From: an uncultured Thermotogae bacterium
Lineage (GTDB): Bacteria > Bipolaricaulota > Bipolaricaulia > UBA7950 > UBA9294
DNA: 45,015 nt
Direction of reading: 5' to 3'
Assembly: GCA_964568045.1 (NCBI GenBank)
Contig: CAZMOL010000003.1
Location: 1-45,015, forward strand
Positions 1 to 45,015 of the stretch are shown one piece after another. Each line of letters begins with the position of its first letter. Positions within the stretch are counted from its first letter, which is position 1. The notes below the pieces were generated by a model, which saw only the letters and a list, made by a program, of their open reading frames with translations, was not told where the DNA came from and made no database searches. The translations under genes were made by a program, and so were the position numbers.

Positions 1-65
1 ACCGAAGCTCCCCGCCCAAAGCCCAAACTGGCCGCCGTCAATCTTGACCACAAACACTGGAGCTG

Positions 66-193
66 CCCTCACCCCAACCCTCTCCCACACCAGGGAGAGG
101 GAGTGAAGTGGTGCAAGGCTTGCTCGCCCAACCCTCTCCCATGGCAGGGAGAAGGAGTAGGGTAGTGGAAGACGTGCTTGCCCAATCCCCTCA
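66..193. repeat. REP-like palindromic repeats (CCCTCACCCCAACCCTCTCCC-n6-GGGAGAGGG type), 2 copies plus a partial third
   Basis: Copy 1 at 66-103, copy 2 at 123-157 (ccctctccc...gggagaagg), partial cttgcccaatcccctca at 177-193. Confidence 0.7.
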
Positions 194-391
194 CACGACG
201 CAGAGGGAACTCAAGATAAACAGGAGCGTAAGTCTCCGTCTACCCACACGAAACAGCGAGGAAACAAAAACCAGGGGTGCGGAACCGAGCTTCCAACAAA
301 TCAGAAACAGCCTATCTTAAGCGCTTCTCAAGGAACATCCACATCAAAACGAGCCGGCGCGTTGCGGGGCCTCAGTAATTGCACCCGACGA

Positions 392-1204
392 TCACTTGCT
401 ACACCCGCACCCCCCCGTATCTTCCTCCATCAGCTCCCGCTCGACCCTTCCAACGTGAGCTGTAACACTGGCAGTAGCGCTCTTGCCGCGGTTGTCAACC
501 ACGGTCAATGAGACAGCGTAATCCCCTTCCTTGTTATACGCGTGGCGAACAAGGGGTGAGGTCCCATTACTGAAGGTCCCATCGCCAAGATTCCACTTGT
601 ACAGGATGATGTCCCCGTCCGGATCGTAGGCGCCAAGGGCGACGAATTTCGCAGTCTCGCGAGGGGCGATCAGGGAGGACGGGGGACGGATCTTGGCAAC
701 CGGAGGAAGATTGCGAGGGAGAGCTTCTGCCTCGCTGAAGTTGAGATATTGTGCCTCAAACCACAGGTTTCCCCCGCTGTCTGAGTAGCTTGGGACGTAC
801 CCGAGGTCCTGCTGAATCTTATTGGGTTCTGGTGACGGCTCCACGGGAACCCAGGCCGTTCCACCTCCCAACGAGACGCCAACTAGCACCCACGTATGCA
901 CGCCATCGGACCAGCCGGCCTGGCTGACAAGCTGCGCGACATATCCCTTTTCGGCAAGACTTCCTGCGGTGTACTCGGCAAAGTTGTGACTCTGCCATCC
1001 GTTACCTCCAAACAGGCGCCTCGAGGCAAGATCGGTATCGCCCAGTATTCCTTTGAGAGTTGTGATTCCCTGTTTGAGCATCGCGACCTGTGTCGCGGAA
1101 AAGGCCGTCGTATTCGGCTGGAGAACCTGAGGAAGGTCGGCACTCAGCACTGGAACGGTAAAAAAGAGTAACAAAAGCGCGATCACGCAAGTCCGTCTTG
1201 TCAC
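392..1204 (-). CDS. Secreted protein with transglutaminase-like N-domain and C-terminal PKD domain
   Basis: GTG start at 1204 follows GGAGGTG RBS; hydrophobic signal peptide; PKD motifs YDPDGDI, WNLGDG, Y..EGDY.VSLTVVDN.G; paralog of the next gene. Confidence 0.8.
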   Translation of the reverse strand: MTRRTCVIALLLLFFTVPVLSADLPQVLQPNTTAFSATQVAMLKQGITTLKGILGDTDLASRRLFGGNGWQSHNFAEYTAGSLAEKGYVAQLVSQAGWSDGVHTWVLVGVSLGGGTAWVPVEPSPEPNKIQQDLGYVPSYSDSGGNLWFEAQYLNFSEAEALPRNLPPVAKIRPPSSLIAPRETAKFVALGAYDPDGDIILYKWNLGDGTFSNGTSPLVRHAYNKEGDYAVSLTVVDNRGKSATASVTAHVGRVERELMEEDTGGCGCSK

Positions 1205-1359
1205 ACCGGTCACCTCCTGCTGAATGTTCCTAGTATACCGGACCCTCAGTCCGTTTGAAAGAGAAGGATCGCGCACTTCACCGCCCGTCGTTTATCGCAC
1301 ACCAAGGGTCGGGACCATGCCCGCCCGTCGGCAGCGTGGGTCCGCCGAGGATGGCACGC

Positions 1360-2148
1360 CTAGCTGCCACACGTCGAGCACCCTTTCCGAAAGATCACAC
1401 GACGCGTGATACTGGTGGACGCGCTTTTGCCTGCGTTGTCGATCACCGTCAGCGTGATGCTGAGATAGCCCTGTTCGTCAAACTCGTGACGAACGGTGTC
1501 CGTGGTGACAGTTGCCGTTTCACCATCACCAAAATCCCAATGGTATAACACAATCTCACCATCGGGGTCGTAGGAATTGACCGCTCGAAACAGGTTCGCT
1601 CTGTTCGTCTCAAGGTGAAACGAGCAACGAAACTTCGCCACCGGCATCTGGTTTTCGGAAAGCTGTTCCACCTCCCCGAAGGTGACGTAGCGTTCGTCGA
1701 ACCACAGAGCCCCGTCCTCGTCGACGGTGCCCGGAACGGCACCGAGGGTCTGCTGGCTCGACTCCGGCTGCGGCGCGGCCTCCACCGGTACCCACGCGAT
1801 CCGAGCCGGCAGCGCCAATCCGACCAGAACCCACACGTGCTCTCCATCCGGCCAACCGCTCTGGCCGGCAAGTAACACCTCGTATCCAAATTCCGCCAGC
1901 CTTCCGGCCGTGTAAGAAGCAAAATCGCGACTCTCCCACCCACCGGCCACAAAGGTGCGCCTCGAGCCCTGGCTCTCTTCGCTCAGCACCTGCTCAAGGG
2001 GCGCCATCGCCTCGCCCAAGGACAAGAGCTCTTCAGCGGAATAGGCCGTGGTATTCGGCTGGTGGACCTGGGGCAATTCGCCGCCGCCCGCCGACAACGC
2101 AACAACCGACAGCGCAAGAGCGGCGATAATCCATCTCACTGCCTTCAC
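1360..2148 (-). CDS. Secreted PKD-domain protein, paralog of 392-1204 (start may be GTG 2139)
   Basis: Signal peptide; YDPDGEI, WDFGDG, ITLTVIDNAG; shares LPQV.QPNTTA, H.WVLVG and AWVPVE with its neighbour. Confidence 0.8.
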   Translation of the reverse strand: MKAVRWIIAALALSVVALSAGGGELPQVHQPNTTAYSAEELLSLGEAMAPLEQVLSEESQGSRRTFVAGGWESRDFASYTAGRLAEFGYEVLLAGQSGWPDGEHVWVLVGLALPARIAWVPVEAAPQPESSQQTLGAVPGTVDEDGALWFDERYVTFGEVEQLSENQMPVAKFRCSFHLETNRANLFRAVNSYDPDGEIVLYHWDFGDGETATVTTDTVRHEFDEQGYLSITLTVIDNAGKSASTSITRRVIFRKGCSTCGS

Positions 2149-2321
2149 CTCCGGGTAGTGGCATAAGTGTACTAAAGAGACGTTGAAAAGCGAGGACGCC
2201 GCGTCGATCCGGGCTCATCAGCGAAAATGTGGCTCAATGCTATTCCTCAGTGGCGAAGATGCCCATGCTTGCCCGGAGGAACCGTTTTGCCTAAACTTCG
2301 GACTTGAAGGAGGATCATTTC

Positions 2322-3098
2322 ATGCGACAATCTTTTTTTGTTGTCCTTGTCGGTATTGCGTGCGCGCTCGCCGGTGTCGCCGGTTGCGGAAAAGAGATCC
2401 ACATTCCCACAGACGTGCAGGTCTTCGGGCACGTCATCATCGCCGAGACCGGATCGTTCTACGAGGAGGGAAGGGATGGCGAGCTCGTCCCACGGGAATT
2501 CCAGGCCTGGCCGGGAGACCACGGCTGGCGCTCGGCTGATTGGTTCAACGTCCGCATCGAGGCCGATCGCGGCGATGTGATCGTGCTTGCACCGAGCCTC
2601 CATGAGTTCGATCTGTGGGTCTTCTCGCCGGCGATCACCATCACAACGCAGCCGAATGCGCAGACGCCCGCAGAAATCTGGGGAACGGTGGAGATCGATG
2701 CCGATGATGTAATCCTCGATCGAATCGCGGTTACCGGTCCACGCAAGGACAATTCCAGCGGACACGGCATCGAGCTAAACCGCGAACTGATAAACCGAAT
2801 CACTATCCGCAATTGTCGCAGCACAGAGAACGAGTGGACTGGAATTCACATCATCGGCCCGCGAGGGACTATCGACGAACTGCGGGTGGAAGACTGTGAA
2901 CTTGTCCATAACGGGATGGATGGGATGGACGCCCAGTTCGTGGTGAATCTGATCATCACCGGGTGCACGATCACCGATAATGGGTGGGACTTCGAACACG
3001 GCGTCGGCGTGCGCATCGGAAGCCATGTCGAGGCTGTGGAAATGCACGACAACAGGATCTGGGGAAACCGTCTCGCTGACGTCTATCAAAAGGAGTAA
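2322..3098 (+). CDS. Lipoprotein with right-handed parallel beta-helix repeats
   Basis: ATG 2322 after AGGAGG; lipobox VAG-C; repeating ITIRNC/VEDCELVHNG/ITGCTITDNG/MHDNRIWGN pattern. Confidence 0.7.
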   Translation: MRQSFFVVLVGIACALAGVAGCGKEIHIPTDVQVFGHVIIAETGSFYEEGRDGELVPREFQAWPGDHGWRSADWFNVRIEADRGDVIVLAPSLHEFDLWVFSPAITITTQPNAQTPAEIWGTVEIDADDVILDRIAVTGPRKDNSSGHGIELNRELINRITIRNCRSTENEWTGIHIIGPRGTIDELRVEDCELVHNGMDGMDAQFVVNLIITGCTITDNGWDFEHGVGVRIGSHVEAVEMHDNRIWGNRLADVYQKE

Positions 3099-3122
3099 CC
3101 CTGCTTTACGCACATTATTCTG

Positions 3123-3213
3123 TTTCGTCGGGCTTTATGCCCGACGAAAACGTACGTCGCACACAAGGTGCGACGCTACAAGTGTTCTGTAGTGGCGGGG
3201 CTTGTCCCCGACG
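3123..3213. repeat. Cluster of three REP-like hairpins between convergent genes
   Basis: tttcgtcgggc/gcccgacgaaa (3123-3149); cgtcgcac/gtgcgacg followed by ctac (3155-3179; GTAG on minus strand); gtag-tggcgggg-cttgt-ccccg (3189-3210). Confidence 0.6.
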
Positions 3214-3241
3214 AAGAACGTCGCGGGCAAGCTGTCTGGGT

Positions 3242-4360
3242 TTATTCGTTAGACGTCGGCGGTGGCACGGCTTGCTTAGCCTCAACCTGCGAAAGAGTGG
3301 ACAACTGAAGGCGAAATGTCCGCAGGCGGCTTTCGGCCTCCTCGAAGCGGTTGAGCGAATTGCGGAGATGCTTGCCCACAAGCTGGACATCCCCTTCCAC
3401 GCGGTCGAACGCCGCTTGCAGCTCGGAGAGCCGGCCGAGAACCGTGGTGATGTTTTCCGCCAGCCGCAGCCCGTTTAGCCCCAGCAGGATTGTCTGAAGG
3501 TACGCGTACAGTGAATTCGGCGAAACCGGCACGACTCGACGGGAGATGGCGTAGGCAAAAAGGTCGTAGTCCTCGGAAAGTCCCTCCTCACGGGTGATCA
3601 CCTCGTAGTACACGTTTTCCGCCGGGATGTACATCAGTGCAAAATCGAGCGTTCCCTCGCTCGGGCGGATGTATTTTGCTGCAATTGCGTCGATGTGAGT
3701 GCGCACCGTTCTGATCAACTCGCGTTTAACCTTCAGGCGCTCCTCTTCGCCCGCGGCCTCCTTCAATCGGGTGAAGCTGGCAAGCGGAAACTTGGCATCG
3801 ACAGGAACCATGTGCTCCGCCAATCGAATGACCGCATCGACGGTCTCTCCGCTTTTGAACGCGAATTGCAGACTGAACCGCTCCCGTGGAAGAATCTCGG
3901 CAAGGAGGTCGCCGAGGAACAGCTCTCCCAAACCGCCACGCAGCTTCGGCGAACGGAGGATCTCCTGCAAGCTGGCGATATCCCGGCCCACCTCGTAGAT
4001 GCGTTGGTTCGCCTCGGCCAGTCGGCCCAACGACTGCCGCACCTCCCCGATGACACTGGTCGCCTTGTCCAGACGCTCGTCGATCTTCCCGCTCGATCGC
4101 TCCGAGACTTCGAGCGTGGTCTTCAACTGTTCTGACACCTGCTTGGTGAGGGAATCGAGCTGGTGTTTGAGCAGTTCCCCCACCTGCTGGATCTGGCCGG
4201 AGAAGGCGGTCTGATTGGCAGCGATCGTCTCGCGTACCTCCTGACGAAGCCGCGTCATCTCCTCTGTTCTTGCGCCCCGGCGACCGGTGCGCAGGACATA
4301 AACGAGAAGAAGGACAAGACAACCGACACCAACTACCAACAGAATCTCAAGCGGAGTCAC
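3242..4360 (-). CDS. rmuC: DNA recombination protein RmuC
   Basis: N-terminal TM segment, coiled coil, [35 protein letters not shown] motifs; start overlaps the uvrA stop. Confidence 0.9.
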
Positions 4361-7200
4361 CGTACCTCCTCGACCGTCCCCACCAACCGCTCCCCCAGGA
4401 TGTCAGCGAGGTAGTGTCCGGTGTAGGAGCCCGTGGTTTGGGCCACCTGTTCCGGCGTTCCAGTGGCAACCACCATCCCGCCGGCATCGCCTCCCTCCGG
4501 GCCGAGATCGATGATCCAATCCGCTGTCTTGATGACGTCCAGGTTGTGCTCGATAACGACAACTGTGTTGCCCGCGTCGACCAGCCGGTGCAGCACCTCA
4601 AGGAGTTTGCTCACATCGGCCGCGTGCAGCCCGGTCGTCGGCTCGTCGAGAACGTACAGGGTCTTTCCGGTGGCACGGCGGGAGAGCTCTTTGGACAGCT
4701 TGATCCGCTGTGCTTCGCCGCCGGAGAGTTCCGGCGCCGGCTGACCGAGCTTGATGTAGGTCAGTCCAACGTCGTAGAGGGTCTGAAGTTTCCTGCGCAC
4801 GCGCGGGATGTTGGCAAAGAAGGTGAGTGCCTCCTCGACCGACATGGCCAGTACATCGGCGATCGATTTTCCTTTGTAGCGAATCTGTAGAGTCTCCCGA
4901 TTGTACCGCGATCCCTTGCAGACATCGCACGGAACGTAGATATCGGGCAAAAAGTGCATCTCGATCTTCTCTTTGCCCTGGCCCTGGCAGGCCTCGCAGC
5001 GACCGCCTTTGACGTTGAAACTGAATCGTCCCGCGGTGTAACCACGCAGCCGCGCATCCGGCGTGCGGGCGAACAGGGAGCGGATGTCATCGAACAGCTT
5101 GGTGTAGGTGGCCGGATTGGATCGTGGTGTGCGGCCGATCGGGGATTGATCGATCTCGATCGCCTTGTCGATGTGTTCGAGTCCGAGGATGTCTTCGTGC
5201 GGTCCCGGCCGCCTGACCGCCTGGTGCAGGCGATGGGCAACGCCACGAAACAGCACGTCCTCGACCAGAGAACTCTTCCCGGAGCCGGAGACCCCGGTGA
5301 CGCAGACAAACAGGCCCAGAGGAATCTCCACGTCGATCGTCTTAAGGTTATGAACCGCAGCACCGACCACCCGCAGCGCCTTCCCGTTTCCCGTGCGGCG
5401 TTTCTCGGGAACGGGGATCGAAAGGACACCCGCGAGGTACTGGCCGGTGATCGAATCAGCACAGGCCGCGACGTCTTCCGGTGTGCCAACGACGACCACT
5501 TCGCCTCCGTGGGCACCGGCGCCAGGGCCCAGATCGACGATGAAATCGCTCTCGCGCATCGTCTCCTCATCGTGCTCAACCACGATCACGGTGTTTCCCA
5601 AATCGCGCAGGTCTTTTAGCGTCTGGAGCAGCCTGCGATTGTCCCGCTGATGCAGACCGATCGACGGCTCGTCGAGGACGTACAACACACCGGTGAGCTG
5701 ACTTCCGATCTGCGTGGCGAGTCGGATGCGCTGCGCCTCACCGCCGGCGAGGGTGCCCGCCTGCCGGTCGAGGGTCAGGTAGTCGAGACCGACCGCCACC
5801 ATGAATCCCAGCCGCGCCTTGATCTCCTTGGAGATCTGGGCGGAGATCAGCGCCTCACGCGTGGAAACCGACAGGTTCTCGAAGAACGTGAGGGCACTGC
5901 GGATGGAGAGTGTCGTCACCTCGTGGATGTTTAGGCCATCGACGCTCACCGCCAGGATCTCCGGCTTGAGCCGCGCGCCGCTGCAGATCGGACAGGGGAG
6001 AGTGGCGATGAACTGCTCCAGCGCCCGACGCCATTCCTCGGAGCTCGTCTGTCGATACCATCGCTCCAGGGTTGGCACTACCCCGCGAAATGCGCGAGCG
6101 TAGGTGCGAGTGCGGCCGCGCGTGGAGGTGTAGTCAAACTTGATCCGTTCGCCGCGAGTCCCGAACAGAATCAGATCGAGCTTCTCCTTGGGAAGCTCAC
6201 CCAACGGAGCATCAGGATCGACGTCGAATGCGTCGCACAGCGCACGCATCTCCGCCTCGAACCAGCGACTCCTGGAGTTGGCCCAAGGAAGCAGCCCGCC
6301 GTCGAACAGCCCCCGCGTCGGATCGATCACCAGTTCTGGATCGATCTCCTTGCGGTAGCCAAGGCCGCTGCACTCCGAACAGGCGCCATAGGGACTATTA
6401 AACGAGAACATCCGCGGGGAGAGTTCCTCGTAGCTCACTCCACAATGGATGCAGGCGTAGTGCTCGCTGTACAGATGTTCGCTCTTGTCTTCGGTGACAA
6501 CGCTGAGAATCCCTCCCCCGTGTTTGAGGGCCGTCTCCACCGAGTCGGCGATCCGCGCCCGCTTGCGCGGCTCGACAACAACGCGATCGACCACGATCTC
6601 GATCGTGTGTTTCTTCTGCTTGACAAGCTCGATCTCCTCATACAGCGTGCGCACCACGCCGTCCACTCGCACGCGGGTGAACCCTTCCTGGCGGATCTCT
6701 TCGAACGTCTTCTTGTACTCCCCTTTCCGTCCACGCACGATCGGCGCCATGATCTGCACCTTGGTCCCGTTGGAGAAGGCCATGATCGCATCGATGATCT
6801 GCTGCGCAGACTGCCGGGAGATCGGCCGGCCGCAATTCGGGCAGTGCGGGTGGCCGATGCGGGCAAACAGAAGGCGCAGGTAGTCGTAGATCTCGGTCAC
6901 CGTACCCACGGTCGAGCGCGGGTTGTGACTGCGCGACTTCTGATCGATGGAGATCGCCGGGGAGAGCCCCTCAATGAAATCGACGTCCGGCTTTTCCATC
7001 TGTCCGAGAAACTGGCGCGCGTACGCAGACAGCGATTCCACGTAGCGGCGCTGTCCTTCGGCATAGATCGTGTCAAACGCGAGCGAACTCTTCCCCGAAC
7101 CGGAAATCCCGGTAATGACAACGAGGCGCTCACGGGGAATCTCAAGGTCGATGTTCTTCAGGTTGTGCTCTCTGGCGCCTTTCACGTGAAGGGCGTTCAT
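4357..7200 (-). CDS. uvrA: Excinuclease ABC subunit A
   Basis: [10 protein letters not shown], two GSGKSS P-loops, zinc fingers, LSGGEAQR signature, 947 aa. Confidence 0.99.
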
Positions 7201-9191
7201 AGTCTCTCTTTCAACTCCCGAATCTCATCCCGCAGTGCCGCGGCAAGCTCGAATTCGAGCCGCTGCGCCGCTTGGAGCATCTCCTTTTCCAGCCGCTTGA
7301 TGACATCGACGATTTCCGCGGATGACAGTCCTTCTATCTCCTGTTCCGATGGCCGGGGCACCTCCTGCTGGAGGCGCATGGATTGGAGGATGTCCGTCAC
7401 CTCTCGCTCGACCGTCTTCGGCGTGATCCCGTGCTTCTGATTGTGGGCATTCTGGATCGCGCGACGACGATTCGTCTCATCGACGGCGTGGCTTATGGAG
7501 TTGGTCGCCTTGTCCGCGTAGAGGAGAACCGTGCCGCGAACGTTTCGTGCCGCTCGCCCAATGGTCTGAATGAGAGAGGTCCCCGAACGCAGGAATCCTT
7601 CCTTGTCCGCGTCGAGGACCGCCACCAGCGACACCTCGGGGAGGTCCAGTCCCTCCCGCAGCAGGTTAATCCCGACCAACACGTCAAACTTCCCCAGCCG
7701 TAGATCGCGCAGGATCTCCACCCGGTCGAGGGTGTCGATCTCAGAGTGCAGGTACCTCGCTTTGATGCCCAGATCGACCAGATACTCGGTCAAATCCTCG
7801 GCCATTCGCTTGGTAAGCGTAGTGACCAAGATCCGTTCGTGCCGCTCGACCACTTCGCGGATCTCTCCGATCAGATGGTCAACCTGACCTGAGACTGGGT
7901 GAATCTGCACCTCCGGATCGACAAGACCGGTCGGCCGTATGATCTGTTCGACGACGCGCTCACTGTGCCGCTCCTCGTAGGGACCGGGGGTCGCCGAGGT
8001 GAAGATCACCTGATTGAGCTGTCCTTCGAACTCGGAAAAAGCGAGCGGACGGTTGTCCAGTGCAGATGGCAGCCGGAACCCGTACTCAACCAGGGTCTCC
8101 TTGCGCGAGCGATCGCCGTGGTACATTCCGCGAATCTGGGGGACGGTCTGATGCGACTCGTCGATAATCAAGAGGAAATCATCGGGGAAGTAGTCCAACA
8201 GGACATTTGGCGGCTGGCCCGGCGAGCGACCGTCGAGGTGGCGCGAGTAATTCTCAATTCCCGAGCAGTAGCCCATCTCCTGCATCATCTCTACGTCGTA
8301 GCGCGTCCGCTGCTCCAGCCGTTGTGCCTCGAGCAGTCTCTCCTGGCTTCGCAATTGCTGTAGACGCGGCTCCAGTTCCTCTTCGATCGATTCGATCGCA
8401 CGGCGTGTTTTCTCCACCGGGGTGATGAAGTGCGAGGCCGGGTAGATGGTAATCCGGTCCTCCTCGCACAGCGGATGGCCGCTGATCGGATCGAGAATCG
8501 CCAGTCGCTCTACCTCGTCGCCGAAGAACTCGACTCGCACGACCTTCTCCTGATAGGCGGGAATGATCTCCAGAGTATCCCCTCGCGCCCGGAAGGTTCC
8601 GCGCTCAAAGCCGACCTCATTTCTTGCGTACTGCAGGGAAACGAGACCACGCATCACCTCATCGCGATCCATCTCACCCCCGCGTTGCAGGGTGATCGAC
8701 ATATCGTGGTAGTTCTCCGGCGAGCCGAGCCCGTAGATGCACGACACCGACGCGACAATGATCACATCCCGCCGCTCGAACAGGGCGCACGTCGCCGCGT
8801 GACGCAGCCGATCGATCTCGTCATTGATCGAGGAGTCCTTCTCGATGTAGGTATCTGTTTGCGGAATGTACGCTTCGGGCTGGTAGTAGTCGTAATAGGA
8901 GACAAAGTAGTGTACCGCGCTGTTCGGGAACAGCTCGCGGAACTCGTTGCACAGCTGCGCAGTGAGGGTCTTGTTGTGAGCGATCACCAACGTCGGCCGT
9001 TGCACGTTGCAAATGACGTGAGCAATCGTGAACGTCTTTCCAGTCCCGGTTGCTCCAAGCAGCGTCTGGAATCTCAACCCCGCAAGAACGCCCTCGGTCA
9101 ACTCCTGGATTGCACGGGGCTGATCCCCACGTGGCACAAGACGCTGCGCAATTTGAAATCCTGCCTTTTCTCCAACCTTTGGCATACCCAT
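7197..9191 (-). CDS. uvrB: Excinuclease ABC subunit B (start 9191 or 9185)
   Basis: [30 protein letters not shown]-terminal UVR motif [11 protein letters not shown]. Confidence 0.98.
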
Positions 9192-9641
9192 CCTAGTATG
9201 ATAGGGTAGCAACTCTGCGGATGGGTATCAATGCACGAACAGACGCGACAACGCAGATCATGAATGCGGACACGGTCATCATCGAAGAAATGGCGAAAAT
9301 CTTGGAGCAACAGGGCTCTTCGCCGGATGAACACGAGAAACAGTTACAGACAGGCTCCTGACTCAGGACCCCACAAGAAGGCCGCAACACAGGCGAGGTG
9401 AGCGACACCGGGACATCTACTCCACGCGGTCACCTGATAGATGCGATTCGAAAGCGCAAGAGAACAGGCGGAGATTGGAATCCTCTCGTAGCGAAGTCCT
9501 AGCGCGTGCTCGCCTTCGCTTGAAGGAACGCATGTACGCTCCTTCCAGCGTGCGAATGCTCCGCCTGCAAGGAGAAAACTTCCACATCAGCCGGGTCATC
9601 CGTCCCCTCGATCTGTCGGCATCGTGGGGAGAATATGGCTT

Positions 9642-9908
9642 ATGGAGATGCCTGAGTTCATGGAAAAACTTCTGCCTCAAGCTTCGCTCGATGCAATAGA
9701 CTTTGCCTGCGATCTCGAACGAGCCCTCGCTGACGAGGTGAAGTACCTGCGCCGCGTGATCAACACTCTCGCCGAACAAGATGCCATCGAGAAGGATGGC
9801 GTGATCCACGAGTTGCGTCTCCGCCTTTCTGACAAGGACGCCCAGATCGCCCACCTACTTGAGGAGAACCTTTTCCTCAGGGAGCGCCTGGCCCCCACGT
9901 CGAGTTGA
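9642..9908 (+). CDS. Small hypothetical coiled-coil protein
   Basis: ATG 9642 after GGGGAGA; heptad-like C-terminus LRLRLSDKDAQIAHLLEENLFLRERL; no family recognised. Confidence 0.5.
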   Translation: MEMPEFMEKLLPQASLDAIDFACDLERALADEVKYLRRVINTLAEQDAIEKDGVIHELRLRLSDKDAQIAHLLEENLFLRERLAPTSS

Positions 9909-9943
9909 AATCTACCCTGCCATTTGTGTAGGTTTAGTCTGGA

Positions 9944-11011
9944 ATGGCAGATATTAGTATCAGCAAGCGACTCCAACAGGCCAAAGCAGAGTATGCGGAT
10001 ATCGAGTTAAAGCTCGCTGACCCCAAGATCATCTCAGGCTCTTCCTATCGCGACTTAACCCAGAAATACGCCCGCTTGCGCCAGGTCATCCGCATGGGCG
10101 AGCAGTGGGAACAGCTCCGTTCCTCCATCGCAGAGGAAGAGCAGCTGTGGGAGAGCGAGGAAGAACTCCGCAGCGAGATTGAGGAAACGCTGGAAGAGGA
10201 CCGCCGCCAGTTGGAGGAGATCGAGCGCAGATTCCAACGGCTCATCGTTCCCCCTGATCCCAAGGACCGCAAGAACGCGATCGTGGAGATTCGTGCTGGA
10301 ACCGGCGGTGATGAATCGAGCCTGTTTGCCGCCGACCTGTTTCGCATGTACACACGCTACGCTGATGCAAACCAACAAAAGGTCTCTCTCATAGACAGCC
10401 ATCCGACCCCGCTTGGCGGATTTAAGCAGATCGTGTTCGCAGTAGAGGGTAAAGATGCCTATGGCCGCCTGCGATACGAATCGGGTGTCCATCGAGTGCA
10501 GCGCGTTCCCGAGACCGAGTCCGCCGGACGAATCCACACTTCAGCCGCAACCGTCGTCGTCCTGCCCGAGGCGGAGGAAGTGGAGATCACCATCGATCCA
10601 AAGGACCTGAGAATCGATACGTTCCGTTCCACCGGCCCGGGTGGCCAGAGCGTGAACACAACCGATTCTGCGGTACGGATAACCCACATTCCCACCGGTA
10701 CCGTCGTGAGCTGCCAGGACGAAAAATCGCAACACAAGAACAAAGCGCAAGCGCTGCGCGTTCTGCGTGCTCGGCTCAAGGATCGCTACGAAAAGGAGAA
10801 GGAAGCGGAGCTTACTGCCACGCGTCGACAGCAAATAGGCTCCGGTGATCGCAGTGAAAAGATCCGTACCTACAACTTCCCTCAGAACCGCGTGACCGAC
10901 CACCGGATAAACGTCAGTCTTCACAACCTTATGGAGATTTTAAATGGAGATCTGGGCGCTCTGGTCGATATGCTGCATGAAGAAGCGAATAAAGAAGAAT
11001 TCGCGGCCTGA
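9944..11011 (+). CDS. prfA: Peptide chain release factor 1
   Basis: GGQ motif (GPGGQSVN), RF1-type PxT (VQRVPETES), [14 protein letters not shown]. Confidence 0.97.
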
Positions 11012-11048
11012 AGATCTATTCCAGTCCTCATTTCAAGAAACGTAGGTC

Positions 11049-11077
11049 TTGACAGTCCTCCACACCACTGCTACCAT
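11049..11077 (+). promoter_or_regulatory. Sigma70-type promoter for tRNA-Ile
   Basis: TTGACA-17 bp-TACCAT with TGn extension, 12 bp upstream of the tRNA. Confidence 0.7.
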
Positions 11078-11089
11078 TACGACAGTTTT

Positions 11090-11163
11090 GGGTCTGTAGC
11101 TCAGCTGGTCAGAGCGCTCGCCTGATAAGCGGGAGGCCCCTGGTTCGAGTCCAGGCAGGCCCA
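11090..11163 (+). tRNA. tRNA-Ile (GAT), CCA not encoded
   Basis: Acceptor GGGTCTG/CAGGCCC, D-arm GCTC/GAGC, anticodon stem CTCGC/GCGGG with loop CTGATAA, T-arm CCTGG-TTCGAGT-CCAGG. Confidence 0.96.
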
Positions 11164-11169
11164 TGTTTC

Positions 11170-11197
11170 TTGACTGTCGCCTTTTGTAATGTATAAT
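11170..11197 (+). promoter_or_regulatory. Sigma70-type promoter for PC4-family gene
   Basis: TTGACT-16 bp-TATAAT. Confidence 0.6.
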
Positions 11198-11244
11198 ACC
11201 GTATCAGCTGTTATGAGAGATGCAAACTGTCAAAAGGAGGAGCT

Positions 11245-11511
11245 GTGGCAGAGAATGTACAACAAAGCGAAGAGCGTGTGGTGAAGACTATCGACAAGGG
11301 GCTCGGCGGTAGGATCTATGTTCGGCTTTCTCGCTTCCGCGAACGTGACTACCTGGATATTCGCAATTTCTACGAGACGGATGATGGAGAATGGAAGCCT
11401 ACTCGAAAAGGAATCGCCATTCCGGTTGAGCTTTTTGGAGAATTGATGGCAGCGCTCAACGAGGCCGAACCGCTGATCGCCGAACGTTCACAAGGAACAG
11501 CCACTTCGTAG
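11245..11511 (+). CDS. PC4/YdbC-family ssDNA-binding protein (transcriptional coactivator p15 fold)
   Basis: AGGAGG RBS; F....YLDIR.FY...GEWKPTRKGIAI motif. Confidence 0.85.
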   Translation: MAENVQQSEERVVKTIDKGLGGRIYVRLSRFRERDYLDIRNFYETDDGEWKPTRKGIAIPVELFGELMAALNEAEPLIAERSQGTATS

Positions 11512-11538
11512 TACGCTTGCTCCATAGTGGCGCCCCCC

Positions 11539-11567
11539 TTGACAAGTCGAAACTTTCTCACTATGAT
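11539..11567 (+). promoter_or_regulatory. Sigma70 promoter of the aromatic supraoperon
   Basis: TTGACA-17 bp-TATGAT; predicted transcription start ~11574. Confidence 0.75.
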
Positions 11568-11576
11568 GAAGACAAG

Positions 11577-11678
11577 ATGATAGGAGCAATAGGGAGTTCC
11601 ACGACTAAGAGAGCAAGAAACGTTTCCCTGAGTTCCTATTGGTATTTCTTTGGTGCTGGCTTTCCTGTCGCTACCTAG
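11577..11678 (+). CDS. Putative attenuator leader peptide, 33 aa, MIGAIGSSTTKRARNVSLSSYWYFFGAGFPVAT
   Basis: Short ORF immediately after the promoter with consecutive Tyr-Trp-Tyr-Phe-Phe codons (11637-11651), followed by attenuator hairpins. Confidence 0.8.
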   Translation: MIGAIGSSTTKRARNVSLSSYWYFFGAGFPVAT

Positions 11679-11721
11679 TCACTAGCTGGGTAACAAGAAC
11701 CGGAAAGCCAGGTGATGACTA
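11656..11721 (+). promoter_or_regulatory. Attenuator protector and antiterminator helices
   Basis: ctggctttcc (11656-65) pairs with ggaaagccag (11702-11); alternatively tagtcactagctgg (11676-89) pairs with ccaggtgatgacta (11708-21), 12/14 pairs including G-U, overlapping the terminator left arm. Confidence 0.7.
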
Positions 11722-11748
11722 CAGGCAATGCCTGTGGTCTTTCTTTTT
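11717..11748 (+). terminator. Intrinsic attenuator terminator upstream of aroH
   Basis: gactacaggc-aat-gcctgtggtc stem followed by tttcttttt. Confidence 0.85.
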
Positions 11749-11798
11749 GGGATGTGCAACGCGCTAACCCGAGCACAGCGAGGAGGTTATCAAAGCCG

Positions 11799-12191
11799 AT
11801 GAAACGAAGGACGACGATGCGGTGTTGCGGCATTCGCGGCGCCACTAGAGTGGACGCCAACGATTCGGATGCGATCATCCGCGCAACACGCGAGTTACTG
11901 GAGCGCATTGTCGCAGCGAATGACCTACAGGTTGAAGATGTGGCCAGCGTGCTGTTCACCGCCACACCTGATCTTGACGCAGCCTACCCAGCCCGCGCCG
12001 CACACGAGATGGGATGGGTAAACACCCCTCTTCTGTGTCTACAGGAGATGGTCGTAACAGACAGTCTGCCGCACTGCATCAGGGTGTTGGTCCTCTGGAA
12101 TACGACCCGGTGTTCCGAGCAAATCCAACACGTCTACCTCGGTGATGCCAGTGCGCTGCGTCCCGATCTGGTGAAGGAGGACAAGACATGA
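11799..12191 (+). CDS. aroH: Chorismate mutase, AroH class
   Basis: [40 protein letters not shown]; ATG 11799 after AGGAGGT (alternative 11817). Confidence 0.93.
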
Positions 12192-13066
12192 CCAAAGTAG
12201 CCTTCCAGGGCGTCTCCGGGGCCTACTCGGAGGAAGCCATCTGCCAGTTTTTTGGCTCGCAAGTGGCGCATCTACCCTGCAAGACGTTTGCGGATGCCTT
12301 CCACGCCGTGGAACGCGGCGAGGCCGAATTTGCGATGCTCCCCGTGGAAAACGCGGTCGCCGGCTCCGTGAATCAGTCCTACGAGCTGCTGATGGAGCAC
12401 GATCTGCGCATCTACGCCGAGGTCATCCTGCGGGTGCGACACATGCTGCTTTCCATCCCTGGTTCGGCTCTTTCCGAAGTGAAGCGCGTACGATCACACC
12501 CGCAGGCGTTGGCACAGTGCCAACGCTATCTCGCCAATCGCAGCTTGTCACCGCAGACTGCGATTGACACGGCGGCCAGTGCGCGCGATCTCGCCGCCAA
12601 TCCGGAGGCCGGCACAGCCGTCATCGCCAGTAGGTTAGCCGCCGAGCTGTACGGACTCGAAATCGTCGATGCGGGCATTGAGGACTACCCCTTCAACTAC
12701 ACTCGGTTCTTTGTACTCTCACTGAATGAGCCGACTCGGACACAGCGATCCAAGACGTCGCTTGTCTTCACCACCCCGCATCAGCCGGGCGCACTCTATG
12801 CGTGCATAGGAGAGCTGACCAAGCGGGGGGTCAATCTCACCAAGATCGAATCACGACCGCGTCTCAATCGACCCTGGCAGTACCTGTTCTATCTGGACTT
12901 TGAAGGACACTGTCAGGACCCGGAGTGCGAAGCGGCAATCATGGGCCTGCTTCGCCGCTCCTCGTTTGTCAAGCTGCTGGGATCCTATCCCGCGGCTACA
13001 ACGCCGATCATCGAGGAAGACACGGCTGAATTGGACGACCCCAAGGGTCAGGAGGTGGCCCAGTGA
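12188..13066 (+). CDS. pheA: Prephenate dehydratase with ACT domain
   Basis: [36 protein letters not shown]. Confidence 0.95.
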
Positions 13067-14076
13067 TGATCGTAATGAAGAAGGACGCAACCACTTCCCA
13101 AGTGGCCAACGTCACTGCCAGAATCGAGCAGATGGGTTGTCAAGCTCACATTTCCCAGGGTGAAGAACGGACCATCATCGGCATCATCGGGAGCGGCCGC
13201 CCCCTCGATCACGAGCTGATCGAGCAGTTGGACGGCGTAGAGAAGACGATGCCCATCTTGAAACCGTTCAAGCGTGCCAGCCGGGAATTCCACCCTCAAG
13301 ACACCGTTGTTTCGACCAACGGCGTTACGATCGGCGGCCGTCAGCTGGTGGTCATCGCCGGTCCCTGTGCCGTGGAGAGCCTCGATCAAATGTTGGAAAT
13401 CGCCCACGCGGTGAAAGAACAAGGCGCGCAACTGCTGCGCGGCGGCGCGTTCAAGCCGCGTACGTCTCCGTACAGCTTCCAAGGACTGGGCGAAGAAGGA
13501 TTGCGCATCCTGGGGAAGGTGCGCCAAGACACGGGACTCGGAGTGGTCACCGAGGTCATGGACCCCGAGATGGTGCCGCTTGTCACGACGTACGCCGATG
13601 TTCTCCAGGTCGGTGCACGCAACATGCAGAACTTCGCGCTGTTGCACGCGATCGGCAAGGCCCATCGGCCGGTCCTACTGAAGCGAGGAATGATGTCGAC
13701 GATGGAGGAGTTGCTGATGGCCGCGGAATACATCCTCTCGCACGGAAACGATAGGATCATCCTGTGCGAACGGGGAATCCGAACATTCGAGACCTACACC
13801 CGCAACACGCTCGACATCGCCGCCGTCCCTCTACTCAAGCAACTCAGCCACCTGCCCGTCATCGTGGACCCGAGTCACGGAACCGGAAAGTGGGAACTGG
13901 TGGAACCGGTCTCCCGGGCAGCGATCGCTGCCGGCGCCGATGGATTGATTGTGGAGGTGCACACGCATCCCGAAGCGGCCCTATCCGACGGAGCGCAGTC
14001 CCTCAAGCCAGACCGCTTTGCCACAATGATGCAGAACCTCGGTCGCATCGCGGAGGCGGTGGGAAGGACGCTGTGA
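13063..14076 (+). CDS. aroF: DAHP synthase, type I-beta, with N-terminal regulatory domain
   Basis: [46 protein letters not shown]. Confidence 0.95.
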
Positions 14077-14933
14077 ACCGACTGGCGGACGCACAAATCA
14101 CAATTATTGGCCTTGGACTGATGGGAGGCTCGCTGGCCGGAGCCCTCCGCGGACGTTGCCGCACAGTGATCGGCGTGGCGCGCCGTGCGGAGACGGTTGA
14201 GACAGCACTCGAATGCGGCCTGATCGATCGAGGAACGACCGATGTGTCAAGTGGTGTTCACCAAGCAGACATCGTCGTTCTGGCCACACCGGTACGCGTC
14301 ATCCTGCAGCAATTGGCCGACATTGGGCCGCTGTTGCCCCAAGGAAGCTTGGTGATGGATCTCGGCAGCACCAAGACACAAATCGTCAGCGCGATGGCAC
14401 GCCTGCCCGACCACGTCCAGCCGCTGGGTGGACATCCGATGTGTGGTAGGGAGGTCTCGGGAATCGAGGAGGCAGATCCAGCACTCTACCGGGGCTGTAC
14501 CTTCATCCTCACACCGCTTGAACGCACCTCCGCGGCGGCTCTGGCGCTGGGCTGTACCCTCGCCGAAGCAATCGGCGCGCATCCACTCGTGCTCGAACCG
14601 GGACGGCAGGACTTCCTGGCCGGCACACTCAGCCACCTGCCGTACCTGTTGGCCTGTGCGCTCGTCGGCACGGCCGATGCCACGACCTCCGCCGACCCGG
14701 CGGCGTGGGAGATCGTTGCGAGCGGGTTCCGCGACACGTCGCGGCTTGCAGGCAGTGACGTGTCAATGATGATCGACATCCTCCTGACCAACCGCGAAGA
14801 GATTCTCAAAGCCCTCGCGAACTACCAGGACCAACTGCACGGTTTGGCCCGTCTTGTGAAGACGAGTGACGAAGACAGAATGCGGGCAGTGCTCGGCACG
14901 TTTCGGGACAAACGAAGGGAGATGTTCCCGTGA
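14073..14933 (+). CDS. tyrA: Prephenate/arogenate dehydrogenase (TyrA family)
   Basis: GTG overlaps the aroF stop; [34 protein letters not shown]. Confidence 0.92.
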
Positions 14934-16219
14934 GCCGATTGACCGTGTCCCCCAACGCAGCGTTGCGCGGGTGCGTCACCGTACCCGGCGACAAATCGAT
15001 CTCCCATCGGGCGTTGCTGCTCGGAGCGTTGGCCGAAGGATCCAGCCACATCACCGGCTTTCTCCCCTCCGGTGACTGCCGCGCCACCCTGGGCTGCCTT
15101 CGAGTACTCGGTGTCAGAATTAAAACCCACAACGCGACCACACTGACCGTGCACGGTCGTGGGCCGGGAGGCCTTGAGGCGCCGGCGGCACCGCTTGACT
15201 GCGTCCGTTCGGGGACGACGATGCGGCTGTTGACCGGCGTGTTGGCAGGACAACCGTTCACAAGCACGCTCAGAGGAGACCAGCAGCTGCTCCTCCGGCC
15301 GATGGGCCGTGTCGTCGAGCCGCTGCGTCGTATGGGAGCCAACATCGAGGACACCGCCGGTCACGCTCCCCTTATCGTGAACGGCCGCCCGCTGCACGGC
15401 ACAATCCATGAACTCAGCGTAGCCAGTGCTCAGGTGAAGAGCGCAATCCTGTTGGCCGGGCTGACCGCCGAGGGCTCAACGAGCGTTTGTCAGCCAGGAC
15501 CGGCACGTGATCACACCGAACGGATGCTCGCTGCAATGGGTGCCGACATCCGGATCTCGGGTCTCACGGTGACACTGCACCCGGCTTCGCGCCTTGCTCC
15601 CCTCTCCCTGACGATCCCCGGCGACGTCTCCTCGGCCGCGTTTCTCCTGGTCGCCGCAGCGCTTGTTCCCGACTCGGCGGTCACTGTCACTGGAGTCGGG
15701 ATCAACCCCACTCGGACCGGGTTGCTCGATGTTCTGCGCGCGATGGGAACCGATATATCCGTGAGCAACCAGCACAGCGCGTGCGGGGAAACAGTGGGCG
15801 ACGTCACGACACGTACTTCCGACCTGCGGGGAGTGACGATCGAAGGCGACACGGTGGTGCGGATGATCGACGAGTTTCCGGTCTTGGCCGTGGCGGCCAC
15901 ACAGGCACACGGCACGACCGTGGTCCGTGATGCGGCCGAGCTACGGGTAAAGGAGACCGACCGTATCGAGGCGGTGGTACAGGAATTGGGCGCCCTGGGA
16001 GCGCACATCGAGCCGCGAGAAGATGGGTTTGTGGTGGAAGGCCCCACGCCGCTTCGCGGCGGGAGGGCCCACTCCCATGGGGATCACCGGCTGGCAATGG
16101 CATTGGCCGTTGCCGGATTGGTCGCCGATGGAGACGTGATCATTCACGATGTGGATTGCGTCGAGGATTCCTTCCCCGGCTTTGTGGAGCGGATGCAGGC
16201 GATAGGAGCTAGAGTGTGA
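14930..16219 (+). CDS. aroA: EPSP synthase
   Basis: PGDKSISHRA, SAQVKSA, RDHTERML, IDEFP, ELRVKETDRI, DHRLAM. Confidence 0.97.
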   Translation: MSRLTVSPNAALRGCVTVPGDKSISHRALLLGALAEGSSHITGFLPSGDCRATLGCLRVLGVRIKTHNATTLTVHGRGPGGLEAPAAPLDCVRSGTTMRLLTGVLAGQPFTSTLRGDQQLLLRPMGRVVEPLRRMGANIEDTAGHAPLIVNGRPLHGTIHELSVASAQVKSAILLAGLTAEGSTSVCQPGPARDHTERMLAAMGADIRISGLTVTLHPASRLAPLSLTIPGDVSSAAFLLVAAALVPDSAVTVTGVGINPTRTGLLDVLRAMGTDISVSNQHSACGETVGDVTTRTSDLRGVTIEGDTVVRMIDEFPVLAVAATQAHGTTVVRDAAELRVKETDRIEAVVQELGALGAHIEPREDGFVVEGPTPLRGGRAHSHGDHRLAMALAVAGLVADGDVIIHDVDCVEDSFPGFVERMQAIGARV

Positions 16220-17109
16220 TTGATGGAAAGACACAGCTTGTTGGGTTAATCGGCTGGCCTGTGGCGCACAGCCTGTCCCCGGTGATGCACAACGCCGCGT
16301 TCGACGCCCTTGGACTCAACTGGCGCTACGTTCCTCTACCCGTACCGCCGGACCGGCTTGAAACATCCGTGCGCGGTCTGGCCGCATTGGGCTTCCGGGG
16401 GGTCAACGTCACCGTGCCACATAAGCAGGCCGCAATACCCCTGCTTGATTCCGTGGCTCCCGACGCTTCTTTATTTGGGGCGGTCAATACGCTCGTGATC
16501 GATCGTGCCCAAAGTGGGGAAGTGACGATCAGTGGCTACAACACAGATCACAGAGGCTTTGTCACATCGCTGCGGCAGAGCGGCTTCGACCCTGAAGGGA
16601 AAAAGGCCGTCGTTTTGGGCGCTGGTGGTGGAGGACGCGCGGTGGTCTTCGGCCTGCTTGAGGCAGAGGCTGTGGAGATTGTGGTGCTCGACAGTGACCC
16701 TGAGAAGGCGCAGGCGCTCATCGATGATTTGTGCGGTCAAGAGTCGCGCCGACTGCGCACGAGACCGCTGACGCAAGAGGCGTTGTTCGAATCCACCCAC
16801 GCTGCTGACCTGTTTGTTCACGCGACTCCCGTCGGGATGTGGCCTCACACCGAGGGATGCATCTGGCCCGAGGAGCTGCCTTTCCCTGCCCATCTCATCG
16901 CTTTTGACCTCGTCTATAACCCGTTGCAAACGAACTTCCTGCGGCGTGCCCGGGAGGCAGGAGCGCCTACGATTGACGGACTGGGCATGCTGGTGGCCCA
17001 GGGAGCACTGTCGTTTGAGCTGTGGACAGGAGAAACGGCGCCGATTGAGGTCATGCGCACCGCCGGCGAACGGGCACTTCAAGAAAGATCTCACCAGGAG
17101 CGCCCATGA
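16216..17109 (+). CDS. aroE: Shikimate dehydrogenase
   Basis: G.PVAHSLSP.MHN, NVTVPHK, GAVNT, NTD, GAGG, DLVYNP, GLGMLVAQG. Confidence 0.95.
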   Translation: MIDGKTQLVGLIGWPVAHSLSPVMHNAAFDALGLNWRYVPLPVPPDRLETSVRGLAALGFRGVNVTVPHKQAAIPLLDSVAPDASLFGAVNTLVIDRAQSGEVTISGYNTDHRGFVTSLRQSGFDPEGKKAVVLGAGGGGRAVVFGLLEAEAVEIVVLDSDPEKAQALIDDLCGQESRRLRTRPLTQEALFESTHAADLFVHATPVGMWPHTEGCIWPEELPFPAHLIAFDLVYNPLQTNFLRRAREAGAPTIDGLGMLVAQGALSFELWTGETAPIEVMRTAGERALQERSHQERP

Positions 17110-17183
17110 GATACCGAGTATCGGTCACGTATATCGTAGCATTCGTGGCTTGGCAATCATCCCTGTGGTGGCGTGGCTTCTAG
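17106..17183 (+). CDS. trpL: Putative internal trp leader peptide, 25 aa, MRYRVSVTYIVAFVAWQSSLWWRGF
   Basis: ATG overlaps the aroE TGA (ATGA), CAGGAG RBS 5 bp upstream, Trp at codon 16 and tandem Trp at 21-22 (17166-71), ends 52 bp before trpE. Confidence 0.75.
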   Translation: MRYRVSVTYIVAFVAWQSSLWWRGF

Positions 17184-17235
17184 CTACGTCCTTAGTAGTT
17201 CAGCTGCCACCACCAAATTGCTCAGGAGGTCAACC

Positions 17236-18777
17236 ATGTATTACCCCACAGTGGATGAAATGAAAGAACTGGCCGAGAAAGGGAATCTGATCCCAGTCTA
17301 CAGAGAAATGCCCGCGGATCTGGATACACCTGTCTCGGTGTACCTCAAGCTGCGACAGGAGAGCCCGTCGTTCTTGCTCGAGAGCGTGGAAAAGGGCGAG
17401 CAGCTTGGCCGCTATTCGTTCCTCGGCGTCGAGCCGGCCGGAGTTCTCACTGCCTCTTCCGGGAAGGTCACTTGGAAAGCAGGTGATTCCGTCAGACAGC
17501 TCGATCCGCCCGGCGGTGATCCCCTGTCAGCAATGAAGCAGCTTCTCGCGCAGTACCGACCGGTACCGGTGGAGGGGTTGCCCGGATTCTGCGGAGGGTT
17601 CGTCGGCTACTTGAGCTACGACGCTGTTCGCTTCTTTGAACGGGCGCCGCTTGCTCCCCAATCGGATCTGGATCTTCCCGATGCCGTTTTCATGTTGGCC
17701 GATAGCCTGGTCATATACGATCACGTCAAGCACCGTTCACTGGTAGTGGTCAATGCGCACGTTGACGGCGACGTGGAAGCAGCCTACGAGGAAGCGACGA
17801 GCAAGATCGCGTCGATCATCGCACGGTTGGGGCATGCGCTGCCGACGGCCTCTAAGCGCAGTGATAAGAAGGCGCCCAGTAGCGATACAAAGTGGAGGAC
17901 CAACTGCGATCAAGAACGTTTCGAGGCGGCGGTACTCAGGGCAAAGGAGTACATCGTCGCCGGCGATATCTTCCAGGTGGTTCCCTCACAGCGGCTCACT
18001 CATCGCACGACCGTCGATCCGTTCGCCATCTATCGGAGCCTGCGCATGCTGAACCCTTCTCCCTACATGTTCTATCTCGATCTTCCGGGCCAGTTGCGCG
18101 TGATCGGCTCCTCGCCCGAGATGCTCGTCCGGTTGACGGGCCGGCTGGCGGAGGTGAGACCGATCGCCGGCACTCGGCCACGGGGTGCGACCCACAGCGA
18201 GGATGAGGCGCTGGCCGAGGAACTGCTAGCCGACCCCAAGGAACGTGCCGAGCACGTCATGCTGGTCGACCTGGGGAGAAACGACCTGGGCCGCGTCTGT
18301 CGGTACGGATCGGTGTGTGTCCCTGAGATGATGGTCATCGAGCGCTACTCGCACGTCATGCACATCGTCTCCGGCGTGCAAGGCGAGCTTGATCCCGATG
18401 TTGACGCATTTGACCTCATGCGCGCGGTGTTTCCCGCAGGAACTGTCTCTGGAGCACCGAAGGTGCGAGCGATGGAGATCATCGCCGAATTGGAGGGCGA
18501 ACGGCGAGGGCCGTACGCAGGAGGGGTCGGCTACTTCAGCTACTCGGGAGACATGGATACCTGCATCACCATTCGTACTATCGTGATGCAGGGTGATGCG
18601 GTTCACGTCCAGGCCGGAGCCGGCATCGTCGCCGATTCCGATCCCACGCGCGAATACCACGAAACGCTGCACAAAGCGGAGGCATTGGCCGAGGCGGTAC
18701 GTGTTGCGGAGAGAGACGAGATCGCGTTGGAAGCAGGCACGAAACACAAAGCGCACGCAAAAGGTGGTGCCGCATGA
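17236..18777 (+). CDS. trpE: Anthranilate synthase component I
   Basis: ATG 17236 after AGGAGGT; DTP, FLLES (Trp-feedback motif), NPSPYM, PIAGT, EHVMLVDLGRND, GAPKVRAM. Confidence 0.96.
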   Translation: MYYPTVDEMKELAEKGNLIPVYREMPADLDTPVSVYLKLRQESPSFLLESVEKGEQLGRYSFLGVEPAGVLTASSGKVTWKAGDSVRQLDPPGGDPLSAMKQLLAQYRPVPVEGLPGFCGGFVGYLSYDAVRFFERAPLAPQSDLDLPDAVFMLADSLVIYDHVKHRSLVVVNAHVDGDVEAAYEEATSKIASIIARLGHALPTASKRSDKKAPSSDTKWRTNCDQERFEAAVLRAKEYIVAGDIFQVVPSQRLTHRTTVDPFAIYRSLRMLNPSPYMFYLDLPGQLRVIGSSPEMLVRLTGRLAEVRPIAGTRPRGATHSEDEALAEELLADPKERAEHVMLVDLGRNDLGRVCRYGSVCVPEMMVIERYSHVMHIVSGVQGELDPDVDAFDLMRAVFPAGTVSGAPKVRAMEIIAELEGERRGPYAGGVGYFSYSGDMDTCITIRTIVMQGDAVHVQAGAGIVADSDPTREYHETLHKAEALAEAVRVAERDEIALEAGTKHKAHAKGGAA

Positions 18778-19370
18778 TCGTCGTCATCGACAATTACGAT
18801 TCTTTCACCTACAACTTGGTGCAGTACTTGGGTGAGTTGGGCGCTGAGGTCACGGTCCATCGCAACGACCGGGTAACCATCGATGAATTGGAGACCCTTG
18901 ATCCATCTCACATCGTCATCTCGCCCGGCCCGGGCCGTCCGGAAGACAGCGGTATCTCGCCTGAGGTGATCCGTCACTTCTACAAGGCAGTCCCAATCCT
19001 TGGTGTGTGTTTGGGTCACCAAGCGATCGCGTACGCTTTCGACGGAACCGTCGGCCAGGCACCCACGTTGATGCACGGTAAGACCTCAAAGATCTACCAC
19101 GCCTCGCAGGGGCTCTTCGCGAGTTTCCCCAGTCCGTTCACCGCCACCCGCTATCACTCCCTCATTGTGGAGGAGCCGTTACCAGCGGAGCTTGAAGTGA
19201 CCGCATTCACTACAGCGGGTGAGGTAATGGCGTTGCAGCACCGCCAGCTTCCCGTGTACGGTGTTCAGTTTCATCCTGAATCGATTCTGTCTCCCGACGG
19301 CAAACGACTCTTGAGCCATTTCCTCGCTGCAACCTGCAGTGAACAGAAGGAGTCGGCTTATGGACATTAG
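18774..19370 (+). CDS. trpG: Anthranilate synthase component II (glutamine amidotransferase)
   Basis: IDNYDSFTYNL, SPGPG, GVCLGHQ, RYHSL, QFHPES. Confidence 0.95.
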   Translation: MIVVIDNYDSFTYNLVQYLGELGAEVTVHRNDRVTIDELETLDPSHIVISPGPGRPEDSGISPEVIRHFYKAVPILGVCLGHQAIAYAFDGTVGQAPTLMHGKTSKIYHASQGLFASFPSPFTATRYHSLIVEEPLPAELEVTAFTTAGEVMALQHRQLPVYGVQFHPESILSPDGKRLLSHFLAATCSEQKESAYGH

Positions 19371-20388
19371 AAAAGCACTTGCTCTGCTCATCGAAGGACA
19401 GAATCTGTCTGGGGCCGATGCGGAAGCAGTGATGGAGCAGATCATGACCGGGCAGGCGACCCCCGCTCAAATCGGTGGGCTGTTAACTGCGCTGCGAGCA
19501 AAGAAAGAGACCACAGAAGAGATCACCGGGTTTGCCCGCGCGATGCGACGCAATGCAGTCGCCGTATCGTCACATCGCACCCCGTTGGTCGATGTCTGCG
19601 GCACCGGAGGCGATGGTAGCGGCACGTTCAACATCTCCACTGCTGCCGCTCTTGTCATCGCCGGGGCGGGCCTGGCAGTGGCCAAGCACGGAAATCGTTC
19701 AGTATCCAGCAAGTGCGGAAGTGCGGACGTACTGGAGGCACTGGGAGTTCATTTGACCCTCGCACCGAAGGTCATCGGCGCCTGTATCGATGAGGTAGGA
19801 ATCGGTTTTCTCTACGCGCCGCAGCTCCATCCGGCGATGAAGCACGCCATCGGCCCGCGGCGGGAGATGGGGATACGCACAGTGTTCAACATACTGGGGC
19901 CGCTCACCAATCCGGCCGGAGCGCGCGTGCAGGTGCTCGGGGTATACGACGCCGCACTTACTGAGGTGATGGCACAGGTGCTGCACGCGCTGGGGTGCGA
20001 GGCTGCGTTCGTCGTGCACGGGGGCGGTGGGTTGGACGAGCTGTCAACCATAGGACCGAACAAGATGACCCAGCTGCGTGCCGGAGAGATCCGCACCTTT
20101 ACGTTGGACCCTCAATCCCTTGGATTGCCGCAGGCCACGCTGTCCGATCTGAGGGGAGACGACGCCGGGTCGAACGCCGCCATCATCGGGGACATCCTGA
20201 CCGGTACTCCAGGCCCGAGGAGGGACGTGGTGTTGCTCAATGCCGCCGCCTGTCTGGTTGCAGGCAAGAAAGCAGCCGACCTTGCCGCTGGTTTGACCCT
20301 GGCGGCGGAAAGCATCGACTCGGGAGCGGCAAGAGCCACACTCGACGCTCTGATCGCCTTTTCCAGGAAACGAGGGAGTGCGGCATGA
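19360..20388 (+). CDS. trpD: Anthranilate phosphoribosyltransferase
   Basis: D.CGTGGDG, KHGNR, GSAD.LEALG, RTVFN.LGPL.NP. Confidence 0.96.
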   Translation: MDIRKALALLIEGQNLSGADAEAVMEQIMTGQATPAQIGGLLTALRAKKETTEEITGFARAMRRNAVAVSSHRTPLVDVCGTGGDGSGTFNISTAAALVIAGAGLAVAKHGNRSVSSKCGSADVLEALGVHLTLAPKVIGACIDEVGIGFLYAPQLHPAMKHAIGPRREMGIRTVFNILGPLTNPAGARVQVLGVYDAALTEVMAQVLHALGCEAAFVVHGGGGLDELSTIGPNKMTQLRAGEIRTFTLDPQSLGLPQATLSDLRGDDAGSNAAIIGDILTGTPGPRRDVVLLNAAACLVAGKKAADLAAGLTLAAESIDSGAARATLDALIAFSRKRGSAA

Positions 20389-21182
20389 TCCTCGATGAAA
20401 TCCTGGACCACAAGCAAGCAGAAGTGGCGCTGGCGCGTCAGCAGGTCTCACTGCAGGTACTGAAAGGCCGGACAGCGGCTCAGACCCCCGCGCTCGACTT
20501 CGCCGCTGCCGCGCGGGGGAATGGGGTCTGCCTGATCGCAGAAGTGAAGAAGGCGTCTCCCTCCAAAGGGGTGATGTGCGCTGAGCTGGACCCCGTGGCT
20601 ATCGCCCTCACCTACGCGTCGCACGGAGCGGCTGCCATCTCCGTGCTCACCGACCTGCGTTTCTTCCAAGGCAACCTTCAAAGCCTAACCGCAATTAAGG
20701 AAGCGCTTCAGAAGGAGGGCCGGGTGGTCCCACTATTGCGCAAGGACTTCATCATCGACCCGTATCAGGTCTACGAAAGCCGTGCCGCCGGCGCTGATGC
20801 CCTGCTTCTCATCGCAGCCGCACTCGCCGACGAAGTGCTTGCCGAGCTGCTGGCGTTGACACACAATCTGGGAATGACTGCTCTGGTGGAGGTTCACGAC
20901 GAACAGGAGGTCGGACGAGTGCTCCCACTTCGACCACGCGTTGTGGGGATCAACAACCGCGATCTGTGTGACTTCAGTGTCGACCTAGCCCGCTTTGAAC
21001 GACTCCGCTCCCAACTTCCAGACGATGTCACCGCCGTGGCGGAAAGCGGCATTCAGACTGCCGCCGACGTTCGCCGGTTGGCGAGGATGGGCGCTGATGC
21101 CGTGCTGGTCGGTGAGGCGCTGGTAACGGCACCTGACGTTGGAACAAAGGTTCGGGAACTCGTAGCGGGCGGAGTGTCATGA
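20385..21182 (+). CDS. trpC: Indole-3-glycerol phosphate synthase
   Basis: ATG overlaps the trpD stop; [35 protein letters not shown]. Confidence 0.96.
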
Positions 21183-23026
21183 TCCGGGTGAAGATCTGTG
21201 GAATCACGAACCCAGAGGATGCCCTGGCCGCTGCGGGAGCAGGAGCAGACCTGCTTGGCTTCGTGTTCCATCCACCCAGTCCGCGCTGCGTGGAACCCGT
21301 CCGCGCCGGAGAGGTCATCGATGTCGTCCGTCACGCCTTTCCCACTGTGGGCTTCGTCGGGGTGTTTGTAGATGAGACATTGGGAAACGTGCAGCAGACC
21401 GTATCCCATTGTGGGCTTGACTACGTGCAGCTCCACGGCAGTGAACCCCCGGAGATGATAGACGCCCTGATGGATCGTGGCACAAAGGTCATCAAGGCTT
21501 TCCGCGTCCGTGATAGGGCCTCTCTGTCCGGGATCGAGCGCTACCGTGCGACGGTCTATCTCCTCGATGCCTTTGTTCCCGAGCAGATGGGTGGAACCGG
21601 ACGCAGTTTCGACTGGACGCTGGCTGCAGAAGCGAAGGAATACGGGCCGATCCTGTTGGCCGGCGGGTTGACTCCAGAAAACGTGCACCGGGCGATCTGC
21701 GCCGTCCACCCTTGGGGGGTGGATGTCTCAACCGGCATCGAGACAACACCGGGGCGCAAGGATCACGCTCGACTGCGGCATTTCATCGCAGCAGCAGAGG
21801 GCCTCGCTCCTGCGAAGAAGCAGACGCCACAACGAGGCCCCGATGCCCGCGGCTATTTCGGAGCCTTCGGCGGAAAGTTCGTCCCGGAAACGCTGATGCC
21901 CGCCCTCGAGGAACTGGAGCGCGCGTACCACGAGGCCCGTTCGAATTCAGCGTTCCAAAACGAACTGGAGAGCCTGCTGCGGCAGTACGCGGGTAGGCCG
22001 ACGCCACTGTATCTTGCCAAGAGACTTACCGCCCACTGCGGAGGGGCACGAATGTATCTCAAGCGGGAGGACCTCGCCCACACCGGCGCCCACAAGATCA
22101 ACAACACTTTGGGCCAGGCACTCTTGGCCCAACGGATGGGAAAACACCGATTGGTCGCGGAAACCGGTGCCGGCCAACACGGGGTCGCTACTGCCACGGC
22201 TGCGGCCCTACTGGACATGGAGTGCATCGTATATATGGGTACCCAAGACATGGCCCGTCAGGCTCCCAATGTCGAACGCATGCGGCTGTTGGGCGCCGAC
22301 GTGCGTCGGGTGAACACGGGCAGCCGCACCCTCAAAGACGCGATCAACGAGGCCATCCGCGACTGGGTAACCAACGTGCGATCGACCTACTACCTGCTGG
22401 GCTCCGTCCTGGGACCGCACCCGTATCCCATGATCGTGCGCGACTTCCAGACCGTCATCGGCGAGGAGGTCCGCGAACAGATCCTGGCTGCAGAAGGGCG
22501 CTTGCCCGATTGCTTGGTTGCGTGCGTCGGCGGCGGATCAAACGCCATTGGGATCTTCTATCCCTTCTTGGGCGATGCGGTGGCAATGGTGGGTGTGGAG
22601 GCCGGTGGCCGCGGAATCGAAACCGGGGAGCATGCGGCGCGGTTCTCCGACCCCGACACAGGGCGCATCGGCGTGCTACACGGAACCCGTTCCTACGTGC
22701 TGCAAGACAACGACGGACAAATCCTGACCACCCATTCTGTCTCCGCTGGGCTTGACTATCCGGCAGTCGGTCCTGAGCTCAGCCACCTGAGAGACTCGGC
22801 CCGGGTGGAGTACACCACCGCCTCCGACGAAGAGGCACTCGATGCGTTTGACCTTCTCTGCAGGATGGAAGGGATCATCCCAGCCCTGGAATCGGCGCAC
22901 GCCCTGGCCGAGGCCGTAAAACGGGCCTCCAAGATGTCGTCTCGTCACATCATCATCGTGAACCTGTCGGGAAGAGGGGACAAGGATCTCGACACCGTGA
23001 CCGAGATAAGGAAGGCGGCTCAATGA
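21179..23026 (+). CDS. trpF-trpB: Fused phosphoribosylanthranilate isomerase / tryptophan synthase beta chain
   Basis: N-terminal VKICGIT...LAGGL.PEN...GVDVSTGIE; then [37 protein letters not shown], all in one 615-aa frame. Confidence 0.93.
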
Positions 23027-23880
23027 CTGCTACAAGCGGCATTCAACGAATCGCTGCTGCGTTTGAGCGGGCGCGAACTGAAGAACGTGCGGCTCTGATT
23101 CCGTATGTGGCCCTGGGCCATCCTACACCGGAGATGTCGCTCAAGCTGGCCGCGGCGGCTATCGAAGGTGGAGCTGACTTGCTGGAACTCGGCGTGCCCT
23201 TCTCTGACCCCCTGGCCGATGGCCCTGTCATCCAGCGCGCTACACAAACGGCCCTGCAACAGGGCGTCACGGTACTCCGTTGTTTAGAGTTGGCACAGAC
23301 GCTACGGCAGCGAAAGCCCGAGATTCCCCTCATCTTCATGGGGTACTACAATCCCATTCTTACCTACGGCGAAGACGCCTTCTGCCGCGCCTGCGATGTG
23401 GCGGGAGTGGACGGCCTGATCGTACCGGATCTGCCACCGGAAGAAGGAGAAGAGCTGGAAGCCGCGTGTCAGGTTCATGGCCTGGCGCTTGTCTACCTGT
23501 TGTCCCCAACCAGCACTCCGCAGCGCGTTCACCTCGTTACGCAGCACTCTCAGGGGTTCGTTTACCTCGTATCGCTGGCGGGGGTCACCGGACCCCGAGA
23601 TCGTTTACCCGCCGATCTACCCGCGTTTGTGAAGCAAGTGCGGATGGCAACGGACAAACCCCTGGCAGTTGGCTTTGGGATCGCCTCTGCCCAACAAGCC
23701 GGGCGGGTCGCCGCCCTAGCAGACGGCGTCATCGTTGGCAGTGCGTTGGTTCGCCTGGCTGAAGAGGTAAGTGCTGAATCCAAGGTAAGATCCTTCGTGG
23801 CCGGCTTGCGCCAGGCAATGACCACCCCAAAGGTCAGCCTCGGTTCCAGCCGTGATGAGCAATCGAGGAGGAAGACCTGA
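23023..23880 (+). CDS. trpA: Tryptophan synthase alpha chain
   Basis: [41 protein letters not shown]. Confidence 0.97.
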
Positions 23881-25016
23881 TGCTTCGTTTTCTGACCGCC
23901 GGCGAATCGCACGGTCCCTGCCTAATCGCCATCGTGGAAGGGATGCCTGCCGGCCTGATGGTGGATGTGGAAGCGATCCATCACGATCTGGCCCGCCGCC
24001 AGCGCGGCTACGGCCGCGGAGAAAGGATGCAAATCGAGCAGGATCGAGTGGAACTGCTGGGTGGGGTAATCGCCGGCAAGACAACCGGTGCACCAATGGC
24101 ACTGCGCATCGAGAACCGCGACTGGGCCAATTGGCGTGATCGTTGGGATAGCGGTGATCTGCCCAAGCTGACTGTGCCCCGTCCCGGCCACGCTGACTAT
24201 GCCGGCGCGGTCAAGTACGGTCTGGATGATGCCCGCTCGATTCTCGAACGGGCCAGCGCGCGGGAGACCGCGGCCAGGGTGGCAGTCGGTTCACTGGCCA
24301 AGCAGCTGCACGCCGCGTTTGACATCGCCGTCGGCAGCTACGTCGCACAGATCGGTGACGTCCTCGCCACGATCCCCAACCTTCTGCCAGAGGAATTGTG
24401 GAAGCTCGCCGAGGCAAATGATGTGCGTTGTCCCGACGAGGAGGCTGCCGTCCAAATGCGGTCGGCGATTGATGCGGCACGCGAAGCCGGTGACTCACTC
24501 GGCGGCGTGTTTGTTGTCATCGCGACTGGAGTACCGGTCGGACTGGGCAGTCACGTGCACTGGGATCGCCGACTCGACGGCAGACTCGCCTCAGCGATGA
24601 TGTCCATCCCCGCGATTAAGGGCGTGGAGATCGGTCCGGCTTTCGCAAACGCCCGTCGTCCGGGTACACAGGTGCACGACGAACTCCTTCCAAACGGCAA
24701 GGGCGGTGTGACACACGGTACAAATCGAGCCGGTGGCGTCGAAGGCGGGATGAGCAACGGCGCACCGATTGTCATTCGAGCAGCGATGAAGCCGATCCCG
24801 ACCACGCTCACACCACTTCGCTCGGTCGATCTCGCCACCAATGAGCCGGCACAGACCCAGTACCAGCGCTCCGACGTCTGTGCCGTGCCCGCTGCATCAG
24901 TGGTCGGTGAGGCGATGGTCGCCTGGGTGCTGGCCGATGCCCTGGTGGAGAAGCTGGGCGGCGACAGCCTGGCTGAGATGAAGGCCCATTGGAACAGCTG
25001 GAGACAGCATGGGTGA
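23880..25016 (+). CDS. aroC: Chorismate synthase
   Basis: TAGESHG, RPGHAD, ERASARETAARV, KPIPT, RSDVCAVP. Confidence 0.97.
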   Translation: MLRFLTAGESHGPCLIAIVEGMPAGLMVDVEAIHHDLARRQRGYGRGERMQIEQDRVELLGGVIAGKTTGAPMALRIENRDWANWRDRWDSGDLPKLTVPRPGHADYAGAVKYGLDDARSILERASARETAARVAVGSLAKQLHAAFDIAVGSYVAQIGDVLATIPNLLPEELWKLAEANDVRCPDEEAAVQMRSAIDAAREAGDSLGGVFVVIATGVPVGLGSHVHWDRRLDGRLASAMMSIPAIKGVEIGPAFANARRPGTQVHDELLPNGKGGVTHGTNRAGGVEGGMSNGAPIVIRAAMKPIPTTLTPLRSVDLATNEPAQTQYQRSDVCAVPAASVVGEAMVAWVLADALVEKLGGDSLAEMKAHWNSWRQHG

Positions 25017-26607
25017 CAGCGGAAACGTCATCATCACCGGGTTCATGGGCACAGGCAAAACGGCGGTGGGCCGGAAGGTTGCGCGGCTGCTGGGCCGTCC
25101 GTTCGTGGACATGGACGCAGAGATCAGGAAGCGAGCGGGCAAATCGATCCACGACATCTTCGCCGAAGACGGAGAGTCCACGTTCCGAGAAATGGAAACC
25201 GCCCTGTGCGAGGAATTGTGCGCACAACGGGAATTGGTGATCGCCACCGGCGGCGGTACGCTGGTCGATCCCACCAATCGGGAGCGGATGATGTTAAGCG
25301 GAACTGTCGTCTGTCTGAGCTGCAACGTCGATGAGATTGCTCGCCGCGTCAGCAGAAACCCACATCGGCCGTTACTCGACGTGGCCGACCCCCCCGCCGA
25401 GATCGAGCGATTGTTGGCGAAAAGACACGCGGCCTACACTGCCATTCCTTGGCAGATCGAGGCCAGTGGCCTCTCCATAGAGGACGTGGCCGCACGCGTG
25501 ATCGAAATGGCCGGCGTCATCACCCTTCCGGTTCACCACCCCGATGGCGAGTATCCCGTTCACATCGGCAACGACCTGCTGTCGCACATCGGCGGAGCGC
25601 TGCACGCCAGCGGTGTAGTTGAAGGCACTCGCGTCGCCGTGGTGTCGAATCCAGTTGTCGGTCCGCTCTGCAGTGTGAAGGTCGAGGAAGCCTTGCGATC
25701 GGCAGAATTTCAACCCTTCGCCTGCTCCATCCCCGATGGTGAGCAGCACAAAACGCTCACCGCCGTCGCCGGTCTCTACGATCGGTTCCTCAAACGGGGA
25801 CTTGACCGCACCGGTGTTGTGTTGGCACTCGGGGGTGGGGTAACCGGCGATGTCGTAGGCTTTGCCGCAGCAACCTACATGCGCGGTGTCCGTCTCGTTC
25901 AAGTGCCGACCACGCTTCTGGCAATGGTTGACGCCAGTGTGGGCGGCAAGACCGGTGTCGACCTTCCTCAAGGAAAGAACTTGATCGGCACATTCAAGCA
26001 ACCAGTCTTGGTGGTCATCGATCCGTCCGTACTGGCAACGCTTCCCGACGAAGAGATGCGCTGTGGCCTGGCCGAGGTCATCAAACACGGGGTGATCGGT
26101 GATCCGGACCTCTTTGCGGAGCTGGAGGCTGGTGAAGCTGAGCTTCCTTCGTGGTGGAGTCAACAAGGGGCAAACCGCATTGCCCAAGCACTGCGAGTCA
26201 AGATCGGCGTGGTCGAGGAGGACCCATTCGAGAAAGGCCGCCGTGCCGTGCTCAACCTCGGTCACACCGTGGGCCACGGACTGGAGCGGTTGAGTGACTT
26301 CAACATGCGTCACGGCGAAGCGGTGAGCATCGGAATGGCAGTTGTAGCACGGATTGCCGCCGAGCTGGATCGGGCCGAACAGTCGCTCGTCGAGAGAATC
26401 GAGGCGATACTGACGGCCTGGGAGCTGCCGGTCCGATGCCCTCCGGTTGATGCAGAAGCCATCTGGTCAGCAATGACCCACGACAAGAAGAAGCGCGGCA
26501 ATGCGCTTCGTTGGGTACTACCTCGTACGATCGGCGAAGTGGAGATAGTCGAAGACGTACCCCCTTCCCTGGTAAAATCCGTACTACGCAGCCTAGGCGC
26601 GAGGTGA
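25009..26607 (+). CDS. aroK-aroB: Fused shikimate kinase / 3-dehydroquinate synthase
   Basis: [21 protein letters not shown]; then [40 protein letters not shown]. Confidence 0.95.
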
Positions 26608-26612
26608 AACAA

Positions 26613-27077
26613 ATGACTGACAACAGTCTCAAGGTATTGGTGCTGCACGGCCCCAATCTCAATCTGCTTGGCCAAAGGGAGCCGCAGCTCTACGGCCACA
26701 TGACGCTTGGAGAGATCAACGCGGCGCTGCGTAACGCCGCTGTCGAACACAAGGCGGAGCTTCGCATTGTGCAATCCAACCACGAGGGCGCGCTGATCGA
26801 TGCCCTGCATGAAGCGATGGCTTGGGCCGACGGTGTCCTCATCAATCCCGGCGCCTACACTCATACGAGCATCGCCCTGCGGGACGCCATCGCCGCTGTG
26901 GGACTCCCCGCCGTGGAGATCCACCTATCGAACATCCACGCCCGCGAGCCATTCCGCCGCCGCTCGCTCATCGCGCCGGTCTGTGTTGGACAGATTATTG
27001 GATTTGGCTGGCACAGTTACCTGCTCGGACTCACTGCACTGCTCGATCATTTGACGGACAAGGAGGAATCAACGTGA
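26613..27077 (+). CDS. aroQ: Type II 3-dehydroquinate dehydratase
   Basis: [41 protein letters not shown]. Confidence 0.96.
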
Positions 27078-28279
27078 AATGCGCCAAACGGCTGTCCAAC
27101 GTCCCGTCCTATCCCTTCGCCCGTTGGGCAACGCACGTCAAAGCGGCCCAAGACAAGGGATTGGAGGTCATTCGCTTGGACATGGGAAACCCCGACATGC
27201 CGCCGTCCGAGGAGGTCATCGCGGCAATGTGTCAATCTGCGCATCGCCCCGATCACCACGGCTATCCCGGCTTCCGCGGAATCCCTGCGCTGCGCGAGGC
27301 AGTCGCGGACTACTACCAGCGACGGTTCGGCGTTGTGCTCGATCCGGAGACCCAGGTTGTGCCGCTTCTCGGTTCCAAAGAGGGCATCGTCAATATGGCC
27401 CTGGCGTGTCTTGATCCCGGCGACGTGGCACTGGTACCCGATCCCGGCTACGCGCCCTATACCATGGGCACAATCCTGTCCGGCGCCACGGTCAACACCT
27501 TCCTCCTGCAACAAGAGCGGGGGTTCCTGCCGGATCTGGATTCCATCCCAACCGACGTCGCCGATCGAGCGGTGTTGATGTGGCTGAACTATCCGAACAA
27601 CCCCACCGGCGCCACGGCGAATCTTGATTTCTTTTCCCAGGCGGTCGAGTTTGCCCGTAGGCATAGGCTGCTGCTGTGCCACGACGCGCCGTACAGCGAC
27701 GTCACTTACAGCGGCTACGTCGCGTCGAGCCTGTTGCAGGTTCCCGGCGCTACTGAGGTCGCGGTGGAACTCAATTCCCTGTCCAAGACCTTCAACATGG
27801 CCGGCTGGCGTGTGGGAATGGCCGTTGGCAATGCGGAGGCACTGGCGTTGCTCGCCCGTGTCAAATCAAACGTCGATTCGGGCATCTTCCGCCCGCTGCA
27901 GGAGGCGGCGGTGTGTGCCCTGTCCGCAACACCGGAGTCGATCTCGGCACGCAACGCAATCTACCGCGAGCGGATGGAGCTTGTGGTAGAAGGCCTAAAG
28001 GCGATCGGCATCGATGCACCACTTCCACGAGCGACGCTCTACCTTTGGGCGAAAATTCCATCGAGCTGGACCTCGGAAGCCTTCGCGCTCTCTTTGCTCA
28101 ACGAAACCGGCATCTCCGTTGCGCCCGGCTCGTTCTTCGGCCCCGCCGGCGAAGGCTACATCCGGGTCTCCGTCACCGCGTCGACGGAGAAGGTTCAAGA
28201 AGCGAGCAAGCGACTTCAAAGCTGCGCGAAGGAGTGGATCGCGAAGGGCTCGAAACAGGGGACGACAGCAAACAGTTGA
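27074..28279 (+). CDS. PLP-dependent class I/II aminotransferase, probably the terminal aromatic aminotransferase
   Basis: GTG after AGGAGG overlaps the aroQ stop; [36 protein letters not shown]. Confidence 0.85.
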
Positions 28280-28375
28280 GCGCACCTTTGCACAGACTCC
28301 CCAGACCACTGCAAGAGAGGCCAGCTTGCATGCATCACTCGGATTCGAGTACTGTATTGCGATTCGGGAGGTATC

Positions 28376-29380
28376 ATGAGCGACTTCATTGACCGGGTAT
28401 TGGATCCTCAGCCGCAGCGCAAGAACGCTGATTGGCAGCGGCTGCTAAGAAGGATGCAGGGCGGCATCGGGTGGATCGTCATCGGGGTGATTGTCGCGAT
28501 CTATCTGTTGACGGGGATTTACACGATCGGCCCATCCGAGGTGGGGCTGGTCAAACGGTTCGGCCGTTTCGTCGCGACCGTGGAGCCGGGGTTGCACTAC
28601 CACCTGCCCTCGCCGATCGAAAGCGTGGTTGCGGTAAACGTACTGGAGATACGAAAAGAAGAGATTGGATTCAGAACGGTCTCGCCTCCCCCCAGTCCGC
28701 GGTATCAAACCGTGGAGACGGAAGCCCTCATGCTGACCGGTGATGGGAACATCGCGCACGTGGAGATGGTCGTACAGTATCGGGTCAAGGACGCAGAGCA
28801 GTTCGCATTCAACATAATACATCCCAAGACGATTGTCAAGCAGGCGGCGGAGGCCGTACTGCGCGAACAGGTGGCGACACGAACGCTCGATGAAACGCTG
28901 ACCGAGGAACGCGACGTAATCGGTGTCGACACGATCGTCGCACTGCAGACGTTGCTCGATACCTACGGGGCAGGAATTGTGGTAGGCAACGTGCAGCTTC
29001 AGGATGTGAAGCCCCCGCGGGAGGTTATCTCGGCCTTTGACGACGTCAACAGCGCCCGCCAAGACAAGGAGAAACTGATCAACAAAGCGGAGGAATACGC
29101 GATGGATATCCTCCCCCGCGCCCGCGGGCAGGCACAGGAGATCGCCAATCAGGCCGAGGCCTACAAGCAAGAACGGATCAAGCGGGCGGAGGGAGACGTT
29201 GCCCGTTTCCTGGAGGTACTGACGAAGTACGAACTGGGCAAAGACGTCACCAGAACGCGCATCTACATCGAGACGATGGAAGAGATCCTCCCGGGGATGG
29301 ACAAGATCATCCTGTCCCAAGATGCAAGCGGGGTTCTGAAACTGCTTGACCTGAGCAAGACCTTTTTGGGGGGTGAGTGA
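28376..29380 (+). CDS. hflK: FtsH modulator HflK
   Basis: TM segment plus SPFH domain; MLTGDGNI, V..AFDDV, ARG.A, AEAYK...I..AEG, R.YIETME. Confidence 0.93.
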   Translation: MSDFIDRVLDPQPQRKNADWQRLLRRMQGGIGWIVIGVIVAIYLLTGIYTIGPSEVGLVKRFGRFVATVEPGLHYHLPSPIESVVAVNVLEIRKEEIGFRTVSPPPSPRYQTVETEALMLTGDGNIAHVEMVVQYRVKDAEQFAFNIIHPKTIVKQAAEAVLREQVATRTLDETLTEERDVIGVDTIVALQTLLDTYGAGIVVGNVQLQDVKPPREVISAFDDVNSARQDKEKLINKAEEYAMDILPRARGQAQEIANQAEAYKQERIKRAEGDVARFLEVLTKYELGKDVTRTRIYIETMEEILPGMDKIILSQDASGVLKLLDLSKTFLGGE

Positions 29381-30243
29381 CGATGAAAAAGCTCATCATC
29401 TTTGCCGGAGTCGTTGTTTTGTTGATCATCGTCTATAACCTGTTCACATTCACTGTGGATGAGACCAAGAAGGCCGCTGTCCTGCGGTTCGGGGAGATCG
29501 TCAAGCTCGCCGAGGAGCCGGGGCTCTACTTCAAGATACCGTTCGTCCAACGTGTGACATACCTGGAGGATCGGGTCTTAAACTACGACATCCAACCACG
29601 CGACATCCTTACCTCCGACCAGAAGCGACTGATCATCGATAACTACGCCATCTGGCGGGTGGGAGACCCCAAACTGTTCATCGAGGCTACAAGAGGGAGC
29701 CTGTTGAACGCGCAGAGCCGGATCGATGACATCGTCTATTCCGATCTACGCAATATCCTTGCAAAGCACACCTTGAATGAGATCGTCTCGGAGAAGCGGT
29801 TGGAGTACTTACAGCAGGTGACGGAGTTCAGCCGGGGTAAGCTGGGGAAATTCGGCATCGTTTTGATCGATGTGCGTATCAAGCGCGCCGATCTTCCAAC
29901 GGAGATCGAGAAGGCGGTGTTTTCGAGGATGCGCTCGGAGCGGGAGCGAATCGCTGCACAGCTGCGGGCAGAGGGCGAGGAACAGGCCAAGCAAATCACG
30001 TCCAGCGCCGACAAGGACAAGGAGATCCTTCTTGCCGACGCACGAAAAGGTGCAGAGAAGGTGATGGGACAAGGAGACGCACAGGCACTCGAAACCTATG
30101 CCAACGCCTACAATCAGGATCCTAAGTTCTACCGCTTCTGGCGCACCCTGGAATCCTACAAGATCGCCCTCAAAGACGGCTCCCGCATTGTGCTGTCAAC
30201 GGATTCTGACTACCTCGAGTTCCTGGAGGGGATGGTGAAGTAG
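29377..30243 (+). CDS. hflC: FtsH modulator HflC
   Basis: PGLYFKIPFVQ, DVRIKRADLP, RMRSER...A...RAEG, FYRF.R.LESY. Confidence 0.93.
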   Translation: MTMKKLIIFAGVVVLLIIVYNLFTFTVDETKKAAVLRFGEIVKLAEEPGLYFKIPFVQRVTYLEDRVLNYDIQPRDILTSDQKRLIIDNYAIWRVGDPKLFIEATRGSLLNAQSRIDDIVYSDLRNILAKHTLNEIVSEKRLEYLQQVTEFSRGKLGKFGIVLIDVRIKRADLPTEIEKAVFSRMRSERERIAAQLRAEGEEQAKQITSSADKDKEILLADARKGAEKVMGQGDAQALETYANAYNQDPKFYRFWRTLESYKIALKDGSRIVLSTDSDYLEFLEGMVK

Positions 30244-30320
30244 GCAAACCGCGGGATCCCCTGGTGAGCCCGCTCCAAAAAAGCGGCCGCGGAACGTATA
30301 ATCCCACACGCAACACAGAA

Positions 30321-30355
30321 TAAAGAACCCCCGCAGCTTGCTGCGGGGTTCTTTA
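30321..30355. terminator. Probable bidirectional intrinsic terminator
   Basis: taaagaacccccgcagc-tt-gctgcggggttcttta hairpin with A- and T-rich flanks after hflC. Confidence 0.7.
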
Positions 30356-30510
30356 CTTTCAAGCCTCACTTCCCTGTATCCCCATACCAGCTTAGGAAAC
30401 GTCTCAAGAAAAAAGTTTCCTCACTATTCGGCCTGCCTGCTGCCCGCCTGGCCAGTCGGACAGGCAGGCAGGTGTGGGTACCCTGTCAACAGGTGCACCT
30501 GCGTAGGCAA

Positions 30511-30782
30511 GCTCGACTTCGAGCTCAACCACCAAAAGCAAGGGGCTTATTGATTATTAGGAGGCCAAGAAACCAGGAAAAGAATCGACTTCCTGTTTTC
30601 TCAGATCAGAACTACGGTCTTGTCTCTCCTCCTGGATTCCTGATTTCCTTATTGCAAGACTGTATTCAGGCTCGACTTCGAGCTCAACCTCCTAAAGCGA
30701 GGGTCTTACTGACTATCAGGAGGCCAGGAAACCAAGAAATGATTTAGCCCCGTGACTTCTCATGGCTTCATGGCTTCCTTAT
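30511..30782. repeat. Degenerate tandem duplication (period 159 bp) of a hairpin-containing unit
   Basis: gctcgacttcgagctcaacc is identical at 30511 and 30670, followed by ~50 bp of similar sequence; each unit has imperfect inverted arms (aggaggccaagaaaccagga / tcctggattcctgatttcct). Confidence 0.8.
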
Positions 30783-30856
30783 AACAAGGTTGCAAGCAGT
30801 TTCCCTTTGGGTTATCCGCCTGAAACAGCGAGGAGCCATTTCTTACTATTCCAGCC

Positions 30857-31558
30857 TTAAGCGCGGCGGAGATTGCTTTTTGCCGGCGGGGTAAAGCTTA
30901 AATGAGTTTCCGTGGCAGCGTCCAGATCGGAATACACCCCTCGATTGGCCGGAGAAAGAAGCGCCGCCAACTGATACATGATCTCATCGGCGATCTGCCG
31001 GCGGAGTTCGCGCCTCACTTTCTCCTGGCCCACGTGCACTCGAAACGGATCGCCCACCACGATGTGAAAGGACGTGCGGCGCAGGCGCTTCAAGTTTTGC
31101 CAGAAGGCCTCTCCGCCGTAGAAGACCAGCGGCAACAACGGCGCGCCGCTTTTAAGCGCCAGCATCACTGCCCCGGGGTGCCCCTGCTGCAATCGGCCGT
31201 GGCCGCTACGGGTCCCCTCCGGCGCAACAGCAAGGATGGACCCACGCTCGAGCGTTGCCAGGCACTTTCGAAGAGCGGCTCGATCGGTTTCGCCCCGCCG
31301 TATGGGAATCGCCCCCCACAGGTTGAACAAAAAGCGGACGATGGGCTTGTCCCACGACTCAGTCTTGGCTAGGCCGGTCACCGGACGGGGGCGTAGATGT
31401 ATGTGGAGGACGGGGATTTCCAGGAAGTTGACGTGATTTGTGACAAGGATGAGCGGTCCCTCCGCCGGTACCTTCTCCAACTGCGCGCCGTCCACCCGAC
31501 AGAGAACGCGCAGCAGACCACCGATAATCACGTCCACAACACGCGTGGTCAGACTCAT
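30857..31558 (-). CDS. Lysophospholipid acyltransferase (PlsC family)
   Basis: NHVNFLE (HX4D/E), GAIPIRRG, PEGTRS motifs. Confidence 0.88.
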   Translation of the reverse strand: MSLTTRVVDVIIGGLLRVLCRVDGAQLEKVPAEGPLILVTNHVNFLEIPVLHIHLRPRPVTGLAKTESWDKPIVRFLFNLWGAIPIRRGETDRAALRKCLATLERGSILAVAPEGTRSGHGRLQQGHPGAVMLALKSGAPLLPLVFYGGEAFWQNLKRLRRTSFHIVVGDPFRVHVGQEKVRRELRRQIADEIMYQLAALLSPANRGVYSDLDAATETHLSFTPPAKSNLRRA

Positions 31559-32493
31559 TGGCCGGTCTCCGGCGGCTGATAGAGGACCTCAAGCTGGCGC
31601 GGCAGAAGCTCGATGGTCAGCTTCCTACCCTCGGTACAGAGTGTTTCGCCGTCGGCGTGCCCGGGCAAAACGCCGTCCACAGCGGTCACGACCACGCGGC
31701 GCGTACGTCCTGTTCGTATCTCCGGCTGGGTGGCCTGTGTGCCTTTCATGAAATGCGGAATGAGTGTGAAGATGCGAACACGGCTCACCTGGTCTGCGAT
31801 GCAGAAGTCGAGCATGCCGTCATCGAGCTTCGCCTGCGGCGCCATCATGAACCCGCCGCCCACACGACGTCCGTTCATGACCGTGACCATCAGCGCCGCT
31901 TGGGTCGTCGTCTCTTCGTCCATGGTAATCTGTACGGTCGGTGCGCGGAAGTACAGGAAGACCGTCTTCAGTGTCGCCACGAAATAACCGAAGAAGCCGC
32001 GCAGCCGCTTCATCTTCTGCGCCACCAGGCCAACGACAGTATCGAACCCAATACCTATGCCGTTACCGAAGTAACGACCCTGGGGATAGTCGCCACCCAT
32101 GACTCGGCCGACGTCAACCCACCTCCGAGTGTCTTGCACAAGCACTCGACAGGCCGTTGCCAGATCGCGCGGAACACCCACCCCAAAGGCGAAGTCATTT
32201 CCTCGGCCGACACTCAACACTCCCATGGCGGCGCTTCCCACTCCCGCCTGTTTGGCCTGCATCAGGCCGTTTAGCACCTCGTTGGCCGTGCCATCCCCAC
32301 CCACTGCCACGACGACATCGAACGCATCGGCGACGGCCTGCTCGGCCAGTTGTGCTGCGTGCCAGGGTTCCTCAGTGCGCACGAGATCGAAATCGAGATC
32401 GTAGGCACGAAGTGTCTTTTCAATGAGGGGCACCGAACGTTCTGCGGTTCCTCGCCCGGCAGTCGGATTGACAATCAATTTGTATCTAGCCAT
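31555..32493 (-). CDS. Diacylglycerol kinase-family (YegS/DgkB-like) lipid kinase
   Basis: IVNPTAG, VGGDGT.NEV.NG, GRGNDFA, GIGFD, GGGF..AP.A..DDG.LD, DGE. Confidence 0.9.
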   Translation of the reverse strand: MARYKLIVNPTAGRGTAERSVPLIEKTLRAYDLDFDLVRTEEPWHAAQLAEQAVADAFDVVVAVGGDGTANEVLNGLMQAKQAGVGSAAMGVLSVGRGNDFAFGVGVPRDLATACRVLVQDTRRWVDVGRVMGGDYPQGRYFGNGIGIGFDTVVGLVAQKMKRLRGFFGYFVATLKTVFLYFRAPTVQITMDEETTTQAALMVTVMNGRRVGGGFMMAPQAKLDDGMLDFCIADQVSRVRIFTLIPHFMKGTQATQPEIRTGRTRRVVVTAVDGVLPGHADGETLCTEGRKLTIELLPRQLEVLYQPPETGQ

Positions 32494-32846
32494 TGAGGCG
32501 GGGCCTCCTCCCGTTCTAGTCAATGTATCCCAGGGCGCGCAGGAGTCTCATTGCCTCTGGGGTAACCCCAGTATATTGAGCTCTATCATGCCGGAGGGGG
32601 CCTGTTGCGTCAACTTGGGCATCTAGTCTTTGCTGCAGGCTCGCCCAAATCCTGGGTTGGCGTCGGCTCTATTGTGGATTTCAGCAGGATCAGCAGGACA
32701 CAACCAACCGCATTGCCCCAGAGAACAACGTTACAGCATACCTTCCTCACCAATAGGCAGCAACAGGGTACTCGCTATCGCCAAAACGCTGTTGGACAAA
32801 CAATGAGGCCGAGCGACGGATTGTCTACGGGGCGGCCAAGCGCAAT

Positions 32847-33608
32847 TCAGGGTCGGTTTGTCCGGAGCTGGCCAATCAGCCCATAGACCTGCTTGCAGTA
32901 CTGAGGAAACAGCAGCAGGTTGGCGTGCGCAGTACCTCGATCGACGGCCCGCACCACAGGATGTCCTGCATCATCACGGGTGTAGCGCACGAGGCCGGAC
33001 AGTCCAGACCACAGAGGCTCAAGAGCGTCTCTTAGCTCCTTGGGAAGAGAGAGTGCCACAAGTTCCTTTCTAACGATGTCAAAACGGTCCTTGACGCTTC
33101 CGGCCGCATCTTTGAGCGCTGCTTCGAATGCCTGTTTGCGAGACGGGTCGGCAACTGCCTCCAAGTAGGCGACGATCACCAGATCGAGGCATCGTTCGGC
33201 CGCCATCCCCAACATCCCCGCAGCCGCGATAAAGCGCCCCGCAAGGAACGAAAGCAGGCTCTCCCTCACGCTCTCCCGTACCACCTCATCCAGCGGATCG
33301 CTCACGTGCCGCTCCAGCCGCTCCAAGTACCCGTCGGGATCGTGGAGAACGAGCGCGTCCTCCTCAAGGCAGCGGGCTCCGTACTCCGTCACGTGTACAA
33401 ACGGCAGGTTGAGATTCAGTGAGTTCTTGCCGGGCGACAACACCCCTTGCAGGAGCAACTCCCAAAGGATCTCCTGCAGCATCAAGATGTCGTGCCGTTC
33501 GTATTCCGGGGCCAGACGCCTGATCTCGTGATCAATGGCGTGAAGATGCGTCTGTCCTTCGCGGCGCAGCACCTCGAGGACCAGAGGTCGTAGTTCCGCT
33601 TTGTCCAT
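32847..33608 (-). CDS. Hypothetical protein, probable winged-HTH plus HEPN-like domain
   Basis: ATG 33608 after GGAGG; helical C-domain with MLG.AAE and RDDAGH (RxxxxH) motifs. Confidence 0.65.
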   Translation of the reverse strand: MDKAELRPLVLEVLRREGQTHLHAIDHEIRRLAPEYERHDILMLQEILWELLLQGVLSPGKNSLNLNLPFVHVTEYGARCLEEDALVLHDPDGYLERLERHVSDPLDEVVRESVRESLLSFLAGRFIAAAGMLGMAAERCLDLVIVAYLEAVADPSRKQAFEAALKDAAGSVKDRFDIVRKELVALSLPKELRDALEPLWSGLSGLVRYTRDDAGHPVVRAVDRGTAHANLLLFPQYCKQVYGLIGQLRTNRP

Positions 33609-33812
33609 TATCCAGCCCTCCTTGCCCACACCGACAACTCAAACACATAGCATACCGATGCTGGCGCGCGTTTCACAAGCAACCGACGCTTTAGGGACAC
33701 GTGTTTCGCGTTCGCCGCTGCCCGGAAATCTATTGGCAGCCAGCTGCCTACACGTTGACGATGAACAGGAACCGCGGTACAAACAAGCCCATCGACCATC
33801 GGGGAGGTTGAC

Positions 33813-34871
33813 ATGGACGTGCACACCGTAGACATCGTGCTGGTGGGGGTAGGCAATCTGGGCCGGCGATTCACCCGGCTTCTGGCGGACAAGGCAGTTC
33901 ACCTGAAGTCCCGTTACGGCCTTGAGTTTCGGCTGGTTGGGGCAGCGGACTCGCGCGGCGTGGCCAGCGATCCGTCGGGCCTGGATCCCGAGACCATCGT
34001 TCGCATCAAGACCGCGGGGAAATCGGTCGGCGACTATCCCCGTGTTGGGAAGTTGCAGACTACGGCTCTCGAACTGGTTCGTGAGGTCGAGGCAGACCTC
34101 CTCTGTGAAGCGTCACCGGTGAATCTTCAGGCGGGGGGAGAGCCGGGGCTGTCGTGTATTCGCACTGCTCTTTCCAGAGGTATGCACGTGGTCACCCCCA
34201 ACAAAGGACCGATCGTGCTCGCCTACCGAGAATTGGTCAACCTGGCCGCAGCACACGGCGCCGCTCTTCGATTCGACGGAACGGTGGCGGGAGGCCTGCC
34301 CGCTCTCTACCTCGGGATGCGCGATCTGCGCGGCGCACGGATCAGCAAGATCGAGGCCGTGCCAAACATGGTTACCGGCTACGTCCTCGATCTACTTGCC
34401 GAGGGTATAAGCTGGGAGGACGCTCTCGCGCGTGCACGGGAAAGCGGACACCTCGAAGCCGATCCGAGCTGGGACGTTGACGGCTGGGACGCCACCGCCA
34501 AGCTGGTGATCCTCGCCAATGCCGTGCTCGACTATCCTGCACGGCTGGAGGACGTCCCCAGGGAGGGCATCACCGCGATCTCTGCGGAGAGCATTCGCGC
34601 AGAGGCCGAGCAGGGGAAGATCATTCGACTTCTCGCCGTCGCCGAGCAGACCGAGGATGGTGGCTATGCCCTGCGTGTGCGGCCGGAGGCCCTCCCAAAG
34701 ACGCATCCGCTGGGCCAACTCGGCCCGCACGAGCTGGGAGTGGTCTATCACACCGACATCTACGGAACGATCACCGCGATCATCGACGAGCCGACACCGC
34801 TTCCGTCGGCGGCAACAATGCTGCGCGACATCCTCGACATCTACGGTTCCCGAAGCGAATCGATGCGTTAG
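33813..34871 (+). CDS. hom: Homoserine dehydrogenase (no ACT domain)
   Basis: GVGNLG, HVVTPNKGP, TVAGGLP, EADPSWDVDGWDATAKLVILAN. Confidence 0.85.
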   Translation: MDVHTVDIVLVGVGNLGRRFTRLLADKAVHLKSRYGLEFRLVGAADSRGVASDPSGLDPETIVRIKTAGKSVGDYPRVGKLQTTALELVREVEADLLCEASPVNLQAGGEPGLSCIRTALSRGMHVVTPNKGPIVLAYRELVNLAAAHGAALRFDGTVAGGLPALYLGMRDLRGARISKIEAVPNMVTGYVLDLLAEGISWEDALARARESGHLEADPSWDVDGWDATAKLVILANAVLDYPARLEDVPREGITAISAESIRAEAEQGKIIRLLAVAEQTEDGGYALRVRPEALPKTHPLGQLGPHELGVVYHTDIYGTITAIIDEPTPLPSAATMLRDILDIYGSRSESMR

Positions 34872-36160
34872 GCCTCACCGTGCAGCATGTCCAACAGCCG
34901 CCCGAGGACGGCTTCGCCGTCTGAGCGCAGGCCGTTGTGCTCGTACTGGCTGGTCACCCACAGTTTGATCCCTCTTATGTTCTGTGCGGTCTCCTCGGAC
35001 TGGACGCGGTCGACGTACATGTCGTTGTAGTAGACCGCCGCTGCGCAGGGCACGGGGTTCTTCTGCAATGTGGACACGTCGTACAGCCGCGGCCAACCGG
35101 CGTAGGCAGCCAGGATCTCCGCGGCCTGCTTCAGTGGCTTCAGCGGTTCGTACTCGTCGAACATCCACGGATAGATCATCTCGCCGGTGAAGAGGACCGG
35201 CTTGCCCGGCGCAAGGTCGAACTCCGGGAACTCGGCCCGCACGCGCTGCGCCGACCAGTTGGACGCGTCCTGTTGACAGTAGATCGACTCATGGAGGATG
35301 GCGTAGATCGGGTTGGTGTCAAAGGATTGCGCCTTTTCAAAGCCGCGCAGGAAACCGTAGCTCAATTCACGGCCGGACGGGCCCTGCACGAACGCATCCT
35401 CGAGCAGGTAGTGTACCGGCTCAAACCCGTCACTGAAGCCAAACGAGAACCCCAACTGTTGAAATCGGCGTGAGGATAGACGCTCGCCATTGGGTAGGTG
35501 GACCTCGCGGCCGTCCAGATAGTCGACGATCTCGCGGGCGCGCTTCGCGTCTTCGGGATAGCGCTCGAAGTAGCGCCTGTTCTTCTCGAGCACGCGCGGG
35601 TAGGCCGCGCGATAGACATCGTCTGCCGGTCGCTCGATCGACGGCAATCCACCGGTGAACATCGCTTCTTTCAACCCCTCGGGGGCAAGTGACAAGTACG
35701 CCGTAAGGCAGAAGCCGCCGTAGCTCTGTCCCAGGCCGCTCCACGGCACATCCTTTCCCACCAGCTCTTTGCGGATCCACTCCGCATCCTGCACGATGGC
35801 ATCGGCGCGGAAGTGCTTGAGGTAATCGGCCTGGGCTTGTGGGTTTGGAAAACGGGCGAGCGTCTGGTGGGTCACTGGGGTGCTGCGCCCGGTGCCACGT
35901 TGATCGAGAAGCAGTACTCGGTACTCCTTCAGGGCGCGTTTCAGCCAGCCGCTTCTGGTGCCGGGGCGTGGCGATCCGAATCCTGGGCCGCCCTGAAAGA
36001 AGACGAGCCACGGCAGCTCATCTTTTTCCTTTTCAGGAACCACCACCTCGCGGGCAAAGACGCTGATCTTCTCGCCGTCTGGCTTGGCGTGGTCAAGCTG
36101 CACGGCAAATTCGTGGTCGGTCAGGACAAGGCCTGGCAGACGATGGGTGGTGATGCGCAT
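34868..36160 (-). CDS. pip: Proline iminopeptidase (alpha/beta hydrolase)
   Basis: QGGPG, DQRGTGRS, FRADAIV.DAE, GQSYGG nucleophile, FTGEM, DMYV, EHNGLR. Confidence 0.9.
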   Translation of the reverse strand: MRITTHRLPGLVLTDHEFAVQLDHAKPDGEKISVFAREVVVPEKEKDELPWLVFFQGGPGFGSPRPGTRSGWLKRALKEYRVLLLDQRGTGRSTPVTHQTLARFPNPQAQADYLKHFRADAIVQDAEWIRKELVGKDVPWSGLGQSYGGFCLTAYLSLAPEGLKEAMFTGGLPSIERPADDVYRAAYPRVLEKNRRYFERYPEDAKRAREIVDYLDGREVHLPNGERLSSRRFQQLGFSFGFSDGFEPVHYLLEDAFVQGPSGRELSYGFLRGFEKAQSFDTNPIYAILHESIYCQQDASNWSAQRVRAEFPEFDLAPGKPVLFTGEMIYPWMFDEYEPLKPLKQAAEILAAYAGWPRLYDVSTLQKNPVPCAAAVYYNDMYVDRVQSEETAQNIRGIKLWVTSQYEHNGLRSDGEAVLGRLLDMLHGEA

Positions 36161-36439
36161 GGTGTTTCCTCCTTGACTTGTGTGTTCGATTCAAAGGCTG
36201 TTGCCATGACAGCCACACGACCTAGCATACCCACGAGCTGGAAGCTTAACAAACTCCTCGTCCTCAGTTGTCTAAATCAATCTGCATCCAATTCGCCGTG
36301 CGCTTCTTCCGCTGGGAATAGGGCATCTATAGCTGCAGAACTGAACCTCGTCGTCAACCTGCTGTAACCTATGGTGACAACAACGCCGAGAGTCTGTCCA
36401 ATGAGAGGGAATTCGTTGAGGCGATTCAGTATCATGTAG

Positions 36440-36538
36440 AAGAGAAAGGACGTTGGAGAACTTATTACAGAAACATCTACTGTCTTCATCAGCTACAGCC
36501 ACAGGGACGAAGAGTGGAAGGACCGTCTGCGGCCGTAG
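36440..36538 (+). pseudogene. TIR-domain gene remnant
   Basis: Frame reads ...TSTVFISYSHRDEEWKDRLRP then TAG (36536-38); VFISYSH.D..W is the TIR first-strand motif; no ATG start and no continuation. Confidence 0.6.
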
Positions 36539-36760
36539 CACGACATGCGATCACCGAGGCTAAACGAAGCAAGTGGGTTGCAGAAGCAGACGTCGAGTTC
36601 CAGAGCCAAGCGATTCAACTGACTTTGAGAACATCACCAACCAAAGCTGCAGAACACCTGAGCGTTAAGTGGAAAAACTCATATACAACCGGTGATAATT
36701 CTGTGATTTGCCTGATTAATGAATCGGATGTTATAGTGATGCGCGTTTTCGAGGTTAGTG

Positions 36761-38932
36761 ATGTATGCGCATACACCAAATGATGATGGCGAATGGCACG
36801 ACCTCAAAGCACATCTTGAGGCTGTGGCCGAGCGGGCGAGGGAGTTCGCTGCTTCTTTCGGTGCGGGAGATGTAGCGTATCTTGCTGGTCTTCTTCATGA
36901 CGTTGGCAAGTTCAGTTCGACATTCCAGGCATATCTCCGCGCTTGTCATGAAGCAAAGATGCGCAATCTTCCGGGACCTCACCGTGGACCAGACCATTCC
37001 AGTGCGGGTTCAGTTGTTGCTCAGGTAGCATGGAAGAACGAGGACAATGAACTGTCTTTTGGTAACACAATCGCCTGGCCAATCGCCGCACACCACGCCG
37101 GGCTGTCTGATCTGGCGGCTCTTGAGGAGCGGCTTGTTCGTATGGCCAAAGACCCATTGGTTGCAGAAGCTGTGAAGACAGCCGCCAACAGCATGCCGGG
37201 ACTTCAAGCTCTTCGTCAAAGCAAGCCAGAACGTGCCAACCTATCTGGAGTGCTGGCGCAAGAATTCTTCGTCCGAATGCTCCTGAGCACGCTTGTGGAT
37301 GCAGATCGGCTTGACACAGAAGCTTGGCGCGAACCTCGAAAGGCTGAAAAACGCCTCAGAGAAGTACCATCGATGTCAGCGCTGCGCCATCTTGTCAATT
37401 CTAAACAGACGGAGTTGGTGGCGGAAGCGAAACCCACAGAGATAAACCAAGCTCGGCAGGAGATCTACCTCAATGTCCTGAGGCACACAACTGAGGAGCA
37501 AGGATTCTTCCGATTGAGCGTTCCTACAGGGGGAGGGAAGACGCGCACATCGCTGAGCTTTGCCGTACACCATGCTGAATTCCATGGGCTCAGGCGGATT
37601 GTGTTTGCCTTGCCGTACATGACCATCACGGAACAGGTGGCAAACGAACTGCGCGATGTTGTCGGATCGGACGTTGTTCTTGAACATCACTCGGGAATCG
37701 AAGTCGAAGAGGATGAGGATTGGCAGAGAAGTTGGGCGTACCTAGCTACCGAGAACTGGGACGCACCGATTATAGTCACAACAACCGTTCAGCTCTTCGA
37801 GAGCCTGTTCAGTAACAGGCCTGGTAAGCTTCGAAAGGTCCATCGCCTTGCCGAAGCTGTAATCGTTCTTGACGAGGCGCAAACCCTACCCATCCCATTG
37901 CTCGATCCCATTCTCGACGTCCTCAGTGAATTGGTGCAGCGGTACAACGTGAGCGTGGTGCTCTCGACGGCGACGCAGCCAGCACTGGATGAACAACTGG
38001 GTTTCCCAAGCTTGGCGAACATAAGAGAGCTTGTCCCAGAACCGGACCGTTACTTCCGCAGCCTTAAGCGCGTGCGCTATGAGAACACAACGGAGGTTGC
38101 GTGGAGTTGGGACCGCGTTGCTCAAGAGATGCGAAGGGCGGGTCAAGTTCTATGTGTCGTGAACACGAAAAACCACGCCCGCCAGCTGTTTCAGACCCTG
38201 GATGATGAGACTGCCGTGCATCTCTCCACGAACATGTGCCCTGCGCACCGCCGCGAAAGGTTTAATGACATTGGTAGACGTCTGAAAAATGGTATCCCGT
38301 GTCGAGTCGTCTCTACTCAACTCATAGAAGCTGGGGTTGATTTGAATTTTCCCGTTGTGATGCGGGCCTTGGGCCCTTTGGATTCAATTGTTCAGGCAGC
38401 AGGCCGATGCAACCGGGAAGGAACTCTACCTGAATTAGGAAGGGTCATAGTCTTCAAGCCAGAGGAGCACACGCTCCCCGAAGGGGTGTACAAAGTGGCC
38501 GCACAGCTCGGGGAGAGCCTTCTGCAGCAAGGGGTGGATTTGGATGAACCGGCTACATTTGGGAGGTACTTCGGAGAGCTGTACCGCACCCTGTTAGAGC
38601 GTGATGCCCACGGCATTCAAGCACTAAGAGAGCGCCTCAATTATCCGGCAGTAGCGGAGCAATTCCGGATGATCGCAGACAACACAGTGCCGGTGGTCAT
38701 TCGATCCTACATGTCTGAGAAAGCCAAGCAAGCCCTCAAAAGTGGGATCACTCGGGGGACCATGCGGGTCCTGCAACCCTCCCTTGTCACGATCTATGAA
38801 CGAAACATGGCGAGTTATGAGCAAGAAGGGCTGATTACTCCTATAGAGGACGGCCTTTGGGAATGGACAGGGATCTATGACCCCAACCTGGGGATTATCG
38901 CACAACGTAACGTAGAGCAGTACGTGACTTAG
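36761..38932 (+). CDS. cas3: CRISPR-associated HD nuclease/helicase Cas3
   Basis: YAH...L..HL, LHDVGK (HD), PTGGGKT, DEAQ, STATQP, QAAGRCNREG. Confidence 0.96.
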   Translation: MYAHTPNDDGEWHDLKAHLEAVAERAREFAASFGAGDVAYLAGLLHDVGKFSSTFQAYLRACHEAKMRNLPGPHRGPDHSSAGSVVAQVAWKNEDNELSFGNTIAWPIAAHHAGLSDLAALEERLVRMAKDPLVAEAVKTAANSMPGLQALRQSKPERANLSGVLAQEFFVRMLLSTLVDADRLDTEAWREPRKAEKRLREVPSMSALRHLVNSKQTELVAEAKPTEINQARQEIYLNVLRHTTEEQGFFRLSVPTGGGKTRTSLSFAVHHAEFHGLRRIVFALPYMTITEQVANELRDVVGSDVVLEHHSGIEVEEDEDWQRSWAYLATENWDAPIIVTTTVQLFESLFSNRPGKLRKVHRLAEAVIVLDEAQTLPIPLLDPILDVLSELVQRYNVSVVLSTATQPALDEQLGFPSLANIRELVPEPDRYFRSLKRVRYENTTEVAWSWDRVAQEMRRAGQVLCVVNTKNHARQLFQTLDDETAVHLSTNMCPAHRRERFNDIGRRLKNGIPCRVVSTQLIEAGVDLNFPVVMRALGPLDSIVQAAGRCNREGTLPELGRVIVFKPEEHTLPEGVYKVAAQLGESLLQQGVDLDEPATFGRYFGELYRTLLERDAHGIQALRERLNYPAVAEQFRMIADNTVPVVIRSYMSEKAKQALKSGITRGTMRVLQPSLVTIYERNMASYEQEGLITPIEDGLWEWTGIYDPNLGIIAQRNVEQYVT

Positions 38933-38957
38933 CCCAACGCTTTAGAAGGAGGTGCTT

Positions 38958-39653
38958 ATGGTCGAAGTCAAAGTGTGGGGGGACTTTGCCTGTTTCACTC
39001 GTCCCGAAAACAAGGCCGAACGTGTCACCTACGACATCATGACGCCGTCGGCCGCACGAGGAGTCCTTGAGGCTATTTTCTGGAAACCGGAATTTCAGTG
39101 GCGCATCCGAGAGATCTGGGTATTGAAGCCAATTCAGCATCTCTCGATACTGCGTAATGAAGTTGGGAATGCCCAATCGATACAGTCAGCATACAATTGG
39201 CAGGAAAGCGACGGACACTATTATGCAGACAACGACCAAGCCCGTGTTCAACGCCATTCTCTCGTGCTGCGAGATGTGGCGTATCTTATCCGAGCCGAGA
39301 TGCAACTTAAGCCGCACGCCAGCGACCCCGTGTACAAGTACCAAGACCAATTTCGCCGTCGCATAAAACGTGGACAATGCCACCATACGCCTTATCTAGG
39401 TACCCGCGAGTTCAGCGCATATTTTGCCCCTCCGGACGGCTCTGAGAAACCGATCACGAGAAGTGACGATCTTGGACGCATCCTGTTCGACATCACGTAT
39501 GTTGCAGAAAAAGGTGGCCCCGTAATCTTTCGACAGCATGATGCCAATGGAGTCAGGTGGATAGAGGGGTGGGGACGTCCCATTTTTTCCCCTGCTCAGC
39601 TGGATCACGGTGTGCTGCATGTCCCGTTAGAACTCTATGAGGAGATGAACTGA
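38958..39653 (+). CDS. cas5: Type I-C Cas5 (Cas5c/Cas5d)
   Basis: VWGDFACFTRPE.K.ERVTY..MTPSAARG.LEAIFWKP, PYLGTREF. Confidence 0.95.
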   Translation: MVEVKVWGDFACFTRPENKAERVTYDIMTPSAARGVLEAIFWKPEFQWRIREIWVLKPIQHLSILRNEVGNAQSIQSAYNWQESDGHYYADNDQARVQRHSLVLRDVAYLIRAEMQLKPHASDPVYKYQDQFRRRIKRGQCHHTPYLGTREFSAYFAPPDGSEKPITRSDDLGRILFDITYVAEKGGPVIFRQHDANGVRWIEGWGRPIFSPAQLDHGVLHVPLELYEEMN

Positions 39654-41428
39654 TGCTTCTGAGGCAATTGGTGGAATATGCAGAGCGGCTTGAGCGCGAA
39701 CAGCCAGAAAAGGTCCTTCCTCGACGCTACCAGGAAGTAGGAATCCGTTGGATTATTGCCTTGGACAAAAAGGGGCGGAGTAAGGGCAAGCCAATGCGCA
39801 CCTCGAATGGCTTAGAAGGGAGGAAAGAAGGTCCAAAACGTTTTATGGCGCCGGATTTGGTCAGATCCTCTGGTGTCAGGGCGAAACTGTTGGCCGATAA
39901 TGGCGAGTATGTCTTCGGTCTTGCAGGCGAAGGCGCAGATCCCAAGAGAATTGCAGAACGACATCAAGCATTCAAGGATGCGGTCCGAGCGTGTGCTGAA
40001 GAGACTGATCTGGCGGAAGTGATCGCGGTGGCACGCTTTCTTGAAACCCTCGATGTCAAATCCCTTGCCTTGCCTGACGAAGTGGATTCTCGCGATGTCT
40101 TCACTTTTTCCGTGGGCGGCGTCATGCCGATAGATCTACCCGCGGTTCGTTCCTACTGGGCAAAGCACGCTGGCGATACTCCTATAAGTAAACAAGGGAA
40201 AGAGACGTTCGAGGCAGAGTGCCTCATCTCGGGTGAGTACGGTCCGGTCATGGACCGCGAACCGGTCAAGATCAAGGGCATCCCCGGTGGACAATCAAGC
40301 GGCACGAATATGATTTCCGCAAATCAGCGTTCGTTCGAATCATACGGCTTATCAGCCTCACATGTCGCTCCAGTAAAGCTTGAGTACGCTGAGAAGTATG
40401 CCAATGCGCTCAACGACCTACTTAGGAATGATCACACGCATCTGCGCGTAGGTCCGGTTGTGTACGTGTTCTGGACAAAAAACGCCCTGCCTCTCCCGAT
40501 TGTGGAATCTCTCAGCAAACCGGAGAAAGAGAATCCTTTGCTTGCTGCCTTGTTTGCTGGAAAAGCCGTCGAACTGAAGGCAAGCGACCGTCCCGAGCAA
40601 GTAAAGAAAAGCCTTGTCTCTCCGTGGGCTGGTCGAGAATTCGAATCAATCCGTGACAACGCTTTCTACGCGCTCAGTCTCTCTGCTAACGGGGGGCGTG
40701 CAGTTGTGCGCGATCAGCTGACATCGACTGTGAGAGACGTACGCGACAAACTGAGAGCTTACTTCACCGCACAGCAAATGGTCGACAACGCAGGCCAACC
40801 CGGAAAACCTTTGGGGATTTACACCTTGGCAGCAGGGTTATACCGCGATGCGAATAAGGAGATGGCCCCCGGAGTTCCTGTGAGCCTTCTTTCATTTGCC
40901 CTCCGTGGGAAGCCGTTGCCGTTTGCATTCCTGCAACAACTGGTCCGGCGGAATTGTATGGAACGACGTGTGACCCGTCCGCGGGCGGTTTTAGCCAAGA
41001 TGGTGTTGTTATCAAGCGGAAAGGAGATGAGTAGCATGGAAAAGCTTAAAACAACGAGGCCCGAAACGGCGTACCACTTGGGACGATTGCTAGCCGTGTT
41101 TGAGAGCATCCAAAGGAAAGCGCAACCGGGGATCAACACAACGCTGGTCGACCGTTTCTACGGTTCGGCAAGTACGACCCCTGCGTTGGTATTCGGACGC
41201 CTTATATCTGGGATCCAGAATAACCTCGCGAAGTTAAGGAAGAGCAATCCCGGGCTTTGTACCATCCTTGAAAAGGAACTGCAGGAGATCACCGCTTCCA
41301 TTGAAAGATTCCCCAAAGTGTTGAAAGTAGAAGAGCAAGCCTTGTTCGGATTGGGTTACTTTCACGAACAAGCCAATCAGCGGGAAAAGATCAAGGCACG
41401 CTCGAAACGAACTCAAGCGAGCGACTAA
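39653..41428 (+). CDS. cas8c: Type I-C Cas8c (Csd1)
   Basis: RSSG....LLADN..Y, CLISG, S.N..SFESYG, LS.NGGR.VVR, AY.LGRL.AV.E..Q, F.LGY.H. Confidence 0.92.
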   Translation: MLLRQLVEYAERLEREQPEKVLPRRYQEVGIRWIIALDKKGRSKGKPMRTSNGLEGRKEGPKRFMAPDLVRSSGVRAKLLADNGEYVFGLAGEGADPKRIAERHQAFKDAVRACAEETDLAEVIAVARFLETLDVKSLALPDEVDSRDVFTFSVGGVMPIDLPAVRSYWAKHAGDTPISKQGKETFEAECLISGEYGPVMDREPVKIKGIPGGQSSGTNMISANQRSFESYGLSASHVAPVKLEYAEKYANALNDLLRNDHTHLRVGPVVYVFWTKNALPLPIVESLSKPEKENPLLAALFAGKAVELKASDRPEQVKKSLVSPWAGREFESIRDNAFYALSLSANGGRAVVRDQLTSTVRDVRDKLRAYFTAQQMVDNAGQPGKPLGIYTLAAGLYRDANKEMAPGVPVSLLSFALRGKPLPFAFLQQLVRRNCMERRVTRPRAVLAKMVLLSSGKEMSSMEKLKTTRPETAYHLGRLLAVFESIQRKAQPGINTTLVDRFYGSASTTPALVFGRLISGIQNNLAKLRKSNPGLCTILEKELQEITASIERFPKVLKVEEQALFGLGYFHEQANQREKIKARSKRTQASD

Positions 41429-41468
41429 CGGATACTAAAGAAGACTAAAAGGGATAAGGAGGAGGAAG

Positions 41469-42365
41469 ATGGATAATCATGTGAATCCTGAACTGCGGCA
41501 CGATTTCACCTTGTTGTTCGATGTGACCGACGGCAATCCAAACGGAGACCCGGATGCGGGGAATCTCCCTCGAGTAGACCCTGAAACCGGCCACGGCCTT
41601 GTCACAGATGTCTGCCTGAAGCGGAAGGTGAGAGACTACGTGAATGTGTTACGTGGGAATGAAGGTCGGTACAAGATCTATGTTGAACACCGTGGCTACC
41701 TGGTAGACCACAAGAAGCGTGCCTATAGGGCCGTCGGGGGAAAGAAAGGCGATGATAAAAAGGCCGACGAAGCCAGAGCTTGGATGTGCGAGAATTTCTA
41801 TGATGTGAGGGTCTTCGGTGCAGTGCTCGTTGGGAAAAAGGGAGAAGGGTACAACTGTGGTCAAGTTCGCGGCCCCATCCAGCTGACGTTCGCCCGATCG
41901 AAGGACCCCATCTTAGCACTAGACGTGGGTATTACCCGAGTTGCTCTTGAGAATCCAGGAGAGAAGCCACGAGAAGACGAAAGCGAGCAGGCAATGACTG
42001 GCACCATGGGAAGGAAGGCTCTTATCCCTTACGGTCTCTACCGTGCCCATGGATTCTTTGTCCCAAGCTTTGCTGTAGACACCGGGACCACAGAGGAGGA
42101 CTTGATCCTGTTCTGGGAGGCCCTTCAGAAAATGTGGGATCTGAACCGTTCTGCGTCGAAAGGTCTCACGACTTGTCGCGGCCTCTACGTCTTCACTCAT
42201 GACAAGCCTCTTGGCAACGCACCGGCACACAGGCTGTTCGAGCGGATTACGGCCAAGCTCAAGGACGAAACCAAGCCGCCGCGGTCGTTCGGCGATTACA
42301 CGGTGACCGTGGACGAAGCTGATCTGCCCGACGGTGTCACGTTAACCAAGCTCGTTGCTGACTGA
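41469..42365 (+). CDS. cas7: Type I-C Cas7 (Csd2)
   Basis: FDVTDGNPNGDPDAGNLPR, TDVCLKRKVR, FYDVRVFGAV, TMGRK..IPYGLY. Confidence 0.96.
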   Translation: MDNHVNPELRHDFTLLFDVTDGNPNGDPDAGNLPRVDPETGHGLVTDVCLKRKVRDYVNVLRGNEGRYKIYVEHRGYLVDHKKRAYRAVGGKKGDDKKADEARAWMCENFYDVRVFGAVLVGKKGEGYNCGQVRGPIQLTFARSKDPILALDVGITRVALENPGEKPREDESEQAMTGTMGRKALIPYGLYRAHGFFVPSFAVDTGTTEEDLILFWEALQKMWDLNRSASKGLTTCRGLYVFTHDKPLGNAPAHRLFERITAKLKDETKPPRSFGDYTVTVDEADLPDGVTLTKLVAD

Positions 42366-42366
42366 G

Positions 42367-42960
42367 ATGGACACAGACCGCGGAGAGCCGATCCCGCTCT
42401 CGGCGTTGCAGCACTACGCGTTTTGCCCGCGGCAGTGCGCGCTGATCCATCTTGATCGTATCTGGGAGGAGAATCTGTATACCCTGCGTGGGAAAAGGCT
42501 CCACGAGCGCAGCGATCAGCCGGAGGCGGTACTTCGTGATGGAGTGCGACTGGAATACGCACTGCCGCTGTGGAGCGAGCAGTACGGATTGATCGGCAAG
42601 GCCGACGTTGTCGAGTTTGACGACCACGACCGCCCCTACCCGGTTGAGTACAAGTCCGGACGAAAGAAGCATCGCCTCGCGGACCGCGTTCAGCTTGCCG
42701 GGCAGACGCTCTGTTTGGAGGAGATGCTCGACTGCACAATCGAAGAAGGGGCGATCTTCTACCATCGCTCACGCCGTCGAGAAGTCGTTTCGATCGACGC
42801 GGCTCTGAGAGAAGAGACCGTCCGCATAATCGCAGCTGTGCGAGACCTTTTCTCAGGAGAGACGCTTCCGCCGCCCTGTGGGGACGCACGGTGTCGGCTG
42901 TGTTCGTTACAAGACGAGTGCCTACCGACGCTGTGGGATCTGATTGTGGAGGCAGGATGA
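42367..42960 (+). CDS. cas4: Cas4 exonuclease
   Basis: SALQHYAFCPRQ, GKADVVE, PVEYK.G, C-terminal C..CSL...C Fe-S cysteines. Confidence 0.95.
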   Translation: MDTDRGEPIPLSALQHYAFCPRQCALIHLDRIWEENLYTLRGKRLHERSDQPEAVLRDGVRLEYALPLWSEQYGLIGKADVVEFDDHDRPYPVEYKSGRKKHRLADRVQLAGQTLCLEEMLDCTIEEGAIFYHRSRRREVVSIDAALREETVRIIAAVRDLFSGETLPPPCGDARCRLCSLQDECLPTLWDLIVEAG

Positions 42961-43976
42961 GCGCCCGAACCCTCCTCAACACACTGTACGTGCAAACCCA
43001 GGGGGGCTATCTTCGGCTTGACCACGAAACGGTCGTGCTTGAGGTTGAGCGATCCCAGGTTGCGCAGGTGCCGCTTCACCATCTTCGAGGCATCGCCCTG
43101 TTCGGGGACGTCCTCATCAGTCCGTTCCTGCTTGCTCGCTGTGCACAAGACGGACGCGCAGTGACCTGGTTCACTGGGCGTGGTCGCTTCTGCGGGCGTT
43201 TGGCTGGGCGAACGGCTGGCAACGTGTTCCTTCGTCAGGCTCAGTACCGCGCGGCTCAAGATGAGGTGGCCGCGGCTCTGCTGGCACGCTCATTTGTCAA
43301 AGGAAAGATCCGCGCTGCCGTCTCGGTCCTCGGGCGGGCAAACCGCGATTACCCGGACGTCTATCTGGAGAGAGCGAGGGATCGGCTTCACCAGTTAAAA
43401 CGGACGCTCGACTCCCAAACCGAGCTCGACAAGATGCGAGGAATCGAAGGCAGGGCCGCACGCGTATACTACGCCGCTTTTCCAAAGCTCATTCGTGTGC
43501 CAAGTCTCCCTTTTCTCAGTCGCACAAAACGTCCGCCGCGGGATCCGGTGAACGCTGTGTTGTCCTTTACGTATGCGTTGCTGACGCAGGACTGCGTTTC
43601 CGCGCTGGAGGGTGTCGGCCTCGATCCGCAGGTCGGCTTCCTTCACGCCGTCCGGCCGGGGAGACCCTCGTTGGCGCTCGATCTGATGGAGGAGTTTCGC
43701 AACGGGTTCGCCGATCGCCTCGTCCTCACGCTGCTCAATCGGCAACAGTTGCAGACAGGCGATTTCGATCGCAGGCCCGGAGGTGCAGTCTTACTCAACG
43801 AACAGGGGCGCAAGACGCTTTTGACAGCGTACGGGCGGCGGTGTCAAGAAGAGATCCATCATCCCCTGTTTAAGGAATCCGTAGCCGTCGGGCTCCTTCC
43901 CCATATCCAGGCCAGAATCCTTGCCCGTCATATCCGTGGCGATGTCGACGAGTACGTGGGGTATACCTGGCGATGA
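42957..43976 (+). CDS. cas1: Type I-C Cas1
   Basis: LLNTLYV, GNV.LR..Q, RG.EG.AA..Y, RPPRDPVNA.LSF.Y, GLDP..GFLH, LDLMEEFR. Confidence 0.96.
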   Translation: MSARTLLNTLYVQTQGGYLRLDHETVVLEVERSQVAQVPLHHLRGIALFGDVLISPFLLARCAQDGRAVTWFTGRGRFCGRLAGRTAGNVFLRQAQYRAAQDEVAAALLARSFVKGKIRAAVSVLGRANRDYPDVYLERARDRLHQLKRTLDSQTELDKMRGIEGRAARVYYAAFPKLIRVPSLPFLSRTKRPPRDPVNAVLSFTYALLTQDCVSALEGVGLDPQVGFLHAVRPGRPSLALDLMEEFRNGFADRLVLTLLNRQQLQTGDFDRRPGGAVLLNEQGRKTLLTAYGRRCQEEIHHPLFKESVAVGLLPHIQARILARHIRGDVDEYVGYTWR

Positions 43977-44278
43977 GCGACGAACGAGTGGACGCCCTGA
44001 TTGCCTACGACATTGAGACCACGTCGGCCAAGGGCCGCCGACGCTGGCGCGCGATCTGTCAGCTGTGCAAAAACTACGGACAGCGGGTCCAATTCTCTGT
44101 CTTCGAGTGCCGACTGACCCACGCACAGCTGGAAACCGTGGAAGCCAAGGCGTTGGCCATCATCGATCAGAAAAAGGATAGCTTGCGGTTCTATGTGCTT
44201 CGCGGGGGCCGGGAAGCCGCGCTTCGCTCCTATGGGATTGATCGGTATCAGGACTTCGATGAACCGCTCGTGCTTTGA
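43973..44278 (+). CDS. cas2: Cas2
   Basis: AYDI, C..YGQRVQFSVFEC, DSLRFY. Confidence 0.95.
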   Translation: MSDERVDALIAYDIETTSAKGRRRWRAICQLCKNYGQRVQFSVFECRLTHAQLETVEAKALAIIDQKKDSLRFYVLRGGREAALRSYGIDRYQDFDEPLVL

Positions 44279-44455
44279 GCGCGAACCACAAGCAGGTGAT
44301 CAATTCCCGGCAGGTTCGCGCAGCGAGAAAAAGTAGATGAGGTCATTGAAAAGTGAATGCGTAGGGAGAACCGTACCTGTTGGTAGGCCGACAAAAGGGA
44401 TGTTCGCGAAAGGAGGACCCAAAAGATTGACCTGTTGGGAGTTTAGACTCCTACC
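44279..44455 (+). promoter_or_regulatory. CRISPR leader
   Basis: Non-coding segment between cas2 and the first repeat; gcgcgaacc...ggttcgcgc inverted motif (44279-44321). Confidence 0.75.
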
Positions 44456-45015
44456 GTTGCACCCGCTCTTCGGAGCGGGTGAGGATTGAAACTCGGCCAG
44501 GAAGGTGCCTAATGATGCGAGAGGAGAGTTGCACCCGCTCTTCGGAGCGGGTGAGGATTGAAACATCTTTGGTCAGAGGTGGAACTAGGCAATCATCCAG
44601 TTGCACCCGCTCTTCGGAGCGGGTGAGGATTGAAACAAGGAGCTATGTCCGGAATAATCTGGGAGCCTGAAGTTGCACCCGCTCTTCGGAGCGGGTGAGG
44701 ATTGAAACAAGCGCTGGTGTGGGCGGACTCAAGCACAGGGTAACGTTGCACCCGCTCTTCGGAGCGGGTGAGGATTGAAACAGTTCATCTGCCAGATACT
44801 GTCAAATCAACAGAGTGTTGCACCCGCTCTTCGGAGCGGGTGAGGATTGAAACCACTGACCAGTATTACCGGCGCGTGAGGCTGTTAAGTTGCACCCGCT
44901 CTTCGGAGCGGGTGAGGATTGAAACACAATCTCTCCGACGGCCTGGCGGGTGAGCCGTTTGTTGCACCCGCTCTTCGGAGCGGGTGAGGATTGAAACCGA
45001 GGATTAGAGACGGAA
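44456..45015 (+). CRISPR. Type I-C CRISPR array, 8 identical 37-bp repeats GTTGCACCCGCTCTTCGGAGCGGGTGAGGATTGAAAC, truncated by the window end
   Basis: Repeats start at 44456, 44528, 44600, 44672, 44745, 44817, 44889, 44961; seven full spacers of 35,35,35,36,35,35,35 bp plus a partial eighth. Confidence 0.99.

What the first reader, a model, noticed from the sequence alone, without database searches (positions are those of the whole stretch)
11539..11798. Single attenuator apparently sensing Tyr, Trp and Phe together (YWYFF leader peptide)
Seen: promoter TTGACA-17-TATGAT, then a 33-codon ORF missed by the ORF track with five consecutive aromatic codons (TAT TGG TAT TTC TTT). Downstream are mutually exclusive helices: protector 11656-65/11702-11, antiterminator 11676-89/11708-21, and terminator 11717-48 with a U-tract. 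Established: this is the architecture of trpL/pheL-type ribosome-mediated attenuation; mixed-codon leaders exist (thrL, ilvL), but the classical aromatic leaders sense one amino acid. Inference: a ribosome stalled at any Y/W/F codon masks the protector arm and frees the antiterminator, while a ribosome at the TAG (11676-78) covers the antiterminator arm and allows termination. One leader would thus integrate all three end products for the whole pathway. The ATG is ~3 nt from the predicted start site, so translation may be essentially leaderless.
Basis: partly seen in the sequence, partly recalled or inferred. Interest (0 to 1): 0.9.

Follow-up and report, generated by a model that had tools for sequence, protein, structure and literature searches.

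The report
Leaderless aromatic amino-acid attenuator
A tiny gene rich in Tyr, Trp and Phe codons, followed by a terminator, very likely switches on this uncultured bacterium's whole aromatic amino-acid pathway when any of the three runs short, and it belongs to an apparently undescribed family of such switches.

Summary
There is a near-consensus promoter at 11539-11567. A 33-codon ORF (11577-11678) carries YWYFF. Then come a 10-bp helix (P1), a 10-bp terminator (T) with a U tract, and a gene block for the whole Phe, Tyr and Trp pathway (11799-28279).

It is one member of a family. A model of P1+T that excludes the codons matches 63 of 74 genomes of the window's family, up to 6 times per genome. 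Hits of an exact-pattern scan are mostly titled Candidatus Bipolaricaulota. Of 98 places read, 96 have a leader ORF, with the start codon 6-11 nt after a -10 box in 95.

The codon run tracks the gene behind it: F/Y/W for chorismate mutase operons, WWW for DAHP synthase-trpE, MMM for a Cys/Met enzyme, TTT for homoserine dehydrogenase. Trp codons in aro leaders go with trpE in the genome (10/12 against 1/10).

So ribosome-mediated attenuation that senses all three amino acids is well supported. It is strong in the window but stands out from shuffles in only 1 of 22 aro leaders, and no conserved partner for the terminator's 5' arm was found. The spacing suggests that an intact P1 may mean ON. How the switch works remains open.

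The parts
11539..11567 (+). Promoter: -35 TTGACA (11539-44), 17-nt spacer, -10 TATGAT (11562-67)
   Evidence: 11 of 12 consensus matches. Only + strand promoter-like site in 11500-31000. A -35-like hexamer plus a -10 box precedes 94 of 96 family leaders.
11577..11678 (+). Leader ORF, 33 codons (MIGAIGSSTTKRARNVSLSSYWYFFGAGFPVAT), stop TAG 11676-78. The ATG lies 9 nt after the -10 box, so it is near-leaderless with no room for a Shine-Dalgarno site.
   Evidence: Homologous leaders at 22 chorismate mutase loci.
11637..11651 (+). Regulatory codons TAT TGG TAT TTC TTT (Tyr Trp Tyr Phe Phe)
   Evidence: Runs of F/Y/W at the same place in 22 of 22 readable aro leaders. The last codon is TTT in 20 of 22. 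Trp codons track trpE.
11579..11640 (+). P0: 5' hairpin. Codons 2-4 (11579-87) pair with 11632-40 just before and into the run; an inner helix pairs 11590-95 with 11625-30.
   Evidence: Fold. Family-wide duplex of the two arm regions -22.5 against -15.1 kcal/mol in shuffles, z -2.35. In the window's register 64.9% of cells are paired and 10 of 15 pairs change on both sides.
11656..11711 (+). P1: 11656-65 pairs with 11702-11 (10 bp). It encloses an inner hairpin P2 (11672-79 with 11685-92) that holds the stop codon and the CUAG motif.
   Evidence: On 94 family members, 9 of 9 P1 pairs change on both sides, 94.0% of cells are paired, and 0 of 500 shuffles reach the score.
11676..11721 (+). Real in this sequence, not conserved.
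   Evidence: -13.5 kcal/mol, 0 of 200 shuffles as good; 1 of 22 aro leaders with p<=0.05. It becomes the minimum-energy fold only if 11652-66 is made unavailable.
11712..11716 (+). Short purine-rich linker between P1 and T
   Evidence: 4-8 nt between the last P1 pair and the first invariant T pair in 94 of 94 members; 6-7 nt in 74.
11717..11749 (+). Intrinsic terminator T: 11717-26 pairs with 11730-39, loop AAT, tail TTTCTTTTTG
   Evidence: 96.5% of cells paired across 94 members, with a nearly invariant core sequence. In the window's own genome, only the three attenuator copies of this hairpin are followed by a T run.
11799..28279 (+). Controlled genes: aroH (chorismate mutase), pheA, DAHP synthase, tyrA, aroA, aroE, trpE, trpG, trpD, trpC, trpF-trpB fusion, trpA, aroC, aroK-aroB fusion, aminotransferase
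   Evidence: Pfam matches. Overlapping or closely spaced ORFs. No + strand promoter-like site inside, and the next strong + strand terminator is at 30329.

Best explanation
This is a ribosome-mediated transcription attenuator for a single transcription unit that makes Phe, Tyr and Trp.

Transcription starts 2-3 nt before an AUG. A ribosome translates the 33-codon leader without a Shine-Dalgarno site. Its progress over the Tyr-Trp-Tyr-Phe-Phe codons reports the charging of three tRNA species. That progress decides whether the terminator at 11717-49 stops RNA polymerase before aroH.

The element is one copy of a modular scaffold: P0 hairpin, codon run, 5-6-nt spacer, P1 hairpin, 4-8-nt linker, then an invariant terminator. 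The lineage, apparently Candidatus Bipolaricaulota, uses this scaffold with other codon runs for Trp, Met, Thr and hydrophobic amino-acid genes.

Shown here:
- the parts and their conservation;
- covariation in P1 and P0;
- the match between codon class and the gene behind it;
- the match between Trp codons and trp genes.

Inferred:
- the start site;
- that the ORF is translated;
- that T terminates;
- the direction of the switch.

My preferred direction (about 0.45) is as follows. A ribosome held on any codon of the run stays in front of P1, so P1 stays folded, and this is the read-through state. A ribosome that runs on must melt P1 to reach the UAG inside it, and this permits termination. 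How a folded P1 would disable a terminator it does not overlap is not explained by base pairing.
For: Anatomy.

Family:
- Model R1 holds P1+T only and excludes the codons. It matches 63 of 74 genomes of the family and 3 places in the window's own genome.
- 96 of 98 places have a leader ORF.
- The start codon lies 6-11 nt after a -10 box in 95 of 96.

Codon class against the first gene behind it:
- chorismate mutase, 22 readable leaders, all F/Y/W runs;
- DAHP synthase followed by trpE: WWW;
- ABC_sub_bind binding proteins, 14: RWYWF or FYWYWF type runs;
- homoserine dehydrogenase, 8: TTT(T);
- Cys/Met PLP enzyme, 4: MMM;
- TGS/tRNA_SAD protein, 3: GVGTT.

Trp codons against trpE: 10 of 12 against 1 of 10, Fisher p 0.0019.
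- Within one genus, G069 (FYWYYYF) has the trp block in the operon, while five FYYYF genomes have no trpE.
- In another genus, G008 has FYYWF with trpE and G077 has FYYRF without it.

Structure: P1 has 9 of 9 covarying pairs. P0 has z -2.35.

For the preferred direction:
- The spacer is 6 nt in 40 of 51 aromatic, 5 nt in 7 of 10 Met and 5 nt in 5 of 10 Thr leaders.
- The stop codon is never more than 5 nt upstream of the first P1 pair.
- Trp codons that track the pathway sit up to 5 codons before the end of the run.
- No conserved antiterminator pairing was found, although the positive controls were found.
Against: - There are no experimental data: no mapped 5' or 3' ends, and no proof that the ORF is translated.
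- The one true RNA-library contig covers 11534-11931. It begins about 40 nt upstream of the predicted start and runs through T. It may be DNA.
- All genomes are metagenome bins of 56-95% completeness and are kin, so the counts overstate independence.
- Two genomes with a Trp codon show no trpE (79% and 88% complete).
- Against the preferred direction: with P1 folded, the terminator's 5' arm is computed to be the most free (pairing probability 0.14, against 0.33-0.41 with 3 or more nt of P1's 5' arm masked). Simple folding therefore predicts efficient termination in that state. All minimum-energy folds keep T whatever is masked.
- Every known leader-peptide attenuator uses an antiterminator that overlaps the terminator (general knowledge).
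Confidence: 0.8

Rival explanations
1. P1 is a protector. A ribosome stalled on an aromatic codon masks its 5' arm and frees 11676-89 to pair with 11708-21. That sequesters the first 5 nt of the terminator's 5' arm. A ribosome at the UAG covers 11676-89, so the terminator forms.
For: - In the window the helix has 12 of 14 pairs, -13.5 kcal/mol, and 0 of 200 shuffles are as good.
- Before the terminator's 3' arm exists, it is the minimum-energy fold if RNA up to 11666 is unavailable. It lies within 0.7-2.2 kcal/mol of the minimum if RNA up to 11660-63 is unavailable.
- Family-wide, the pairing probability of the terminator's 5' arm rises from 0.14 to 0.40 when the P1 5' arm is masked.
- It follows the mechanism of all characterised leader-peptide attenuators (general knowledge).
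Against: - The helix is not conserved. Only 1 of 22 aro leaders has p<=0.05, mean -5.0 against -4.4 kcal/mol in shuffles, and the same-genus relative scores -2.2.
- The 0.40 pairing equals the shuffled control of 0.40.
- No leader segment is complementary to the terminator's 5' arm beyond shuffles (z -0.18 to +0.67).
- A his-type exchange (B:C, D:E) is also absent.
- The segments were chosen after seeing the sequence, so the window's p value is optimistic.
- P1 starts 6 nt after the run. By the known 5-9-nt spacing of frameshift stimulators (recalled), a structure at that distance sits intact at the ribosome's entrance.
- A ribosome on the Trp codon (11640-42) cannot reach P1, yet Trp codons track the trp genes.
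- Once the 3' arm is made, the terminator fold is 8.4-9.7 kcal/mol better.
Confidence: 0.25
2. The small ORF with its terminator is an independent small-protein gene or a stable small RNA, and aroH is driven by its own promoter. The aromatic run is then a property of a peptide, not a sensor.
For: The terminated product (P0+P1+T, about 170 nt) would be highly structured. There are 50 nt between the U tract and the aroH ATG.
Against: - No promoter-like site lies between T and aroH or anywhere on the + strand up to 31000.
- Peptide sequences outside the run are not conserved between classes, whereas the RNA helices covary.
- The run changes with the function of the gene behind it in at least 6 gene classes.
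Confidence: 0.05
3. A ligand-, tRNA- or protein-binding RNA (riboswitch, T-box-like, or bound by an antiterminator protein), in which the ORF is incidental. The invariant terminator and the CUAG-rich interior of P1 would be the recognition sites.
For: - The terminator core is nearly invariant across paralogues and genera, while P1 varies.
- In the window's genome, only the three attenuator copies of this hairpin are followed by a T run.
- CTAG occurs at 0.037 per nt inside P1, against 0.0011 per nt in the genome.
Against: - No Rfam family matches 11000-12300 at E<=10 apart from tRNA and one weak unrelated hit.
- In-frame runs of 3-7 cognate codons, a start codern placed next to the promoter, and a stop at or after the foot of P1 recur in 96 of 98 places. 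An untranslated RNA does not explain these.
- A factor could still act in addition to the ribosome.
Confidence: 0.04

Closest known systems
E. coli trpL, pheL and hisL leader-peptide attenuators (general knowledge; passages of PMC11802643)
   Same: A short ORF with tandem cognate codons sits upstream of a biosynthetic operon. An intrinsic terminator lies between the leader and the first gene. There is an upstream hairpin, and the ribosome's position acts as the sensor.
   Different: - There is no Shine-Dalgarno site; the start codon is next to the promoter.
- The codons lie in the single-stranded gap between two hairpins, not inside helix 1.
- No conserved antiterminator overlaps the terminator.
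- One leader carries codons for three amino acids.
- No Rfam leader family matches.
Corynebacterium glutamicum aroR leader upstream of aroF (Neshat et al. 2014, seen only as cited in passages of PMC11802643)
   Same: A mixed aromatic leader (Phe-Tyr-Phe) controls a DAHP synthase operon by ribosome stalling.
   Different: aroR has two amino-acid types and no Trp, and only Phe limitation was reported to act. Here all three are present, the Trp codon tracks trp genes, and the operon holds the whole pathway. The scaffold and the phylum also differ.
Leaderless leader peptides of Deinococcus deserti (PMC4007540, passages read) and leaderless polycysteine short ORFs of mycobacteria (bioRxiv 10.1101/834739, search listing and abstract start only)
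   Same: Leader peptides are translated from a 5'-terminal or near-terminal AUG and are predicted or shown to attenuate amino-acid or tRNA-synthetase genes.
   Different: Those are individual leaders without a shared RNA scaffold as far as I could read.
Bacillus subtilis aromatic supraoperon under TRAP control (recalled; no call)
   Same: Common-pathway, trp and tyr genes are joined in one transcription unit with an attenuator in front of the trp genes.
   Different: That system is sensed by a Trp-binding protein, not by a ribosome, and responds to one amino acid.

Membership tests
Ribosome-mediated (leader-peptide) transcription attenuator | Short ORF upstream of the operon with clustered codons for the operon's end product(s) | tested here: met
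   The 33-codon ORF carries YWYFF. The same holds for 22 of 22 readable aro leaders. The codon class follows gene function across the family.
Ribosome-mediated (leader-peptide) transcription attenuator | Intrinsic terminator between the leader ORF and the first structural gene | tested here: met
   A 10-bp G+C-rich stem with a T tract at 11717-49. It is conserved in 94 members with 96.5% of cells paired. Termination itself is not shown.
Ribosome-mediated (leader-peptide) transcription attenuator | Antiterminator helix mutually exclusive with the terminator | tested here: inconclusive
   One is present in the window (-13.5 kcal/mol) but not conserved (1 of 22). No segment is complementary to the terminator's 5' arm beyond shuffles, whereas P0 and P1 are detected by the same test.
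Ribosome-mediated (leader-peptide) transcription attenuator | Read-through rises on starvation for the cognate amino acid and depends on leader translation | not testable with these tools
   The organism is uncultured. The only RNA evidence is one contig that cannot show ends or levels.
Leaderless short-ORF attenuators (Deinococcus, mycobacteria) | Transcript starts at, or within a few nt of, the leader's start codon | tested here: inconclusive
   The start codon lies 6-11 nt after a -10 box in 95 of 96 leaders, with a mode of 9 nt. That implies a 5' UTR of 0-4 nt, but no 5' ends were mapped. The RNA-library contig starts at 11534.
T-box riboswitch and Rfam amino-acid leader families | Match to the family's covariance model | tested here: not met
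   cmscan of 11000-12300 at E<=10 returned only tRNA-Ile and one weak plastid hit.

The most novel reading that the evidence does not exclude
P1 is the antiterminator even though it shares no nucleotide with the terminator. A ribosome waiting on any regulatory codon leaves P1 folded only 4-8 nt upstream of T. The folded P1 then blocks completion of the terminator hairpin at RNA polymerase. It could do so alone, through its conserved CUAG-rich interior, or by tethering the stalled ribosome next to the polymerase. The block would be steric or act by binding the polymerase. A ribosome that runs on to the stop codon melts P1 and restores termination. This would be a ribosome-controlled switch with no alternative base pairing, reused by a whole lineage as a cassette in which only the codons are exchanged.
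Probability: 0.3. Interest if true: 0.9.

Novelty: new variant of a known kind. Interest (0 to 1): 0.7.

Why it matters
First, it gives a clear natural case of one leader peptide integrating three end products for a whole branched pathway. It comes with an evolutionary control: the Trp codon is kept where the pathway feeds Trp synthesis and is replaced where it does not.

Second, it uncovers a cis-regulatory family that appears undescribed in a candidate phylum with no genetics. The family governs biosynthesis, uptake and a tRNA-synthetase-like gene. That is the role T-boxes play in Firmicutes, but here the sensor is the ribosome and the leaders are near-leaderless.

Third, three features do not fit the textbook three-helix exchange: the fixed geometry, the invariant terminator and the absence of a detectable antiterminator. 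The family is therefore a compact test bed for how ribosome position can control termination. It is about 170 nt long, modular, and has many natural variants.

Fourth, the codon runs can be used to annotate substrates of uncharacterised transporters in these genomes.

Tried and rejected
Searches for an antiterminator, all negative at family level:
- Minimum-energy folds with the ribosome footprint forced unpaired keep the terminator in 11 of 11 leaders in the stall states, with one exception in the stop-codon state.
- Folds that stop before the terminator's 3' arm show no common partner for the 5' arm.
- Best duplex of the 5' arm with the whole leader: -9.7 against -10.2 kcal/mol in shuffles.
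- Segment by segment, z ranges from -0.18 to +0.67.
- A his-type B:C and D:E exchange gives z +0.27 and +0.24.

Weaker leads:
- The P1 3' arm against the terminator's 3' arm is only weakly enriched (z -0.36; 18% below -1.64).
- The mRNA 5' end against the terminator's 3' arm plus U tract gives mean z -0.6, with 12% at p<=0.05. A few are striking (-21.0 and -20.1 kcal/mol), but this is not general.
- Extension of the terminator stem into the linker and the P1 3' arm shows no partner-specific signal in a swap test (-7.94 native against -8.09 swapped).
- A start codon in the linker or the terminator loop, which could let a second ribosome read through T, is present in the window and a few others but absent in most by eye.
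- RNAalifold on a sequence-based alignment did not call P0. I therefore tested P0 as a named structure.

Taxon: my first guess from genome sizes was Dehalococcoidia. I dropped it after the record titles.

Sequencing runs: two true RNA libraries held small shares of the stretch, and only one contig lay on the leader. Parts without cover say nothing.

Literature: no paper combined Bipolaricaul* with 'leader peptide', or Acetothermi* with attenuat* and terminator. Searches found no mixed Phe/Tyr/Trp leader for a whole-pathway operon. The library lacks most subscription journals. Neshat 2014 and the Russian comparative-genomics papers on attenuation that I recall were not readable here.

Not used: metagenome-contig scan, structure prediction, complex prediction, protein atlas.
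Full report
**What is there.** The window carries a near-consensus promoter (TTGACA, 17 nt, TATGAT; 11539-67; 11 of 12 matches). Nine nt later an ATG (11577) opens a 33-codon ORF. The ORF ends at TAG 11676-78 and holds five consecutive aromatic codons, TAT TGG TAT TTC TTT, at 11637-51. The region 11574-11760 folds far better than shuffles (-68.3 against -52.3 +/- 3.9 kcal/mol; 0 of 200 shuffles as good). The fold has three hairpins:
- P0 pairs 11579-87 with 11632-40 and has an inner helix.
- P1 pairs 11656-65 with 11702-11 and encloses a small hairpin (P2) that contains the stop codon.
- T pairs 11717-26 with 11730-39 and is followed by TTTCTTTTTG.

Rfam has no family for the region at E<=10, so it is not a T-box or a catalogued leader.

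**What it controls.** Behind it lie aroH (chorismate mutase, 11799-12191), pheA, a DAHP synthase, tyrA, aroA, aroE, trpE, trpG, trpD, trpC, a trpF-trpB fusion, trpA, aroC, an aroK-aroB fusion and an aminotransferase, up to 28279. The ORFs overlap or are closely spaced. On the + strand between 11500 and 31000 the scan finds no other promoter-like site. The next strong terminator is at 30329. One leader therefore precedes genes for all three aromatic amino acids.

**It is conserved.** Chorismate mutase was found in 11 of 41 relatives' genomes. Upstream of it, 10 of 11 loci show the same promoter, a leader ORF with an F/Y/W run, P1 and T. The eleventh is cut by its contig end.

**It is one member of a family.**
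- I built a covariance model from P1+T only, leaving the codons out (A1, R1).
- It matches 63 of 74 genomes of the window's family, up to 6 times per genome, and 3 places in the window's own genome.
- In a sample of the phylum it matches 44 of 54 genomes of this family, 1 of 4 of the sister family, and only 4 of 92 (weakly) in the other families.
- An exact-pattern scan of one genome per species returned 93 stretches. Most are titled Candidatus Bipolaricaulota or Acetothermia, some 'uncultured Thermotogae', and about 15 are unrelated taxa as expected by chance.
- I read 98 places: 35 matches in the best loci, 60 fetched lower-scoring matches, and 3 of the own genome. Of these, 96 have a leader ORF of 26-55 codons (median 31), and 2 are cut by contig ends.
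- The start codon is ATG in 94 of 96. It lies 6-11 nt (mode 9) after a TAnnnT box in 95 of 96, and 94 have a -35-like hexamer. There is no room for a Shine-Dalgarno site.

**The codon run follows the gene behind it.** Clustering is and Pfam names.
- Chorismate mutase: 24 places, 22 with readable leaders, all with F/Y/W runs.
- DAHP synthase with an FXD domain, followed by trpE-trpG: WWW.
- ABC_sub_bind binding proteins (14): RWYWF or FYWYWF type runs.
- Peripla_BP_6 binding proteins (21): mixed hydrophobic runs or GMMM.
- Homoserine dehydrogenase (8): TTT(T).
- Cys/Met PLP enzyme (4): MMM.
- A TGS/tRNA_SAD protein (3): GVGTT.
- SBP_bac_5 (2): LYL(N/L)WW.
- LysW-like (3): unclear.

The window's genome has a Met leader (MMM) before a Cys/Met enzyme and an aspartokinase-like ORF. 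It also has a hydrophobic leader before a LivJ-like protein. This match is the strongest argument that the ORFs are read by ribosomes as sensors.

**Do all three aromatic amino acids count?** Operon content varies among relatives.
- In G071, G067 and G075 (leader FYYYF) and G077 (FYYRF), the operon runs aroH-pheA-DAHPS-tyrA-aroA-aroE-aroC-aroKB-aminotransferase without the trp block. No trpE was found in those genomes.
- G048 and G014 (FFWYYF, FFWHYF) and G055 (FFYYFW) have that same operon. In G048, G014, G055, G020 and G054, trpE lies elsewhere, in a DAHPS-trpE-trpG unit. A WWW leader in front of that unit was read in G014, G048, G020, G054 and G055.
- The window (YWYFF), G013 (YYWF) and G069 (FYWYYYF) have the trp block embedded between aroE and aroC.
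- G070 (FYYYF) has its own WYW leader before trpE.

Over the 22 genomes with a readable aro leader that were also searched for trpE, a Trp codon goes with trpE in 10 of 12, and no Trp codon goes with trpE in 1 of 10 (Fisher p 0.0019). A looser table included two genomes whose leaders are not before a confirmed aroH. The genomes are kin and incomplete, so the p value is only a guide. The within-genus contrasts carry more weight: G069 against five FYYYF genomes, and FYYWF against FYYRF.

**Structure.**
- On 94 members, all 9 P1 pairs change on both sides, 94.0% of cells are paired, and 0 of 500 shuffles reach the covariation score.
- T is paired in 96.5% of cells but is nearly invariant in sequence.
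- P0 is supported by a family-wide duplex test (-22.5 against -15.1 kcal/mol, z -2.35). Pair counts in the window's register give 64.9% paired, with 10 of 15 pairs changing on both sides.
- In the window's genome, the T hairpin is followed by a T run only at the three attenuators.
- CTAG is the commonest tetramer inside P1: 93 in 2542 nt, with 67 of 95 leaders holding at least one. In the genome it stands at 0.29 of expectation.

**The switch.** It becomes the minimum-energy fold if RNA up to 11666 is unavailable and the terminator's 3' arm is not yet made. It is not conserved, however. Only 1 of 22 aro leaders has p<=0.05, and the same-genus relative scores -2.2 kcal/mol.

Family-wide, I found no partner for the terminator's 5' arm, although the same tests recover P0 and P1. 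Masking the P1 5' arm raises the computed pairing of that arm from 0.14 to 0.40, but shuffled sequence gives 0.40 too.

**Geometry.**
- P1 begins 6 nt after the run in 40 of 51 aromatic leaders, and 5 nt after it in 7 of 10 Met and 5 of 10 Thr leaders.
- The stop codon lies from 5 nt before to 21 nt after the first P1 pair, never further upstream.
- The linker between P1 and T is 4-8 nt in 94 of 94 members.

A structure 5-9 nt behind the A-site codon is known from frameshift signals to sit intact at the ribosome's entrance (recalled knowledge). A ribosome waiting on a regulatory codon should therefore leave P1 folded. A ribosome on the window's Trp codon, four codons from the end of the run, cannot touch P1. 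A ribosome that goes on must melt P1 to reach the stop.

**My reading.** Ribosome-mediated attenuation that senses Phe, Tyr and Trp: 0.8.

The preferred direction has a plain weakness. P1 does not overlap T, and simple folding predicts T forms best when P1 is folded. It would therefore need a steric or polymerase-binding effect that I cannot test. The classical direction has a physical basis in the window. It fails on conservation, on the positions of the Trp and Tyr codons, and on the spacing.

**Other evidence.** One contig from a true RNA library covers 11534-11931 and nothing else of 11000-14000. It runs through T and starts upstream of the predicted start. It cannot show ends and may be DNA.

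**What is known.**
- Leader-peptide attenuation is textbook.
- A mixed Phe-Tyr-Phe leader (aroR) exists in C. glutamicum (passages of PMC11802643).
- Leaderless leader peptides are predicted in Deinococcus deserti (passages of PMC4007540). They are reported in mycobacteria (listing only).
- I found nothing on attenuators in Bipolaricaulota or Acetothermia and no three-amino-acid leader for a whole-pathway operon, within the limits of that library.

I therefore rate this a new variant of a known kind.

Noticed in passing
Own genome, contig C1:49363-49455 (- strand), outside the window: A second family member whose leader ends in MMMS. It sits before a Cys/Met-metabolism PLP enzyme and an aspartokinase-like ORF. 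A Met-codon ribosomal attenuator for methionine genes is unusual, since these genes are normally under SAM riboswitches or repressors (recalled).
   Followed up: partly
Own genome, contig C51:6352-6445 (+ strand), outside the window: A third family member, started by GTG. Its leader ends in LCLMYWILFAPARS and sits before a LivJ-like (Peripla_BP_6 class) binding protein. Related transporters in relatives carry different runs (FLVHFVIML, LVYWIMLF, GMMM), which may predict their substrates.
   Followed up: partly
window 21179-23026 and 25009-26607: Two gene fusions inside the operon: trpF-trpB (PRAI plus the PALP domain) and aroK-aroB (shikimate kinase plus dehydroquinate synthase). No dehydroquinase gene was seen in the block.
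   Followed up: no
window 11712-12191: The aroH reading frame is open upstream through the terminator to a GTG/ATG in the P1-T linker (a 159-codon ORF in the ORF listing). A second frame starting at the ATG in the terminator loop ends at a TGA that overlaps the aroH ATG. Similar features occur in a few relatives but not in most.
   Followed up: partly
Loci L017, L018, L026, L039 (relatives G020, G048, G014, G054): The aro leader and a WWW leader stand back to back about 290 nt apart on opposite strands. They drive an aro-phe-tyr operon and a DAHPS-trpE operon divergently.
   Followed up: partly
Own genome and P1 interiors of 95 leaders: CTAG is strongly avoided genome-wide (1635 seen, about 5630 expected from base composition). 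Inside P1 it is the commonest tetramer, even where TAG is not the stop codon. Leaders end in TAG in 60 of 95 cases, against 37% of long ORFs in the genome.
   Followed up: partly
window 11089-11164 and 11245-11511: A lone tRNA-Ile(GAU) gene and a small PC4-like (PF02229) protein gene lie directly upstream, each with its own promoter-like site (11049 and 11170). The PC4-like gene also precedes the leader in the same-genus relative.
   Followed up: no
Loci L034, L041, L072, L085 (relatives): In some RWYWF and TTTT leaders, the first 10-25 nt of the mRNA are complementary to the terminator's 3' arm plus U tract. Four leaders score -16.6 to -21.0 kcal/mol against about -8 to -10 in shuffles, and the two strongest form 13-14 contiguous pairs. 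This is not general, and its meaning is unknown.
   Followed up: partly
window 28376-30243: Two SPFH/Band 7 genes follow the aminotransferase on the same strand, before the first strong terminator at 30329. They may belong to the same transcript.
   Followed up: no

Follow-up and report, generated by a model that had tools for sequence, protein, structure and literature searches.

A complete aromatic amino acid gene cluster with a predicted Tyr/Trp/Phe attenuator in front and a conserved Trp-codon ORF ahead of its nested trp genes

Introduction

How might one array of genes for all three aromatic amino acids be tuned to each of them, when some of the genes required for Phe and Tyr follow a Trp-specific element? 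The question is raised by a locus within a 45,015-nt stretch of DNA, referred to here as the window, in which a preliminary description had placed a complete aromatic supraoperon with a single promoter, a general Tyr/Trp/Phe attenuator and a Trp-only internal leader. The gene content, transcription signals and both leaders were evaluated by family searches, folding and comparison with relatives.

Results

Sixteen tightly packed genes encode the complete pathway

An NCBIfam search with 20 translated frames identified 16 plus-strand ORFs (11799/11817-28279) as an aromatic amino acid cluster, which encodes 18 pathway activities and an aminotransferase. The cluster covers all seven shikimate steps, chorismate mutase, both prephenate enzymes, all trp steps and a class-I aminotransferase. 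The genes, all called by NCBIfam, lie in the following order:

11817..12191 (alternative start 11799), +, aroH, monofunctional chorismate mutase (TIGR01796, 132 bits; Pfam CM_1)
12188-13066, +, pheA, prephenate dehydratase
13063-14076, +, aroF, DAHP synthase (519 bits)
14073-14933, +, tyrA, named prephenate/arogenate dehydrogenase
14930-16219, +, aroA
16216-17109, +, aroE
17236-18777, +, trpE
18774-19370, +, trpG
(19339 or later)-20388, +, trpD
20385-21182, +, trpC
21179-23026, +, trpF::trpB fusion (NF010376, 745 bits)
23023-23880, +, trpA
23880-25016, +, aroC
25009-26607, +, aroK::aroB
26604/26613-27077, +, aroQ, type II dehydroquinase
27074-28279, +, class-I aminotransferase

Four-nucleotide overlaps of the ATGA/GTGA type are found at pheA, aroF, tyrA, aroA, aroE, trpG, trpC, trpFB, trpA and the aminotransferase gene, and the overlaps at aroC and aroKB measure 1 and 8 nt; aroQ starts either within the preceding gene or 5 nt downstream of it. 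The family calls and junction overlaps together confirm the supraoperon of 16 tightly packed ORFs. The start of aroH is most likely 11817, possibly 11799, rather than the GTG at 11712; the predicted N-terminus agrees with relatives when translated from 11817. Of the genes in the genome, that for the aminotransferase is the most LL-diaminopimelate-aminotransferase-like, but its scores stay under the curated cut-offs (499 vs 507 bits and 488 vs 593 bits); only its context therefore suggests an aromatic role.

A second genus also has the complete nested layout, which is split in relatives G020, G014, G048, G054 and G055. Because the nested layout occurs in other genera of the same family, the en-bloc horizontal transfer that had been proposed is not needed.

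A single detectable promoter precedes the cluster

Transcription signals that frame the cluster are as follows:

11539..11567, +, promoter with -35 TTGACA, 17-nt spacer and -10 TATGAT (11/12 consensus matches)
28376..30348, +, hflK, hflC and a terminator at 30329-30348 (NCBIfam; terminator scan)

Position 11539 is the -35 box and was rejected as a gene start. The promoter has the highest matrix score in the window (25.6, with a matrix built from the attenuator promoters of 32 relatives), and the pattern TTGACN-16..18-TANNNT occurs on the plus strand of the 45-kb window at 11049, 11170 and 11539 only. The best plus-strand matrix score within the cluster, 9.2, equals the mean maximum of shuffled sequences. 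These consensus and matrix scans, which see sigma-70-like sites and would miss promoters of other sigma factors, thus detect one promoter, as first proposed, and give no sign of the hidden internal promoter that had been offered as one way to keep the distal genes expressed.

No terminator-like site was detected by scanning the plus strand from 11739 to 29841, and the first strong plus-strand terminator past the cluster is that at 30329-30348. The 96-nt gap 3' of the aminotransferase gene contains neither a promoter-like nor a terminator-like site, and hflK/hflC are possibly co-transcribed with the cluster; in the nearest public contig, L026, no hflK was found behind the aminotransferase gene. 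The 11539 promoter would drive all 16 genes as one transcription unit.

A leader ORF and an intrinsic terminator lie between the promoter and aroH

The region upstream of aroH contains these elements:

11577..11678, +, leader ORF of 33 codons, MIGAIGSSTTKRARNVSLSSYWYFFGAGFPVAT; the same-genus orthologue has an identical YWYFF run
11637..11651, +, regulatory codons TAT TGG TAT TTC TTT (Tyr Trp Tyr Phe Phe), read directly
11656..11711, +, long hairpin P1, from folding and from arm complementarity across the family
11717..11750, +, intrinsic terminator T, hairpin 11717-11739, from the terminator scan and covariance model R1

The leader ATG is located 9 nt downstream of the -10 box; because the promoter lies only about 10 nt before the start codon, the leader is apparently leaderless, and the predicted transcript would begin at its ATG or within a few bases of it. 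The 5' arm of P1 begins 5 nt past the last Phe codon; the apical part of the hairpin contains the stop codon of the leader (11676-11678). Terminator T consists of a 10-bp stem, GACUACAGGC/GCCUGUGGUC, with a 3-nt loop followed by UUUCUUUUU, and scores 65.1 bits with R1. The leader region folds at -84.6 kcal/mol (z -4.19), a stability reached by 0/200 shuffles.

These features, with the comparisons below, give good support to a Tyr/Trp/Phe leader-peptide sensor and an intrinsic terminator upstream of aroH. Scarcity of any of the three charged tRNAs would stall the ribosome on Tyr-Trp-Tyr-Phe-Phe; a ribosome stalled at the last sensor codons would cover the foot of P1, and we infer that the hairpin with its U-run, 40 nt downstream, then terminates less often. 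When all three amino acids are plentiful, the ribosome would reach the stop codon within P1 and leave, upon which P1 and the terminator would fold and transcription would stop ahead of aroH, at a predicted 11740-11750.

A modular, lineage-specific family includes the upstream element

The terminator, a module conserved in sequence, was found by R1 in 62/74 family genomes at E≤0.01, with three copies in this genome. When 151 genomes sampled from across the class were searched at E≤1e-4, it was detected in 22/43 genomes of f1, 1/4 of f2, 1/19 of f7 and 0/84 of other families; in this sample the module is nearly confined to this family. One pair of the terminator stem exchanges A-U to G-C in 7/27 sequences. 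In 33 of the 39 instances examined, the module is accompanied by a TTGAC-type -35, a 17-nt spacer and TAnnnT, with a start codon 6-10 nt further on that opens an ORF of 26-36 codons. The P1 arms are complementary beyond shuffles in 32/33 family members (mean z -3.42), and P1 begins 5-7 nt past the last sensor codon among the leaders read. The distance from leader stop to terminator is 35-41 nt in 27 of the 28 long-tail members, 47 nt in the 28th, and 52-55 nt in the remaining 5/33.

Leader codons were compared with the Pfam family of the first downstream gene. Leaders before chorismate mutase (10 cases) read YWYFF, FFWYYF, YYWF, FYYYF, FFFYF, SYYF or YTYY; those before DAHP synthase followed by trpE (three) read WWW; those before homoserine dehydrogenase (four) read TTTT, YTT or IYTT; and those before a Cys/Met PLP enzyme (two) read MMM. 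Fourteen leaders before solute-binding proteins contain aromatic or hydrophobic runs. A Trp codon is present in the aroH leaders of eight family genomes, trpE being found in seven of them; aroH leaders of five further genomes contain no Trp codon, and trpE is found in 0/5. Both kinds occur within one genus. On these comparative data the upstream leader is a true sensor, and the element is, by sequence comparison, a lineage-specific modular family with a common promoter type, a predicted leaderless start, a common P1 geometry and a near-identical terminator, whose members place differing sensor codons before different amino-acid genes. The general Tyr/Trp/Phe attenuator of the preliminary description thus gains comparative support.

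No convincing antiterminator for the upstream attenuator was found by complementarity tests in 33 members or by co-transcriptional folding with a stalled ribosome. Complementarity of the terminator 5' arm to upstream RNA does not exceed that of shuffles (mean z +0.26; 2/33 below -1.64), and that of the P1 3' arm to the terminator 3' arm or tail gives mean z values between +0.15 and -0.59. In co-transcriptional folding with a stalled ribosome, the median gain from pairing the 5' arm is -2.8 kcal/mol (-4.2 at this locus) vs -15.4 for the terminator; the E. coli K-12 trp attenuator, a positive control in the same test, gains -9.3 vs -11.8. Pairing of sensor codons with a downstream ribosome-binding site was found in 0/33. 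No T-box was detected in the window, as the first reading had it, or in the 82%-complete genome.

A conserved Trp-codon ORF lies between aroE and trpE

The sole real gap in the cluster, 126 nt between aroE and trpE, is filled over 78 nt by a short ORF:

17106..17183, +, internal leader ORF of 25 codons, MRYRVSVTYIVAFVAWQSSLWWRGF, with orthologous ORFs in relatives
17165..17213, +, hairpin from folding, with the Trp-Trp codons as its 5' arm; GUGGUGGC pairs with GCCACCAC

The ATG of the ORF overlaps the TGA of aroE, and the Trp codons are at 17151-17153 and 17166-17171. Orthologues precede trpE in six of the ten trpE-bearing family genomes, representing five genera; their starts overlap or abut the upstream stop codon, and they share an 11-codon core of FVxWRxxLWWR type whose residues are unchanged by third-position changes. 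Judged from these comparisons, the Trp-codon internal ORF is real and conserved.

The ORF has no terminator, and no U-run follows the 17165..17213 hairpin. The fold of the 146-nt internal leader region is not unusual (z -0.83; 35/200 shuffles fold equally well), and no conserved RNA structure was found around the ORF (consensus -2.13 kcal/mol). The ORF and trpE lie 52 nt apart, and trpE carries a strong AGGAGG site. In simulations of stalling, the trpE ribosome-binding region opens in three of six orthologues, where its predicted opening energy fell, is about unchanged in two, and closes in the window, where that energy rose. These results lend no consistent support to the proposed action of the internal leader on translation of trpE.

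A proposed single transcription unit with two leaders, and the alternatives

Taken together, we favor, with a probability of roughly 0.6, a reading in which one transcription unit is governed by the YWYFF attenuator in front and by the Trp-codon ORF that would tune the nested trp block. Ribosomes ending aroE would re-start on the 25-codon ORF with its three Trp codons, and this would adjust the trp block to Trp while sparing the downstream aroC-aroKB-aroQ-aminotransferase genes. We regard the internal ORF as a putative regulator, whatever the level at which it may act.

It is unlikely that the internal ORF is instead a non-regulating remnant of a WWW-type attenuator whose hairpin and terminator disappeared on fusion of the trp block behind another gene, leaving the trp enzymes under the upstream attenuator and feedback inhibition only. 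A 10-nt stretch (UGGUGGCGUG) and an L-W-W-R motif common to the internal ORF and relatives' WWW leaders would fit such an origin, as would the lack of a terminator and of a conserved fold, the inconsistent effect on the trpE ribosome-binding region, and the absence of the ORF from 4/10 trpE-bearing genomes. Against this stand the core, kept with synonymous third-position changes in six genomes of five genera, three Trp codons at a fixed spacing, and a link to the preceding stop codon that is retained in two contexts, after aroE and after the second aroF. Because the ORF coexists with an intact WWW attenuator before the same operon in G054, it is not simply that attenuator's remnant.

Rather improbable is action of the internal leader on transcription instead of translation. 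When Trp is plentiful, the ribosome would leave, and Rho or the U-run-less hairpin would end some transcripts before or early in trpE; a stall on the Trp codons would prevent this, and the downstream aro genes would depend on transcripts that read through. A rho gene was detected (622 bits, above cut-off), the aroE-trpE spacer is the cluster's only untranslated stretch, and, according to the available part of PMC1173090, a Trp-dependent terminator inside the supraoperon is tolerated in Bacillus subtilis. The short distance to trpE with its strong AGGAGG site argues against this mechanism, as do the lack of a terminator-like site in the spacer and the consequence that aroC, aroKB and aroQ, needed for Phe/Tyr, would drop along with the trp genes, with no internal promoter found to rescue them.

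To a like degree improbable is a division of the cluster into several transcription units, with promoters invisible to the scans before trpE and/or aroC and the leaders controlling separate units. The restriction of the scans to sigma-70-like sites leaves room for such promoters; the five relatives with split layouts carry the same genes as separate operons, and in G069 aroQ and the aminotransferase gene are preceded by gaps of ~600 and ~1300 nt, respectively. Near-universal start-stop overlaps, including trpA/aroC, would however confine any promoter to coding sequence, and both the three consensus matches in the window and the chance-level matrix score within the cluster speak for a single unit. 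That the upstream element is a promoter-proximal terminator with a chance short ORF and no sensing, as the missing antiterminator might suggest, is very improbable, because the sensor codons shift with downstream gene function in every class examined, the Trp codon follows trpE, and ORF start, length and hairpin distance are conserved.

Comparison with known systems

Aromatic supraoperons and leader-peptide attenuators are already known. Trp genes adjoin at least three aro/phe/tyr genes in 8/80 public trpC loci; such trp/aro supraoperons are found in Moorella thermoacetica, Desulfovibrio vulgaris, Nostoc/Anabaena and several MAGs, those of D. vulgaris and Nostoc being described in the available part of PMC1173090. 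In one MAG locus (L052) a YWYYWYWY short ORF precedes trpE and then aro genes. Among the public supraoperon loci, the gene order of the window recurs in contig L026 only, and none of the others has all 16 genes within the 20 kb examined.

The upstream leader element matches no Rfam family. The upstream leader resembles the enterobacterial trp, pheA, his, thr, leu and ilv leaders in combining a short ORF of cognate codons, a hairpin and an intrinsic terminator, and in its logic of sensing charged tRNA through ribosome stalling. It differs in the three amino acids read by one leader, the predicted leaderless start, the nearly identical terminator shared within one lineage by elements for different amino acids, and the failure to find a 2:3-type antiterminator of comparable strength. 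A leaderless sensory first cistron, and coordination of several loci via ribosome pausing on one kind of codon, are also features of the mycobacterial leaderless polycysteine short ORFs, or 'ribulon', in the portion of bioRxiv 10.1101/834739 available; here, in contrast, an intrinsic terminator follows, pairing of sensor codons with the ribosome-binding site was detected in none of the 33 members, and the module serves several amino acids.

A close parallel is that of B. subtilis, where, in the available part of PMC1173090, the trp operon is inserted into a six-gene aro operon and controlled by TRAP-mediated attenuation. In both systems the trp genes are nested between common-pathway and Phe/Tyr genes, an outer promoter is combined with a Trp-specific control point, putative here, right before trpE, and genes needed for Phe/Tyr follow that point; a trp operon nested in this way, under its own Trp control, is textbook for B. 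subtilis. Here a TRAP gene was not found, no internal promoter is detectable and the gene order is different, and, unlike in B. subtilis, the block is complete for the seven shikimate steps, both prephenate branches and all trp steps, and a translated ORF with Trp codons, but no terminator, makes up the internal element.

A complete aromatic cluster behind one detectable promoter

Between 11.5 and 28.3 kb the forward strand carries an uninterrupted run of 16 ORFs, all named by NCBIfam with strong scores, in the order aroH-pheA-aroF-tyrA-aroA-aroE-trpEGDC(FB)A-aroC-aroKB-aroQ-aminotransferase. Here aroH encodes chorismate mutase and aroF DAHP synthase, trpF::trpB and aroK::aroB are fusions, and the last gene encodes a class-I aminotransferase. 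All seven shikimate steps (7/7) are encoded, as are the two prephenate branches and every step of the trp pathway. Almost every junction is a start/stop codon overlap, the sole real spacer being the 126 nt between aroE and trpE. NCBIfam naming and reading of the junctions thus bear out a preliminary description of a complete, 16-ORF aromatic cluster with nearly all genes overlapping or separated by a few bases, and its overall observation of cluster content, packing and two leaders is confirmed. Among the genes of this genome, the one for the class-I aminotransferase is the best LL-diaminopimelate-aminotransferase-like candidate, yet it scores below curated cut-offs; we infer a role in Phe and Tyr synthesis from its genomic context.

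The cluster is preceded by prfA, a tRNA gene and an ORF of the PC4 family with its own promoter. The neighboring features are:

11245-11511, + strand: 88-codon PC4-family ORF (ssDNA-binding coactivator-like), with a promoter at 11170 and a ribosome-binding site; directly precedes the leader promoter
28280-30348 (region), + strand: hflK and hflC, 96 nt past the aminotransferase gene; a strong terminator (30329-30348) follows hflC
33813-34871, + strand: homoserine dehydrogenase gene
36758-44997, + strand: type I-C-like CRISPR-Cas locus (Cas3, Cas5d, Csd1, Cas7, Cas4, Cas1) and array

The PC4-family ORF occupies the same position in a same-genus relative, with 78% identity. The CRISPR array that follows the Cas genes has at least eight repeats (Rfam CRISPR-DR9) and reaches the window end; G+C in the CRISPR-Cas region is 0.51-0.54, below that of the rest of the window. 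The genome is a metagenome assembly of 1.5 Mb, 82% complete, and the organism's DNA occurs in marine-sediment and subsurface runs (21 runs listed for 11200-18200, none of them recorded as RNA). TrpC of the nearest public contig (L026), labeled as a Thermotogae MAG, is 78% identical, and TrpC identities in the next contigs, mostly labeled Chloroflexota or Dehalococcoidia, are at most 59%.

A consensus scan of the + strand found sigma-70-like sites at 11049 (before the tRNA gene), 11170 (before the PC4 ORF) and 11539, and the pattern TTGACN-16..18-TANNNT occurs on that strand of the 45-kb window only at these three positions. With a matrix built from 32 relatives' promoters, the site at 11539 scored 25.6; the best score inside the cluster, 9.2, equals the mean maximum of the 50 shuffles that served as background. 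No internal promoter was found by the three scans, which cover sigma-70-like sites on the + strand, other promoter types being outside their reach, and no terminator-like site was found on that strand between 11739 and 29841. The proposal of one outer promoter and no internal one therefore holds for sigma-70-like sites, and these scans detected no additional promoter or terminator that would split the cluster. The 96-nt gap between the aminotransferase gene and hflK likewise contains no promoter-like or terminator-like site. hflK and hflC may be on the cluster's transcript, for which the first strong terminator comes only after hflC; hflK was not detected after the aminotransferase gene in L026.

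A probable leader-peptide attenuator precedes aroH

The elements between the promoter at 11539 and aroH, which we call tier 1, are:

11577-11678, + strand: 33-codon leader ORF, MIGAIGSSTTKRARNVSLSSYWYFFGAGFPVAT
11637-11651, + strand: sensor codons YWYFF within this ORF
about 11656-11711, + strand: long hairpin P1, starting 5 nt past the last Phe codon, with the leader stop codon near its tip
11717-11750, + strand: terminator, 4 bases past P1, with a 10-bp stem and UUUCUUUUU

The leader ORF lies directly 5' of the operon and is enriched in end-product codons, and the intrinsic terminator, conserved in relatives, stands between it and the first structural gene. A further hairpin, P0, lies within the leader ORF, and the fold of the leader region is more stable than shuffles (z -4.19). 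The ATG at 11577 is 9 bases past the -10 box, and because this leaves no space for a ribosome-binding site, translation of this ORF most likely proceeds from a leaderless mRNA. An Rfam search of the window at gathering score found no Trp_leader, His_leader, Thr_leader, Leu_leader, other leader family or T-box; around both leaders, matches at E<=10 were chance-level hits to unrelated families only (E 3.1-4.7). No T-box was found by Rfam in the 82%-complete genome either, in agreement with the preliminary description. We regard tier 1, judged from its sequence, as a leader-peptide attenuator that is well founded and, in being modular and leaderless, of an unusual kind.

A second short ORF (11728-11802, + strand; 24 codons, MPVVFLF...) starts at an ATG in the terminator loop, and its closing TGA overlaps 11799, the more upstream of the candidate aroH starts. 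In 12/16 terminators the junction of loop and 3' arm carries a start codon (ATG, GTG or TTG). Among the 33 relatives, the terminator-loop frame ends 4 nt past the gene start in seven and continues in frame into the gene in six, the gene starts being guessed; this pattern may be due to chance.

One terminator module serves leaders with different sensor codons

DNA of the window leader matched 13 of 41 related genomes, and its best-conserved part, the terminator, stands ahead of different genes. A covariance model of the terminator found this module in 62 of 74 genomes of the same family, with about 150 copies in total. Across a class-wide sample (E<=1e-4) it was found in 22/43 genomes of family f1, 1/4 of f2, 1/19 of f7 and 0/84 of the others, and is thus almost confined to one family within that sample. 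In 33 of the 39 instances examined, a TTGAC-type -35 element is separated by 17 nt from TAnnnT, and an ORF of 26-36 codons opens 6-10 nt past the latter. The codon run directly before P1 varies with the first downstream gene, classed by Pfam (four ORF picks had no Pfam family).

Table. Leader codon runs by first downstream gene.
Chorismate mutase (n=10): YWYFF, FFWYYF, YYWF, FYYYF, FFFYF, SYYF, YTYY
Second DAHP synthase, then trpE (n=3): WWW
Homoserine dehydrogenase (n=4): TTTT, YTT, IYTT
Cys/Met PLP enzyme (n=2): MMM
PF04392 binding proteins (n=10): WYWF-type
LivJ-like binding proteins (n=3): a mix of hydrophobic and aromatic residues
Family-5 binding protein (n=1): NWW

The window's genome has three copies, all of them in attenuators and none elsewhere. 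Besides the copy before aroH these are:

C1:49363-49409, - strand: MMM leader (ending SMMMS) before a Cys/Met PLP enzyme gene
C51:6398-6445, + strand: LMYWILF leader before a LivJ-like binding protein gene

The homoserine dehydrogenase gene in the window has no leader or terminator module 5' of it; in relatives, hom is preceded by a TTTT attenuator.

The sensor codons also follow the biosynthetic capacity of the genome. Eight family genomes have a Trp codon in the aroH leader and trpE was found in seven of them, whereas trpE was found in none of the five with aroH leaders lacking a Trp codon; related genomes are not independent, and the contrast recurs in at least two genera. One genus contains both states, with FYWYYYF and a nested trp block in genome G069 and FYYYF and no trp block in G004. 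Tyr-only leaders precede aroH in G003 and G053. The match between leader codons and downstream gene, together with the Trp codon that tracks trpE, is the strongest evidence that the ORF acts as a sensor, and both support the earlier proposal of a general YWF attenuator in front of the cluster.

The terminator sequence is nearly invariant across operons and genera, with one stem pair changed from A-U to G-C in 7 of 27 sequences; we know of no ordinary terminators conserved to this degree. Since attenuators for different amino acids throughout the lineage have one nearly invariant terminator, sensor and read-out behave as separable modules. We found no description of leader-peptide attenuators in Chloroflexi or Dehalococcoidia in the literature searched.

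Pairing searches find no convincing antiterminator at tier 1

The geometry of the leaders is regular. In 32 of 33 members the arms of P1 show more complementarity than shuffled sequences do. P1 begins 5-7 nt past the last sensor codon in the leaders read, and 35-41 nt separate the stop codon from the terminator in 27 of the 28 members classed as long-tail, out of 33. Pairing with the terminator was sought in the upstream RNA, and was convincing neither for the 5' arm (mean z +0.26) nor for the 3' arm or tail (mean z +0.15 to -0.59); co-transcriptional folds for a classical antiterminator were also negative. With the last sensor codon occupied by a ribosome and only the RNA up to the terminator loop available, the predicted gain from pairing of the 5' arm had a median of -2.8 kcal/mol (window, -4.2) versus -15.4 for the terminator, while the same procedure applied to the E. 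coli trp attenuator as a positive control gave -9.3 versus -11.8. The constrained minimum-energy fold retains the terminator in 15/15 leaders and in the E. coli control, and is therefore non-discriminating. Neither duplex z-scores nor predicted folds revealed an antiterminator that would exclude the terminator on stalling.

Several other arrangements were considered and rejected. Three of these, judged by eye, were inconsistent between members: a Shine-Dalgarno-like linker before the terminator (9/16), a stop-codon context, CCUAG, that partly pairs with the terminator 5' arm, and a reversed model in which a free P1 3' arm strengthens the terminator. The P1 3' arm pairs weakly with the U-tail (mean z -0.59; 6/33), and pairing of the 5' end with the terminator gave z -0.37. 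In the mycobacterial polyCys mechanism, as outlined in 10.1101/834739, sensor codons are paired with the next gene's ribosome-binding site; such pairing was found in 0/33 members.

Stalling very probably lowers termination; how it does so we infer, and the tier-1 switch may be kinetic or factor-dependent. Because no convincing upstream pairing was found and the terminator is unusually invariant and, in this genome, present only in attenuators, we regard the read-out step as unexplained.

A conserved Trp-codon ORF precedes trpE

The second tier lies in the aroE-trpE spacer:

17106-17183, + strand: short ORF, MRYRVSVTYIVAFVAWQSSLWWRGF, opened by an ATG that overlaps the aroE stop codon

This ORF is separated from trpE by 52 nt, with a strong AGGAGG site before trpE. 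trpE was found in 10 of the 74 family genomes, and an orthologous short ORF directly precedes it in six of the ten, four times after aroE (the window, G013, G069 and G008) and twice after a second aroF (G054 and G055). In every case the start codon overlaps or abuts the upstream stop codon. All six orthologues have the core [F]-[V/L]-[A/S]-W-[Q/R]-x-x-[L/V]-W-W-[R/Q], with residues unchanged despite third-position differences. G054 also has an intact WWW attenuator before the same operon, which makes the internal ORF a second, separate element. The 10-nt string UGGUGGCGUG (window 17166-17175) and an L-W-W-R motif are common to the internal leader and to leaders of WWW attenuators in G020 and G048, which hints that these leaders are of common descent. 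Many of the matches to a strict nucleotide pattern of the internal leader were due to chance: of the 30 loci fetched, only 6, including the window's own, had it before trpE.

In each orthologue the Trp-Trp codons mark the start of a hairpin that no U-run follows, and the tier-2 regions of the orthologues yielded no consensus structure (-2.13 kcal/mol). Translational attenuation of the mycobacterial polyCys type would need an RNA structure that both masks the downstream ribosome-binding site and covers the stall site. Simulated stalling in the six orthologues is predicted to open the ribosome-binding region of trpE in three, leave it about unchanged in two and close it in the window. Pairing of CUGUGG with CCCACAG of early trpE, present only in the window and G013 and located on a conserved Pro-Thr motif, was set aside as coincidence; an 8-nt identity between the internal leader and the terminator 3' arm is accounted for by the Leu-Trp-Trp codons.

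The preliminary description had argued against termination at the internal leader, and this argument stands, since a terminator before trpE would stop transcription of aroC, aroKB and aroQ as well. Translational tuning of the trp block is the most plausible reading of tier 2 from the sequence. Because a rho gene is present, partial Rho-dependent polarity may operate at tier 2, and because conservation is at the peptide level, a nascent-peptide effect may also play a part. In arrest peptides of the TnaC type, which sense a free amino acid, a conserved motif of the nascent peptide stands at a constant distance from the stop; the six orthologues all keep the peptide core but have between 1 and 3 residues after WW(R/Q). 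The two-tier control proposed in the preliminary description is thus partly supported: the tier-1 attenuator is well founded, and the tier-2 Trp-codon ORF is conserved and may act on trpE translation.

Layouts, significance and comparison with other supraoperons

Synteny, which had been put forward as a check, places the same nested layout complete in G069, a member of a different genus, and partially in G013, G008 and L026. Other relatives have a split layout, in which aroH-pheA-aroF-tyrA... lies divergent to a WWW attenuator, with a second aroF and trpEGDCFBA behind the latter. aroE directly adjoins aroC in G004, a junction without trp that makes the trp block and its short ORF behave as a cassette, present or absent exactly there. 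The comparison of G069:C9 with G004:C89 places both presence and absence of the whole block and short ORF, between aroE and aroC, within one genus. The pattern suggests that Trp prototrophy was repeatedly lost or gained, in the form of a cassette. Horizontal transfer of the cluster is not called for by its composition, which is unremarkable, or by its layout, which is common to relatives.

At this locus every step that leads to Phe, Tyr and Trp from erythrose-4-phosphate and PEP lies behind a single detectable promoter, and in this small-genome uncultured sediment bacterium, probably one of the Chloroflexota, the branched pathway would be controlled by ribosomes rather than repressors. In this proposed design one sensor for three products stands at the entrance and a second sensor, for Trp, at the branch, and the mix of sensor codons follows the organism's metabolism, with the Trp codon where trpE was found (7/8 aroH-leader genomes). 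Textbook attenuation models require an RNA switch; as modeled here, neither tier shows one, and the locus therefore lends itself to the question of how leaderless leader peptides act on termination or translation. No such switch was found described for Chloroflexota in the literature searched. A more far-reaching reading, which we consider unlikely at roughly one chance in six, is that the attenuator family would form a class of its own among ribosome-sensing switches, both new and modular. Leaderless sensor ORFs of several kinds (aromatic, Trp, Thr, Met, hydrophobic) would be interchangeable and would all feed one sequence-specific terminator module that is read out without an RNA antiterminator, through a factor, ribosome contact or a kinetic mechanism not yet described, and the conserved FVxWRxxLWWR-type peptide, its translation coupled to that of aroE, would regulate as a nascent chain in response to Trp, tuning only the nested trp block within a polycistronic mRNA.

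At least three aro, phe or tyr genes lie beside trp in 8 of 80 public trpC loci, including Moorella thermoacetica and a Bacillus-type locus. In an unrelated MAG (L052, JBBIIG010000001.1) the order trpEGDCFBA-aroF-tyrA-aroA-aroE-aroC-aroK-aroQ is preceded by a short ORF with YWYYWYWY, another mixed aromatic leader ahead of a supraoperon. PMC1173090 describes trp inserted into the aro operon in Bacillus subtilis, and supraoperons in Desulfovibrio vulgaris, Nostoc and others. A search of the window's genome for TrpBP (PF02081) gave no match, while the control B. subtilis genome matched. Like the Bacillus-type aro/trp supraoperon, the window has its trp operon nested within aro genes under an outer promoter. 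The Bacillus type further has TRAP and, before trpE, a (G/U)AG-repeat leader with a terminator; here neither TRAP in the genome nor a terminator before trpE was found. What is new is a variant of known designs, and its point of interest is the two missing mechanisms.

Follow-up and report, generated by a model that had tools for sequence, protein, structure and literature searches.

A conserved tryptophan-codon leader ORF directly upstream of trpE as a candidate translational attenuator within an aro/trp operon

A short ORF in the only gap of the operon

The window analysed here, a 45,015-nt stretch of DNA from an uncultured bacterium, contains a 15-gene aro/trp operon on its forward strand, to which all coordinates below refer. 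The first attenuator of this operon (11577-11748) comprises a leader, MIGAIG..SSYWYFFGAGFPVAT* (11577-11678), which carries Tyr, Trp and Phe codons, and a terminator hairpin (11717-39) followed by TTTCTTTTT; its fold has a z-score of -3.8. A sequence-only reading of the same DNA had described the space upstream of trpE as the only sizeable gap in the operon, and the leader-trpE junction is, indeed, the sole one without an overlap: everywhere else between aroH and aroK-aroB, at 14 junctions, neighbouring genes overlap by 1-11 nt. The gene on its upstream side is aroE (shikimate dehydrogenase; 16216-17109; Pfam Shikimate_dh_N and SDH_C). On the downstream side is trpE (anthranilate synthase component I; 17236-18777; Pfam Chorismate_bind and Anth_synt_I_N), whose ATG at 17236 is preceded, at a distance of 6 nt, by the Shine-Dalgarno (SD) sequence aggagg (17224-17229), a site that reads AAGGAG(G/T) in all relatives.

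Between these two genes lies an ORF of 25 codons (17106-17183), MRYRVSVTYIVAFVAWQSSLWWRGF*, conserved in 7 genomes and containing three Trp codons, W16 (17151-53), W21 (17166-68) and W22 (17169-71). Its ATG (17106-08) shares nucleotides with the TGA of aroE (17107-09) as ATGA, and an SD-like sequence, caggag (17095-17100), stands 5 nt 5' of this ATG. A Trp-codon ORF before trpE, with an ATG overlapping the aroE stop and a CAGGAG ribosome-binding site of its own, was exactly what the sequence-only reading had proposed, and all its coordinates were verified. A local hairpin covers the leader stop codon TAG (17181-83), with 17172-78 pairing with 17182-88 around a loop at 17179-81 (17172-17188 as a whole), and is present in MFE folds. 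Hairpins at or adjoining the leader stop were also noticed, by eye, in the sequences of three related loci (L003, L013 and L021). Since the frame of trpE is open back to 17173, programmed frameshifting of leader ribosomes into it was considered as well and rejected, the leader-to-trpE offsets across six loci being +1, -1, -1, +1, 0 and +1.

The 52-nt spacer that separates the leader from trpE (17184-17235) is identical at 46 of 52 positions to that of L110, a genome from the same genus. It contains no T run longer than 2, and no terminator-like site was found between aroE and trpE (17109-17236), in agreement with the earlier claim that no U-tailed terminator precedes trpE. Spacers in seven sequences measure 46-60 nt, with the longest T run ranging from 1 to 4. 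The junction thus lacks the intrinsic terminator of TrpL-type attenuators; another mark of that type, tandem Trp codons in a short ORF that immediately precedes a trp gene, is present here and in 7 genomes. In having its regulatory codons close to the end of the short ORF and no terminator after them, the locus matches leader-ORF translational attenuators, and the substitutions in the ORF are of the coding type.

Searches against known families returned little. The leader ORF hit 0 families in Pfam and NCBIfam at E up to 10. Rfam at the gathering score recovered only a tRNA and CRISPR repeats, which lie in other parts of the window, and at E up to 10 only three chance-level matches, all to unrelated families. 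The T-box (RF00230) is absent from the window and from the WW-type loci, and a search for the TRAP gene (PF02081), which finds the B. subtilis control, gave 0 matches in the source genome (G000, 82% complete).

Conservation of the leader and selection on its peptide

Conservation of the WW ORF before trpE orthologs had been singled out earlier as a point to check. The ORF was found in seven related genomes, each time directly 5' of trpE, with either aroE or a DAHP synthase gene as the preceding gene depending on the genome. All seven share the motif F-[VL]-[AS]-W-[QR]-x-x-[LV]-W-W-[RQ], which in the window reads F13-V-A-W16-Q-S-S-L-W21-W22-R23 (17142-17174) and is conserved at six independent loci. 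Among the ten genomes of the family with an assembled trpE upstream region, six have the motif ORF directly 5' of trpE (L110 being the seventh genome) and four are without it. At the level of the class, the DNA pattern of the motif occurs in 6 of 184 genomes, in one copy each and every time directly before trpE. A scan of contigs for the pattern yielded 26 matches, six of them with trpE downstream, and five of these six were contigs already known. The remaining 20 were set aside as chance matches, as the pattern itself forces the residues. Further homologues were sought upstream of 80 metagenomic TrpE loci, none of which has the motif pattern or even W-x4-WW.

Across the six independent loci, third codon positions differ in all eight non-Trp codons of the motif, and pN/pS for the motif is 0.28 (pS = 0.67). 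L110 is identical to the window at 42/42 nt of 17142-17183 and at 29/36 nt of the leader N-terminus; between genera, the N-terminal half of the leader is not alignable. SD-like purine runs lie 5' of the leader start at 6/6 independent loci, the leader start overlaps the stop of the upstream gene at 5/6, and the distance from WW to the leader stop varies between 2 and 5 codons.

Judged by its sequence, the leader ORF is real and more than a product of chance, given the enrichment of Trp codons (3/25 in the leader versus 29/4913 across the operon, i.e. 0.6% usage) and the conservation in 7 genomes. The ATGA overlap and the conserved position before trpE also support the earlier suggestion of a second, Trp-specific leader ORF that is located within the transcript and coupled to the upstream gene. 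The purifying selection on the peptide and the short spacers of 46-60 nt argue that the leader before trpE is being kept as it stands and is not a remnant of a lost terminator, though such a loss may have occurred.

The Trp-codon tract is complementary to the start of trpE

Two helices with arms inside the spacer (17189-200, 17206-13 and 17216-27) had been proposed before. In the first, gtggtggc (17165-72) is indeed the exact complement of gccaccac (17206-13), but a perfect stem of at least 8 bp arises in 117 of 1000 shuffles of 17106-17260, and this one is kept only in the same-genus L110. Being, in addition, 3.3 kcal/mol worse than the fold with the long-range helix described below, it was rejected as the key element. 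In the second, SD-masking helix, 11 of the 12 positions of tccttagtagtt (17189-200) find a partner in aattgctcagga (17216-27), two of them through G-U pairs, but the middle of the helix is lost in L110 (two substitutions and a deletion, with no compensation) and other genera have no counterpart, so it was not retained as a conserved feature. The fold of 17090-17260 as a whole is weak (z = -1.5; another fold z-score was -1.75). The puzzle raised by the sequence-only reading, namely that stalling at WW would seem to favour the SD-masking helix, was built on these two unsupported helices. What the Trp tract recurrently matches is the start region of trpE, so the ordinary logic would apply, stalling at WW freeing trpE.

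In the window, this partnership takes the form of a predicted long-range helix between a leader arm, TCATCCCTGTGG (17157-17168), which a ribosome stalled at W21/W22 would cover, and a trpE arm, CCACAGTGGATGA (17246-17258; nt +11 to +23 of trpE). The MFE of 17142-17275 is -42.3 kcal/mol and includes the leader arm. Complementarity between the Trp tract and the trpE start recurs among the genomes, exceeds the background and is specific to each genome's own pair. Duplex energies between the 3' part of the leader and its own trpE start region range from -26 to -34.5 kcal/mol (background-window fractions 0.002-0.072), the mean for cognate pairs being -30.9, compared with -24.9 for other WW-type trpE starts and -22.7 for non-WW trpE starts, and the cognate energy sum is attained in just 2 of 720 permutations and in no derangement out of 265. 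Folding in cis shows, for six of the seven sequences, base pairs between the stalled-ribosome footprint and 13-22 nt of the trpE start region (Fisher p = 0.003 over 6, a value to be read with the relatedness of the sequences in mind, which makes p-values overstate); in L021 this pairing is absent (0.0).

The 12-bp helix is complete (12/12) in L002, L110 and L003, among which a single pair has changed from C-G to A-U, synonymously in both arms, and it reaches 10/12 in L013; in L018, L019 and L021 only 6-8 of the 12 positions pair, which is the level of slid controls. The RNAalifold consensus of the seven sequences pairs the WW codons with trpE +9 to +15 and the next Arg codon with the AUG, and 91.6% of the cells of the consensus helix pair, versus 34-55% with the partner slid. 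Covariation is nearly absent, the observed score being reached in 109 of 500 shuffles. Part of the complementarity may be coincidental, since both arms are constrained by coding (UGG UGG in the leader, Pro-Thr in TrpE). The paired third positions retain rare codons: Thr5 of trpE is ACA in six of seven loci (L110 counted) at an operon usage of 19%, and in none of the six non-WW relatives with Thr there, and leader Arg23 is CGT in four of the five independent loci with Arg there, plus L110, at a usage of 17%. We also observed that non-WW trpE genes likewise start ..CCC ACG...

The stem spans +8 to +25 in L002, L003 and L013, with the SD and the AUG outside. Folding with ribosome constraints, a check suggested earlier, gave no consistent accessibility signal: placing a stalled ribosome in the model hardly alters the mean unpaired probability of the start region, and L018 and L019 alone depart from the controls with shuffled leaders. 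In the window, this probability drops from 0.51 to 0.44, i.e. in the wrong direction, because the SD-masking helix 17189-200:17216-27 persists in the model. A ribosome modelled at the leader stop codon opens the same stem, so the effect would depend on dwell time alone. When the whole leader is modelled, upstream leader segments are seen to re-pair with the SD.

A possible mechanism and its alternatives

The best reading of the locus, and in our opinion an even bet, is that trpE may be subject to ribosome-stalling translational attenuation by a Trp-sensing leader. Ribosomes would reach the leader from aroE via the overlapping stop and start codons, or via the leader's own SD. With ample charged tRNA-Trp, they would cross the three UGG codons and be released at the leader stop, whereupon the vacated Trp-codon tract (17157-17174) would pair with the trpE start (from the AUG to approximately +25; 17236-17258), closing a domain of about 90 nt that holds the SD and hindering the binding of the 30S subunit. 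With tRNA-Trp scarce, a ribosome waiting at W16, W21 or W22 would cover the tract, the stem would be blocked and trpE would be initiated. The downstream trp genes would follow trpE by translational coupling, since all their junctions overlap. Without a terminator, transcription would run on to aroC and aroK-aroB, which are needed also for Phe and Tyr synthesis.

The checkpoint envisaged by the sequence-only reading could act translationally or through Rho, and of these two options the translational one is the better supported. We consider it unlikely that Rho, through attenuation or polarity, provides the primary switch, with untranslated RNA after leader release letting Rho terminate in or before trpE, and a WW-stalled ribosome or active trpE translation preventing this. 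The lack of an intrinsic terminator before trpE, the presence of a Rho gene in the genome (PF07497, 110.8 bits) and the C-rich, G-poor spacer of the window (C 0.33, G 0.19) would all fit such a scenario. Rho is also proposed for terminator-less Cys leaders in the available text of PMC1262725, and the title of Yakhnin et al. 2001, as it stands in the reference list of PMC10327191, connects the B. subtilis trp genes with Rho and translational coupling. The C bias, however, is not shared by the relatives (G exceeds C in L003, L013, L018 and L019 and equals it in L021), the spacers are merely 46-60 nt long, termination would presumably silence aroC and aroK-aroB, too, with consequences for Phe and Tyr, and the cognate-specific complementarity between leader and trpE would be left unexplained. 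Rho may still amplify a switch that is primarily translational.

The selection on amino acids located 6-9 residues before WW, with their codons left free (the F, V/L and A/S columns; pN/pS 0.28), and the unconstrained N-terminal half of the leader (29/36 nt in L110 as against 42/42 in the motif part) would be in line with the peptide itself being the sensor, i.e. a TnaC-like nascent-chain arrest sequence (F-x2-W-x4-WW-R) that responds to free Trp or tunnel contacts and not just to the supply of tRNA-Trp. We regard this as very unlikely: three Trp codons are already enough for a classical hungry-codon mechanism, a stall induced by free Trp would drive a biosynthetic gene in the wrong direction if the RNA logic were not inverted, neither Pro (at the end or elsewhere) nor Asp is conserved, and the distance between WW and the stop is not fixed. 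That F-x2-W-x4-W-W-[RQ] might be a new arrest sequence, in which tunnel contacts, possibly with free Trp, set the dwell time on the Trp tract, is a decidedly unlikely proposition; if true, the operon would have an internal checkpoint, free of any RNA terminator, that is sensitive to tRNA-Trp charging as well as to the nascent chain.

A conserved small ORF devoid of Trp sensing, whether encoding a micro-protein or serving as a coupling spacer that passes ribosomes toward trpE, would account for the purifying selection on the peptide, for the overlap of the leader start with the upstream stop and for the weak structural signal. It is quite improbable given that the ORF invariably stands directly 5' of the first Trp-pathway gene irrespective of the gene upstream and that it has three Trp codons in 25 against a usage of 0.6%. 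Moreover, a leader stop 46-60 nt 5' of trpE is at a poor distance for re-initiation, four of ten relatives manage without the leader ORF, and aromatic-codon leaders are used elsewhere in the family. Finally, it is barely credible that a stalled ribosome would chiefly protect the downstream trp RNA from 5'-to-3' decay rather than open the start region, as this leaves the complementarity to the trpE start unexplained, even if an internal site in a long polycistronic RNA would suit and the available text of PMC5118997 offers an analogy, but only that, in tying erm expression to mRNA stability.

Significance and comparison with known systems

If translational attenuation by the leader is the correct reading, the 15-kb RNA would be under two-tier control, with one gate acting on transcription for all aromatic amino acids and another acting on translation for the Trp branch alone, and aroC and aroK-aroB, downstream of the trp block, would be unaffected by the Trp gate. 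In textbook trp attenuation, leader peptide and terminator work together where the operon begins, at its 5' end. Here, the sensor would sit in the middle of the transcript, be supplied by ribosomes from the preceding gene, do without a terminator and operate beneath the first, Tyr/Trp/Phe attenuator. Leader-ORF translational attenuation, so far shown for mycobacterial cysteine, would thereby extend to tryptophan and to an uncultured lineage; a limited literature search found no description of a Trp-codon leader that controls trpE translation without a terminator. In close relatives, trpE has a T-box, a terminator-type leader, the present leader or nothing, which illustrates a rapid turnover of regulatory parts.

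The leader resembles the TrpL-type attenuators of Corynebacterium and Streptomyces, as the available text of PMC1262725 portrays them, in that tandem UGG codons stand in a short ORF immediately 5' of trpE, and the sensing principle, stalling of the ribosome on hungry Trp codons, would be the same. An Arg codon follows WW here as it does in many candidate leaders before metagenomic trpE genes (..WWR..). Unlike the TrpL type, the junction has no GC-rich hairpin with a U tract, its 46-60 nt spacers are too short for a terminator/antiterminator pair, the leader lies mid-operon, overlapping the upstream stop and without a 5' end of its own, and its output would be translation, not transcription. 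The T-box leaders of the closest metagenomic TrpE relatives (73%, 65%, 58% and 57% identity; Rfam matches in L028, L029, L030 and L070) occupy the same position and also concern tRNA-Trp charging, but T-boxes are RNA-tRNA sensors with terminators.

The aro supraoperon of B. subtilis with its TRAP regulation, judging from the portions of PMC10327191 and PMC1173090 available, is similar in having trp genes inside an aro operon, a Trp checkpoint just before trpE, a sequestered trpE initiation region and coupling to downstream genes; its sensor is a Trp-binding protein acting on (G/U)AG repeats, with a terminator, whereas here the sensor would be the ribosome. In erm-type translational attenuation, according to the available text of PMC5118997, a ribosome stalled in the leader likewise opens a stem hiding the start of the next gene, but the signal is an antibiotic together with the nascent peptide, not the supply of an amino acid.

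Comparable in several respects are the mycobacterial polycysteine short ORFs (Ms5788A), which the accessible part of 10.1101/834739 presents as cysteine-responsive translational attenuators: there, the codon tract forms a duplex with the region where translation of the following gene starts, a stalled ribosome blocks this duplex, and downstream operon genes follow. Shared with them are the regulatory codons near the 3' end of the short ORF and the lack of a terminator; a duplex of the codon tract with the trpE start, its blockage by a stalled ribosome and a concerted response of the downstream genes may be common to both. In contrast to what that text describes, the present leader would sense Trp rather than Cys, is led by an SD and coupled upstream instead of being leaderless at a 5' end, has a conserved peptide, and in three genera is predicted to pair chiefly with the AUG and codons 3-8 of trpE and not with the SD. 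The leader before trpE probably represents a known principle, the stalling leader, in an unusual position and form.

The leader ORF within the operon

By Pfam assignment, the operon runs from aroH (type I chorismate mutase), pheA, a DAHP synthase gene, tyrA, aroA and aroE through a short leader ORF with three Trp codons (the WW leader) to trpE, trpG, trpD, trpC, a trpF-trpB fusion (21179-23026; 615 aa, PRAI plus PALP domains), trpA, aroC and an aroK-aroB fusion (25009-26607; 532 aa, shikimate kinase plus dehydroquinate synthase). Re-reading of the sequence bears out what the sequence-only reading had described: the ORF at 17106..17183 encodes MRYRVSVTYIVAFVAWQSSLWWRGF*, with its ATG and the aroE stop overlapping in the tetranucleotide ATGA and its ribosome-binding site, caggag, 5 nt 5' of the ATG. 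The 52 nt 3' of the leader are indeed the only gap in the operon, the other 14 junctions overlapping by 1-11 nt, and hold the trpE Shine-Dalgarno sequence (SD; 17224-29) before the trpE ATG (17236). As also claimed, no U-tailed terminator precedes trpE, with zero terminator-like sites between aroE and trpE. Trp accounts for 29 of the 4913 codons of the operon.

The WW leader is a second, internal element, since the operon already opens with a first attenuator (11539-11748; fold z = -3.8), comprising a promoter-like site, a 33-codon leader and a strong, T-tailed hairpin. In this first leader, MIGAIG..SSYWYFFGAGFPVAT*, Tyr, Trp and Phe codons occur together; a single leader seems to respond to all three aromatic amino acids. 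Shortly before the operon stand a tRNA gene (11090-11163) that has a promoter-like site to itself and a gene for a small PC4-like (PF02229) protein (11245-11511).

The leader has zero Pfam and NCBIfam matches at E up to 10. Rfam at the gathering score found only, in other parts of the window, a tRNA and CRISPR repeats (an array of eight repeats matching CRISPR-DR9 occupies the window end, 44456-44997), and at E up to 10 the region 16950-17400 gave unrelated families only, at chance level. None of the leader-trpE spacers of the WW loci (46-60 nt) contains a T run longer than 4, and the leader is placed outside the classical terminator-type family because the defining terminator was looked for and is absent.

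Distribution among relatives

Relatives were collected by TrpE search. A TrpE match (E <= 1e-60) occurs in 11 of the 74 genomes of the window's family, which are incomplete, so that absence is unproven; the tryptophan pathway thus seems patchy in this small-genome lineage. One genome (G002), unassembled 5' of trpE, was left out of the upstream comparison. The proposed conservation of the WW ORF holds in six of the remaining ten, which carry, immediately 5' of trpE, a short ORF sharing the C-terminal motif (the window's genome G000, G013, G008, G054, G069 and G055); it is absent before trpE in G020, G014, G048 and G070. A seventh motif genome, from the window's genus (locus L110; TrpE 96% identical), turned up when 185,579 species genomes were scanned with the pattern; the 26 matches of that scan comprise 6 with trpE downstream and 20 chance hits. 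Within the class, 6/184 genomes have the pattern, each in a single copy and always in this position; the reversed-pattern control gave 1 match. The pattern occurs in 0/80 metagenomic TrpE loci. The gene upstream of the leader is aroE in five loci (L002, L110, L003, L013, L019) and a DAHP synthase gene in two (L018, L021), so the leader ORF travels with trpE.

Among these 80 loci, four of the nearer TrpE relatives have a T-box leader by Rfam in its place (L028, 73% identity; L029, 65%; L030, 58%; L070, 57%); L036 and L055 look T-box-like by eye but fall under the Rfam threshold. In G070 (locus L020), homologues of the parts of the window's first attenuator, a terminator and a leader reading ..NSPWYWCDASS.., lie ~240-420 nt upstream of trpE, with ~240 nt apparently non-coding between terminator and trpE; its genus-mate G069 has the WW leader in place of this terminator-type leader. 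Regulatory parts thus turn over fast on the conserved enzyme gene, trpE.

In more distant class members (L006, L008, L009, L012, and also L011), the region within ~130 nt upstream of the TrpE match holds a leader of the classical type, W-L-W or F-W-W, whose terminator has a T tail, and 3' of it another SD-led mini-ORF (..GDRVWL..). This second ORF includes a nucleotide stretch conserved across the four loci and, read in a different frame, overlaps the open TrpE frame; it may serve as a second checkpoint or reflect a mis-set trpE start. Short ORFs with ..WWR.. also precede many unrelated metagenomic trpE genes (L047, L048, L050, L051, L056, L063, L064, and further L072, L075, L077, L086, L087, L101), an Arg codon directly after the Trp pair being a trait that recurs widely among candidate Trp leaders.

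Translation and selection on the peptide

The Trp-codon leader is real, conserved and translated. An SD-like run lies 5' of its start in 6/6 independent loci, and the start overlaps the upstream stop in 5/6, as ATGA, GTGA or ATGGATAA, the exception (L003) starting 7 nt past it. After the peptide motif, F-[VL]-[AS]-W-[QR]-x-x-[LV]-W-W-[RQ], come 2-5 codons. In 15 pairwise comparisons, motif substitution rates are pS 0.67 and pN 0.19 (ratio 0.28), and in non-Trp codons the variable positions are 8/8 third, 4/8 second and 5/8 first; this result is not circular, because the TrpE search had yielded the six loci before any pattern was set. N-terminal halves are unalignable between genera; between L110 and the window, 29/36 positions of this half and 42/42 of the motif part are identical. 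The substitution pattern indicates that the leader is translated and that its peptide sequence matters.

Predicted pairing with the trpE start and probable mode of action

Of the two helices proposed in the sequence-only reading, neither holds up among relatives. The complementarity of gtggtggc (17165-72) to gccaccac (17206-13) is exact, and of all perfect stems within 17106-17260 this 8-bp helix is the longest; it is equalled in 117/1000 shuffles and recurs only in L110, and forcing that reading's helix costs +3.3 kcal/mol against the minimum-energy fold of 17142-17275. The proposed SD-masking helix (17189-200 with 17216-27) can pair at 11/12 positions; its middle is lost in L110 through two substitutions and one deletion, without compensation.

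What recurs is that the Trp-codon tract is complementary to the first part of trpE. The minimum-energy fold (-42.3 kcal/mol) pairs 17157-68 with 17246-58, a 12-bp helix that, in fixed register, scores 12/12 in L002, L110 and L003, falling to 10/12 in L013 and to 6-8/12 in L018, L019 and L021; the same helix is thus not kept in three of six lineages. The pair total is 66 versus 31-45 for slid controls, and the one C-G to A-U change among the 12/12 helices is synonymous in both genes. Alternative stems taking in the AUG form in L018 and L019; the cis fold of L021 has no such stem. RNAalifold on all seven sequences yields a single consensus helix, joining trpE +9..+15 to the WW codons and the AUG to the next codon (CGU), with 91.6% of 83 cells paired versus 34-55% when the partner is slid; its covariation is not significant (observed score reached in 109/500 shuffles). 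Duplex energies between the leader 3' part and its own trpE start beat same-locus background windows (fractions 0.002-0.072) and are cognate-specific, the observed sum being reached in 2/720 permutations, a p overstated by relatedness. In the cis folds of 6/7 loci, 13-22 nt of the start region pair with the stretch that a ribosome stalled at WW would cover (combined p = 0.003, overstated for six related sequences). Uncommon codons are kept at paired synonymous sites (trpE Thr5 is ACA in 6/7 loci, L110 counted, versus 19% usage; leader Arg23 is CGT in 4/5 independent Arg loci, plus L110, versus 17%), although the motif's other synonymous sites show saturation. Because both arms are coding-constrained, part of the complementarity is inevitable; non-WW trpE genes likewise begin ..CCC ACG... 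With a stalled ribosome, the start region's mean unpaired probability barely shifts (in the window, in the wrong direction, 0.51 to 0.44), and leader-region fold z-scores are weak.

The best-supported reading, given about an even chance, is that ribosomes on the leader bring about translational attenuation. While waiting at the UGG codons, a ribosome would mask the strand that would otherwise close a stem on the trpE start; once tRNA-Trp is in good supply, it would depart and the stem would form, so that trpE would be on under starvation, the normal sign. Overlapping junctions would carry the effect to the downstream trp genes, and, with no terminator, aroC and aroK-aroB would be spared. The sequence-only reading had noted that naive stalling at WW would seem to favour SD masking; on the present account this on/off puzzle is resolved, as the WW tract would pair with trpE, not with the spacer.

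Selection on residues 6-9 before WW suggests another reading, in which the leader is a nascent-peptide arrest sensor. Rival accounts would make it a small ORF without a sensing role, or have the stalled ribosome stabilise the RNA. Of the earlier alternative of translational or Rho action, the translational part is the probable one. Rho polarity is a further rival: a Rho gene is present in the genome, but the C-richness of the window's spacer is not common to the relatives.

Comparison with known systems

The proposed translational attenuation by the WW leader finds its closest working likeness in the mycobacterial polycysteine short ORFs, in which the Cys tract pairs with the following gene's ribosome-binding site and stalled ribosomes block the duplex (10.1101/834739). 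Leaders without a terminator have earlier been noted for cys operons (PMC1262725). An architectural parallel is offered by Bacillus subtilis, whose trp genes lie inside an aro supraoperon and whose trpE SD is sequestered in a TRAP-dependent manner (PMC1173090, PMC10327191); a TRAP gene was not found in the window's genome (82% complete). Both the principle and the internal-checkpoint architecture thus have precedents, and the WW leader stands out by its conserved peptide, its coupling in mid-operon and its place in a proposed two-tier design.
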